A DNA stretch of 64,000 nt from NCBI GenBank assembly GCA_043228905.1, contig JBHGNT010000018.1, positions 1,488,001-1,552,000 on the forward strand. The letters are read 5' to 3'. Below, one piece after another: positions 1-64,000 of this stretch (position 1 is the stretch's first letter; every line of letters begins with the position of its first letter). Under the pieces are notes generated by a model. The model saw nothing but the letters and a program-made list of their open reading frames with translations, had not been told where the DNA came from and searched no databases. The DNA is from Azolla caroliniana (lineage: Eukaryota > Plantae > Polypodiophyta). A program made the translations under genes and the position numbers.

Positions 1-620
1 TCGTTCGTGTTCCATTTCTCAGTGAGGACAACATGGTCGCTCATGCCCATTGGTGTTAAATACCTCGTCTTGTGGAAGGGTTACTCCTTGTCTAGGATTT
101 ACAAAATACTTTAGAGGTGATCTAAGATTTTCATCAACAATATCCCCTTAAGCCGACAAACGATTTGGAAGCCATCGTTGGAGGGGGGATAATGTCAAGA
201 TTCGAACTCTTGACATGACCATGTTATAATCAAGTGTTATGTGTTAACCACACATCTAGCATATAATCATATGTATATACTTCCTCATTGTAGGTTTTAG
301 CTAGCATCATGTGCATAATTTCTCCCTTGTATTATTTACTCTTGGCACATGCATGCGTACCTACTGCCGACATGCTCTATTGTATCACATGCGTGCAACA
401 GGTATGCATGCCACTTAGTATAAATAGTTGAGTTCACCTTGAAGGAATTCAAGGTGAACAACGCCAGTCATGGACATATCAATCTAGTATTCTCATTTCA
501 CCCATCTTCTCTCCTTAATCTTCATCTCTATCTTTATGCTCTTGTGTTATTCCGTCATCGCTCCGTCGTAGCCTCATCATCCGTGCTTCGTCTTAGTTCG
601 CACTTGGTGTGTCCGTGACA
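1..620 (+). mobile_element. 3' end of a Ty3/gypsy chromovirus-type element (G0): chromodomain remnant, PPT and 3' LTR
   Basis: 55-90 reads VKYLVLWKGYS, matching the chromodomain YLVxWKGY motif. PPT GGAGGGGGGA lies at about 180-189. The LTR runs TGTCA(193)...TGACA(620) with TATAAATA at about 419. LINE sequence resumes at 621. Confidence 0.75.
193..262 (-). promoter_or_regulatory. tRNA-like A/B-box module in the G0 LTR (antisense to element)
   Basis: Minus strand TAGATGTGTGGTTAACAC...TGTCAAGA-GTTCGAA-TCTTGACA, an 8-bp stem around a B-box loop. Confidence 0.55.
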
Positions 621-622
621 GT

Positions 623-928
623 ATGAATGCTCGTACAAGAAGTTTCCAACTTGATTCACAAGAATCTTTCATGCCATATATCTCAAGGATGCAAGAGGAT
701 ATGCAAATGTATAGCCACTCTTCTAGTGAGGAAAAAGATCCGGACCAATTTGGGAAACTCCTACAAATCTGCAATAGTACCCGATTGCTTATTGCAAATG
801 GTGTTTCCTTATGGCCCAACACTAATGGTTTTACATGTAGAAAACACAATGGAAATAGTGTGATTGACTATGTGCTACTTTCTGAAGGTATTTTGAATCA
901 TATACATAAATTCTCACTTGGTGAATAG
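623..928 (+). pseudogene. LINE AP-endonuclease C-terminal fragment
   Basis: Motifs (D)MNART and FTC..NGNSVIDYVL, followed by SDHR just past the stop. Confidence 0.75.
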
Positions 929-1161
929 ACACCGAAATCCGATCATAGGACTTTGTGTATTGATCTCAAATGTATGCATAGGTTTGATTGTGAGAAGGCC
1001 ATTAAAGATAGTAAACAACCTCACTTGAGCATGAACCTTAAGCGAGACATATTCCAAGATAGTTGAGGATATGTTACAAATGACAAAGATACAACATGTT
1101 GCCACATGTCATAGACACACCAAGCGCAGACTAGGACGGAGCACAGATGATGGGACTACGT

Positions 1162-1617
1162 TGTTACGGGCATGACCATATAATATCCCGTGGTGAGAAT
1201 TTACCATAGTATTCTATACACGTGGATAAGTGTGGGGGTTAAACGAGAGTGTAAAGAAGGGGAGGATTACTTTTAATCCTCGGGATTGAGACAGCCCATT
1301 AGGCCAAGTGTGAACTTGCTTGGGGCCTTGGGAATCGCTATAAATAAGAGGCCTAGCTACCCTCATTTCATTATCTTGTTTACTACGTCAAGACTCTGTC
1401 TTGTGGTGGGTCAACTCTTGTAGTGAGCGCGCCAGCACCAGGTACGACTCGACGCCACGACGGTGGTATGGGACGCTGATCAAGGCTCGAGTCTATCTCG
1501 ATCCCTTCGCTCGGATGTGGTCGGGTGGATTGGCACCCTTCTTTCTCTCTCTCCTTTCTATCTATTTATCTTTATTCTATCCTTATCTAATGCTTACATT
1601 AGTCTATGTCTCTAATA
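1162..1617 (+). mobile_element. Solo LTR of another family nested in the previous solo LTR
   Basis: TGTTA...TAATA termini (eroded TAACA) with a 5-bp TSD TACGT (1157-1161 / 1618-1622) and an internal TATAAATA. Confidence 0.7.
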
Positions 1618-1959
1618 TACGTAGCGACGGATGAACTTCGCAAGGCAAGGAACTCTAGATGTTGTGAGTGACATGAGGGCATGAAGACAGAAATGAAGAT
1701 CAAGGAGACAAAGATGAGGTGAAACGAGAATACTAGATTTATGTGTCAATGACTAGTGTTGAATCCCTTGAAAGGGATCAAGGAGGTTACAAGTATTTAT
1801 ACAAGTTTCGAGATTGAATATCTCTAGAATATACTTGAGAAATATCTCTAGAATATACCATACAATATTTCCAGAATATACTAACAAGTAGAATATTCTA
1901 ATCCTGAAATGTACTATATGCTAGACTATACAATACAAAACCATTATATACAAATACTT

Positions 1960-2028
1960 GTTCATATCAAAATGGTCGAGCATGATATCTTGTTGATGTG
2001 AGGTTGCAAGTTCAATCCTCACCAACTA
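1960..2028 (+). promoter_or_regulatory. tRNA-like A/B-box module in the solo LTR (antisense to element)
   Basis: TATCAAAATGGTCGAG...GAGGTTGCA-AGTTCAATCC, with 44-nt A-to-B spacing. Confidence 0.5.
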
Positions 2029-2624
2029 TGTATTTGATGTCACTATGTTGTGACACCACACTAGAATGCAAATGAGAATTTTTTAAGAAAGTCATCCTCT
2101 CTTGTACAAATAAATGTTTTTCGACCAATCGCACATCATGGAAATGCACCAAGAAATGTAGGAAAAAATGGTTTGATAAAGAATGTCATGAAGCTCGAAA
2201 GTGCCTTATGGTTTTGGATGTAGTTAAGGATAAAGAAAATTACCAAAAGCATTTGCATGAGTATGAAAGGCTTATTCAAAGAAAGAGAAGAATATGGGAA
2301 GTTACTCAACAATTTCTCCAAACTCAAGAGAAAGCACATGTCTGTGCTAAATTTTGGGGAAATCTAAAGGGGAAATGTGTTGAGAGTTATGGTGACTTAA
2401 CTCTTCATGACTTGTCTATGCATTGTAAGAATTTATATGAGTTATCTCTTGCCGGAAAGATGATATGTTATGGTTCTCTTTCACATATGTCTCCCTTCTT
2501 TACAATTGAAGATATATGCATAGAACTTAAGAAATTGGCCTCTCGAAAGGCAAGCAATCTTCAATGTATAAAGGTTTAAATGCTCAAATGGATGGGAAAG
2601 GAAGCACATGTATAGATAAGCGAT

Positions 2625-4073
2625 ATGTTTAATAATGCATTGCAACATGGTATGTCGTATGATACGACTACAACTTGGATCAAACCTTTACATAAAGGTG
2701 GAGATGTAAATAATCTAAACAACTATCGAACCATCATGGTTGGCTCGTTAATGACAAAACTATTTGGATGTATAATGGAATCAAAGATAAGTGTATGGGC
2801 TTATGGACAAGGTGGGTTTCGAAAACACCATAGCACCATTGATCATCTTGTCACCCTTTATTAATGGAGGAAAGTCGTCTTAGAGGTAAAGGTTTATATT
2901 GTTGCTTTGTAGACTTCAAGAAAGCTTTTGATATGGTACCTTGTGAGCATCTTTGGAGGCGAATGGAAGAACTTGAGGTGCCAACTGAATATATTCTTGC
3001 AATTTCCCGAATTTATGAGAAGGTTATATGTTGTGTGCATATGAGAGATACACTTTCAGTTTTTTTCAATAACACTATTGGTGTTAAGCAAGGATGCCCA
3101 CTCTCACCAACATTATTTGGTCGATGCATTGATGAATTAGAAGAAATGGTTGCCAAGTTTGTAAAGGAAGAATGTGTTGAAGAAGTTGTCATTGGGAATG
3201 TTGTGATTATGCTTTTGTTATATGCGGATGATGTAGTCCTTTTTGCAAATACTTTAGGAGATGCACAAACGCTTATGAAGGCATTGGAAAAAAAATTGCA
3301 TGCATACTAAATTAAGTGTCAATAGCTCTAAAACAAAGATTATGCTTGTGAAGAGACAAAAAAGAGATAAACCATGCATTATGTACAACAATGAGCCACT
3401 TGAATGTGTGGAAAGCTTCAAATATTTTGGCCTTGAAGTTTCTTCAAATCATAGATGAAATGAATATGCTACACGCCGCTTAGAGGTGGGTAAGCGAGCA
3501 TACTATGCATTTGAGAGCACGTGCAATCTTGGAGATATTAAATGTTGGGTCCTCAAGAAATATCTTTTTGACACTTTGGTGACACCGGTTCTTCTCTATG
3601 GGGTGGAAGTATGGGGTGGCAATATCCCTAAAACTACGTGGAAAGAGTTTGAAAATGTCCAAAAACATTTTTTTACAAAGTTTCTACAAGTTAAGAAACA
3701 AACGCCTTACACCCTCCCCCTCCTTGAGACAGGATCGCTTCCCATTGAGATCATGGCCATGGAAAGGGTTGTTGAATACATGCTTAAGGTTCAAAAAAGT
3801 CTCTCACATCGACTTCCTAGAATTGCATGGGAAGCAAGCAAAAAGATCTAAAAGACACATAAAAGCAAAATTTTGTGTTCCGGTTGGATGCAAGATATAG
3901 AAAAATGGTTTGGTAGATGGGATGCGAGACACTTGCCTCATGATGCATCACTAGATTCCTCTGTAAATGAGGCCTTTTTGCAATGCCAATGTATCATGAC
4001 ATGGGACAAATGGGGAAGCTCACGCTTCACACATTACACATTATACTATACATGTTGCACCTAACTACAAAAC
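2625..4073 (+). pseudogene. LINE reverse transcriptase, frameshifted
   Basis: Motifs NNYRTI, GFRK..STIDH, FVDFKKAFD, GVKQGCPLSPTLF, LLYADD and LLYGVEVWG. Confidence 0.9.
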
Positions 4074-4316
4074 TGTAAAAGATTATGTGCGGAAGCAATA
4101 GAAAAATGTCTGCTCCCATGGCCCTTCACAACTCCCTTGCTATCACGGTGTTAGCGCTTCTCCTGCTGCGTTCTTTTCCGCTTGGCCCTTGGTTGATTCA
4201 GCGTATCCGAATCAAACATCCAAAACCGACTCGGCTCCCTCCAATCGGTTTTCGCTCTCGTCCGAGTTGGTTGTCTCGAACTCGTCTTCAGTCTTCTCGC
4301 CCTTAATGGCTTCGTC

Positions 4317-5194
4317 TCACCCACACTTGGTTGGCTTCGGCTCTTCCGCGGGTTCGCCCTCGGCTTCTTCAGCCGATCCGAAATCGAATTCGTCATCCGA
4401 CTCGGCGTCACGGTCTTCTCTCCCCCTTCCGTGGTCATTCAGGACATCTCTCCCCCTCAAGTTCGGCACGTCGAGGTGACGCAACCCAAGCTCACCCGAG
4501 AATTGCCGCAACTTGGCCAGTCCAAGAGGCTTGGTGAAGATGTCGGCGGTCTGCCAATCCATCGGAACATGTTGAAGTTCGACTTCGCCAGAAAGGACAC
4601 GCTCACGGACAAAATGGTAGTGCACCTCAATGTCCTTGGTCCGTGCGTGGAAAACGGGGTTCTTCGCAAGCTGGATGTTGCTGAGGTTGTCGTAGTAGAT
4701 CGTCATCGGATCGGACACCTCCTCTTGCAGGTCCTTAAGTAGCCTCTTCAACCATATGGCTTCGCATGTCGCGACAGCCGCTCCTCGGTACTCGGCTTCG
4801 GTGCTCGATAGTGCAACTATCGGCTGCTTCTTACTGCTCCACACTACTGCGGCACTCCCAAGAGAGAACGCGTATCTGGACGTGGATCGGCGATCGACGG
4901 CATTGCCGGCCCAATCACCATCGGTGTAGCCGACCAACTGCGAGGTTGTACCAGTCCGATATAGAAGTTCCCGGTCCTTAGTGCCGCTTACGTTGTCGCG
5001 AAGATTCGCGCGTGCAACTATCGGCTGCTTCTTACTGCTCCACACTACTGCGGCACTCCCAAGAGAGAACGCGTATCTGGACGTGGATCGGCGATCGACG
5101 GCATTGCCGGCCCAATCACCATCGGTGTAGCCGACCAACTGCGAGGTTGTACCAGTCCGATATAGAAGTTCCCGGTCCTTAGTGCCGCTTACGT
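4317..5194 (-). pseudogene. Copia A RNase H segment
   Basis: Motifs GYTDGDWAG, WSSKKQ, STEAEY, HARTKDIEVHYHFVRE and ADIFTK. Confidence 0.9.
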
Positions 5195-5212
5195 TGTCGC
5201 GAAGATTCGCGC
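4811..5212. repeat. 201-bp tandem duplication spanning the Copia A / element B junction
   Basis: GTGCAACTAT starts at 4811 and again at 5012. The 67-aa block is repeated in ORF 4317..5237. Confidence 0.9.
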
Positions 5213-5667
5213 GTGCGTGTGCTACTCGAGCGACCACCGGGGTCTTGGATTGGGGAGGATGTTTGCAGAATTATCAAAGAGATGATGATCAATGTAAGAT
5301 TAGATGAAATTGGTTTACTTGAGAAGAAGAAAGATTGTACACTTGAGAAGTAGAAAAATATGAAGAAGATAAAGACAAATATAATTATATTGATGATAAT
5401 GGTGTTGGTGATATCACATATTGAGCCCCCCTTACACAAGCCCAACTAGAGGCTTTTATAGGTCTTTCCATGCTTGTGACATGCACAAAACCATGGGCTA
5501 AAACCATGGTTTTGTGCACACGGTTTTGCTTATGTCATGCACAAAACCATGGTTCTAATGCACAAACCATGGGTTTAGAACCATGGTTTTGTGCACATGG
5601 TTTTCTATGGTCGTTTCATCTATAATTCGTACTATATAAAAAGGAAATACATAGAATATACACTATA

Positions 5668-5740
5668 TGATAGTTGTCCTAATGGTAAGGCAATCATCTT
5701 GTATCTTAGAGGTGTAAGGTTCAAACCTTGCTTGCACCCC
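5668..5740 (+). promoter_or_regulatory. tRNA-like A/B-box module in the B 3' LTR (second copy at about 11855-11927)
   Basis: TTGTCCTAATGGTAAGGC...GAGGTG(T/C)AA-GGTTCAAACC-TTGC, with 44-nt spacing. Confidence 0.6.
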
Positions 5741-7261
5741 TGTCCATGAACTTAAGTGCCACTAAGCCTTAGGTTTATTTTCTAAGTGCATGTGCAATGT
5801 TGCACATCCTTGGTTTATTCGTCTCACTCGGTTTCACACCGTAGCCGAAAATCGTCACGGCAATGTCCCCCACCAAACCCGCACATCCTCCGGTATGTGC
5901 CGAGAAAGGTGAAGAGGTGAGATCTTTGGCAACGGTGATCAACGGAGTTCCTTTGCACGCTCGTTGACCTCGTCTGACTTCGTCTTCCACTTCGAGTATG
6001 CGCAATCTTTCCAACCGAACCACCGTAGCCACCCGATCCACCATATCCGGCACTCACACCTTCTTCCCCGATCGGTTGTAGTAGATCTACCAAACAATGT
6101 CATTGATCCGATTGCTCTTCCTTCGTTCACCGCGCGTGTCCTTCGATTGGACTCCTGGCCACTCCTCGCGCTCACCATCTTCAACTGGGTATTGTGGATC
6201 GTTCGTGTCGATCTCCGATTAGGTTGAGTTTGCCCTTGTCCGGATCGGTCTCCACCGATCGCTTCTTGGCTCGGTTGGCCTTCGTCTGTATTCGCATTTC
6301 GCCAAGTTGGGCTCAACCGATTGATTTTGGCCGGGTCAGCCCCCTTTTGGATCGGGATCATCCGATCGATTTCCTCCGAATCAAGTTTCGGCCGGGTCGG
6401 CCCCGGTCGATCATCTCCCATGTGGATCTTCCTTCGTTCGGGCCGGAATTCCGGCCGGATCGTCTTCCAGTTCGACTGGTTCTCGACTCTTCCTTCCTTC
6501 CCGCATGATGCTTCTCCATTGAACTCAACCGTGGCTTCATCCTTGGCCTCCTCGTTGGCCACATCCTTCCCTCCATGTATGCTCACCTCGAGCCATATTG
6601 TCTCCTCTCCGCCACCTCCTTTATCTTCGGTCTTATGTTGACACACAGTCTCGACTGCCGAAGTCTTCGAAACCAGTGTGAAGGAATCCCTTCGTTCATG
6701 CACATTTACCTTGTCTTCCTCATCGCCCTTCCGATCGTCCGCTTTTCCGTCCACACATTCCGTCTCTCCGGTCTCACGTTGGCGCACGTGCACAACCGCC
6801 GAAGTCTCTAGAATAGGTGTGGGGATATCCTTTCTTCCTCGATCTTCTTCCTCCTTGTGTTGGGCCTTCGTCTTCCCGTCACCACCTTCCGTCTCTTCGG
6901 TCTCACGTTGGCACACGGGCGCAACAGCCGAAGTCTCTGGAACAAGTTTGGAGAAAGTCTTGACATGGCTATCCGTTGTCGACTCGTCCATAGCCACCTC
7001 CGACTCGATGTCGTTTGTCATGGCTACCTCCTCAATCTCTTCAGACTCAAACACTTTATCTCCCTCAATCATGCAAGCTTTTCTCATGCTTGCACCTTCA
7101 TCACCCGATGTTTCGTACAGAATGCGTGTTCCGAAACATTTATCCTCCCTCGAAGTGGCGTTGTCGTAGTGTATTTCGTACACTACGTGAAAAAGTAAAA
7201 ATAATATAACTGATTTAATTACATATAAATAAATAAAATAATATATCAAGATATTTATCAC

Positions 7262-7332
7262 GTGCATAGGGCAAGATTCGAACCCTATACCTCCACGTAG
7301 CCAAACATCAACTTTACCATTATGCTACCTTA
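7262..7332 (-). promoter_or_regulatory. tRNA-like A/B-box module in the C 5' LTR (second copy at about 9670-9740)
   Basis: Minus strand TAGCATAATGGTAAAG...GAGGTATAG-GGTTCGAATCT. The 3' LTR copy has GGTTCAAATCC. Spacing is 43 nt. Confidence 0.65.
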
Positions 7333-7953
7333 TCTTTAGTGTTCTATAAATAGATTTAATAACTATAAGTCCTTTATTTGCGCCTACCTTTATTAAAAGG
7401 TAAATCATGCATTTTTAGAGTGCGTGAATATTTTATAGAAAAACGCAAGCAACTAAAAAGTGACTCATGCACATCTAGCGTGCATGAGCACTATATTTAG
7501 CAAATAAAAGCAAGGATTAGAAAAGCATCACATGCACATTTAGTGTGCATGAACATATTAGAAAAAAAAGCATGTAGCTATGCTTAGTCTCTCCCATCAC
7601 TACATAAGGATGGGGAGCACAATGTAATTATGTGTGAAATATTTGGAAATTGGATATATTTCCGAAAACACCAACCGATTAATATAATCGTGGGATTCAC
7701 GAAAATAATATAATCTATACTTGTGGGATTCACAAGTTTCTTATATCTTTCTTTCAATCTAAATACATATTCTTATCTAAATATTGATTAATCGAATAAA
7801 ATACACTCGTGGGATTCACGAAATTTCTATCTCTCTTTCTAATAATCTATTCATTACTAGCCTCATCTCATATTCTTCTTTCTCCTAGTCCAAAACCCCA
7901 GTGGTTCCCACCCGACTCACGCAACGATCCGGAGCCGAAAGGCACGACACAGT

Positions 7954-7971
7954 TGGTGAACCCGACGTGAA
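7954..7971 (+). promoter_or_regulatory. Primer-binding site of C, complementary to tRNA-Trp
   Basis: TGGTGAACCCGACGTGAA, identical to the PBS of B. Confidence 0.8.
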
Positions 7972-7987
7972 GGCGGGTGGCAAGGAG

Positions 7988-9640
7988 ATGGAGAATCAAC
8001 AAGAGGCGATGAACATGATGATGATGATGTTCGAGAGAATGCTACAAGAACAACGCGAGATGTCGGAGATCACGACAGTAGTACAACGGCTCGTGCAACA
8101 GAACGGGCAATTCGATGGAAAGGACGTGTCACGCTATCTACGTGACTACAAAATGGAGATGTTGCGATATGGTATCTCAGAAAGATTGCAAGTGTTATCT
8201 TTCAACCGGGTGGCTACGGATGAGCTTCAAGAGAGAATCCACAAGATACGACAACAAAGCCCGATGTGGGAGTCCTTTGAAGAAGCTATACGAGACACAT
8301 ATGACTATCTAAGACCGAAGCGGACGAGGACATGGTCCACGAACGGCGGTCAACAGTGGGTGAAAAGCGGCCACCGACTACCACCGAAGGAGAGCTTGAT
8401 GCGGAAGGGTTCGGAGATGCATGAAAAGTCGCAAGTCGACATTGAAGGGGAGCTTAAAACCGAACCAAAGTCGAGGCCAACAAAGGACGAGGAGGAGGAA
8501 GATCGAGGACGAAAGGGTATCCCCACACCGGTTCCAGAGACTTCGGCGGCTGTGCCCGTGCACCAACGTGAGACCGGAGAGACGGAATGTGTCGGTGGAA
8601 AAGTGGAGGACCGGAAGGGCAACGAGGAAGACAAAGTAAATGAGCACGAACGAAGGGATTCCTTCACCATTGTTTCGGAGACTTCGGTACTGGAGCCCGG
8701 GTGTCGACATAACACCGAAGATAAGGAAAGTGGCGGCAACGAAACGAAGGTCGAAGCCGATGCATACGAAGGAGAGATAGCCAAGGAGAACATGGCTATG
8801 GGTGAAACAACGGAAGATGATAATACCGAGGATTCCTACCCACTAATTCTAGAGACTTCGGCGGTTGTGTCCGAGAACCAACGTGAGACCGGAGAGACGG
8901 GAGGTGGCAACAAGGAAGGTAAAGTCGGAAGCCGGTTCGGATGGAAGATGATCCGTCTGAAATTCCGATGTAAACAAAAGCATGACAACGCGAAGGTCGG
9001 GTCTACGATGGGAGAAGCATGTAATACGGAGCACGCACTACGGCACCAAAAGAAGCACGTGCTACGGCGTAAAGAGAAGCACACGCTACGGCGCAAAAAG
9101 AAGCACGCGCTACGGTGCAAAAATAAGTATGCACTACGGGGTAATACGGCGCATGCACTACGATGGAATACGAAGCATGCGCTACGGCCTAATACGACGC
9201 ATGCGCAACATCGAGAAATAAAGCATGCATTAAAGCCGCACAAGGACCTAACAGCGAGCGCGTATTCGGAGGTCGACATCGACGCGTGGGTAGAACCTAC
9301 GGAAGACAAGCGCGGAGTGGAGAGAGACAACACACCGAGATGCTCAAGAGTACCACAAGGGACCATGACAACCACTCATGGCAATGCAAAGAATGAACAA
9401 AGAATATGGTGGATCGGATGGCGACAATGGTTCGGGTGGAAAGAATGGGTCTACTCAAAATGGAGAGACAAAGTTGACATAGCGGGACAAACGGGGGATG
9501 AAGGGGAGACAACGAGCATCGGCAACTTCGGCACATACCGGAGGATGTGCGGGTTCGGAGGGGGCGAGTGTCGTAGTGTATTTCGTACACTACGTGAAAA
9601 AGTAAAAAATAATATAACCGATTTAATTACATATAAATAA
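7988..9640 (+). CDS. Element C ORF: Gag-like N-terminus, acidic repeats, basic KHALR repeats and Trp-rich motif (about 550 aa, uninterrupted)
   Basis: FDGKDVSRYLRDY...WESFEEAIRDTY is Gag-like. The frame stays open through the PPT into the 3' LTR. Confidence 0.65.
   Translation: MENQQEAMNMMMMMFERMLQEQREMSEITTVVQRLVQQNGQFDGKDVSRYLRDYKMEMLRYGISERLQVLSFNRVATDELQERIHKIRQQSPMWESFEEAIRDTYDYLRPKRTRTWSTNGGQQWVKSGHRLPPKESLMRKGSEMHEKSQVDIEGELKTEPKSRPTKDEEEEDRGRKGIPTPVPETSAAVPVHQRETGETECVGGKVEDRKGNEEDKVNEHERRDSFTIVSETSVLEPGCRHNTEDKESGGNETKVEADAYEGEIAKENMAMGETTEDDNTEDSYPLILETSAVVSENQRETGETGGGNKEGKVGSRFGWKMIRLKFRCKQKHDNAKVGSTMGEACNTEHALRHQKKHVLRRKEKHTLRRKKKHALRCKNKYALRGNTAHALRWNTKHALRPNTTHAQHREIKHALKPHKDLTASAYSEVDIDAWVEPTEDKRGVERDNTPRCSRVPQGTMTTTHGNAKNEQRIWWIGWRQWFGWKEWVYSKWRDKVDIAGQTGDEGETTSIGNFGTYRRMCGFGGGECRSVFRTLREKVKNNITDLITYK
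9020..9240 (+). repeat. 24-bp tandem repeat (about 9 units, xxKHALRx)
   Basis: Repeated AAGCA(C/T)GC(G/A)CTACGG cores at 24-bp spacing. Confidence 0.8.
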
Positions 9641-11361
9641 ATAAAATAATATATCAAGATATTTATCACGTGCATAGGGCAGGATTTGAACCCTGTACCT
9701 CCACGTAGCCAAACCTCAACTTTACCATTATGCTACCTTATATTTAGTGTTCTATAAATAGATTTAATAACTATAAGTGCTTTATTTGCGCCTACCTTTA
9801 TTAAAAGGTAAATCATGTATTTTTAGAGTGCGTGAATATTTTATAGAAAAACGCAAGCGACTAAAAAGTGACTCATGCACATCTAGCGTGCATGAGCACT
9901 ATATTTAGCAAATAAAAGCAAGGATTAGAAAAGCATCACATGCACATTTAGTGTGCATGAACATATTAGAAAAAAAAGCATGTAGCTATGCTTAGTCTCT
10001 CCCATCACTACATAAGGATGGGGAGCACAATGTAATAGGTGTGTGAAAAATATTTGGGAAATTGGATATATTTCCTAAAACACCAACAATCAATAAAATA
10101 TACTCGTGGGATTCACGAAGTTTAAGATAATCTATCTCTTTCAATCTAAATTCATATTCTTACATAAATATTGATTAATGTAATACTTGTGGGATTCACA
10201 AGGTTTGATCTCTTTTCTCAATCTACTCTAATCTATTCTAAATTATTTCAATTTATTACTACGATTTAGATAAACTAAAACAATTATACTTGTGGGATTC
10301 ACAAGTTTCTATATCTCTTTCTTATAATCTATTCATATTCATAACTAGATTAGCCTCAAATTCTTCCTCCTCCTAGTCCAAAACCCCGGTGGTTCCCACC
10401 CGACTCACGCAAACGATCCGAAGCCGAAAGGCACGACAGCGTTCGCCGTCCTCGAGTCATCGGCCTCCTCCTTGGCCGTCGTTTCTTCGTAAGACAAGAA
10501 GGTGACTTGTTTCGCACCTTCTCTCTCGGTACTGTCATACTGAACCTGAGCCTTTGTATCGGCCACTTCATTAACCCGCATTTGTTGGGAGGTCTCTTCT
10601 GCCTCGATCAGCATTCGCCTCGGTTTTGTCTCCCTTTTGAGCTTCATTTCTTTTGTTGGTAGCGCGTTGTTGCATCTCGTCCCTCTTCGATCGTCCCTCA
10701 TGGGCCGTCTTGTTGTCGTCAATATTCTCGTTCGCCCCTTATCGTGTAGTCGGCATACACTTTCCACTTTGCTCCAATCCTCGATGAGGCCATTTGCACC
10801 ATCATCTTCTTCAAGTTTGAGGCTAATCGCCATCCTTTCCATTCGATCGATTGACTTCACGAACATAAGGACCTTATTGACCCCCACCAATCTTTGTTCC
10901 CGCTCCGAGAGTTGAGAAAAATGATGCTCGAACTCTACGAATGCTTGTGCCGCGCCTTGGTGGGTCTTCGCTGATGTCACCCATTAGTCGAAGTTGCGTC
11001 GATCTCGTCCCTTCAGTCTCTCATAGCCATATTCCTCCAATAGAGCCTTCTTGAAAGTCTCCCACAAATCATGAGCTTCTAGAAGCTCTTTTACATCTTT
11101 GAAGATCAGTTGAGACACCACCCGACAAAAGTACTCTAGCCTCATAGCTTTGTCCACACCTCTTGAATCCATCTCCGCATTGTAGACTTTTAGGAAACTT
11201 TGGACTTCGGCACCGTTGAAATAGCTCACTCGCTCGACTACCCTCTCGACGGCTTGTTGGGCTTCATTTCGTCTTTTCCCTTCTCTTAGAAACTCCATCA
11301 TCCTTTTTTACATTGCCTCCATGAGATATTCGCCATCCATCTTCGTCCTCCCTTGCTGCTC

Positions 11362-11379
11362 TTCACGTCGGGTTCACCA
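11362..11379 (-). promoter_or_regulatory. Primer-binding site of B, complementary to tRNA-Trp
   Basis: TGGTGAACCCGACGTGAA, 5 nt inside the 5' LTR end. It is complementary to the plant cytosolic tRNA-Trp 3' end ...TTCACGTCGGGTTCACCA as I recall it. Confidence 0.8.
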
Positions 11380-12053
11380 AATGATGTCGCGAAGATTCGC
11401 GCGTGCGTGTGCTACTCGAGCGACCACCGGGGTCTTGGATTGGGGAGGATGTTTGCAGAATTATCAAAGAGATGATGATCAATGTAAGATTAGATGAAAT
11501 TGGTTTACTTGAGAAGAAGAAAGATTGTACACTTGAGAAGTAGAAAAATATGAAGAAGATAAAGACAAATATAATTATATTGATGATAATGGTGTTGGTG
11601 ATATCACATATTGAGCCCCCCTTACACAAGCCCAACTAGAGGCTTTTATAAGTCTTTCCATGCTTGTGAAATGCACAAAACCATGGGCTAAAACCATGGT
11701 TTTGTGCACACAGTTTTGCTTATGTCATGCACAAAACCATGGTTCTAATGCACAAACCATGGGTTTAGAACCATGGTTTTGTGCACATGGTTTTCTATGG
11801 TCATTTCATCTATAATTCGTATATAAAAAGGAAATAGATAGAATCTACACTATATGATAGTTCTCCTAATGGTAAGGCAATCATCTTGTATCTTAGAGGT
11901 GCAAGGTTCAAACCTTGCTTGCACCCCTGTGTATGAACTCAAGTGCCACTAAGCTTTAGGTTTATTTTCTAAGTGCATGTGCAATGTTGCACATCCTTGG
12001 TTTATTCGTCTCACTCGGTTTCACACCGTAGCCAAAAATCGTCACGGCAACGT

Positions 12054-13292
12054 ACCGCAGTACGCATTGCGCACACTGAAGGTGCTCCTCGGTAGGTTGC
12101 GCCATGAACTGACTGATCACCCCGACCGGATAACTAAGATCGGGTCGGGTGATTGTCAAGTAGATAAGGCTTCCGACAATTTGTCGAAACCTCGTCGAGT
12201 CACATACCTGGCCGGAATTGGGGCGAAGCTTGACGGTTCTATCCAGAGTAGTCGAGACAGATTTACAGTCGGCCATCCCGAATTCGAAGAGCATATTCAG
12301 CGTGTAATGGCATTGGCTGATCAATATGCCTTCGGGGGTGCGGATCACTTCGATCCCGAGGAAGTAATGAAGGTCTCCCAGATCCTTCATGTCGAATGAT
12401 GCCGCAAGTTGGAGCTTCACGCGGTTGATTTCACTTAAGTCAGCGTCGGTGATGACCAAGTCATCAACATAAAGTAGAATACTAACCGGCCCGAGTCGAC
12501 CTTTCTGGATGAACAGTGAGGAGTCCGATTTCGATGTCGCAAAGCCCATCCGACGCAGTTGCTGTGTGATCTTCGCGTTCTAGGCACGTGGGGCTTCCTT
12601 TAGTCCATAAAGGGACTTCTTCAATCGGCACACCACCGAAGTGTTCGTTCCGGAGTGAAATCCGAGGGGTTGCACCATGTGCACCTGTTCCTCAAGCTCA
12701 CCTTGCAAGAACGCATTCTTTACATCCATCTGATGTAAGTGCCACCCCTTTGCCGAGAGCTACCGCGAGCAAAACACGGACGGTCGTCATTTTCGCGACC
12801 GGCGCAAATGTCTCATCGTAGTCGATGCCGTGTTTCTGCACATAGCCTTTTGCTACTAACCGGGCCTTGTATCGGTCGACTGAGCCGTCGGTGTTGTACT
12901 TGACCTTGTACACCCACCTACATCTGATCGGCTTCACACCTTTCGGTGCGTCAACCAGATCCTATGTTTGATTTTCCGCCAATGCGCACATCTCTTCCTC
13001 CATCGCGGACGCCAGTTCGCGTCTTTCGCCGCTTCTGCGTAGCTCTCCGGCTCATGCACTTTCGCAACACAGGTCATGTACGCATAGTGATGCGCCATGT
13101 ACTCATTATAACCGAACCGCACAACAAGGTTCTTCTGGCGGGTAGATCGGCGTAATTGGTCATTAGCCGAAGTTGAGGCTTTCTTAGCCGATGCGAACTT
13201 CGCCCTCGAAGACCCATCATCGTTTCCCTCAGAGTCGGGCTCGCGTTGATCCGACTCGCTCCTATCCGTGCCGTAATCCGACACCTTCTTCT
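12054..13292 (-). pseudogene. Copia A reverse transcriptase segment
   Basis: Motifs [22 protein letters not shown] and TRPDLSY; frameshifted. Confidence 0.9.
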
Positions 13293-13858
13293 TGACAGGA
13301 ACTCAACGCTCCTTATGCACAACGCTCAGCCACAACCGAGCTTAGAATCATACACAGAAAAAACAGGAAACGGAAAACACGCGACACAAAGGAGAGAAGA
13401 GTACACCGGATGTTTACGTGGAAAACCCAAACTAGGGAAAAAACCACGGCAGCCCACAGGCTGCAAACTATCACTATGCTAGAATGTACAACTGTGAGTT
13501 CATGGAGGCAACGACCTTGTGCTCACGATCTTCGCCACAGGCGGCGGTTACAACAGAGGCAACGACCTCGTTCTCTCTCTCTCTCTCTCTGTACACTGTT
13601 ACGCGCTCTCTCTTCTTCCACCAACAAGAAAATGACAACACAGTAACTAAAAGTTTGCCCTAAGTCATATTTATACTAATATGACTTTTCGGCTATTTAC
13701 AAATATAGCCTCGATGGACTCTCAGAAACATATTTATGAATATCTCTCTTCATCCGGTTCTCACCGGGTCTACACCATCCGGCTCTTCGTAGCTGGGTAC
13801 TCCTCATCCGGATCTCACCGGGTCTGCACCATCCGGCTCTCTGTAGCCGGGTACTCCT

Positions 13859-16800
13859 TGTTGAAAGCGAGGTCTCGTCAATGCGGAAGATCAAGGAGCA
13901 TTCAGTTCTGTTCTGAGTACCTGCGTATGACAGAAGGTAGGTCGTTGCACAGAGAGAGAGAGAGAGAGGCACAAAAGAGTCTTTATTCCATAAAGCAAAT
14001 AATACAACATCCAACCTCACAAAGAGGTTACAAGGTCACTATATATAGTGACCGACTTAGGGCAACTACCCTTTATGATAATTTCATAAATGGCCAAAAC
14101 GGAATAGTGTGAATACGTCCATTATACACATGTATTCGACACTCCCCCGTAATGGGCGTATACATGGGTTATCTAAGATTACAGGTATAGACTTAGGTTC
14201 TCGGACATATCAGCTTTGTTCAAGTCGGCAGGGTCCGAAGGCAGAAGACCGAACTGGTCGGGTCGGAACAGTTGAAGCCGATCATTAAGGAACTGACGTC
14301 GGTTGTCGGGAACCATCCTGCTCTGTGTCCGGCTCTAACCGGACTGGTTTGTCGTTACGCCCATCTGATGCCGAAGAGACCGAAAGCGGTCTGCCGAAAG
14401 ACATTTGGTCATTCCATCTGCGACATTGTCGGTTGTGGATATTTTCTCTAGACCGATTTTCCCTGAAATGACGCAGTCCCGAACGAAGTGATATCGAACG
14501 TCGATATGCTTGGAGGCGTTGTGGTGAACCGGATTTTTCGACAAGGCAACAGCACCTTGACTGTCGCTGTAGACAACTGGAGCCGAGTCATGTTCGACTT
14601 GTCGAAACGTGTGCGCCAGCCGACCGAGCCACAAAGCTTCTTTTGCTGCGTCGGACGCAGCTACATATTCTGCTTCGGTCGTTGAGGTCGCTGTGCACTC
14701 CTGAAGTTTCGACTTCCACGAGATTGCTCCATTGCCGAATTTGAAGCAGTATCCGGTTGTTGATTTCCGACTGTCTATACAGCCGGCGAAATCCGAGTCG
14801 GTGTAACCGACTACGCCTGAGGTTCGGTTCGGACCGAAAAGAATGCCGTGGTCTTTTGTGCCAGCCAGATATCTGAACACATGCTTGACTGCGTTCCAAT
14901 GCGATCGGCCAGGATTGTGCATAAATCTGCTGACGACTCCTACGGCGTGAGAAATATCAGGCCGTGTCGCGACCATCAGGTACATAAGGGAGCCGACTGC
15001 CGGTGCATACGGTACCGACTTCATATCTTCCCCCTCCGGACCGGATGTCGGGCAGTCTCGCTGAGAGAGCCGAAGATTCATAGGGAGCGGGGTTGAAGCA
15101 GATTTGGCTGATTGCATGTTGAAGCGTTCTAAGACACGTCGGATATAGTCGGTCTGAGACAGAAAAAGATGTCGTTTATCGCGATGCCGACTAATCTTCA
15201 TGCCAAGGATGTGTCGTGCCGGACCGAGGTCCTTCATGGCAAACTTCAACCGCAGTTGCCGAACGAGATCGGCAAGTTCGCCCGCGTGGCGTCCAGAAAT
15301 TAGCATGTCGTCCACGTAAATGATGAGGAAGATGGGTGATCCATCTTGAGCTGTATTGGTGAAGAGACAATGGTCCTCATCGCTTTTGGAGAAGCCGATC
15401 GATTGGATGAAGTCGTCGAACTTCTTGTACCATTGTCGCGGTGCCTGTTTGAGGCCGTATAGACTCTTCCTGAGTCGGCAGACTAGATGTTCTTGGCCGG
15501 TGGCCACGAAGCCTTTTGGCTGCTCCATATAAATTTCCTCGTCAAGATCACCATGGAGGAATGCTGTTTTGACATCTAGCTGAATCAGCTCCAAGTTGTC
15601 GGCTGCCACTACGCCGAGTAGGAAACGAAGGGTTGTCATTTTCACCACTGGTGAAAAAATCTCGTCGAAGTCGACACCATATTCTTGTCGGAAGCCCTTC
15701 GCAACTAATCTGGCCTTGTACTTTGGGGTGGTCGAATCAGACGTCTCTTTTAGTCGATAAACCCACTTGCAAGGAAGAGCACGTCGGTTCCTGGGTAATT
15801 CAACCAGATCCCAAGTCTTGTTTGCCCGAATGGAGTGCATTTCCGACTCCATCGCCAGATGCCAGGTGGCTGAATCGACAGATGTCGATGCGTCTTCGTA
15901 AGACGTCGGTTCGCCGGCGTCGGTGAAGAAAATTCCAGGAGAATACCTCTCCGGAGGTTGCGACAGTCTCTCGGATCGTCGAGGCATGATTGGACTGGTC
16001 GCATCGGGTATCGTGGTCGGATGGTCCGAAAGCGGATTGTTCTGCTGTGCCGAGTCGGAGTTGTCCGAGTCGGTAGTGTAAGGTTCAGCTACCCGTGAAG
16101 CTGACCGTGTGTTGAGAGCGGGGCCTTCTTGAAGGGTCGGCACATCGGAAAATGTTACCCTTCGGACTTCGATCGGTTTTTCGACTGATGGATTCATAGC
16201 CGACTCGTTGAACACAACGTCCGAACTTCGAACGATTTGTCTGCGTTCGGGGTCCCAGAGTCGGTATCCCATTTCGCCGTCGGATCCATATCCAAGGAAA
16301 ATGCATTTCCTGGACCGAGGTGCAAGTTTTCGGCGATCATCTTTCGGAATAAGGGCGTACGCCTCGCATCCGAAGATCCTCAGCTTGTCGTAATTCGGCT
16401 TACTGCCGTTCCATAGTTCCTGAGGAATTTGAAGTCCTAGAGGTCTACTTGGCGACATATTGATTATGTGTACTGCCGTGAGTAGAGCCTCTGCCCAGAA
16501 GCCATCCGACAGTCCGGAGTGTTGGAGCATGGAAACTATCCTTTCTTGGATTGTCCGATTCATTCGTTCTGCAATCCCGTTTTGCTCCGGACTGTGTGGT
16601 GCCGTAAATTCACGTCGGATGCCGCGTTGTCGGCAGAATTTGACGAATTCTTCTGATTTGAACTCTCCCCCATTGTCGGTCCGAAGGCATTTCAGCTTTC
16701 GGTCGGTTTGATTTTCTACCATAGCGAGCCAATCGGTGAAGATCGAGAAGACCCGATCTTTGGTGCGAATTAGATAAGCCCACACCTTTCGAGTCGAATC

Positions 16801-19295
16801 GTCAATAAAAGTGACGAAGTAAGAGGCACCACCGAGAGACTGATGCGGCATTGGGCCACAGACGTCCGAGTGGACCAAATCGAGAGGTCTCGATTCTCTT
16901 GGTGCTGATGTCGGGTGTGATGTGGCTGCTTGTTTGCCATACTGGCAATGCTCGCAAAATTGATGGTCGGAGAAGGAGAGTTTAGGGATGTATCCGGCTC
17001 TAGATAGGTGCGTGAGCCCGGCCTTGCTGAGGTGTCCTAATCTTCTGTGCCATAGTGATGACACAGGAATATCCACCAAAAACAGGTTACCCTCTCTGAG
17101 CGTAACATGTAACGGATACAGTGAGTGTATCTTGGGTCCTCTAGCAAGCAGGAGGTTCCCCCTGTGGAGTGTCCACCCTCCCGAAGAAAAACCGGCACGA
17201 ATGCCGTCTTCATCTAGTTGTCCGACTGAGATCAATGGCCTTGTGAGCTCGGGTACATGTCGGACATTGTGGAGTACAAGTGTAGAGCCCCCTGCAAGGT
17301 TGAGCTCTACTGTGCCGATTCCGACGATGTCACAGTGTTGTGAGTTGCCGACTCGAACTGAGTCGGAGTGACGGATCGTATATTGCCGAAATTGGGATCG
17401 ATGAGGAGTCACGTGAAATGACGCGCCCGAATCCAAGAGCCATGTGCTCGATTCTTCAGTCGTGAGTAGAACTTCTGATCCGACTGGATTTTCTATTGAT
17501 AGTATATTCGGGTCGTCAGGTAGTACATCAGCTGAGAAGCTGACGTAATTGATCTCCTCATGCCGGCCACTCTTCTTGTTGTTCTTGTTCTTGAGTGCGC
17601 GGCAGTCGGCTTTGATGTGTCCGGGTTTCTTGCAATAATTGCAGATTCGGTTATCCCGTGACTGGCTCCGTCTTCGCTGATTGTTCGGCGGTCGTGAGGA
17701 ATCTCTTCCTCGTATGTTCGATCGGTCTGTCAAACCTTGTACTACATAAGCGTCGTCTGTTGAGTCTTTGGCGAAAGACTTTCTCCGAGCTGCTTCGGTC
17801 AGGATTGCGCTCGTGACTTCGGAGTATTTAACAGCCGTGGTTGACGCGTTGCACACGGTTGTGACGAAAGTTTCCCATGATGAGGGAAGGCTGCTCATGA
17901 GTATCATTGCTCTGAGTTCATCCTCAATTGCCGTCCCCTGTGACGAGATTTGGGAGCTTATGCTTTCGTACTCATTGAGGTGTGCTTGAACCGAATCGGA
18001 TTCTTTCATCCGCAAGTTGTAGAGGCGCCGGATCAGAAACATCTTCGTTGCGGCGACCTTCTTTTCGTAAGTGTCCGACAGTGTTTTCCACAGTTCGAAT
18101 GCTGTCGTACACGATTGCACCGTAAAGTATACCGATTCCGATAGGTGCATCCGAATCGTGGCACGGACGATTCTGTCCAGCTTCTGCCACTCAACTGGTT
18201 TGTATCCTTCTGGAGGTTCTTCATTTTCGATGGGATCGATTTGTCCCTTGACTATGAGATAGTCCTGCATTTGCTCTTTCCAGAAGTTGAAGTTCGATCC
18301 ATCGAACTTTCGTAGACTCATTTCTGACGAGCCGGATATTGATGCCATCAAATTCGGTTTCGGTTGACGAAGCTCGGTTCGGAGTTGACTACGAACCTTG
18401 TTGGAGTGCAGCCAGTTGGCTCACCCGATATCGTTCTAGTCAGATTTGAACCCGAGTCGGTTCGGCTTCGGAACTTGCTCGAATTGACTCCGGTAGCTTG
18501 AGGGACAGAACCGACTGGTCTTCCCGAATGTTGCCGAGTCGGAGTGAGCCCGGTTCGCTTCGGATATATATGCCGAATACCGATTATTGAAACCGATTAT
18601 TTGGACCGATTCTGCTTCGGGTGGCTGCAGTGACGAGAGAGACGGATCCAACTGATCCTCCCGAATGTCGATCAGCCAGATGAAGCACGAATTTGGGGCT
18701 GTTGTCTTAAGACCGATCTGCACCGAGTGGTTACAACGAGCGGCGTTTGATTACCTCTTCGGATGCTGTTTAACCGAGTGGAGCACGATCGCGTCAATGT
18801 TGCACAAGGGGATTTCACCTCGAGCGGTTACGATCACAAGGAACAGAGTACAACCTGAAGGCTTACTCCAAGCAAGAGGATCTAACGCGATGAGATGCAA
18901 ACCTGTTTTTCTTCTTCTTCTCTCTTCTTCGAATGACGCAGGAAACCGAATGCTGAGACGACGGCCGACAGCGGATTGAAGGACCGACTACTGTGCAGGC
19001 TCTGATACCAGATGTTGAAAGCGAGGTCTCGTCAATGCGGAAGATCAAGGAGCATTCAGTTCTGTTCTGAGTACCTGCGTATGACAGAAGGTAGGTCGTT
19101 GCACAGAGAGAGAGAGAGAGAGGCACAAAAGAGTCTTTATTCCATAAAGCAAATAATACAACATCCAACCTCACAAAGAGGTTACAAGGTCACTATATAT
19201 AGTGACCGACTTAGGGCAACTACCCTTTATGATAATTTCATAAATGGCCAAAACGGAATAGTGTGAATACGTCCATTATACACATGTATTCGACA
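13859..19295 (-). mobile_element. Intact Ty1/copia element F1
   Basis: 283-bp LTRs 13859-14141 and 19013-19295 look identical by eye. Met PBS and PPT present. TSD CTCCT (13854-13858 / 19296-19300). Confidence 0.97.
14335..18348 (-). CDS. Copia F1 Gag-Pol polyprotein (gag, CCHC knuckle, PR, INT, RT, RNase H)
   Basis: Uninterrupted ORF of about 1337 aa with CNYCKKPGHIKADC, LDSGAS, RTDNGGEF, YVDDM and ADGMTK. Confidence 0.97.
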   Translation of the reverse strand: MASISGSSEMSLRKFDGSNFNFWKEQMQDYLIVKGQIDPIENEEPPEGYKPVEWQKLDRIVRATIRMHLSESVYFTVQSCTTAFELWKTLSDTYEKKVAATKMFLIRRLYNLRMKESDSVQAHLNEYESISSQISSQGTAIEDELRAMILMSSLPSSWETFVTTVCNASTTAVKYSEVTSAILTEAARRKSFAKDSTDDAYVVQGLTDRSNIRGRDSSRPPNNQRRRSQSRDNRICNYCKKPGHIKADCRALKNKNNKKSGRHEEINYVSFSADVLPDDPNILSIENPVGSEVLLTTEESSTWLLDSGASFHVTPHRSQFRQYTIRHSDSVRVGNSQHCDIVGIGTVELNLAGGSTLVLHNVRHVPELTRPLISVGQLDEDGIRAGFSSGGWTLHRGNLLLARGPKIHSLYPLHVTLREGNLFLVDIPVSSLWHRRLGHLSKAGLTHLSRAGYIPKLSFSDHQFCEHCQYGKQAATSHPTSAPRESRPLDLVHSDVCGPMPHQSLGGASYFVTFIDDSTRKVWAYLIRTKDRVFSIFTDWLAMVENQTDRKLKCLRTDNGGEFKSEEFVKFCRQRGIRREFTAPHSPEQNGIAERMNRTIQERIVSMLQHSGLSDGFWAEALLTAVHIINMSPSRPLGLQIPQELWNGSKPNYDKLRIFGCEAYALIPKDDRRKLAPRSRKCIFLGYGSDGEMGYRLWDPERRQIVRSSDVVFNESAMNPSVEKPIEVRRVTFSDVPTLQEGPALNTRSASRVAEPYTTDSDNSDSAQQNNPLSDHPTTIPDATSPIMPRRSERLSQPPERYSPGIFFTDAGEPTSYEDASTSVDSATWHLAMESEMHSIRANKTWDLVELPRNRRALPCKWVYRLKETSDSTTPKYKARLVAKGFRQEYGVDFDEIFSPVVKMTTLRFLLGVVAADNLELIQLDVKTAFLHGDLDEEIYMEQPKGFVATGQEHLVCRLRKSLYGLKQAPRQWYKKFDDFIQSIGFSKSDEDHCLFTNTAQDGSPIFLIIYVDDMLISGRHAGELADLVRQLRLKFAMKDLGPARHILGMKISRHRDKRHLFLSQTDYIRRVLERFNMQSAKSASTPLPMNLRLSQRDCPTSGPEGEDMKSVPYAPAVGSLMYLMVATRPDISHAVGVVSRFMHNPGRSHWNAVKHVFRYLAGTKDHGILFGPNRTSGVVGYTDSDFAGCIDSRKSTTGYCFKFGNGAISWKSKLQECTATSTTEAEYVAASDAAKEALWLGRLAHTFRQVEHDSAPVVYSDSQGAVALSKNPVHHNASKHIDVRYHFVRDCVISGKIGLEKISTTDNVADGMTKCLSADRFRSLRHQMGVTTNQSG

Positions 19296-19562
19296 CTCCT
19301 CATCCGGTTCTCACCGGGTCTGCATCATCCGGCTCTCCGTAGCCGGGTACTCCTCATCCGGATCTCACCGGGTCTGCACCATCCGGCTCTCCGTAGCCGG
19401 GTACTCCTCATCCGGTTCTCACCGAGTCTGCGTCATCCGGCTCTCCGTAGCCGGGTACTCCTCATCCGGTTCTCACCGGGTTTGTCATCGGCACTGTTCT
19501 TCTCTCTTCCCATCCGGAGGTACCTGTCTCCCAACAAACTCCCCCTTCACTCCGGCATGGGG

Positions 19563-22500
19563 TGTCATACCAGTCTGATCCGCTTCCAGCATGCATCCAG
19601 CTTGTCGACTGCCACGAGACAGCTCCCCCTGCATATGTCATTACATACCCGGATGTAGATCGGCTGGTATCCACATCAGCCGACATTTCCGAGTCGGTGA
19701 AACCGTCAAGTTCAGGTCTTCCGGAGCCGAATCGGAGACACATATTTGAAGTGCCCTTCAAATACCGGAGTATCCATTTGACAGCGTTCCAGTGCTCCTT
19801 GCCGGGATTGCTCATAAACCGGCTCACCACTCCGACTGCGTATCCTATATCCGGTCGGGTACACCTCATTGCGTACATCAAGCTCCCAACGGCAAAGGCA
19901 TATGGAATCTTCATCATATCCGCCTTCTCTGCTTTCGTCTTCGGGCTTTGCTTACCAGATAGCCTGCAGTTTGCCGGAAGTGTCCCATCCAACCGGTTTC
20001 GCTTCTGACATGTTGAACCGGTGAAGCACCTTTGTCACGTACTTCTCCTGTGCCAACCATAATTGCTTCTTTGACCGGTCCCGAATGATGTGCATCCCCA
20101 ACATCTGTCTTGCCGGACCCAAGTCTTTCATTGAGAAGGTCTGGTTGAGGGTCTTCTTCAGCATCCTTATTTTGACTTGGTCTCGTCCGATGATCAACAT
20201 GTCATCCATGTACAGAAGGAGTATCAGGAAGTCGCCTCCTTCGAACTTCTTCACAAACACGCAGTGATCGGCCTGCGTCTTGTGGTACCCTTGATCGGTC
20301 ATGAAGGAGTCGAACTTCCGGTACCATTGCCGGGGAGTCTGCTTTAGTCCGTACAGGCTCTTCTTCAGCCGGCATACCAGGTGCTCCTTCCCTTTCTCCA
20401 CAAATCCCTCCGGTTGTTGCATGTAGATCTCCTCTTCGAGGTCGCCGTGAAGGAATGTCGTCTTCACGTCCAGCTGTTCTACCTCGAGGTCCATGGTTGC
20501 CGCTATACTCAGCACCGTCCGGATGGAGGTCATCTTTACTACCGGGGCAAATATCTCGTCGAAGTCCACGCCCTTCTTCTGCTGGAACCCCTTCACCACG
20601 ATCCTGGCTTTGTATCTCGGGGGGTTGCCGGCATCTCCTTGTTTCAACTTGTACACCCACTTGTTACGGAGTGCCTGCTTTCCTTTCGGCAACTCCACCA
20701 ATTCGTACGTATGGTTCTCATGCAAGGAATCCATCTCGTCCTGCATGGCACTTAACCATTTGCGGCTGTGGGTGTCATCCTTCGCTTCTTCGAAGCTTTC
20801 CGGCTCCCCCTCATCGGTCAGCAGAACATGCTCTGCATCCGGAAATCTCCAGGGGGCCCTTCTCTCTCTGAGAGGATATCTCCGTCTTCGGGCTTCGGTA
20901 ACCGGCTCCTGCACTTGCTCTTCATCCTAATCCGATTCGGGGTCTTGGCCGGTTCCGGTTTCAGCTTCCACTACTTCTTCAGCCTGTTCGGTATCCTCAC
21001 TGTAACCGGCTGGTCCCTCGAGTGCTAACCGGTCTCTTGCCGGTTAGGTCTGCTCATCGTAGAGTCGATCCTTACCGGTCAACTCGGAGTTCATTATCTT
21101 CTTCTCCGACTCCCAGTCGGCGAGCGTCTTGTCCTCAATGAAGATAATATCTCGACTCCGGAATACCTTCTTGTCGACCAAGTCCCACACTCGGTAGGCG
21201 AACTCATCGTCACCGTAACCGAGGAATATGCATGGCCGGGTCTTTGGATCTAACTTCCCTCTCCGGTCCTTAGCTACATGCACGTACGCGAGACACCCGA
21301 ACACCTTCAGATGCCGGTAGGACACTTCCTTACCGGTCCATACTCTCTGTGGCGTGTCTCCGTCCAAGGGTACTAAGGGTGATCTGTTTATCACATATGT
21401 CATCGTCGACAGTGCCTCAGCCCAAAACTTCTTGGGTAGTTTTGCATGCGCTAGCATACTCCGGACCCTCTCCATTATTGTCCGGTTCATCCTCTCGACC
21501 AGTCCGTTTAGTTCCGGTGTCTTCGGCACGGTAAATTCGAGTCGGATTCCCTTCGAGCGGCAGTACTCCTCGAACTGCCCCCGGTATTCTCCTCCGTTAT
21601 CTGCTCGAACCGCCTTCAACTTCCGGCCGGTTTCTCTTTCCACTCTCGCGTGGAGCTCTTTGAAGACGGATAGCACCTGATCCTTCGTCTTCAGCGGTGT
21701 GGCCTACAGCTTCCAGCTGTGGTCATCTATGAACTTCACGAAGTACTGCGCTCCGGCATGTGACTTCGTGTCTACTTGACACACATCCGTATGCACCAAC
21801 TCCAGTGGTGCATTACGTCTCATCGGTGGCCTTGGTCGGAAGGAGGTCCGGTTTTGCTTACCGGCCAGACAATCAGTGCACTTCTCCAAGTGCACGTTCT
21901 TCACTGGAATGAGGTTGTCGTCTGCAAGCCTCTTCATCCCCTTCTCGCTCATATGACACAGTCTCTTGTGGCACAGCTCACCGGCAGTGTCGGATGCCAG
22001 GTTCACTTCTTCCGGACATAACCGGGCATTCATTAGGTACAGTGTGTTGACCTTCCGGGCCCTAGCCACAATCAAGCTCCCTTTGCTGAACTTCATGACA
22101 CCGTTCCGGATGCTGCCCGTGTAGCCTTCATCATCTAGCCGACCGGCTGATATCAGTTTCAGACGAACCTCCGGAACGTGTCAGACATCCTTCAACAGCA
22201 ACTTGCATCCGGTTGGTGTTGAGAGCCACACGTCTCCTATGCGGACACAGCCATGATCACCGGCTGAGTAGGATGAGAAGCATTTCCGGTCCGGGGTAAG
22301 GTGGAACGATGCTCCGGAGTCTACCACCCAGGTCATCTTGTCGCCGGCAAGGTTTATCTCACTCTCCTCGGTGATGAGTATCAACTCTTCTTCACTTGCC
22401 GCGATTGCCGTCGTTCCCTTCCGGTCCAGTCCCCTCCGGTCTTTACCGTTCCAGTCCGGGGTCCGCTTCGAATCGGTACCGTCGGTTTCCTTGTCTTTAC

Positions 22501-23245
22501 GGAAATGCCGACAGTTCTTTTGGAAGTGTCCCGGCTTGCCGCAATAGAAGCAAGTGGGCCTCCCCCTTGACTTTGACCGTGTCCCCGACTTCTCCCGGTT
22601 CTAGGGACTACGGTTTCTATGTCTTCCGCGTTTCGATTCGGTAAGGAGCGCTTTGGAGTCGGAGCTCGTATCTTTATCTTTCCGACGCATCTCCTCATCT
22701 AGCAAGCTCGACTTTACTCTTGCTAGGGATAACCGCTTTCCTTCCGGCCTGGCATTGCCCAAAGTGACAACCAACGTCTCCCAGCTATCCGGGAGGGAAC
22801 CGAGCAGGAGTAACGCTAGTACCTCATCGGCGAGAGGTACTTCCAATGAAGTTGCCTGGTGGATCAGCCCCTGGAAGGCATTCATGTGCTCCGCCATGCT
22901 GGAGCCATCTTGGTACCAGAGTCTTACTAGCTTTCAGAATACCGAAACCTTATTAACAACATTTTCGTTTTGAAACATTATGCCGATCTTCTCCCAGAGC
23001 TCATGAGCCTTGCTCTCTTCATTGAAGTTGTTGTACACGCTCATGTCGATGAAGCACCGTATGTACGCCGTTGTCTTCATGTGCATCACCTCCCATATCG
23101 CAGCGTCGATTTTGTCAGGTCTCTTGTCCCCGAACTGAACCGGCAGCCAGAGGTCTTTAACCATGAGCATGTCCCTCATCTTCGACTTCCACACTGAATA
23201 GTTGGAGCCGGTGAGCTTGAACATCCCGCCAAGCGATTCGTCCAT
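19563..23245 (-). pseudogene. Copia E gag-pol with frameshifts and a deleted RNase H
   Basis: Motifs KLTGSNYSVW, WVVDSGASFH, HMSEKG, VRADNGGEY, YKARIVVKG, LYMDDM and VSWQS, followed almost immediately by the end of the element. Confidence 0.9.
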
Positions 23246-23736
23246 TTTCTGTGTTGTTTCGCTCTGATACCACTTGACGGGAACTCAACGCTCCTTATGC
23301 ACAACGCTCGGCCACAACCGAGCTTAGAATCATACACAGAAAAAACAGGAAACGGAAAACACGCGACACAAAGGAGAGAAGAGTACACAGGATGTTTACG
23401 TGGAAAACCCAAACTAGGGAAAAAACCACGGCAGCCCACAGGCTGCAAACTATCACTATGCTAGAATGTACAACAGTGAGTTCACAGAGGCAACGACCTC
23501 GTGCTCACGATCTTCGCCACAGGCGGCGGTTACAGCAGAGGCAACGACCTCGTTCTCTCTCTCTCTCTCTCTCTGTACACTGTTACGCGCTCTCTCTTCT
23601 TTCACCAACAAGAAAATGACAACAACACAGTAACTAAAAGTTTGCCCTAAGTCATATTTATACTAATATGACTTTTCGGCTATTTACAAATATAGCCTCG
23701 ATGGACTCTCAGAAACATATTTACGAATATGTCTCT

Positions 23737-24085
23737 TCATCCGGTTCTCACCGGATCTGCACCATCCGGCTCTCCGTAGCCGGGTACTCCTCATCCGGAT
23801 CTCACCGGGTCTGCACCATCCGGCTCTCTGTAGCCGGGTACTCGTCATCCGGTTCTCACCGGGTCAGCGTCATCCGGCTCTCCGTGGCCGGGTACTCCTC
23901 ATCCGATTCTCACCGGGTCTGCGTCATCCGGCTCTCCGTAGCCGGGTACTCCTCATCCGGATCTCACCGGGTCTGCACCATCCGGCTCTCCGTAGCCGGG
24001 TACTCCTCATCCGGTTCTCACCGGGTCTGCATCATCCGGCTCTCCCTAGCCGGGTACTCCTCATCCGGTTCTCACCGGGTCTGTC
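23737..24085. repeat. 54-bp tandem array in the E LTR (also 13750-13858 and 19296-19480)
   Basis: Unit TCATCCGGTTCTCACCGGGTCTGCACCATCCGGCTCTCCGTAGCCGGGTACTCC, about 6.5 copies in this LTR. Confidence 0.92.
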
Positions 24086-24088
24086 TGA

Positions 24089-24173
24089 TGTTGGAAGCAA
24101 TGTCGTCTGTGCGGAAGATCTTGAAGCACTCGATTCCTGTTTATTCCCTGTGTATGACAGAATGTAGGTCGTT

Positions 24174-24210
<37 letters not shown>

Positions 24211-27200
24211 CACAAAAGACTTTCTATTACACAAAGCAACAATACAACAGCCAACCTCACAAAGAGGTTACAAGGTCACTATATATAGTGACCGACTTAG
24301 GGCAACTACCCTTTATGATAATTTCATAAATGGCCAAAACGGAATAGTGTGAATACGTCCATTATACACATGTATTCGACACTCCCCCGTAATGGGCGTA
24401 TACATGGGTTATCTAAGATTACAGGTATAGACTTAGGTTCTCGGACATATCAGCTTTGTTCAAGTCGGCAGGGTCCGAAGGCAGAAGACCGAACTGGTCG
24501 GGTCGGAACAGTTGAAGCCGATCATTAAGGAACTGACGTCGGTTGTCGGGAACCATCCTGCTCTGTGTCCGGCTCTAACCGGACTGGTTTGTCGTTACGC
24601 CCATCTGATGCCGAAGAGACCGAAAGCGGTCTGCCGAAAGACATTTGGTCATTCCATCTGCGACATTGTCGGTTGTGGATATTTTCTCTAGACCGATTTT
24701 CCCTGAAATGACGCAGTCCCGAACGAAGTGATATCGAACGTCGATATGCTTGGAGGCGTTGTGGTGAACCGGATTTTTCGACAAGGCAACAGCACCTTGA
24801 CTGTCGCTGTAGACAACTGGAGCCGAGTCTTGTTCGACTTGTCGAAACGTGTGCGCCAGCCGACCGAGCCACAAAGCTTCTTTTGCTGCGTCGGACGCGG
24901 CTACATATTCTGCTTCGGTCGTTGAGGTCGCTGTGCACTCCTGAAGTTTCGACTTCCACGAGATTGCTCCATTGCCGAATTTGAAGCAGTATCCGGTTGT
25001 TGATTTCCGACTGTCTATACAGCCGGCGAAGTCCGAGTCGGTGTAACCGACTACGCCTGAGGTTCGGTTCGGACCGAAAAGAATGCCATGGTCTTTTGTG
25101 CCAACCAGATATCTGAACACATGCTTGACTGCGTTCCAATGCGATCGGCCAGGGTTGTGCATAAATCTGCTAACGACTCCTACGGCATGAGAAATATCAG
25201 GCCGTGTCGCGACCATCAGGTACATAAGGGAGCCGACTGCCGGTGCATACGGTACCGACTTCATATCTTCCCCCTCCGGGCCGGATGTCGGGCAGTCTCG
25301 CTGAGAGAGCCGAAGATTCATTGGGAGCGGGGTTGAAGCAGATTTGGCTGATTGCATGTTGAAGCGTTCCAAGACACGTCCGATATAGTCGGTCTGAGAC
25401 AAAAAAAGATGTCGTTTATCGCGATGCCGACTGATCTTCATGCCAAGGATGTGTCGTGCCGGACCGAGGTCCTTCATGGCAAACTTCAACCGCAGTTGCC
25501 GAACGAGATCGGCAAGTTCGCCTGCGTGGCGTCCAGAAATTAGCATGTCGTCCACGTAAATGATGAGGAAGATGGGTGAACCATCTTGAGCTGTGTTGGT
25601 GAAGAGACAATGGTCCTCATCGCTTTTGGAGAAGCCGATCGATTGGATGAAGTCGTCGAACTTCTTGTACCATTGTCGCGGTGCCTGTTTGAGGCCGTAT
25701 AGACTCTTCCTGAGTCGGCAGACTAGATGTTCTTGGCCGGTGGCCACGAAGCCTTTGGGCTGCTCCATATAAATTTCCTCCTCGAGATCACCATGGAGGA
25801 AGGCTGTTTTGACATCTAGCTGAATCAGCTCCAAGTTGTCGGCTGCCACGACGCCGAGCAGAAAACGAAGGGTTGTCATTTTCACCACTGGTGAAAAAAT
25901 CTCGTCGAAGTCGACGCCATATTCTTGTCGAAAGCCCTTCGCAACTAATCTGGCCTTGTACTTTGGGGTGGTCGAATCAGACATCTCTTTGAGTCGATAA
26001 ACCCACTTGCAAGGAAGAGCACGTCGGTTCCTAGGTAATTCGACCAGATCCCAAGTCTTGTTTGCCCGAATGGAGTGCATTTCCGACTCCATCGCCAGAT
26101 GCCATGTGGCTGAATCGACAGATGTCGATGCTTCTTCGTAAGACGTCGGTTCGCCGGCGTCGGTGAAGAAAATTCCAGGAGAGTACCTCTCCGGAGGTTG
26201 CGACAGTCTCTCGGATCGTCGAGGCATGATTGGACTGGTCGCATCGGGTATCGTGGTCGGATGGTCCGAAAGCGGATTGGTCTGCTGTGCCGAGTCGGAG
26301 TTGTCCGAGTCGGTAGTGTAAGGTTCAGCTACCCGTGGAGCTGACCGTGTGTTGAGAGCGGGGCCTTCTTGAAGGGTCGGCACATCGGAAAATGTTACCC
26401 TTCGGACTTCGATCGGTTTTTCGACTGATGGATTCATAGCCGACTCGTTGAACACAACGTCCGAACTTCGAACGATTTGTCTGCGTTCGGGGTCCCAGAG
26501 TCGGTATCCCATTTCGCCGTCGGATCCATATCCAAGGAAAATGCATTTCCTGGACCGAGGTGCAAGTTTTCGGCGATCATCTTTCGGAATGAGGGCGTAC
26601 GCCTCGCATCCGAAGATCCTCAGCTTGTCGTAATTCGGCTTGCTGCCGATCCATAGTTCCTGAGGAATTTGAAGTCCTAGAGGTCTACTTGGCGACATAT
26701 TGATTATGTGTACTGCCGTTAGTAAAGCCTCTGCCCAGAAGCCATCCGACAGTCCGGAGTGTTGGAGCATGGAAACTATCCTTTCTTGGATTGTCCGATT
26801 CATTCGTTCGGCAATCCCGTTTTGCTCCGGACTGTGTGGTGCCGTAAGTTCACGTCGGATGCCGCGTTGTCGGCAGAATTTGACGAATTCTTCGGATTTG
26901 AACTCTCCCCCATTGTCTGTCCGAAGGCATTTCAGCTTTCGGTCGGTTTGATTTTCCACCATAGCGAGCCAATCTGAAAAGATCGAGAAGACACGATCTT
27001 TGGTGCGAATTGGATACGCCCACACCTTTCGAGTCGAGTCGTCAATGAAAGTGACGAAGTAAGATGCACCGCCAAGAGACTGATGCGGCATTGGGCCGCA
27101 GACGTCCGAGTGGATCAAATCGAGAGGTCTTGTTTCTCTTGGTGCTGATGTCGGGTGTGATGCGGCTGCTTGTTTGCCATACTGGCAATGCTCGCAGAAT

Positions 27201-29252
27201 TGATGGTCGGAGAAGGAGAGTTTGGGGATGTATCCGGCTCTAGATAGATGCGTGATGCCGGCCTTGCTGAGGTGTCCTAATCTTCGGTGCCATAGTGATG
27301 ACACAGGAATATCCACCAAGAACAGGTTACCCTCTCTGAGTGTAACATGTAACGGATACAGTGAGTGTATCTTGGGTCCTCTAGCAAGCAGGAGGTTCCC
27401 CCTGTGGAGTGTCCACCCTCCCGAAGAAAAACCGGCACGAATGCCGTCTTCATCTAGTTGTCCGACTGAGATCAATGGCCTTGAGAGCTCGGGTACATGT
27501 CGGACATTGTGGAGTACAAGTGTAGAGCCACCTGCAAGGTTGAGCTCTACTGTGCCGATTCCGATGATGTCACAGTGTTGCGAGTTACCGACCCGAACTG
27601 AGTCGGAGTGACGGATCGTGTATTGCCGAAATTGGGATCGATGAGGAGTCACGTGAAATGACGCGCCCGAATCTAAGAGCCATGTGCTCGATTCTTCAGT
27701 CGTGAGTAGAACTTCTGATCCGACTGGATTTTCGATTGATAGTATGTTCGGGTCTTCTGGTAGCACATCAGCTGAGAAGCTGACGTAGTTGATCTCCTCA
27801 TGCCGGCCACTCTTCTTGTTGTTCTTGTTCTTGAGTGCGCGGCAGTCGGCTTTGATGTGTCCGGGTTTCTTGCAATAGTTGCAGATTCGGTTGTCCCGTG
27901 ACTGGCTCCGTCTTCGCTGATTGTTCGGCGGTCGTGAGGAATCTCTTCCTCGTATGTTCGATCGGTCTGTCGAACCTTGTACTACGTAAGCGTCGTCTGT
28001 TGAGTCTTTGGCGAAAGACTTTCTCCGAGCTGCTTCGGTCAGGATTGCGCTCGTGACTTCGGAGTATTTAACAGCCGTGGTTGACGCGTTGCACACGGTT
28101 GTGACGAAAGTTTCCCATGATGGGGGAAGGCTGCTCATGAGTATCATTGCTCTGAGTTCATCCTCGATTGCCGTCCCCTGTGACGAGATTTGGGAGCTTA
28201 TGCTTTCGTACTCATTGAGGTGTGCTTGGACCGAGTCGGATTCTTTCATCCGCAAGTTGTAGAGGCGCCGGATCAGAAACATCTTCGTTGCGGCGACCTT
28301 CTTTTCGTAAGTGTCCGACAGTGTTTTCCACAGTTCGAATGCTGTCGTACACGATTGCACCGTGAAGTATACCGATTCCGATAGGTGCATCCGAATCGTG
28401 GCGCGGACGATTCTGTCCAGCTTCTGCCACTCAATTGGTTTGTATCCTTCTGGAGGTTCTTCATGTTCGATGGGGTCGATTTGCCCCTTGACTATGAGAT
28501 AGTCCTGCATTTGTTCCTTCCAGAAGTTGAAGTTCGATCCATCGAACTTTCGTAGACTCATTTCTGACGAGCCTGATGTTGATGCCATCAAATTTGGTTT
28601 CGGTTGACGAAGCTCGGTTCAGAGTTGACTGCGAACCTTGTTGGAGTGCAGCCGGTTGGCTCACCCGATATCGTTCTAGTCGGATTTGAACCCGAGTCGG
28701 TTCGGCTTCGGAACTTGCTCGAATTGACTCCGGTAACTTGAGGGACAGAGCCGACTGGTCTTCCCGAATGTTGCCGAGTCGGAGTGAGCCCGGTTCGCTT
28801 CGGATATATGTGCCGAATACCGATTATTGAAACCGATTATCTGAACCGATTTTGCTTCGGTTGACTGCAGCGACGAGAGAGACGGATCCGACTGATCCTC
28901 CCGAATGTCGATCAGCCAGATGAAGCACGAATTTGGGTTGTTGTCAAAGTTGCACAAGGGGATTTCACCTCGAGCGGTTACGATCACAAGGGACAGAGTA
29001 CGACCTGCTGGCTTACTCCAAGCAAGAGGATCTAACGCAATGAGATGCAAACCTGGTTTTTTTTTTTTCTTCTTCTCTCTTCTTCGAATGACGCAGGAAA
29101 CCGAATGCAGAGACGACGGCCGACAGCGGATTGAAGGACCGACTACTGTGCAGGCTCTGATACCAGATGTTGGAAGCAATGTCGTCTGTGCGGAAGATCT
29201 TGAAGCACTCGATTCCTGTTTATTCCCTGTGTATGACAGAATGTAGGTCGTT

Positions 29253-29289
<37 letters not shown>

Positions 29290-29461
29290 CACAAAAGAGT
29301 CTTTATTCCATAAAGCAAATAATACAACAGCCAACCTCACAAAGAGGTTACAAGGTCACTATATATAGTGACCGACTTAGGGCAACTACCCTTTATGATA
29401 ATTTCATAAATGGCCAAAACGGAATAGTGTGAATACGTCCATTATACACATGTATTCGACA
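24089..29461 (-). mobile_element. Intact Ty1/copia element F2
   Basis: LTRs 24089-24381 and 29168-29461. Met PBS and PPT present. TSD CTGTC (24081-24085 / 29462-29466) with 3 extra nt at the left junction. Confidence 0.96.
24575..28588 (-). CDS. Copia F2 Gag-Pol polyprotein
   Basis: Uninterrupted ORF colinear with F1, with about two dozen aa differences counted by eye. Confidence 0.97.
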   Translation of the reverse strand: MASTSGSSEMSLRKFDGSNFNFWKEQMQDYLIVKGQIDPIEHEEPPEGYKPIEWQKLDRIVRATIRMHLSESVYFTVQSCTTAFELWKTLSDTYEKKVAATKMFLIRRLYNLRMKESDSVQAHLNEYESISSQISSQGTAIEDELRAMILMSSLPPSWETFVTTVCNASTTAVKYSEVTSAILTEAARRKSFAKDSTDDAYVVQGSTDRSNIRGRDSSRPPNNQRRRSQSRDNRICNYCKKPGHIKADCRALKNKNNKKSGRHEEINYVSFSADVLPEDPNILSIENPVGSEVLLTTEESSTWLLDSGASFHVTPHRSQFRQYTIRHSDSVRVGNSQHCDIIGIGTVELNLAGGSTLVLHNVRHVPELSRPLISVGQLDEDGIRAGFSSGGWTLHRGNLLLARGPKIHSLYPLHVTLREGNLFLVDIPVSSLWHRRLGHLSKAGITHLSRAGYIPKLSFSDHQFCEHCQYGKQAAASHPTSAPRETRPLDLIHSDVCGPMPHQSLGGASYFVTFIDDSTRKVWAYPIRTKDRVFSIFSDWLAMVENQTDRKLKCLRTDNGGEFKSEEFVKFCRQRGIRRELTAPHSPEQNGIAERMNRTIQERIVSMLQHSGLSDGFWAEALLTAVHIINMSPSRPLGLQIPQELWIGSKPNYDKLRIFGCEAYALIPKDDRRKLAPRSRKCIFLGYGSDGEMGYRLWDPERRQIVRSSDVVFNESAMNPSVEKPIEVRRVTFSDVPTLQEGPALNTRSAPRVAEPYTTDSDNSDSAQQTNPLSDHPTTIPDATSPIMPRRSERLSQPPERYSPGIFFTDAGEPTSYEEASTSVDSATWHLAMESEMHSIRANKTWDLVELPRNRRALPCKWVYRLKEMSDSTTPKYKARLVAKGFRQEYGVDFDEIFSPVVKMTTLRFLLGVVAADNLELIQLDVKTAFLHGDLEEEIYMEQPKGFVATGQEHLVCRLRKSLYGLKQAPRQWYKKFDDFIQSIGFSKSDEDHCLFTNTAQDGSPIFLIIYVDDMLISGRHAGELADLVRQLRLKFAMKDLGPARHILGMKISRHRDKRHLFLSQTDYIGRVLERFNMQSAKSASTPLPMNLRLSQRDCPTSGPEGEDMKSVPYAPAVGSLMYLMVATRPDISHAVGVVSRFMHNPGRSHWNAVKHVFRYLVGTKDHGILFGPNRTSGVVGYTDSDFAGCIDSRKSTTGYCFKFGNGAISWKSKLQECTATSTTEAEYVAASDAAKEALWLGRLAHTFRQVEQDSAPVVYSDSQGAVALSKNPVHHNASKHIDVRYHFVRDCVISGKIGLEKISTTDNVADGMTKCLSADRFRSLRHQMGVTTNQSG

Positions 29462-29521
29462 CTGTCATCGGCACTGTTCTTCTCTCTTCCCATCCGAAGG
29501 GACCTGTCTCCCAACACTTCT

Positions 29522-31937
29522 TCCCTTTTTCTTTGCACGTAAGCCGTCTCCTCAGATTCCTGCGTGGGGAATGCACGGTCGAGTCTCCACTACTCGTCGA
29601 CTCTTCATCAGACTGGTCAAACCAACTCAGTCGTTCATTCGGTCCACTTATCCGAAATGAAATCGGACTCTCTTCGCGGGTATTTCAGGCTCATCCGGAG
29701 GCATCTCAGTCTTGCTGACCTCATCGTCAAAGCTCGGATTGGAGTTGAGGTCCGGAGTCGGAGGCAAGTGCCAGGACGCGGACTCATCAAACACAACATC
29801 GCGGCTCACGCACGCTTGTTTGGTGCGTGGGTTATAACACTTATAACCCTTCTACTCGTCCGAATAACCGACCAAGATGCATTTCTCGGCCTTTGCGTCT
29901 AGCTTCCTCCGTTTCTCCTTCGGCACATGCACATATGCAATGCTACTAAAAACTCGTAAGTGTCGTAAGTTCGGCTTCGTTCCGAAATATAGCTCATGCG
30001 CCGACATTTTTACTCCGATCCAATTCTGGATGTATACCGCGGTTCGTACCACCTTGGCCCAGTAGAACTTGGGCAAGCTCTTCTCCTCCAGCATTGCCCA
30101 TGCCGCTTCCACAACCGACCGATTTTTCCTCTCGGCCACGCCGTTTTGCTCCGGCGTGTATCTACAACTAAATTCGCGTCGAATTCCCATCTGTTGTAGA
30201 TAACCGTTGAATTGACCGGAAAAGTATTCTTTTCCGCCATCTGACCGCAGGCACTTGATCTTTCTTCCCATTTCCGTTTCCACAAACCCTTTGAGGTCCT
30301 GGAAACAGTCGAAGACTTCGCTCTTCCTCTCAATGAGGTAGATCCACATGTGTTGCGTGTAGTCGGTTATGCTCATTGGGGAAGGGTAGTCGGTGTTGCT
30401 TCCCAAGCTGGCAGGCTTCACAAATTTGTGCCTTCCGGCCACTAAATTTGGGCAATCCGAACACCACCTGTTTCGATTGCAGGTCCTGAAGCCGCTGGTA
30501 GTTGACATGGCCTATCCGCTTGTGCCATCAGTCGATGTCTGACTCGACTTTTTGTCCCTTCGCGAACATTGCAGTGCCACCGTCACTAGAGTCGAGGATA
30601 AACATCCTCCCATCTCTGCGCCCTTGCACAATAACACGGCCTTCTTCCTCAATGAAGCACCCGAGATGCGTAAACCGAACCTGCGTCCCCTAGTCGACGA
30701 TCTGCTTGACCAACACCAGGTTCTTTGTGATTGTCGGGACGTGTAGCACGTTCATGAGTTTCCCTTTCTGCCCAACATGGCTCAAGGGAACTTCACCTAC
30801 ATTCGCGATTGGATATGGAGTGTTGTCTCCAGTTGCGACTACTCCTGGTTGTGTCGGTTTCTCAAGGTACGAGAACCACTCCTTATGGCTCGTCATGTGA
30901 TTTGACGCACCGGAGTCGACGTACCACACCTCGTCCGATTTTGGGGTGGTCTACTTCATTGAGTTTGCTTCGTGTCTCGTCACGAAGACTGACCCTTTTC
31001 CGGCTTCTCTGGATCCTTCAGCGTAGTGCGATCGTTGCCGATTTCCTTTGTCGGTCTGTCCGGAACCTGATCCGGACCCAGTTCTCTCTGAATTGAGCGC
31101 TTTTTCCAGCACTCGCTCTCCCTATGGCCTTTCTTGCCACAGTACTAGCATTCCGCGACGGATTTCCCTTGTCGGTTCTCGTCGCCTCGACTCCCCCTGT
31201 TTCCGAAGGGTCCGGATTTGCTGTCGGCATCACTTCGGTGCCTTCTTCCTTGATCATGTTGGCCGCCTCCATTGCACACCAACTCGCCTCGTCCTCCACG
31301 TCCACGGGGCCTATCTCCCTCCGTGTACAGCATCTTGTTGTCGGTGTGCGTGCTCATTGACGCACCCGCGTGGTTGTCCTCTACCAGGAGCATCGACTGT
31401 AAGTTGAAAAAGGACGGTGTATTCTCCCCAGGTACACACAGCAGTTCGGAACGCCCCGAACTTCGATGCCAAACCCCCAAGATAGACCTAGACGATCTTG
31501 CTTTCCTCGATGTTCACATCGATGGAAGCTAAGGAGTCGCATATGTCCTTGATCTTCGAGGTATAGTCAGCCACCGACAAATCGCGTTGTCATAGGTTGC
31601 TCAACTCCTGTCGGAGTTGAAGCTTCTTGGCAGTGGTGCTCGCGGCGAAGATCTTCTTGAGATTTTCCCATGCACCCTTCGGCGTTTTTGCATCTCGAAC
31701 GTAGCTTAATAGTTGTTCGCCCACACAAGACGCGAAGCAGTACAGCACTCTGCTCGCCGATTGTTCCCACGCTGGGAAATCTTTGTGTGTCGATTCGGGT
31801 GTTGTGTCATTTGCTCTGTCAACATAGCTCCAATAACCGTGCCCGAGCAGGTACTGGTGCATCTTGTAGGACCAAGACGTGTAGTTGTTTCTGTCGAGCT
31901 TCTCTGTTGGAAGCAAGCTAGCCATTCCTCTATCCAT
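29522..31937 (-). pseudogene. Copia A gag-protease-integrase segment
   Basis: Motifs KLDRNNYTSW (gag), WYVDSGASNHM (PR) and LRSDGGKEY / TPEQNGVAERKNR (INT); broken by stops and frameshifts. Confidence 0.9.
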
Positions 31938-33031
31938 CGGTTTTTCCTGTTCTTCTTGGTTAGTTTTTCTTTCAAGCTATGTCGGTTGCCGAGGTTCTCA
32001 ACCCTCGCGTTCTGATACCATGTAAAAGATTATGTGCGGAAGCAATAGAAAAACGAACACAGAGAAAATACGCAGGTTTAATGGAGAGCTTGAGTATACA
32101 CAGTACGCAGGAGAGACAGAGAGAGAACACAATTCAAAAAATACTAACTCTGTACATACATCGTGCTTAATGAGCACCTTTTATACAAGCCTTGACAATG
32201 GGCTGACACAAGTGTTGACAGTACTTGGCTGCTCATAAATGAGCCTCGACACTTACTCCCAAAACTATTCCTTACGAGGAATATCTTTCAAATGGCCTCG
32301 CGGTTTACGCACCGCTACAACCATGTTATGCGTACCGATTTTACGCACCTAGTCTACGCATTGGTTACGCATCGTATTACGCACAAATGTTGAGCTTGTC
32401 TCTCAACAAAAACCATATTCTTGACCATATCTAGTCAAGTGTTGTGTTCGAACCAACACATCCAAATATATGGTCATGTTATGTATATCTTAGTAGATTA
32501 TCTATTTCAAGTTCTAGGAGTTTTTGGAAAGTTCTAGAACTAGAAGGTTCTTGGGGAGAATAATGTCACAGACATAACTGCCACGCTTCTGAAAAAACGG
32601 TCGTAAAGGGGAGGATAATGTCACGGACATTATTGCCACACTTCGGAAAGACATCCATAAAGGGGAGGATAATGTCACGGACATGACAACAATCATGTCA
32701 AAATTCGAACTCTTCACCTCTTGTATATAGTCAAGTGTTATATTCTAACCAATACATCCAAATACATAGTCATGTCATATATATCTCAGTAGATTATTAG
32801 ATTATTTTAGACCGTTCGAGAACTAGAAGGTTCTAGAGGGTTCTAGAATATTCTCCCAAATATTCTAATGCATGTAGTTCGACTCACAGTATAAATACTT
32901 GTAACCTTTGTGGTCCCTTTCAAGGGATTCAACACCAGTCATTGACACATCAATCAAGTATTCTCGTTTTGCCTCATCTTCTCTCCTTGATTTACATCTC
33001 TATCTTTATGCTCTTGTATTGTTCCTAGCGT

Positions 33032-33873
33032 TGTTGTGAGGATTTTCGGCCATGATGTGAAAACCAAGTGGGATGGATAAAATGGGGATGTCCAACATTG
33101 CACATGCACTTGGAAGATTTGTAAAAGAAACAAATGTAAAAAAGGAAGGGTAAATGTAAGGTGTTAAAAGTGCACTACGAAGATTAATAAAGTGTAAATG
33201 TGATGTGCACTTATGTGCACATGCACATGTAGACTAAAGGGAGAGTACATGAAGTACGGGTGTAGTGAGTAGTGGGCATAGTGTGTGTCTGAGGAGAGGG
33301 AGTTAAGGCTCCATCAATCTCTCCTCCTAAGATCAAGGTCAAATATTCCCCCATTGAAAGAAGGGGGGGTTGACCTCTTCTTTATGTAATGTGCCTCACC
33401 CCTTACTACTATAAAAGGGAGTGAGGGGCCATTTTTGAGGGGCTTCCACCTTTTGGATTTTCTTTGGGGAGTCACCATTTTGTCGTTAGAGGTAGACCGT
33501 AAGGATTTTCTTCATCATCTTTTCCCCGATTTCATTTTAGGGTTTCGGTTTTAGGTTCCCCTTTGGTATCATTTCCCTTCTCTCGATTAGAGTTTAGTTC
33601 TTCTTCCTATTCTCTTGGGTTTTCTTCTATTTGTGCTTGAGTCCGGCTTATGGCCGCAGTTGTAATCATATCATGGCTTTCATGTCTTATAGTGTAATTT
33701 GCTTGTTTAACCTTGTCTTGATCTATTTCTCTATCGTGTTAATCTCTTCTTCTTTCTCCTCCCCTTTTGAGCTCGAAGGCTTTAAGGGATAAGCTCCCAT
33801 TTCCCGTCTATTCCCTAGTCCAAGACCCCCGTGGTTCCACCGAAGCCGACACGTACTCGCGGATTTCTCGATA
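33032..33873 (+). mobile_element. Solo LTR related to the element B family
   Basis: The start TGTTGTGAGGATTTTCGGC...CAACATTGCACATGCACTT and the end CCAAGACCCC.GTGG match the B LTR. TSD GCGT/GTGT. Confidence 0.75.
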
Positions 33874-34059
33874 GTGTCTTAAGTTCCTCAACTCGTCGCT
33901 CCCAACTTCCCGAGTTTCTATCCCCATCACGTCGAGTTCCACGTTCGTAACCTTATTGTTCGTAGCCTCGTCATCTGTGCTTTGTCGTAGTCTAGGGTTG
34001 GTGTGTCTGTGATAGTTTGAATCCCTTCCAACTAGAAGCATCACCTGTCTTCATCATGG

Positions 34060-34480
34060 CCCTTGCTTCTAGACTTACCATCATCACCGTCCTTGCTTCT
34101 AGAGTTCCTGTCATCAACATCCCTTCATTTGCTATCTTCCTCGCCATCGCTATCTCCTATTTTATTCTCATTGTTGTCTCTGTCTTTTAGTTTCTTATCA
34201 TGATCATCCCTATCTTTGTACTTCTTATCATCTTCCACATCCCTATCTCTGCGTTTTCGGTCATTATCATCCTTCTCCCTGTGTTTCCTGCCATTTTCAT
34301 CTCTATCTATGTGTTTCTTACCATCACCATCCCTATCTATGTGTTTCTTATCATCTTCGTCCCTGTCACTGTGTTTTCTATCATCCTCTATATCTTTGTC
34401 TTTGTGTTTCTTTTTATCCTCAACATCTCGATCTCTGTGTTCCTTATCCTCTTCATCTATTTCTTTGTTTCCATCATTGC
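34060..34480. repeat. Degenerate pyrimidine-rich tandem repeat of about 30 bp
   Basis: Recurring TCATC.TCCCT.TCTCTGTGTTTCTTA units. Confidence 0.65.
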
Positions 34481-34582
34481 TATAATCACATTCATTTCTT
34501 CCAAAGACACTTCCTCAACATCATCTTCAACACCTCTTGGTGTCTTCATCAACACTACTTTTCCTAGCCTTTCATCGACGTC

Positions 34583-35200
34583 AAGTGTTCCAGTTCCCCG
34601 TGAGGATCGCACATGGTCGCTCACGTCCGTTGGTGTTCGTGTCTCCGGTGAAGACCGCGCATAGTTGCTCACGTCCATTGGTGTTCGCATCTCCGGTGAG
34701 GACCACACATGGTCACTCACACCCGTTGGTGTTTGCGTCTCCGGTGAGGACAGCACATCGTCTCTCACGCCCGTTGGTGTTCGCATCTCCGGTGAGGACC
34801 ACACATGGTCTCTCAGGCCCGTTGGTGTTCGCGTCTCCGATGAGGACCGTACATGGTCGCTCACGCCCATTGGTGTTCCAGTTCCCGGTGAGGACCGCAC
34901 ATGGTCGCTCACGTCCATTGGTGTTCCTGTCTTCGGTGAGGACCGCACATCGTTGCTCACGTCCGTTGGTGTTCCAATTCCCGGTGAGGACCGTACATGG
35001 TCACTCACACTTAGGTTGGTGTTCCAGTCTCCGGTGAGGACCAAACATGGTTCCTCACGCTCACATTGGTGTTCCATTATCTAATGAGGACCATACATGG
35101 TCGCTTAACCCCTTGGTGTTCCAGTCTCCGGTGAGGACCACACATGGTCGCTCGCGTTCACCTGTGCTCCTATTTCTGGTGAGGATTGCTCATGGTCACT
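34583..35200. repeat. 48-bp tandem array (about 13 units) inside D
   Basis: Unit GGTGAGGACCGCACATGGTCGCTCACGCCCGTTGGTGTTCGCATCTCC, seen as 16-aa periodicity in the ORF track. Confidence 0.9.
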
Positions 35201-35306
35201 CACTCCTCAACGTACTTTGCTTTTCTCTTTCAACTCACCCCTACACCATGCTTTCAAAAAGGCGGTCGTAAAGGGGAGGATAATGTCACAAACATGACAA
35301 CAATCA

Positions 35307-35375
35307 TGTCAAGATTTGAACTCTTGACCTCTTATATATAGTCAAGTGTTGTGTTCCAACCAACACGTCCAAATA
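35307..35375 (-). promoter_or_regulatory. tRNA-like A/B-box module in the D 3' LTR (second copy at about 32696-32765)
   Basis: Minus strand TGGAC-GTGTT-GGTTGG-AACAC (D-arm-like stem)...GAG-GTCAAGA-GTTCAAA-TCTTGAC (T-arm-like stem). Confidence 0.6.
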
Positions 35376-35899
35376 TATGGTCATGTTATGTATATCTTAG
35401 TAGATTATTAATAGATTATTTATTTCAAGTTCTAGGAGTTTTTAGAAAGTTCTAAAACTAGAAGGTTCTAGAGGGTTCTAGAATATTCTAATGCATGTAC
35501 TTCGACTCACAGTATAAATATTTGTAACCTCCTTGGTCCCTTTCAAGGGATTCAACACCAACCATTGACACCAGTCTCCCGAATATTCTAATGCATGTAC
35601 TTCGACTCACAATATAAATGCTTGTAACCTCCTTGGTCCCTTTCAAGGGATTCAACACCAGTCATTGACACATCAATCTAGTATTCTCGTTTCGCCCCAA
35701 CTTCTCTCCTTCATTTAAATCTTTGTCTTTATGATGCTCTTGTATTGTTCCTAGCGTCTTAAGTTCCTCAACTCATCGCTCCCAACTTCCCGAGTTTCTA
35801 TCCCCATCACGTCGAGTTCCACGTTCGTAACCTTATTGGTCGTAGCCTCGTCATTTGTGCTTTGTCGTAGTCTAGGGTTGGTGTGTTCGTGACAGTTCT

Positions 35900-36270
35900 T
35901 CACGAAATGGGGAAGCCATACACATCGATACATGTTAGAGCCCATTTGGATATCTACCATTCGAACCATTGCTTCCATGCAACTTAGCTTACATGCATTG
36001 CTATGTGAGACGGGGTGTTGGGGCACAAGTGATGAGAGTGGTTGGTTATGCACACTTTGCTCTAAACAACTTCAAGAGTCTGAGTATCACACTTTGATAC
36101 AATGCTCTGTCTTTGATCATATTCGACAATGCTATCCACATCTCTTCGACCGAGCCCAATCCTTGCAAGGATTTCTCTCACAACCACAATGTGCACTCTC
36201 GATTGCAACATTCATTGGTAAAGTTCTTGAACATCGAGAGTTGTTACTCACTTTCACACGTATCACGTGA
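35900..36270 (+). pseudogene. LINE C-terminal zinc-knuckle (CCHC) segment
   Basis: LCTLC....ESEYHTLIQC motif. It continues the LINE frame after element D. Confidence 0.75.
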
Positions 36271-36322
36271 AATGTAATATTTTTGGTCTCATAGGTCATA
36301 TTTGACCTCCAAAGATGATAAT

Positions 36323-36376
<54 letters not shown>

Positions 36377-37087
36377 AGTTGAGCCTATCTTACTACGGTG
36401 AGCTTCAGGCATAAGTTCCTAGATAAAGAACTTAAGCTCCCTTCTTGTATGTGTGTGGTTAGCAAGAAAATACAAGCTACATTTTGATTTCTCATTTCTA
36501 TGCTTTTTTAAGATTTAATTAAGGTTTTAAAGTGTGAATTACATCATACTTATGTTAATCTTATTCTATATCTATATTAAGCTAAGAGACACAAGTATGA
36601 TAAGGAAGTTTATTTAGGTGAGTTGGGATAATTGATACCCACTCTATTAGATATGCTTGAGAGTAACTCATACCCACTATTCACAACGCATATCCATTTG
36701 ATCATTTGCAATAATCTAATGGAAAGATAACCATTAGGTAATTGTGTGAAGATAAATCATAAGCATTGGTTCATTCCTGCATGTTGTTAAGGAGATTAAG
36801 AGAGTAAGAGAAGAAAGAGAACCCACTAATTGTAATTATATACAACTTTAAAATCAAGTGAAACTATGTTATGATCTTGGAGGCTCCATTATATATAAAG
36901 AGATTGTATCACATGAGTTCACGACATTTTTTATAAACCCCTTATGCGTACATTTTTTACTGTTGGGAATCCTACATTTACTATTTTAGATACCCTTCTA
37001 TAAAAAAACAACTAATAAAATACCCTTAGTGCCAAATTCCAACATATATTTTGACAACTCCTCATTTTAAATGCCCTTACATAGAAG

Positions 37088-37508
37088 CATAGTTCCTAAT
37101 ATTCGCGTACGTCCAATTTACTGGACGTACGCGAACGTTTGCAAACCTACACGTATGATACGCGATATTCGTTTGACTTCTGTTTTTTTTGGGGGGGGGG
37201 GGTTTAATTTTTGATATTCATAATTCTTTGTGAATAGAAGTGACCTTTGACACTCTCTCTCTCTCTCTCATGAGAACTAACAGATCTTCTCTCTCTACAA
37301 AATCTAGATATCTAATATACATATTACACACTCCCTCACACAAACAAAACCCATAGCTCCTCTCTCTCTCTCTCTCTAGAGTCTAGATATACACTCAACC
37401 ACTATTTCCTCACACATGCAAATCAGGGTTTCTCTCTCTCTCTCTCTCTCTCTCTAGAGTCTAGATACACACTCAACCACTATCTCCTCACACATGCAAA
37501 TCAGGGTT

Positions 37509-37553
<45 letters not shown>

Positions 37554-37685
37554 ATGTACACCATATGTATATATCTATGTACCGTGTATGGATTTCAATC
37601 ATACTTGGACCCTTTTCACGTATAAGTATGATACAAATATTGGCGTTTGAATATGACACAAATGGGACGTATGGCTAGAACTATG
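37088..37685. mobile_element. Non-autonomous hAT-type element / MITE
   Basis: TIRs CATAGTTC...GAACTATG with an 8-bp TSD CATAGAAG/CATAGAAA (7 of 8 match). Confidence 0.6.
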
Positions 37686-37699
37686 CATAGAAAACACAT

Positions 37700-37888
37700 G
37701 TATGTTTTATATATGTGTGTATGTATGTATTATATTGTATTGCATATGTTGTATATATTTTATCTATGGGTTGTGTGTATGTATGTATGTGTTTTTTTTT
37801 TGTGTGTGTGTGTGTATGTTCATCATAGGTACTTATTGTATTGCATGTATATATGTGTTTTGTGTGTGTGCGTGCGTGCGTGCGTGCA

Positions 37889-37949
<61 letters not shown>

Positions 37950-38060
37950 TGTATTGTGTTATATGTTTGTTTATGCATGTATGTATAGTATTGTATGTGT
38001 TGTATACCTTAGTGGTATGGCATGTGTGTATGTATCTATGTGTTATGTGTATGTGTGTAT
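37700..38060. repeat. (TG)n/(TA)n microsatellite-rich tract
   Basis: Long TG run at about 37895-37947 with flanking TATG repeats. Confidence 0.9.
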
Positions 38061-38536
38061 AGTGGCTCGTGTCTATTTGCATCTAAATCATAAAGATGCT
38101 TGGCGGGGGGATCGCGGCCACAGACGGTGCAAGTTGCTCAGCTGAGGGTGATGCGATCTGCGTCGTTCAATCTGGATAAAAAAAAGTGCACCATCAAAAA
38201 ATCTTATTTTTGGTCACCCAACTCAAAGGCAGTGCCTGACCAATTACCTGACTCTAATCAAGTATTTGACCGTTTCAGAGGCAGGCAAGTTACAAGTACG
38301 TCATAAATTGAAATAATACTAAAAATAAATGGCGTAGTGATTAGAGTCATTCCTTGGATTCGATAGGTGCAAAGTTTGAATCTTTGTTGCCTCTTAGTGA
38401 GAAGAGGGTTCATTTTGCTTATTGGTCAAATTTGGGGTCTTTTAGGTTTTCTTCTTCTTCTTCTTCAACTTCTTCCTTTTTTATGGTTTGGACATTTGGT
38501 TTTAGGTATGTTCTCACTTTACACTTCATTTACATT

Positions 38537-38950
38537 TAAGGGGCGGCAATAATGCTATTGAATTCAACACCTTAACGGTTGAACTGCAAAAGCACAGCTT
38601 AACGGTTTAAACGATTCAATTCTGTTCATTTATAATGGTTTGAAACCACAGTTAAAACAGTTTGATGGTCTTAAGATATTTTAAATATTTTTCTAAACAA
38701 CCTTTTCATTTTAAGCCTAATTCTCACATTTAGGGAAAATATTTTTTTTAAATAATTAAAATTAAAATTTTGACCTAAGTTAAAAACCAAAACTAAACCA
38801 CACAAACCACAGTTTTAACAGTTTGGATTTTTTCTAACAGTTCAATTTAAATGGTTTCATGGTTCGGTTTGGTTTGGGTCAACTTTCAAAATATTTAAAC
38901 GGTTCGGTTTTGACACTTTGGAACTAACCCAAACTATTGTCGATTGCTAT
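38537..38950. mobile_element. MITE-like remnant with AAACCG/CGGTTT subterminal motifs (related copy at about 40005-40510)
   Basis: Clustered AAACC(G/A) and (C)GGTTT motifs around an AT-rich core. No clear TSD. Confidence 0.4.
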
Positions 38951-39249
38951 TTGTAGTTGTAGGCATGCACATGTAGAAAAGATCAATTGAATTTTGAAGG
39001 CTTGACTTAAGGGAAGGGAATGTCATAATAGGAGAGACTTGGGGATGCCATGGGATTCCAGCAACTAGCAATTGATTCTTGCATGTCTATATTTGAGGAA
39101 GGGATAGAAACAAGCAACATGGGAAGCCAAAAAAACATGAGCCAAATTTTACGTTAGACCTAACGTTTAGGGTTTACTAAAGTGGTAAAGATTCTTTTAC
39201 TAATAAAGTCTCAAGGGTTGAATCATTATTTGGTTTGATAGCTTCTCTA

Positions 39250-39600
39250 TTTAAACTTTATGCAATTTCATCAGCAATCATCATGAATACTCCATTGTTG
39301 TAAGAAGTTCCTTCAAATGCTCAATAACTTCTCACATCACAACATTATTTAATGAGGACGAGATTAATATATGATTGATTCAATATGTGAAGGTTATCAA
39401 GCATTATATGTGCTACATGGGTCAAGCCACATTTGGCATACATATCAATCACACTATTGGGAATACAACATCTCTTTCTAGTACACTTTTTCCTAAGATT
39501 ATATAGCACACAACAAACTAACACATGCAAAACCAACTTACTATAATAATGAAACATGTTTCAAATCAAACCACCATTACACAAGGTTCAAATGATGTTT
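39250..39600 (-). pseudogene. PPR gene fragment
   Basis: NSVIDMYAKCG...A..MLD.L resembles a PLS-class PPR motif. The surrounding frame is broken. Confidence 0.45.
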
Positions 39601-40749
39601 CAAACAAAAAATAATTCATTAGACTAGAGGAAAGTAATGGAAACTATTCTATGTTACAACACATACATACATATTTATTCATCAATTGACTAGACTATCT
39701 CCCCTCTCTAAAACGACGACTCTACAACTTAAATATGTTTAATATGTTTAATCATTGAACCACCTGACCTTCCAATTGTTACATATCCGTTAGTGTAAGC
39801 AACAATCTACTTATTATTGGCTTTAAATTTCTCTCTATTTAACTACTATATTGAGCACACAAGAGTTTAAAAGCAAACACATTTTGGGAAGCAATAGGTG
39901 CATTGTACACCGTTGAGAAGCATACCATTTGAGGTATAATATATTCTTTACTATCTCATTCAAATATCTAATATTTTATTGTACCTCAAATGGTATTACA
40001 TTGAAACTTAAACCGAACCCCAAAACCATTTACACCAAACCGTTACAAAAAAATTAAGCTCAAACCAAACGGTTTTAGAGACTTTGAAACCGTTAAAACC
40101 GTGGTTTTGTAGTTCAATTTTGGTTTTCATGTTAGGTTCAAATTTAAAATCTCACATTAATTTTTAAAATTATAAATTTTTCAATAATTTAAATTTAAAA
40201 TTTTCAAAATCTAAAGTTTTTTCATAAAATGTCAAAATTAGGCTTAAAATGTTCAAAAACATATTTAAGGAAATTATCAAGTGTTAATCTGAAACCGTTA
40301 AACCATTTGAATCATGGTTTAAAACCTTTTAAACCGAAAACTGTTAAAGTGATAAAGGCTCGAACCGAACCAAACAAAATAGGTAGCCCCCAAATCGAAC
40401 TAAACCAAAACCGAACCGTTTACAAAAACTTAAACTTGAACTAAACCAAACCAAACCATTTAAAATGTTAAACCGTGGTTTCACGCTATGTGGTACGGTT
40501 CAATCCAAACTTGAGGAGATTTTGAGGTTGCCTTTGACCTTCCTTCAATGTCTTAATGACAACAAATAGAGAACTATGGACCAAATAAGGAACTTTAGTA
40601 TCACAATAAAGCACCATATATTGGACAATAAGATTCCTAAAGAGTCATTCTCTTATTAAGTATCACAAACAAGTGACATATTGCAGTCCTAATTACAATT
40701 AGAAAATCTTGTTCAGAAGTAAAGTGTGACCAATCCAAAACCAAAAGGA

Positions 40750-43050
40750 TTACGAACTCATATAGGAACTAGAGGAACTACTATTCCAAGTAAGTGCATT
40801 TGAGGTAGATTCTAAGGTGTGCGTTGGACCATGGTTCAATATCGGTCGATCAGGACGTGAAGTGGGCAATGGTAGGAGGCGACCTTCTATAAGAATGTGT
40901 CGGACATCTCTCATGGTCAGCCGACACTCCACATCCGGGTGGCAACAACTTAGTGCCACATGAATGATCCCTCTCCACATCATCATCACCTTCTCAAACT
41001 CATCATGTATGCCATGGGCATCACATTGCAAAATGCTAGGGTCAAGTGAATCCATGAGATTGTCATTCATATGAAGTGTCCACACCCAATCCAACAAGTT
41101 CACCTCTTCGGGGCTGAGGCTGAAATCAAGAACACGCCTACCACATGCAACCTCGAGAGCAAGGATGCCGAAACTGTACACATCGGCTTTCTCCGTTGCT
41201 CGCCCCGTGTAGACTAGCTCGGGTGCCATGTATCCCATGGTGCCCGCGGCTGTCGTGGTCGCCCATATCTTCTCATGCGACACTAGCCTCGCGAGACCAA
41301 AGTCCCCGAGCATTGGTTCCCAGTCTTTGTTCAACAAAACATTAGCTGCCTTCACATCTCTATGGATCACACAACCACCTAGACCTTCGTGTAGATATTC
41401 CAATGCGGTCGCCACGCCCACCAGTATCTTCCGTCTCCACTCGCTAGTTAGCACTACGGCCCCTCCCTCCATCCCATCCTTCGTGAAAAGTAGCCTCTCG
41501 AGGCTACCATTGTCCGCATACTCGTACACCAACAATGCCTTCCCTTTCTCGTAGCACCAACCTCTCAACCGCAACAAATTGCGATGCCGAATGCTGCTTA
41601 TAATGCTCACCTCCGATGCAAAAGACGCTTCCCCGCCTTCTTTCACATTCTCTTTCAGTTTCTTGATGGCCACTACCTGCCGAGATGTCGGACATTCATC
41701 ATTGGGCAATATACCCTTGTAGACCTTACTGTACCCACCTTCTCCAAGCAGCATTTTGTCACTGAAGTTGTGGGTGGCCCTCTTCAACATATTGTAGCTA
41801 AATTGTTGGATGCCCGCCCTGGCTGCCGTATGTGCGGCATATAGTTCAGATTTCTTCGGCCGCGATATGCAGTGCAATGCTCCACAGCCATTCCTGTAGA
41901 CAATGATGGTAAATCCCATAATGACCATAAGGAAAAGAAGTGAAAAGGAGATGCCCAAAATTAACCCAAAATTCCAGGCTTTTTTGGGGACCTGTGGATG
42001 TGGATACATGTTAGGATTGTAGGACAGAGAATCACTAGAAGAATCGTTGGTCTCATAAGATGGCGAGTGGCTCGGAGAAATGTCGATGAACTCAACCTCA
42101 TCGAAGGTCGAGAAGTCCCATGAGTAGATAGCATAGCCAGAGGGCAGCTTATCATTTGCAATATCGGTAGATCCACTTGATGCCGTGATGCCCACCCACA
42201 TGGATGTGTCATTAAACACACTAGGATCAATGGAAGCTTGCAATATGAGGGATTCACTCGTGCGGTTGAGCGAATTATCATAGATAGACATGTTCCCATA
42301 GTTCATCAACCAAACCTGGACAAGGTTTGTGGAGGCATTGAATTCGATCCACGCTTGAAATGTGAAATTTCGATGGAAAGAGAGCGGATTGTTGTCGCCG
42401 GAGGTATCCATTGTTTGGATAGATTGCAAGCTATTGATGTCAATTCCGACATGGCTAGAGCTCGGGTCGTCAAATTGGGATGATTGCGCAATATCAAACT
42501 CGACTGCGAAAAAGTTGTGACCAGGGAAGGAGGTATGTTGGATGAAGGTGTCATTGGAGAGGCCAAGGTAGCCACCAGCACTGGCATGTGGGAATGCCTT
42601 GTCTTGTGCAATGAAGAAGGCCATGCCTTCTCCACTCAGATTGCATTGGGTGATTATCTGGAAGGAGAAGGATGTGTTAAAAGAGACAATGGCGCCCCTA
42701 TCGGTGAAGAATTTTACGGATTCTTTAGAGACAATACGGCCGACACTTCGATTGTGATTACTGGTTTGGCTGGGGTCTGGGATGAGCCACACGACATTGG
42801 TTTGCTCGCTTGTAGAATACGCCGAGCCACTGGGCACAACGACTGCTGTTGTTCCAGAATATGCCTCACCACTGGGCACAACTGAGATGTCGAACATAGA
42901 GAAGAAATCGGCCGATCTTGGACCAAAGGAGAGGTTGTAAGGCATGGCCATGGTCAAATGTGTCGACGACGATCCGAGAAAGCAAATGTCGAAGAGGATG
43001 ATGGCCGACTCGGGCAAAGCGGTCTGCAGTAGCCATACTAACCCAGCCAT
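40750..43050 (-). CDS. L-type (legume) lectin receptor-like kinase, intronless
   Basis: Hydrophobic N-terminus, lectin motifs (SFNTSFSF, GEGMAF, AVEFD, HVGIDIN, WIEF, YSWDF), a TM helix, and kinase motifs (GEGGYSKVY, AIKK, HRDVKAANVLL, DFGLA, GYMAPE). The start codon is uncertain because the ORF is open to 43194. Confidence 0.92.
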   Translation of the reverse strand: MAGLVWLLQTALPESAIILFDICFLGSSSTHLTMAMPYNLSFGPRSADFFSMFDISVVPSGEAYSGTTAVVVPSGSAYSTSEQTNVVWLIPDPSQTSNHNRSVGRIVSKESVKFFTDRGAIVSFNTSFSFQIITQCNLSGEGMAFFIAQDKAFPHASAGGYLGLSNDTFIQHTSFPGHNFFAVEFDIAQSSQFDDPSSSHVGIDINSLQSIQTMDTSGDNNPLSFHRNFTFQAWIEFNASTNLVQVWLMNYGNMSIYDNSLNRTSESLILQASIDPSVFNDTSMWVGITASSGSTDIANDKLPSGYAIYSWDFSTFDEVEFIDISPSHSPSYETNDSSSDSLSYNPNMYPHPQVPKKAWNFGLILGISFSLLFLMVIMGFTIIVYRNGCGALHCISRPKKSELYAAHTAARAGIQQFSYNMLKRATHNFSDKMLLGEGGYSKVYKGILPNDECPTSRQVVAIKKLKENVKEGGEASFASEVSIISSIRHRNLLRLRGWCYEKGKALLVYEYADNGSLERLLFTKDGMEGGAVVLTSEWRRKILVGVATALEYLHEGLGGCVIHRDVKAANVLLNKDWEPMLGDFGLARLVSHEKIWATTTAAGTMGYMAPELVYTGRATEKADVYSFGILALEVACGRRVLDFSLSPEEVNLLDWVWTLHMNDNLMDSLDPSILQCDAHGIHDEFEKVMMMWRGIIHVALSCCHPDVECRLTMRDVRHILIEGRLLPLPTSRPDRPILNHGPTHTLESTSNALTWNSSSSSSYMSS

Positions 43051-43167
43051 ATTACCAATCTTGGATTGCATTCTCCTTGGCATTGATGATGTAGAGGGCA
43101 GTCTCACCATGATGAAATGCCAATCCAAGTCTTTTGTTGTGGCACTAGGATGAAGAAGAAGAAGAAG

Positions 43168-43545
43168 TTGATACGATCGAAATAGGTCTGACACCGTTAA
43201 CCTTTCTATGCATCAAAACTTCGGGTTTCAAACCTCGCTCGAATTCAATGCCTCCACAAACCTTGGCCTTCCCAAAGGCACCTTCATTCTATATAGCTCC
43301 TCTCATGGTCATATTGGATCCACATAAATAGATTGAAATCAGTTGATACGATCGAAATAGGTCTGACACCGTTAACCTTTCTATGCATCAAAACTTTGGG
43401 TTTCAAACCTCGCTCGAATTCAATGCCTCCACAAACATGGTCCAAGTTTGGTTTGTGAACCCATTATGCAATTTCTCTTGATCACACACATGAATCCCCA
43501 AACTTGCAAGCTTTAATCAATCCTAGTGTCTTTAATTACACATCC
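43168..43545 (+). pseudogene. Inverted, partly duplicated fragment of the LecRK lectin domain
   Basis: 43400-43545 matches the reverse complement of 42200-42360. 43168-43262 is repeated at 43341-43436. Confidence 0.8.
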
Positions 43546-44069
43546 CTCCTATCCTATCCTATCTTGTCTTGATGTTCAACAAATGCTTTAGTTAAAACAC
43601 CCATACTCAACAAACGCTTGTAGTTAAAGATTCATGAAGAGACACATTGCTATATAGTATAAACTTGTAACTCTACGTATTCAGCTTGAAAATGACCATT
43701 TTTAAAAAGCCTTGACCAAAACAAAAAGTTTATAAACTTGTAGAGAAACTAGAGGACCTATCCCCACCAAGAGGATTTTATGTTCACACACTCTAGGATG
43801 TTAGGGTTTTCCATCATTGATCTAGTGAGATTACACAAATTCGAACATGAGACTAGTGGAATTGCATTCCATTTTATGAGAACATGTCAATATTATTTCC
43901 TTTGTTGTTTTGTATAACTTATGTAATCAATGGTATATTGTATGTATCATGATATATTGTGCAAACAAGTAGAAATGTGGTAATATACATATACAAACAA
44001 TGACACAATGTTGTTATGAAGAAAAAATTGTAGAAAATTCCAATAGCAAAAAGATTATCCAACAATACA

Positions 44070-44290
44070 TTGATTGCCTTGACATATCTTTATGGACCAC
44101 ACATCCCCCTAGACCTTTATGTAGATATTCCAATGTGGTCGCCATGCCCACCAGTATCTTCCGTCTTCAGTTGCTCGTCTGCACTAAGCTCATGGCCTCG
44201 ATCTTATCCTTCACGTAAAGAAGCTTCTCAAGGCTTCCATTGTCAACATACTCGTACACCAAAACCTATCCTTTCTCTAGTCACACACAT
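44070..44290 (-). pseudogene. LecRK kinase-domain paralog fragment
   Basis: Aligns by eye to 41345-41555 (TAGATATTCCAATG.GGTCGCCA.GCCCACCAGTATCTTCCGTC). Confidence 0.8.
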
Positions 44291-44679
44291 CCACCGAAAT
44301 CTATGCTTTCTTTAGTGACAAATCCACCAAAATCTATTCAAATTCGTCATTGTTTCTTTTGTATCAAGGTGTTACTACTGCTTAATTACTTCCATTTTAG
44401 CATTTTTGGTGGCTCGTGTTTTTAGCCATAACTCTTCTATTGTATGTATGTGAATGGGGAGATGGATCATTGGATGCCCAAATGTTATTATTTTTTAACA
44501 CTGTGTGAAAAGGGTCACACACTTCTATGTATTTACATATGTATACTCCCTTTTAATAGCCACACAAAAAAGAACACAATGCCGGCTCTTAGAGCAAAGA
44601 ACAAAATTTTGTGAGACCTATATTTAGCTTCTTTGAGTCCTCCATGATCGCCTCTGTGTATGTCAGTAGAACGTTCACA

Positions 44680-44855
44680 TCTTGGACTTCTAATTTAGAT
44701 TATACTGCATCCTTGGATTGGAGCTTCTCATTTAGATTATACTCCATGCTTGGATTGGAGCTTCTAATTTAGATTCTGGTGGGGTTCCAGAGCTTCTCAT
44801 TTAGATTATACTCCATTCTTGGATTGAAGCTTGTAATTTATACCATACTCCATCT
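44680..44855. repeat. Tandem repeat of about 38 bp
   Basis: TTGGATTGGAGCTTCT(C/A)ATTTAGATTATACTCCAT, 4-5 copies. Confidence 0.75.
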
Positions 44856-46974
44856 TTAATCCATTGATGAGGTCAATTCTACCTCTTCAATCAAAGAAAA
44901 TTAGAATTCTAGTACATGTTTTTTTAAAAGAGCTACTATATGATAGACTCATTTCTTACTTTCTAGGAATTTTTCTTTTTCGCCGTTATTGAACTAATTT
45001 CATTGCAATCATTATGCAATTTATAGACTAGAAGATTAAGGGAATGAGAGAAGAAAGAGAACCCACTAATTTGTAATTACATACAACTTAATCAAATGAA
45101 ATTATGTTATGATTGATAACGTGTTCATGTGATATCATCCATCATTTATCATCATGTACCTATACAACAAAACCGCATTTTAAGATAAATCTATCCACAC
45201 CCAAATATCACATGATGGATAGGAATGCTAACAACCAAATATCGAATATTAGATTTTATTTTAAGAGAATAGATCCACTATGGCTCTCTCCAAGTTGAAT
45301 GCTCACAATGAATAGGTTGATCTTGGCTTGCAATGGAGGTTAATGATCAGATCGGCATTTTTTGGCCACTTTTTTGGCTCATTCAAATACTTGTCATTGA
45401 GGCCTTCAAGTTTATGTTAATTCTTGATGTAGGTTTTTATGTTTGTTTAGTGAGGTGAAATCACTGCTTTTTTATGGAACCTTACCTATGTGTTACCTTT
45501 TATGCAGAACCTTACCTATTCGTGAATGTGCCTATGTCATGTGGCACAAAGGTGGTAAATTTTCTAATGAAAAAACAATGGATTTTTGGCAAGGACTTTT
45601 GGCTGTAGAAGTGAAAGTGAAGAAGTAGAGTCTAGGACTGGGATCATATGGGGAGAAATACAGAAACTTTATGGGCATTTGAAGAAAATACAAGAAAACT
45701 TTATGAGTGTTGGAGCATTTCTGCCAAATCTCACTTTGGAATCCATCTTAAGTCCAATGCCGACAATGTCTTCCAAAGAAGATCATTTGGTGAAGTCTTG
45801 TACAAACCCAAGCTTTTGAAAATCTCTTGAAGTGATTAGACAAAGGATTCATTGTTTCAATGAAAACATCTACCAAATGAAACAGATTCTCTTATATTGT
45901 GTGATCTCCTTTCCAATCATTAAGGAAACTTTTTTTAATGTCCTACTTCTAACTTAGAATGCATTTGAAGTTTGCTAAGAAAAATAATACTATATTGCCT
46001 ACTAATGCCAACCTTTCTTTATATCTCAAAAACGGGGTAGACACACATCTTTTTAAAGATCCGCAAGAGACTAACTATGATGTATGTATGGCACAAGGCC
46101 AAGACTATAGTGAGGATTGAACTTGGGTTACCTCAATTTTATGACATTGAGATGCTACAATAGTGGGAGCCAAAGGATTCATGTTCATTGCATAATGAGA
46201 GTGAGAAATTGAGGAAAATGAAATTCTACGTCCATATTCGCTATTTTGGGTTTCACATGTGTGAATGACTTCATTTTCCAATAGATATTTATATGGAAGG
46301 AGTGGAATTTTCACATCTACATGTCAACAATAAATATGAAGCATCCAAATTACAGATCAAGGGATAGCAATAGGGGTCATATACATAGGCAGCACCTTTT
46401 GAGGATAAAGTGCATGATTCAATCTTGAGTTTTCCAAGGTGGAAAATAATGTTTCTACTTGGAATTAAAATTAAACAGACTTCTTGGTCGCCATAGCATA
46501 CCACCTACTAATTGGCTTCATAGCATGGAGTTTAATTTTAAGAAGAAAAATTAGTATTAATTTCAAAGCTGATAAAGGCTTAATTTACAGTAGTTGCAGA
46601 TCAGTTGGTATACTCCATTATGAATAAATTGAGTTAGATTACCGTGAGTAGTCATGATAGTTTCAAAGAGCCACTTGAGCATTCAAGGATTGCTTCAACC
46701 TCTTGTTGATCTCCAAACCAATCGTGCGCAAAGAAACAACCATTTTGAATGTGAAATCTTGTAAAAGAGCCAAGCATTAGTGCTGTCTTATACCCATTGC
46801 TGAATTTGTGATGTTGGGAACTTAAAATCTACTTCATGGAGGATGACAATAAGACACTCCATTAATAAGTGTATTGGTTCCCAAGTACATGCTTCTCTTT
46901 CTCCAGCTGAGGCTCATATTACTTTAGTGTGATTATACACCAAGGAACGATATAATGGAAAATATATATACACA

Positions 46975-49900
46975 CTACAGAACAGGTAGAGATGATTCGA
47001 CCAAACGGCCTCCAAGTTCCATATTCCAAGCTTTATCTACAAGAGGCGCCAGTTCTCTGCGGCAGAGTATAGTAATTCGTCAAGAATCAGTATTGCAATG
47101 GAGAAAATGATCATTTACTGAATTCCGTTTTTCAAAACCATGGTTTTTTAACAAATTATATTTACTTCAAATCATGGCTCACGATGAGCAATGTTAACTC
47201 TTTCTTTAACCTTCCAAGCATTCTCACAACATCTGCACGAGCTTTCCAATCTAATCATTCAGAAAAAAAGATTTAATGAGAATGTTAGACCAACATTGTG
47301 AATTAAAAAGACAAAAATAATGTAACCATCATTCAATCAAATTCGTAAATATTTGTCTTGTTTCATATTTTCAAATGTGTGAAAGATATTTACCTGGTTA
47401 AACAATATTAAGACTGAATCGAAATTTGAGAAAAAAAAAATCAAAGACATTCAGCAAAATTTGTAATAACTTGTCATGTTTTTATATCAAATGCCTGAAA
47501 ATATTTACCTAACCCAGCAAGTGGCTCATCTAGGAGTAACAATTGGGGTCGGCGCACCTGTAGAGAAGCATCAGAATCATTGTTGAATAACATAAATGGA
47601 GGACGTTGAATACACATTTGTGCAAAAGTTCATATATATACTACATATGAAGATTAAAGAATAATTTTTAAGTTTACTAGGGCTATTTCTGGAACTCATC
47701 TGATGTTATGTGTTGTCAATCAGATATTTACAAGGACATAGTTAGAAAACGTGGACTTCTGAGTGATTAAAAAGGCACTTTCCATTATAAGGAAATTATA
47801 ATGTATGTAACCATTCGAAGATTCTTAAGCATAGTTTATCATTATCGCATCTTCTCTAAATAATCAACAATTAAAGTCAACTATAAAATGTATCCTTTGG
47901 ATTGAAATATTCCAATTCTGAAACAATATTTCATTTGATATCTAAGTACATTTGATGAATTCGACCAAGTAACTTTTGCAAACAGAAAAAAACAGCGAAG
48001 AAACCTGTTAGTATCTTAAAACCACATGCAAGTTTATAAGTGTGATGGAATCTTGGACTTATTCAATGCCAATATTTAACTGCAAGATGGAACATTGTGC
48101 CAACTTTAGCCCATGGTTCCTCATGATGAGAACAAATAATCTATGTGCTGATTTAATCCTCGTAGTATTTGATGGCCTGAAGAATATGGAAATTCAACTT
48201 CTATTATTATTTTATTGCATCATTTTGTTCAATGTTTGATACTCACTCTTTTACAGATGTGAAATTATGGTTCTATTGGATTTAGTTCAACGTGTACATT
48301 AATATCAGGATTCAGAACACTCACAAGTTGAACAGCTAGAGCAAGGCGGCGCTTGTAACCATCGCTTAGAGAACGGGGATTTGCATCCCATGAAATCCCA
48401 TTAAGACCAACCTACAAGAACTTTAAAATCCTCATAAAAACAGCATTTTTTTAAGAAACTCACACAATACCTGAAATCCAAGAACAATCTTGGTAATGGA
48501 GAAAAACAACATAAATTTCAAAATATGAAAGCATCGTACCGCAAAAGAAACCTCATGAAGTCGCAAGAAAAGCTGTTGCATCATGAATGGATCTTGTGAT
48601 CGAGAAGGCAATCCAAATGTCAACTCTGCCAATACAGTATCAGCCACAAAATACCTGTATGCATGGACAATCTCTTTTATGATATCCTAGACCAGACTTA
48701 CCTTCCGACATCAAACGGCGCTACCTAATATTACAAATCAAACCAGTAAACAGATATACATATACAGCAATGTTCAATATGAATTCTCTGTACGCTTAAA
48801 GTAATTCAGGAAAACAATTTCCTTCAAAGGTGTGTTTATTGTGCAAAGTGTTATCGTCCACTGAGACTGTTCTCTTGTTTACCAGCTCCGGTTATACATC
48901 AGTGCCAAAACTCAGTAGCTAAGTTTTGTGTACCTATGGGCCATTATGCTATATTATATAGTATCTTAGGCATAAACAAAGAAATAAAGAGTAGGAAAGT
49001 TAGTCATCAAATCTGAGGTGCATATCTGGAAAAAGAAAGCTGTTTATTAAAAATAGCAGAATCATGGGGCACAAGTTTTAAGCAGTTCTTGTGAACGGTA
49101 ACTTTGCAGGGATCTTTGTTCCTAGCTTCTCAAGTCTTGCTGGCTGATTCTACATAGACACTTTGTAATCTTAGATTTGTTAGTGATACAAAGAAATACC
49201 TACATAGACATCATACTTTGGGAACTATGTGTATAATTGTACTTGTTTTTCTGCAGCTCTTTATTCTTGCTACTGCTCAATATGTACCAATTTGACAAAA
49301 TCTTCACAACTCCAAGAATGACCCATAAATGTATACCAAATAGCCCTCCCTGTTCAACTCTATGTAACATTGTCGCCTTCCAAACATGATACAGTGACTC
49401 TGAGAAGCACCAGTTAGCCAATATCCATTACAAAAATATACACATATATCATCATATAAGCCCAAAGTATGACCACCATGAATCTCTTGGTTGAAGAATG
49501 ATGCTGTTATCATTCAGCCTCTTTTCAAGTAAACCACAAATGATCAAAATGAGTGCATTTCATATATGACAAGCCATCAAAACATCCATTCCAATATCCT
49601 AGATGAATTCTCCAAAATCAGGATCAAGCTATATATTCTCATAAATTAAGGAAAGGTGAAACAAAATCTGCTTCCAGAGTTTCCGCTTCCTGACCTATTG
49701 GTTCTAAATTCAAACCCTATCAGATACATCATAGGTGGAGATGAATGCCTTTATGAAGATAGAGTAGGTCTAGTCTCTACAAGGTTTAAATGAAATGAGC
49801 AAGAAACGCCATGCTGTTGAAAGTATGGCATTTGTTAGACAAATAGGCAATGCAATGCCCTTGCAATGAAAAATGAGTAAAGAACATTGTTTAATAGCTG

Positions 49901-52900
49901 CAATCATACCTCTCAGGAAACTGAAAAACAATGCCAGTGTGTCTTGGGGTCAACCCTTGTTCTCCCTCTTTTTCTCCTTCTTTGTTAATTATAACAGATC
50001 CTTCTGTTGGATTCGCTAGACCGGCAAGAACCTGCAGTAAGATTAGCAATTACTCTCTTTTTCCCAAACAAAAGAGAACCTTCCTGAACTACAACTTTAA
50101 GCAAAGCATGCCTGGAGAAGGGTGGTCTTCCCACTTCCACTTCGTCCAAAAATAAGACCTAAACTGCATCAAATTTGCAGAAACAGAAATTAGACACACA
50201 ATTGAGATACTGTAACCATTCGGTTAAGTGCACACTTGGGGCTTTTTACATGATTTTTTTTCCCCAAAATGTTTTTCTCTGCACATTTTCAGAAAATACA
50301 GCCCCCACATCCACTCTAATCACTCCATGATTATGATTAGACCCACATTGCTACTGTAATCACTCCCACGTTGCTCCCCACGCAGCTGTTCACCACTGAT
50401 GCATAGATCACTGCCAGATTTTGTTGCAATCATGAAGGTTTCTAATGTACTATGTATAAAGCATGTTTTCTGAAAAAATGCATAATTGTATGATTAGACC
50501 CACATTGCTACTGTAATCACTCCCACGTTGCTCCCCACGCAGCTGTTCACCACTGATGCATAGATCACTGCCAGATTTTGTTGCAATCATGAAGGTTTCT
50601 AATGTACTATGTATAAAGCATGTTTTCTGAAAAAATGCATAATTGTAGCAGAAATTTGTCAATATTTGGAAAACATTGTGAAGGTTTCTTTTAAAAAAGT
50701 GATTTGTAACAGAATTTTATGAATGTTTTACAAAAAATTGTGGATGTTTCTATTAAAAATTGATTTGTAATAGAAATTTGTGAAGCTTTTTATAAACATT
50801 TGTGAAGGTTTCTATGAAAGCATTGATTCGTAACATAAATCTCAAAATGTAATAGTAATTCCCAAACACTGCAATTATAAATTGAATAAATTGTTGTTTC
50901 TCTTCAAAGATTGATTTGTAAATCTTTGCCAATGCTTTTTGTAGAAATCATCAGATTTATATGTAAATTGACTCCTCTAACATAAGAAATCATGATTTTT
51001 TTATGATGATCGGGCTTTTTACATGAAATTAGCTCCTCTAACATAAGAAATCGTGATTTTTTTTATGATGATCGAGCTTTTTACATGAAATTAGCTCCTC
51101 TAACATAAGAAATCATGATTTTATTTTTATGATGATCAGGCTTTTTACATGAAATTAGCTCCTCTAACATAAGAAATCAACCTTCTAATAGAGCATTTTG
51201 CTTGTTGTGCATCAGTTGGGTCCTCTAACATACGAAATAAACCTTCTAATAGGGAATTTTGCATGTGCATCTAATTGGATTGCACTTATTTGTGAGGATT
51301 TTTTCCTAGTGCTTTGGCATTCCTAATGAATGGAGGGCTAGAAATAATGTTTGGAACAAAATTTCTATTATGGATGATTTTCTTGTTTGTGAAAGTTTGG
51401 AACATAGTTCCAATTTTGTTTGATGTAATTTTGTCATGAAACAATGTGATTTTCTTGATCTGGATTTTGACCCCTATAAAAAGGGCACTTAATTTAATGG
51501 CACACTGAAGTGGGCACACCGAATGGTTGCTGTAATAACAGGGAGAGGGATTAGATTTTGTTGAAAAAAAAATAGGGTGGCCATAAAGCATCATGTCCAA
51601 AATCAAGCATGTATTCATGATTGTCTCAATACAAAACAGGAGCTGTTATTCGTGCCACATTCAGTCGCAGCTTTTCTTTTGTTGTAAAATGATTACCCAT
51701 AATTTGAGGTAATTTTACAGTACTCTATTCTTTCTCCTTTAAAAGCATTGAATTGAAAGAGAATAATTCGTGAAGGGAGAGGAGGCTATCTTAATCAACA
51801 TACTTCACAAGATTACGTTCTTGCAATTTAATGGGTTATTTTTCATCAAGACTAGTGTAGTCCAATCGACAATTGGATGGTATGCAGCTAGGGAGAATCA
51901 TCAATGCACAACTCAGACAACAATTAGCTTATTAATACCACGGTTATCACCCTATTGGACAAGTCCTGTCATACTTGACACCTTGAATACTTAAATCACC
52001 ATGGTTTCGTAGCAACATGCTCTAGAATCTTGCACTGCAGGCCCCACTTCCACTAGATCCATTTTGAGAAATTGGAATGGATCAAATAGATATTGAATGC
52101 CAACATGAATACATAAATTTTTCCTCGGCTAGGGTTACACCTTGGCTGTTGCACCTGTGATTAATGTGCATCATTTTAAGTTATATTTCAGACATGTTAG
52201 AGAACTTTATTCCTGATTATCTTTTCACTCTCAATCTCAAAGACCTCCACCACTTGCAGATAGAGGGCCAGTGCTTGTCTGTGCACATGTGATGCACACT
52301 CCACGACATCTTTCATAAACTTGACATGAAGAGCACAAGATAGGTGATGGAGTCAATGAAGACAAGAAAAGGAGCTCCTAATGCTGGTTCACAACATGGA
52401 AAATGTTGATTCACATCACCATCATATTTGACATCAACATTGATATTATCCCCATTCACATCATTCACATACCCCATATCATCATCATACTCAACAGAAG
52501 TAATATCATGATAAAGTGATTGATTTATCAAGATCCTATGAGAAAATCTATCTAGCATATAAGTGTTACTTATAGTATTTACATTGCTTCATAAAGTAAA
52601 TGCAATAGGTTCAAAATCGTACATTATGCTTATTTGGAAATCACATTTTGAGAATGGGAGCATGTGCTTGTTTTGGAGGTGGTTTCATACCGTGTTGCCA
52701 CTGTGTTTCATAGGCAACAGGAAAAGCAATATCGGTCCAAATGCTACAACTTCACCGACCAGGCTTCAAATAAGGAAAACTTTATGGCATGAACTACATA
52801 CACATTGTCGAATTTCAAGATCATGGCAATTCTAAACTGCTTTGCAAATCACATTTTGAAAATGGGATCATGTGCTTGTTTTGGAGGTCGTTTCACATTG

Positions 52901-54649
52901 TGTTGCCAGTGTGTTTCATTGGCAACATGAAAAGCAATGGCAGTCCAAATTTATCGAGAACTGAATTGATATTATGGACTGCATTCCTCTGCTCCACTGA
53001 CTGAATGGTGTTGTTATTCTATCTATTCCCTACTGAAGCTGAATGCTGAGCCAATGCTGATGTAGATGAATCGCTGGACCAAGCCTCAATTGCTGTGTGT
53101 GTAATTGAATAAAAGTTAAAACAGGTTCAGTGAAACTGGTCACTGTAGCCCAAAGTGCAGCAACATTTTATATTTCCACGCCCAATATAATGCAATATCC
53201 TTAGGAACTTGATAACAAAATTTAGACGAAACTGTTACCGTTAAAGTTAGTTGTTCATATCTCTCGAGTTCATGAAGAACTAAAGAGTTTGCACAATATT
53301 CTTTTGAAAATATTGTTTCTTAGCGCTTCACCTTTGATATCATGAAAGAAATGAGCGTGCAGTGGAAAATAACAAGTAAAGAAAGAGACCAATAGATTGA
53401 AAAAAATTGTTACTGATCTTGCCCAGGAATACAAGCAGCAGTACACATTTTCGCCCATCCATACATTCTAGCAAGCTTCAATGACAATCTCAATGACAGA
53501 TGCAAGACTGATAGTGAATTAATACTTAAGGAGTGGAGAGGCCTGCTTATATAGTTGAGAAACCTAATCCAGCTCATGGTGGGTGAAAAACCTAATCTAA
53601 CCTACCTCACGGAGTAAAGGTGAGAACCATAATTCAAAATAATCAATGTATCTCATAACCATCATGGTTCACAAACAATTAGACACTTTCTATTGTCTAA
53701 ACTGAGTATCCTATAATCTTGTAGTGTTGGTTACAGCAATCGGATGCTAAGTTACCAAGAAATGGGCATTTAAAATATCTCTAACAGTTTCACCAGTCAC
53801 AAATGCCAGACAGAGGGCAGATATGCTGTATAGCTAAATGACAAGAAGAAAAGAAGAAAAATTTTGACATCAAAAAAACACCATCTAAGTTGTGGATATG
53901 ATGCATTGCATGATAAATGCAGTGCATAAAACGAAATGCATTGCATTGTGTGTGTCCATTAGTTCTGTCATAATCCCCAATTTTGCCATCACTATGACCA
54001 TCTTTGTCATCGTCGTCATTCTCGAGGGAGTTCCTTTGTTCTTCTACTGTGTTTCATGTGTCGGTGGGTTTCCTCATGGAAGTTATACGTGTGCCAGTCG
54101 GCTTTCTCACGAAAGTTAGACATGTATTGATGTCTCCATGGAAGGTATACATGTGTGGGTATGTTTTTGCACTGGAAATTATACGTGTTTTATTGTGAAT
54201 TTACCTCCGGGGTTACAAAAACACCCTTGGGGTTTATAGGTATCCTTTCCTAAAAACACAAAACTACGTACCCTAAACAGAAAAAAACAGAACCTCTCTC
54301 CTCTGTTCTCAAGTTTATTTCACATGATATTAAAGAGAGAGAGAGGGAGAGAGGGAGCGCTCACCTGTTCTGAGGGAGGGTAAATGTGACGCGATCTAGA
54401 AGGTTCACTTCAGTACCAGGAGGACGATAGCTTACTCCACGTACCTGTTCAAAAAGATCAGAAGAAGATCGTTTTATCTCCTACGGGAGACCATAACAAA
54501 TGATATAACACAAGGAAGGAAATGAACGAATCAGACAGATGTGGTAGGAGAACCTGTACAAAATCTCTTCTCATTTGTTGAGAAGAGCAGCGAGGAAAGC
54601 TAAGAGAAGCTCTGGAGGCGAAGGAAACAGAGTCCACCGCCATAGCCAT
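46975..54649 (-). CDS. ABCI11: ABC transporter I family member 11-like (NAP14, plastid soluble ABC ATPase). Exons 54649-54554, 54444-54365, 50163-50112, 50031-49910, 48654-48540, 48411-48325, 47557-47509, 47250-47166, 47056-46975
   Basis: The spliced translation gives VSYRPPGT, GLIFGRSGSGKTTLLQ (Walker A), GIVFQFPERYFVAD, LSDGYKRRLALA, LLLDEPLAGLDWKARAD and VSHDLKEL. Splice phases are consistent. Confidence 0.9.
50332..50647. repeat. 157-bp tandem duplication in ABCI11 intron 2
   Basis: TATGATTAGACCCACATTG starts at 50332 and again at 50489. Confidence 0.85.
50970..51250. repeat. Tandem repeat of about 60 bp in ABCI11 intron 2
   Basis: CTCCTCTAACATAAGAAATC...ATGATGATC..GCTTTTTACATGAAATTAG, 3 copies plus partial copies. 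Confidence 0.85.
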
Positions 54650-57600
54650 CTTCTGCCTCTGCCTCTGCCTCTGCCTCTGCCTCTTCTTTTTCTTTCTTTA
54701 TTTCTTTCTTCTATGATCATTTTCTTTATTTCCAAAAATGCCCCTCCAAGTCTTTTCACATATTTCTCTGGAATGCCCACCCTATCTTGCCATCAAAATA
54801 ACATCCCTCACAAAACTTGCCAAATCTGAGAAATGTAACTCTGAATCGAACAAGCAAATCGGACACATTGTATGAAACGATTAGTAGTATCTATCTTCCA
54901 CTTGAACGATACAAAAAAGAAGCTATTGTTTGTTGCCTGTTAGTGAACTTTTACAACGAGAAGAAATTTTGACGAGCAACAAGATTCAAACTTTACATCT
55001 CTAGATTCAACGTCCTTTCATTGGGATGACTCTTGTTCAAAAAGGCTGAGAGTAATTCTTAAAAAAGGAACCTTCTTTTGTCCCTAGGTCCCCCATTATG
55101 GACCTAGGACATTTCATCCCTATGTGACGTGTCATCGGATCTAGGTGTTTCTTCCCTAGGAGTGGTAAAGGAGGGCTATAAAAGTAAATAAGGAACAAAG
55201 AAGGATAAGGAGGAAGAGAGATGAGCGCATCTCTATTGCATCTGTTGCAACATTTGCTAATCATCATCAACAATCGATGCCCGATGTCGAACCTGCAACT
55301 GCATGGCATTGAACCTAGGTTACCCCCACACGCCCCGACCCCCCTATTTTGCCCCCTTTACTTATTCAATTTCCCATTTCCTTCCTAAAAGACCTATCCA
55401 AAGGGAAAAGGCAAGGGGACTTAGCATTTCCTAAATACCCCTCCATTTAAACAAAATACACCAAACACATAAACTTCCAAATATCCTATAAGAATTAAAC
55501 CTTTGCACATACACATACACATACACGCAAATATACTTATACACATGCACATACATGTGTGCCATAACACGTATACTTATACACATATGTGTGCACATAC
55601 ACATACCCACATTAGTCGAGAATGGAATATTCGATTTCATGCCATAACTAAATTCATCTTCAACAAAGGCCATCTTCCTTGGATCACTGACAAGCAAGAG
55701 CGAGGGAGGGAGAAGTAGGGACATAGAGGTAGATAACGCTACATCTACATGTCGACTTCAACGATCGATGCATAACACCGAACATGCAGCTACGTGGCAC
55801 CAAGCCTAGGTTCCAACACTTATACATACATGTACACAAGTAATCAACATTTGCATACACACATATACATATGTATGCATCTACTTGGGCACATATTGTA
55901 CTAACACACACTCAATCCTATGTGGTCGTGCGTATCTCCCAAAATAAATACATGAGCATTCACAAACACTTGCACATATATCTCAGGCACTTATTTACAC
56001 AAACATGCAATTAAACATATACATACATAATACATTGACCTACATATTATTTTCCAATTCTTTAATAACACAATAAACTTATACATACATATGTATACAA
56101 CATCTTATAGAACTACAATACTACTTATTTACACGTGTGCAACCAACGCAAATAAATGCATAGGCAATTTACATGCATACTTACTATGAGAACACAACAA
56201 GATGGTGGATAGTCATATTAATATCCTCGAAACTTGCCATTCACATGCACGCAACACCATACACACAAAATGTGGGGAGTAGAATATTATCCAAACAACT
56301 ACCCTACATCAAGAAAGCCATTTTCCTTGTTTCGGGTCTCTAGTGAACCCACTTACTCAATTTCATAAGCACGCACATAAATTTGCTACAAGGTTTACCT
56401 ATTGGATATTGGTTATCTAGTAATCAAAGAACAACACTTTGTTGCCATCAATAAAGTGAAATCTATACATGTTATGCTTTAAACTAAGGATATTGATGAG
56501 TTTTAGTTGAATTTGTTATTCAAATTTAACTTGGTACATTGCAAGCTTATCAAACCCTCACTTAACAACAACTTGATGATGCAAGTCAAGCATTCATGAT
56601 CCAAAATAGTATTGGTAAGTAATCATAAGCCCTCTCTACTCAAGAATGGCTCTCTCAAGCATAAGAAAGACTATAAGGGCACTAGAGTTTCCAGTGGTGA
56701 GGTTGGCCAACTCAAATTAATCCTTAAATAATTCAATATCTTGATCAATGATATTGAATTCAATGTTCCATGGGCAAATGAAAGACATTGAGATACGTTA
56801 CGACTACATTCAAGTGCAATTGTATGCAAAAGTATGCATCTGCAATAGATTATGACTGATGGAAAAAAATGGGATATACTTATGGAAGTGCTTGGAGCAA
56901 ACAAACTTGGACATTTGTTTTTTGTGCTTATTTAACATCGGCTTGATTCACTGAGTTTGAGGGGGTCTAGATGAAGAAGAATCTCACCATTCGCTTGATG
57001 GTATGTCACAGTTGAGCTTGAAGCTCCAACACCTTGTGTATGATTACACACTCCTTAGGGCAAGCTTCTGTTAAAGTCCACAATTAACTTATTGAGTGGT
57101 AAATTCCTTTTGTATTGAATGAAGTGGATACCTTAGATATGTCATTCACTCTCCCTTCTTTCATAGATTGTTCCTAACTTCTATGCGTGTTTTTAGAGAA
57201 GTTCTATATAAACCATGCTCATTCTCTAGTATAAAGTGTTGGTTATCCTTTATTTAAAGGTGTTTTACGCATAATGTTATTTGTAGCTTCATTGGATAAT
57301 CGTCCCTATTTTGCTAATACACTTTCTCGGTGAATCTTGTTCTCTTACACATTGCACGCATGTAGAGACACATCCTACTTAATCTATTCAACTACACAAA
57401 ACTAAATTCTCTACTTCTTTACATGAACTAGAGTATCACGAGCTTCAATATTGCAAGGGCAAGTTGATTGGTTTTTATGGCACGCAGTCATCTTGTCCAA
57501 AATTATTCTCACACGAGGTGCAAACATAGTTGAGAAAACCCATGATACACACTATGGTTATGCCTCTAGGGATATTCCAAGAAGTGTGAATTCTATGGCA

Positions 57601-60600
57601 ATATTGTTGCTAAAAAAGGGAGTAAATAATTGCAACAAGCACTGACATGATCCTTATTTACACTAAGCTAAAATAAGAAGAACACGTAAGAACAAAGAAA
57701 AACCTCTTGATAAGCTAAAATAAGAACAACACATAAGAACAAAGAAAAACCAATGGCGGGCATATCTAAACCCTTAAAGGGTTTGTTAAATCATATGCAT
57801 AAGGAGATACAACCACGTCACAAAAAGAGAAAGGGATACTAGTGGTTGCCAAGACTAACAAATGTAAGCAAACCACTCATATATCTACAATTACACCAAC
57901 AACTAGTAGACGAGTTTAAACCATGGAATAAAGTTGAATGGATGAGCGTACACGGGGTAATGGTTGAAGATATTGATAAAGATATTGTAGCTATTTTCTA
58001 AATCAAGAACTATGGGACTACAATCCAAGGGTTGCACAAGGCAACCACCAATATTGGTTATTCACCCTTAGTCGGATCTTCCAATCCATTATGAACAAGT
58101 GTTGGAACTTAAAAACATAGACATAGATATCCAAATAAGCCGAAAACACCTCCATGAGAACCAAAAGGTAATGTGTTTATGAAAGAAACCACATTCAATG
58201 ACTACAGACATGTTGCACATGCTTCCCTAACAAAAAGTCACAAGTAATTCATCGATGATACGTAATTTAAGATCCCGAAAAAAGAAAGGATAGCGCCAAA
58301 GAGAATTGTTTGAGGCCCACCACATATTGTGACCACACCACCATAAAACATAAAGGCATATATACAACACAACAATGAGTACCTAACAAAGAGTCTACCC
58401 CCTCCTAATAAGGTTGTTTACTGGCCAATAGTCGCACATCAATGTAATATAACTGCCCCAAACTTCATGTTAACTTTCTCATACAACGTAGAAGTTAAAA
58501 CAACAATGGGCATCATTGTGAGACGAACTAAACTTTAATCTCGCCTACACTGGCCACAAGTTCATGCAAATTCTTCCATTTGAATGACTTGACCATTTTC
58601 TTTTTTAGATAGACCAGGAAAGTCCAAGATTTGCACTGGAACATGTTACAATAGTTGGTTTCTTCCTTTTGCTTTTTCACTTTTCTTCCACTTTCACTAT
58701 CTTACTTTTTTCCTTTTGTTATTTACCCTATTTTTTTACCATAAAATCCATTCCCCCTCTCTTCTTTTCTCTTTCTCTTTGTCCTTTCCTCTTTCCAATT
58801 CATTTTTATCTATTAGTCTTTGTTGATGTCCCTCTTCCTTTCTATCATCTCTCCCTTTGAGCTAACACTCAACACCAAGAATAAGCTCGCCTCATTCCAA
58901 TGGCCACAACCCCATCATTAGTCACCCACCTTGCCCTAGTTAACTCACCAAACCAATCACAACCAATATTAGTGTTTCCTACTCCATCTTCATCTCCCTC
59001 ATCACTCTCTTCTCATCATCACCATTGTTATCCCATCCCCTTCACAAACCATCACACATTCACTTGTACCACTACCAGACTTCATCATCATCCATGCATT
59101 CTTCTTCTTGCTCTCTCTAACAAAAATGCAAACTAGTTCAAAAGGACTATGCCCACCCCCCTACATAACGCTACACTATTGAATTATGGACTCACAAAAG
59201 AGCAACAAATTAAAATTAGAGGAGCACTCTCACCAACAATCCTACATTTAGAAGACAAACTCGTGTTCTCAAAAGCGCTTAAAATTGAGCCCAACATGAA
59301 GAAAAGAACCCATGCCCTATGAATGAACTACTCTTCAGAATTAAAATGCATCCAACGCACAATTTGCTCTAGCCAAAAGCATGTTCATGCATCATACAAC
59401 TATCCTAACAAAGAGCTTGTGTTTCCCTCTCACTTGAATGTTTTAACAAATAGCACTGATTGATAACACATCATTGACATGTTTTTATTGAAGATCAAGA
59501 GCTCAACATTCACTCATGTACTTTAGAAAAAAGTGTAAGTTTGCCTCACCATGAGCACTTATGCTCTCACAAAGAGCACACGTCTCTGCATTGCACCATT
59601 TGTGTTCTAGCAAAGAACACGTGTGCTCTTCCCCTTATGATGACACACTCGACCCATCTAAATATTTAGAATGCAAACTAGTGGACATAACTTCATTTCC
59701 AATAATTGACGATGGTGATTCAAACAAGTTACTCACACCTTACAATATCAACTTAGAGTGTCATGAGTACAACACATATATCCAATCATATGCACATATC
59801 TTTGAAGATGTCTACTCTAGAACAACAGAACATTGTGACACAATCACCAACAACAACAAATGAGAGCCAAATCTAGACAATAAAAACAATGCTAATGTTG
59901 ACAACAAGCTAGCTTCATTACCCCCCACCCCTAAGACACCATTAGGTCACTCACCACCACTAGCTCCATCATGAACAAGTAACCCCATCACTCTTGCACA
60001 ACTAGTGCAAAGATGGTCTGTGTTACAAATACATTATTTATTAACATCCTTCCTTGACGTTGACATCCAAACAACCACCAACCTAGTGTTCATGCTATTC
60101 AAGCTTCCCATCATTGAACCCACCTCTTTTGACACCAATGGTTCCATAAACACATGTGTGGTTCTCAAGAAGCCTCAATATAATTTCCAAATTGCCATGT
60201 TAATACATGAAATACCCTCACAAATCCTCAATATTCCATGTCATTAATAGAACCTAATATCACCTCTTGAAATCTTTCACCCCCTCCGATTCCAACGTCC
60301 ACCCTAGCTACTTTTCCTCGACTCCATACTTTTACCCTCTATATCCCTCCAAACTTCAATGCACTTTGTTGCCCATTGCACCCAAGAATGTGCACTGCTA
60401 TGGTTGGGGGGATGTGAAGTGGTACTCTTCACCGAGAGAGATAATGTAAAACCTATGAAAAGGTCTCGTGTCCCCACAAGCTAAAAGGGGACAAAGACAA
60501 AATCGCTTAAATATAAGGGAAGTATAAAAGCCATTTTTTTAGGCCTTCCTCACTTCTTAACTTTTCAACTAGAGCTTTCTATCTTTCTCTTGTTGATTAG

Positions 60601-62147
60601 TGTTAAGTGGTTAAATCTAAACTTGACACTATTTTTTACTCATTGTGAATGTTTACTTTCTAATTAGATTTCCTTCTCTTTTAATGTTTTTATGAGTGTC
60701 AACCAAGTATCTATTGCATTTGTGCTTCATAATTACGTTAAATTTGTAAGATGACCGGGAGAGATCCACTTTGATTTTTACATGATCATGCACAAATTAG
60801 AAGTGATTGATGACCACTTTCGCAAGTCTCACCAACAATAATGTTGATGTTGGTCCAATCCACATCACAACCTTGATAATGAGTCATAAGTCCTATTAAT
60901 ATTAATACACATGTTCTATGTAAACACAACTAGAAACAAACACATTGCATTGTAACAATAACTATCTTCTTGGACGCCATATTTGTATTGTCCCTCGAAG
61001 TGTTGGGTTGGAAACCAACCTAATAAGTTATTTACCTAGATAACCCTAGGCAATGCAGGGTTTGAAAGGTAAACGAATACACACATTCATACATGAACAT
61101 CATGATAAACATACATATATGAGAGAAGATACATATATATAGAGAGAGAGATACATATATACATACATATGTATGTAGATGAACACAATGAGAAAGAAAC
61201 ATACATAGATAAGAGAAGATAGATACCTACATACATACATAAATATATGTATCAACATATTTATATACATTTTACACAATATTTTTGAAGAAATTTATAA
61301 AAAGTTATACATATGTGGCTTTCAATATTATCTAGTCAAGAAAGAACTATGTACTCGTGTTCTTTTAATGTCAAGGAAGAACAACAAGCTTAAGCAAACA
61401 ACACTTTATTTCTGCCATGGTAGATGGGTATGCAAGAAATTTGAAATTTGTAAACAAAACCTGAAATAATATGCCATGCTAGATTGCATATTTAATTTTC
61501 GATGAATGGGTAAATATCCCATTTTGTTATAAACCAATTGTCTCATGGGCCAATTTTGGCCTTAGAAGACATTAATATATCTTTCTTTCTTTCTACCGGA
61601 ATTAGCCTTCATTCTTTGTGAGCTATATTTTTCTTTTACCCCATTATTTGGCAATTCAATATGAGTTGACCTTACAAATATATAACAATAAAATATTTTG
61701 GTGGCCAAAGTTGAAATGTATAGTTGGCTTGACAATTCCAATAAGAAACATGACATTTACGTAGGCAAGAAATATAAATCCAATGAGAATAAATGGGTAC
61801 TTTCTATTATATCAATGGCCATGTGCTCATGTCGAGATTATGCTAGAAAGGTAAACTTGCTTTAAAAAGCATGAGAAAAGAACATGACCACATTGCGAAA
61901 ATCATGTAAAGTTGTATCTCTGCATACAACTATTTATAAAAGGCTCTAATAAAAGTTAGTGAATGTTCGGACTATGGAGAATGTACTAATAAACTTATTT
62001 CCTAGTTCTAAAGATCATCTCTATTTTCGGCTCCTCGCATAGTAAAACAAAACATGTAATAAGTCTTACTTACAAAGTAGGCATGCATTGATTGTAAGTT
62101 ATTTTGAGAAGACGTAAACGCATTATTCATTATTATGATATGTGCCA

Positions 62148-62444
62148 AACTTGTTAAAAAACGCGTATTCTACGTTTAGAGTACGTTTTAGAATACTCTG
62201 AAGTATTCTACCTTTTAGAACTGCCGTTTTTTAAAATTTGACGTATTCTACGTATTTAACAAGTATTTATCATTTCAAAAAAAATACTTTAAAATTTAAG
62301 AAGTATTTAATGTATTTTACAAGTATTCTAAGTATTTAACGTATTTTATGTATAAAATACAAATTCTAAGTATTTAAAAAAAAAGTTAGAATACTTGTAG
62401 AATACTTAGAATACGTATTTTATGTGAAGTATTTTACAACAATG
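62148..62444. mobile_element. MITE-like remnant
   Basis: Imperfect TIRs (TTGTTAAAAAACG / GTATTTTACAACAA) with inward-facing GTATTC and GAATAC repeats. Confidence 0.4.
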
Positions 62445-62504
62445 ATCTGTACATTGTCTATCTCTTATCACAAAAGATTGTATGAAATTTGGTTTGGTAA
62501 AAAG

Positions 62505-64000
62505 AAAGAAAGAGACAAATAAATTTTATTATCGTCCGCAGGGGTCAAATAAGACCTATATGGGATCAAAGTGAGACATTTTCACATACTGTGTTTGGAG
62601 TCAATAAGTGACTCTCAATATTTGAGAAACTGTCTAATATCGTAGTTGAGAGTCCATATTGTGACTAAGATAGAAATGTGTATTTGAGACTTTAGTGTTA
62701 ACAAAGTTGATGTCTCAAACTTGAGTGTGATCGATGGTAGATCAAACTTGTGAAATTCTTTGATGTAAAACATGCATAGTTTATGAGTCTTCTCTTTTTT
62801 TTCCATAAAAAAAACTCCATTGGTATTAAAATTAAAGTGGCCAAAGGTAATATACAAATAGTATATAATATATTCCATCTCAACAACTATAGATCATCAT
62901 CAAAGAAAGGACCAAAGTTCACCTCTTTTGTGATCATATTCTATCTTGACTAAGCATAAATCATCTAGAAAAGAAGCAAAATTACTCTCTTTTGCGGATG
63001 TAGAAGAAGTATAAGATATTGAGGAGATTGTTTCTGACATCTATTGCTAATCACATCATCCAAGAGCAGAGGCAAGAGTTGAACTATAGCTTCTATAGAA
63101 GTAACATTAGACTGATGGATAAAGAACGTGTTATGCTTCACATCTCTTCAACAACTTGACATTCTCAGAAGCCCGCTTGGCAAGTCTCATATCATCCCAT
63201 TTCTAACAAGCATTGAGCATTGTATTTATGAGTCTTCTCATTAGAACCCTAACACTAAGCATCATCAGAGAATGTGGGCTAAGTCATATGGAAGCACTGA
63301 TGTGGATGGTGGACAAGGGGATGGTCCATCATGTATCGTGATTGTGGTTTGGCCGTTTTAAGAAGAAGACAAAGTTGTAATGTGGTGTAGCATATGCAAT
63401 GTAACTTGTGAAATGTGGGCCTCCATGTATTTCCCAAGCTATGATACATGGGTGTTGCAAAAAACCTCAATTCACCAAGGATTTACTACACTTGCTAAAC
63501 CCGAGTTCTCTATCCAAAAAGCTTACTGCACACATCAAATGTTGGGCGACATAGTCTTATGTGAACTTTTGAGCTCAAGTAAATAGTTCAAGTTTATTGT
63601 ACTCAAAACTTGAGGTGTAAGGATATTGGACTTTTAATCACCAATTGTTCAGGATTTTCTAAGGGTGTTAAAGACACATAGGTAATAATGTAAATGGTTG
63701 AACACATGATATACATTGTTATAATAGTAAGGAATGTTAATGAAAAGTTGGCTGCATCATAAACTATATTTATATAATTATGTAATGAAACTTTCACTAT
63801 AAAAGGTTAATGACATGAAAGTACGTGCATGTTGTACTTCAAACAAGGTAATGTGTTATCATAAAGAGAGTTTGGAAATTAAATTTAGTAAATACAATGT
63901 GTCCTTAGAGAATGTTAAAAGATTCTAGTGCTTTCTTACGGTATTGTCACCATCTTTGGAGACTCGACAAGATGCAAGTTATGCTCAGAGAAAACACTTT
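62505..64000 (-). mobile_element. 3' part of a second, older LINE related to the first
   Basis: The reverse complement of 62505-62570 (TTTGATCCCATATAGGTCTTATTTGACCCC..GACGATAATA..TCTCTTTC) matches the first LINE 3' end at 36280-36335. A faint RLAKRA remnant corresponds to RLPRIA. Confidence 0.55.

What the first reader, a model, noticed from the sequence alone, without database searches (positions are those of the whole stretch)
193..35375. Gypsy-type LTRs from two lineages carry an antisense tRNA-like (Pol III A/B-box) module in U3
Seen: modules in G0 (193-262), the solo LTR (1960-2028), both B LTRs (5668-5740, 11855-11927), both C LTRs (7262-7332, 9670-9740) and both D LTRs (32696-32765, 35307-35375). 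Each is about 70 nt, with an A-box-like motif (e.g. TAGCATAATGG), usually GAGGT at the variable-loop position, and a B-box (GGTTCGAATC / AGTTCRAAT) 43-50 nt downstream, often closed by a T-arm-like stem. All are antisense to the element and lie in the 5' (U3) part of the LTR. The intervening bases differ greatly between families while the boxes and spacing persist. The two C copies each differ by one base from the perfect GGTTCGAATCC. I see no such module in Copia A, E or F LTRs, and only a degenerate trace in the solo LTR at 33032-33873. Known: TFIIIC binds A/B boxes, tDNAs act as chromatin barriers in yeasts, and Cassandra TRIMs carry 5S-derived Pol III units in their LTRs. Inference: a tRNA-type analogue of Cassandra shared by tRNA-Trp-primed/4-bp-TSD and self-primed/5-bp-TSD elements. 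It could insulate the LTR promoter from silencing or make antisense Pol III RNA. I do not know of a description of this, but cannot search.
Basis: partly seen in the sequence, partly recalled or inferred. Interest (0 to 1): 0.85.

Follow-up and report, generated by a model that had tools for sequence, protein, structure and literature searches.

The report
Backward tRNA promoter inside retrotransposon LTRs
Several jumping-gene families of a seed-free plant carry, near the start of their end-repeats and always facing outward, a 70-base piece with the two promoter boxes of a tRNA gene, which likely acts as a portable RNA polymerase III site beside the element's own promoter, although no binding or transcript has been shown and tRNA-derived end-repeats are already known in forward orientation.

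Summary
All eight modules sit at the stated places, antisense, in U3; 7 of 8 beat shuffled LTRs, the Copia LTRs have none. A profile from the window alone found five more in metagenome LTRs, all antisense, one in an RT/integrase-coding element. It is not a tRNA; what persists is the boxes and an extended hairpin around the B box.

The interpretation needs three corrections. (1) tRNA-derived LTRs are described: Helenus (Kojima 2024). These differ: antisense, in long LTRs of coding elements that keep a TATA box. (2) The module is patchy (4 intact, 2 decayed of 20 LTRs; not one gag clade), and common origin across the two lineages is not shown. (3) Selection evidence is mixed: boxes beat flanks between families (66/83 vs 217/338, p=0.009), not within family C.

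Best reading: a captured tRNA/SINE-type Pol III site facing outward beside the Pol II promoter (0.45); main rival, a passenger relic (0.3). No expression data. Unchecked notes of this scan report similar LTR modules in fungal genomes. New variant of a known kind.

The parts
193..620 (+). G0 LTR (3' LTR of a D-related, self-primed-type family; PPT directly upstream)
   Evidence: TG..CA ends, PPT 181-192, TATA-like box at LTR position 227; 80% to D2 over 110 nt
193..262 (-). G0 module: weak A box 248-258, B box 199-208 inside a perfect 9-bp hairpin that starts at the first base of the LTR
   Evidence: 3' half z -5.3
1660..2060 (-). Solo LTR, 5-bp TSD CTAGA, R-U5 related to D and G0
1960..2028 (+). 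Solo-LTR module: weak A box from 1965, B box 2009-2018
   Evidence: 16.5, p 0.003
5195..5862 (-). Element B 3' LTR; TSD ACGT at 5191-5194
5668..5740 (+). B 3' LTR module: A box from 5675, B box 5718-5727 in an extended hairpin
7162..7949 (+). Element C 5' LTR; TSD GCGT at 7158-7161; C is nested in B's ORF
7262..7332 (-). C 5' LTR module: A box 7317-7327, B box 7275-7284, 9-bp hairpin, T4 run 45 nt past the B box
7954..7970 (+). C primer-binding site, tRNA-Trp type (isotype recalled, not from a call); same 17-mer as in B
7988..9640 (+). C single ORF, 550 aa, gag-like N terminus, no RT/RNase H/integrase
9569..10438 (+). Element C 3' LTR; TSD GCGT at 10439-10442
9670..9740 (-). C 3' LTR module: A box 9725-9735, B box 9683-9692
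10405..11304 (-). N-terminal part of B's single gag-like ORF (one stop; cut by C); 90% identical to a 687-aa protein with no Pfam domain
11363..11379 (-). B primer-binding site, tRNA-Trp type
11385..12049 (-). Element B 5' LTR; TSD ACGT at 12050-12053
   Evidence: 650 identical, 13 different aligned bases against the 3' LTR
11855..11927 (+). B 5' LTR module: A box from 11862, B box 11905-11914
32430..32476 (-).
   Evidence: E 1e-4
32673..34014 (+). Element D first LTR, interrupted by the solo LTR 33032-33873; preceded by a PPT and short repeats of PPT plus LTR start
32696..32765 (-). D first-LTR module, decayed: A box 32749-32760, B box 32702-32711
   Evidence: 9.9, p 0.15
33032..33873 (+). 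Solo LTR of a 4-bp-TSD sister family of B (shares the first about 85 nt); no module
34015..34027 (+). D self-priming-type site, complementary to 32922-32933, which lies about 26 nt past the TATA-like box at 32890
   Evidence: read from the sequence
35284..35894 (+). Element D second LTR; internal region without a coding domain, with tandem repeats
35307..35375 (-). D second-LTR module: weak A box 35360-35371, B box 35313-35322 in a perfect 7-bp hairpin; no T run before the LTR end

Best explanation
Several LTR families of this plant carry an antisense 70-base cassette with tRNA-gene A and B boxes in U3, likely captured from a tRNA or SINE head and likely kept as an outward-facing TFIIIC/RNA polymerase III site beside the element's own Pol II promoter. 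Shown: the cassette, its position upstream of the TATA-like box, its orientation, the loss of the cloverleaf, a 7-13 bp hairpin round the B box, and its patchy presence among related LTRs. Inferred: it entered U3 at least twice (Trp-primed type; self-primed type) and then moved between Trp-primed LTR families by recombination or was lost repeatedly; only the outward orientation survives because these elements still need Pol II for a long coding RNA, which an inward Pol III unit would disturb; in replicating master copies TFIIIC would bind the B box and keep a tDNA-like open patch or boundary 150-300 nt upstream of the TATA box, with or without a short outward transcript of about 100-130 nt. 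Most genomic copies are probably dead and decaying.
For: Significant A+B score at tRNA spacing in 7 of 8 window LTRs and none in Copia LTRs. Five held-out modules found by a window-only profile in 279 kb of loci collected by primer site, E 4e-9 to 4e-5, all antisense and inside LTRs; L046 and L059 have a near-perfect A box; L019's LTR follows an ORF with RT, RNase H and integrase. Six LTR contexts with unalignable flanks, all antisense, against 77 sense and 0 antisense B-box 9-mers in the Helenus supplement. Between homologous LTR families the boxes are better kept than flanks (66/83 vs 217/338, p 0.009; without the G0/D pair 48/61 vs 185/288, p 0.036) and than the spacer (44/73, p 0.013). In a related organism the B-box region draws 270,000-640,000 summed depth against 13,000-31,000 for spacer and A box, and loose ends there keep the ATGG or GTGG end of the A box behind a changed spacer. 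A TATA-like box remains in all 14 carrier LTRs examined. T4 runs follow within 21-59 nt in 8 of 10 Trp-primed copies.
Against: No expression or binding data. Within family C the boxes are no less variable than their surroundings (3 of 15 box positions vs 23 of 96 others vary at 12% or more, p 1.0), and the B-box-damaging C56-to-T change carries 29-47% of depth in three runs. 14 of 20 metagenome LTRs show no module and 2 more are decayed, including sister families of B and of L046, and autonomous L031 and L057, so it is dispensable. A boxes are weak in D, G0, solo and B; the four self-primed-type copies have no T run before the LTR end, and L008 and L046 none within 120 nt. The bases next to the boxes that form the hairpin are about as well kept as the boxes, so structure may be what is kept. 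The pairwise test used B twice, hand-set windows and AT-rich flanks that align poorly. The four Trp-primed contexts share one module ancestor, so the orientation count may be about 3 independent events, not 6.
Confidence: 0.45

Rival explanations
1. Passenger relic: SINE or tRNA heads landed in U3 a few times, sense insertions were purged, and the antisense ones ride along without function and decay.
For: Patchy presence and no single gag clade (6 changes among 29 rows, AU p 0.0004). Decayed copies L018, L083, D1. No excess box conservation within family C and frequent C56-to-T. Kojima proposes SINE insertion as the origin of such LTRs.
Against: Boxes and hairpin outlast spacer and flanks between families. 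No SINE body, poly-A tail or flanking duplication seen round the modules, and no free SINE family was found in the window (not testable genome-wide). The same module type sits in four otherwise unalignable LTR contexts.
Confidence: 0.3
2. The kept feature is the hairpin, not the promoter: the extended stem round the B-box loop forms on either strand and would act in the genomic RNA or cDNA just past the PPT (plus-strand priming, strand transfer, packaging or integrase end recognition).
For: 3' half folds far better than control windows of the same LTRs (mean z -3.1 for 8 modules vs -0.6 for 104 windows, p 3e-5) and than the same part of 3 real tRNA genes (z -1.3 to -2.0). Reverse complements fold about as well in most copies. 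In G0 the stem begins at the first LTR base; in D 28-30 nt in. Four of 7 predicted pairs show a change on both sides.
Against: Does not explain the A box at fixed tRNA spacing or the GAGGT variable-loop motif; the module lies about 560-620 nt from the LTR start in L046 and L059; most LTR families lack it.
Confidence: 0.15
3. LTR-encoded small RNA: Pol III makes an abundant structured RNA that is processed into small RNAs, as in foamy-virus LTRs, or soaks up dsRNA-binding silencing proteins, as shown for a plant SINE RNA.
For: Precedents: Pol III miRNA cassettes in foamy-virus LTRs (PMC3993851 passages); SB1 SINE RNA binds HYL1 (PMC2408557 passages). Single-sequence folds often show two hairpins. 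The family is very abundant in the runs (summed depth is not a copy number).
Against: The 5' hairpin is no more stable than control windows (mean z -0.9 vs -1.1, p 0.37) and has no consensus fold; stems are too short for miRNA precursors; terminators are not conserved.
Confidence: 0.1

Closest known systems
Helenus TRIMs / TRIMp3 (Kojima 2024, PMC10886601; whole text read; supplement passages)
   Same: tRNA-derived A and B boxes inside both LTRs; not a functional tRNA; PBS, PPT, 4- or 5-bp TSD; several origins proposed, through SINE2 insertion; one family in a seed-free plant (Selaginella); Pol III activity untested.
   Different: Helenus are 311-1263 bp non-coding elements with LTRs up to 323 bp and the cassette in sense orientation (77 sense, 0 antisense B-box 9-mers in the supplement file), proposed to make the genomic RNA. 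Here the cassette is antisense, in U3 of 400-1100 bp LTRs that keep a TATA-like box, in elements of about 2.4-3.6 kb with a single gag-like ORF, a non-coding element, and one RT/integrase-coding element. Kojima screened only TRIMs under 1 kb and remarks that 'not a few' other LTRs resemble part of a tRNA.
Cassandra and Ajax TRIMs (as described in PMC10886601; the 2008 Cassandra paper was not held)
   Same: Small-RNA-gene Pol III unit carried in the LTR; tandem arrays (D and L019 look tandem).
   Different: 5S-derived type 1 promoter, sense, and in Cassandra it drives the element's transcript; here tRNA-type and pointing away.
Foamy-virus LTR Pol III miRNA cassettes (PMC3993851, passages; PMC7693620 listing only)
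   Same: A/B-box Pol III unit inside the LTR of a coding retroelement, alongside a Pol II promoter.
   Different: Those have shown transcripts, terminators and precursor-length stems; here no transcript, no conserved terminator and no supported dumbbell. Their orientation was not checked in the passages read.
Plant tRNA-derived SINE heads such as SB1 (PMC2408557, passages)
   Same: A/B boxes kept, cloverleaf lost and refolded into stem-loops.
   Different: No body, tail or own TSD; travels inside LTRs.
Host elements: Phygy-like non-chromovirus and Tcn1-like self-primed Ty3/gypsy (PMC6317226, passages; PMC2864245, passages); TR-GAG-like make-up (name seen in PMC13570524 passages)
   Same: 4-bp NCGN TSDs (ACGT, GCGT) as given for Phygy; no chromodomain among the Pfam hits of the autonomous relatives; self-priming as given for Tcn1; gag-only coding.
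   Different: Neither passage set mentions an LTR Pol III cassette. Clade assignment is by structural features only; no RT tree with reference elements was built, and D, G0 and the solo LTR have no coding region.

Membership tests
Helenus (TRIMp3) | tRNA-derived sequence with box A and box B inside the LTRs | tested here: met
Helenus (TRIMp3) | TRIM size (311-1263 bp; LTR up to 323 bp), no protein coding | tested here: not met
   LTRs 400-1100 bp; C is 3.3 kb with a 550-aa ORF; L019 encodes RT, RNase H, integrase
Helenus (TRIMp3) | Cassette in sense orientation, able to make the element's RNA | tested here: not met
   All modules antisense; Helenus file 77 sense, 0 antisense 9-mers
Helenus (TRIMp3) | PBS, PPT and 4- or 5-bp TSD | tested here: met
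   B, C: PBS, PPT, 4-bp TSD; solo: 5-bp TSD; D's TSD ambiguous
Helenus (TRIMp3) | Pol III transcription from the cassette | not testable with these tools
   Only contigs were available; no strand or start information
Cassandra/Ajax | 5S rRNA-derived box A-IE-box C promoter in the LTR | tested here: not met
   No Rfam 5S match in the window at E up to 10; motifs are tRNA-type
tRNA gene | Cloverleaf with acceptor, D, anticodon and T stems | tested here: not met
   ARAGORN 0; no RF00005 match; folds
tRNA-derived SINE insertion | Head with A/B boxes | tested here: met
tRNA-derived SINE insertion | Body, LINE-like or poly-A tail and own TSD | tested here: inconclusive
   None seen by eye; AT-rich simple repeats follow the module in C, L019, L046, L059; no computed TSD scan
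tRNA-derived SINE insertion | Free copies outside LTRs | tested here: inconclusive
   Three weak traces in the window are not alike beyond shuffles; no genome held
Foamy-virus-type Pol III miRNA cassette | Dumbbell or pre-miRNA-length stems with terminator | tested here: not met
   5' hairpin not above controls; terminator not conserved
Phygy (Ty3/gypsy non-chromovirus) | NCGN 4-bp target duplication | tested here: met
   ACGT (B), GCGT (C, solo LTR 33032)
Phygy (Ty3/gypsy non-chromovirus) | RT/RH/INT phylogeny with reference Phygy elements | not tested
   No references held; nearest named relatives of L057 pol are Riccia and Adiantum proteins at 57-72%
Tcn1 chromovirus | Self-priming site instead of tRNA PBS | tested here: met
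   D 34015-34027 complements 32922-32933 (feature)
Tcn1 chromovirus | Chromodomain-bearing pol that groups with Tcn1 | not testable with these tools
   D, G0 and the solo LTR have no coding domain here

The most novel reading that the evidence does not exclude
Coding Ty3/gypsy retrotransposons of seed-free plants, from two unrelated lineages, have independently armed their LTRs with an outward-facing tRNA-gene promoter that recruits TFIIIC wherever the element lands, shielding the Pol II promoter from flanking silencing: a portable tDNA barrier, traded between LTR families and scattered in very many copies through the genome.
Probability: 0.22. Interest if true: 0.8.

Novelty: new variant of a known kind. 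Interest (0 to 1): 0.5.

Why it matters
tRNA-derived LTRs have been described only in tiny non-coding elements where the cassette would replace the Pol II promoter, and that paper argued that autonomous partners must stay Pol II-only in their LTRs. An antisense cassette beside a retained TATA box, in gag-coding elements and in one RT/integrase-coding element, cannot serve that role. If it binds TFIIIC, it would be a mobile chromatin element spread by high-copy retrotransposons, and it would give a direct test of whether tDNA-type barriers work in plant heterochromatin: sister LTR families with and without the cassette (B against 33032-33873; L046/L059 against L057/L086) are natural controls. 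If it is a relic, it is still a source of false tRNA/SINE calls and a marker of LTR recombination.

Tried and rejected
No whole genome held, so no genome-wide consensus scan. Functional tRNA: rejected. Dumbbell pri-miRNA fold: suggested by single folds, rejected by matched controls and no consensus 5' stem. Strand of folding: G-U counts favour the module strand in 11 of 13, but shuffle z-scores are similar on both strands, so not used. One shared module across both lineages: not shown. Primer-site scan of viral contigs: 6 hits, none similar to the window. Module-pattern scans: 1 viral and 12 prokaryote hits, no tRNA gene or LTR context on the matched strand; treated as chance matches selected by the pattern. 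Extending 39 short metagenome loci failed. Expression: no RNA holder listed; one guessed-RNA run laid nothing; neither is evidence. Sense-strand tRNA-like look in L043: it is the end of a Copia-like LTR inserted into a B-like LTR. Sense traces in L084 and L062 (E 5e-4, 0.018) are weak, AT-rich, and were not followed. Free SINE copies at 38317-38385, 54980-55003, 46107-46141: not alike beyond shuffles. Landing-pad idea from earlier notes: no insertion sits just upstream of any module in the window or the six carrier loci; the loose-end tables were cut, so not a real test. Literature searches for a prior description returned only Kojima 2024 as relevant; subscription journals and Repbase notes are not covered, and I saw only passages of that paper's supplement.

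Full report
Setting. The window is a nest of plant retroelements: an RTE-type LINE fragment, several Copia elements and the LTR families of the finding, followed by a lectin receptor kinase gene. The best named relatives of that kinase are fern proteins at about 40%, and those of a related retrotransposon pol are liverwort and fern proteins, so the host is a seed-free plant; I cannot say more. No genome was held.

The elements. B (minus strand) and C (plus strand, nested in B's ORF) have the same 17-nt tRNA-Trp-type primer site (isotype recalled), a PPT and 4-bp duplications ACGT and GCGT. An NCGN preference is given for Phygy elements in PMC6317226 (passages). Both carry one gag-like ORF and no pol: C 550 aa, B matching a 687-aa protein at 90% with no Pfam domain. 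D, G0 and the solo LTR at 1660-2060 share an R-U5 core; D has a site after its first LTR that is complementary to a stretch 26 nt past the TATA-like box, the self-priming layout given for Tcn1. These clade names rest on structural features only.

Check of the observation. With a fixed A+B consensus score and 300 shuffles per LTR, 7 of 8 are significant; C is strong, D and G0 marginal, D1 not significant. Five Copia LTR stretches and the solo LTR at 33032-33873 show no module. They are not tRNA genes.

Beyond the window. A scan of metagenome contigs for the primer site gave 120 loci, 80 with long flanks. A profile built from the eight window modules alone found five more modules at E 4e-9 to 4e-5, all antisense and inside LTRs: L019, L008, L046, L083, L059; the next hit was E 0.04. 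A sixth, decayed, was seen by alignment in the C homologue L018. L019's LTR follows an ORF with RT, RNase H and integrase domains, although this is one low-coverage contig in which most of gag is missing from that unit. Of 20 metagenome LTRs scored (those whose start I could place, the carriers, and L043), 4 are significant, 2 decayed and 14 negative; 9 of the negatives are close relatives and L043 is cut by an insertion. Sister families differ: B has the module and the 33032 family, which shares its first 85 nt, does not; L046 and L059 have it and L057 (autonomous) and L086 do not. On a gag tree of 29 rows (25 of 54 hits dropped as short or with the LTR not covered) the 7 carriers need 6 changes, and one clade is rejected (AU p 0.0004); two carrier rows are long branches and 'absent' depends on LTR coverage. 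So the module was gained, swapped or lost several times.

One module or several. B, C, L019 and L046 types share the A-box end, the GAGGT stretch, the B box and the following stem while their flanks are near background, so they descend from one cassette. The self-primed-type modules score 10.3, 6.3 and 5.3 bits, and the solo one nothing, on that profile, against 16.5, 4.5 and nothing for three real tRNA genes. Their likeness is no more than generic tRNA likeness: at least two captures.

Structure. Single folds suggested two hairpins. Against windows from the same LTRs only the 3' hairpin holds (mean z -3.1 vs -0.6, p 3e-5); the 5' one does not (p 0.37). The 3' stem is 7-13 bp, longer than a tRNA T arm, and 4 of 7 consensus pairs show a two-sided change among 9 related sequences. 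Loss of the cloverleaf with new stem-loops is what PMC2408557 (passages) reports for tRNA-derived SINEs.

Selection. For: in four pairs of homologous LTR families boxes match at 66 of 83 positions, flanks at 217 of 338 and spacer at 44 of 73 (p 0.009 and 0.013), and in a related organism the B-box region collects about 20 times or more the summed depth of the spacer and A box (depth is not a copy number, and other U3 motifs peak too). Against: in the complete variant list for family C in three DNA runs, 3 of 15 box positions and 23 of 96 others vary at 12% or more (p 1.0), and the C56-to-T change, which should damage a B box (recalled), holds 29-47% of depth while the tolerated G57-to-A stays under 12%. 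Dead copies dominate such counts, so this weakens but does not exclude selection on master copies. Terminator-like T4 runs follow within 21-59 nt in 8 of 10 Trp-primed copies and in none of the 4 self-primed-type copies before the LTR end. No RNA evidence was obtainable.

Mechanism. An antisense cassette cannot make the genomic RNA, and every carrier LTR keeps a TATA-like box. The most likely reading (0.45) is a captured tRNA or SINE head kept as an outward-facing TFIIIC/Pol III site, set divergently to the Pol II promoter; that tDNAs and B boxes form open chromatin or barriers in yeasts is established knowledge that I recall, and it is untested here. A passenger relic filtered for orientation (0.3), a hairpin needed in replication (0.15) and a small-RNA cassette (0.1) remain. 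Six contexts all antisense would be p 0.03 if independent, but only about three origins are separable.

Comparison. These elements are not Helenus: too long, coding, and antisense where the Helenus file shows 77 sense and 0 antisense B-box 9-mers (the file also holds figure alignments, so counts are not families). Kojima restricted the screen to TRIMs under 1 kb and noted that other LTRs also resemble tRNA parts. Pol III cassettes beside a Pol II promoter are known in foamy-virus LTRs (PMC3993851, passages). Seven searches found no description of an antisense U3 cassette in plant Ty3/gypsy elements. Unchecked notes from this scan describe an antisense tRNA relic in a probably fungal LTR and tRNA-type boxes in chromovirus LTRs of a gut-fungus-like genome; I did not test them.

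Verdict. Real, non-random and recurrent; a new variant of a known kind; function open. Interest 0.5.

Noticed in passing
window 7261-7262, 7279-7280, 7296-7297: At all three CpGs inside the C module only the G-to-A change (plus strand) reaches 12% in the runs, never C-to-T. That is deamination on the module strand, the direction expected from antisense transcription or from minus-strand cDNA; no CpG outside the module was available as control.
   Followed up: partly
window 32550-32690 and 32416-32551: D is preceded by three short repeats of PPT plus LTR start and by a D-like LTR fragment with half a module, suggesting a tandem or aberrantly primed structure.
   Followed up: no
L019 3190-3800: Tandem unit PBS-ORF-PPT-LTR-PBS; the first ORF fuses about 80 aa of gag in frame to RT-RNase H-integrase (deletion or assembly artefact).
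   Followed up: partly
window 7988-9640, 5939-7169 and P0001-P0010: The gag-only ORFs of B, C and relatives end in a conserved tryptophan-rich motif (R-I-W-W-I-G-W-R-x-x-F-G-W) after a long acidic, repetitive stretch; no Pfam match.
   Followed up: no
62-66 nt upstream of the PBS in many loci (e.g. L010, L023, L042, L056, L067): A conserved sense U5 motif reads like a B box in some families (GGTTCRAGAC) but GTCCAARAC in B and C; no A box with it.
   Followed up: partly
window 4069-4073 and 32411-32415; L043: A Copia element spanning 4074-32410 has the duplication AAAAC; a Copia LTR with the same end in L043 is also followed by AAAAC. Possible target preference, n=2.
   Followed up: no
window 5481-5604, 11658-11794; 7394-7572: U3 of B holds a palindromic array of CCATGG-centred repeats and U3 of C repeated CATGCAC motifs, between the module and the TATA-like box; the C motifs are depth peaks in related organisms.
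   Followed up: no
window 13291-29463: Two near-identical Copia copies (96% over 5 kb) with intact 1347-1361 aa polyproteins, nested with a third, and arrays of about 54-nt repeats next to their LTRs.
   Followed up: no
window 4811-5216: A 201-nt perfect tandem duplication that includes the end of B's 3' LTR.
   Followed up: no
window 38317-38385: Weak free-standing tRNA-like trace outside any LTR (16.5 bits, E 0.0017).
   Followed up: partly
L041 2100-3042: Tandem repeats that contain a tRNA-like unit resembling initiator tRNA-Met (resemblance recalled).
   Followed up: no
window 35893-36270: ORF fragment matching Rep_fac-A_C (E 5e-5), into which D is inserted; possibly a Helitron-type or host RPA remnant.
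   Followed up: no
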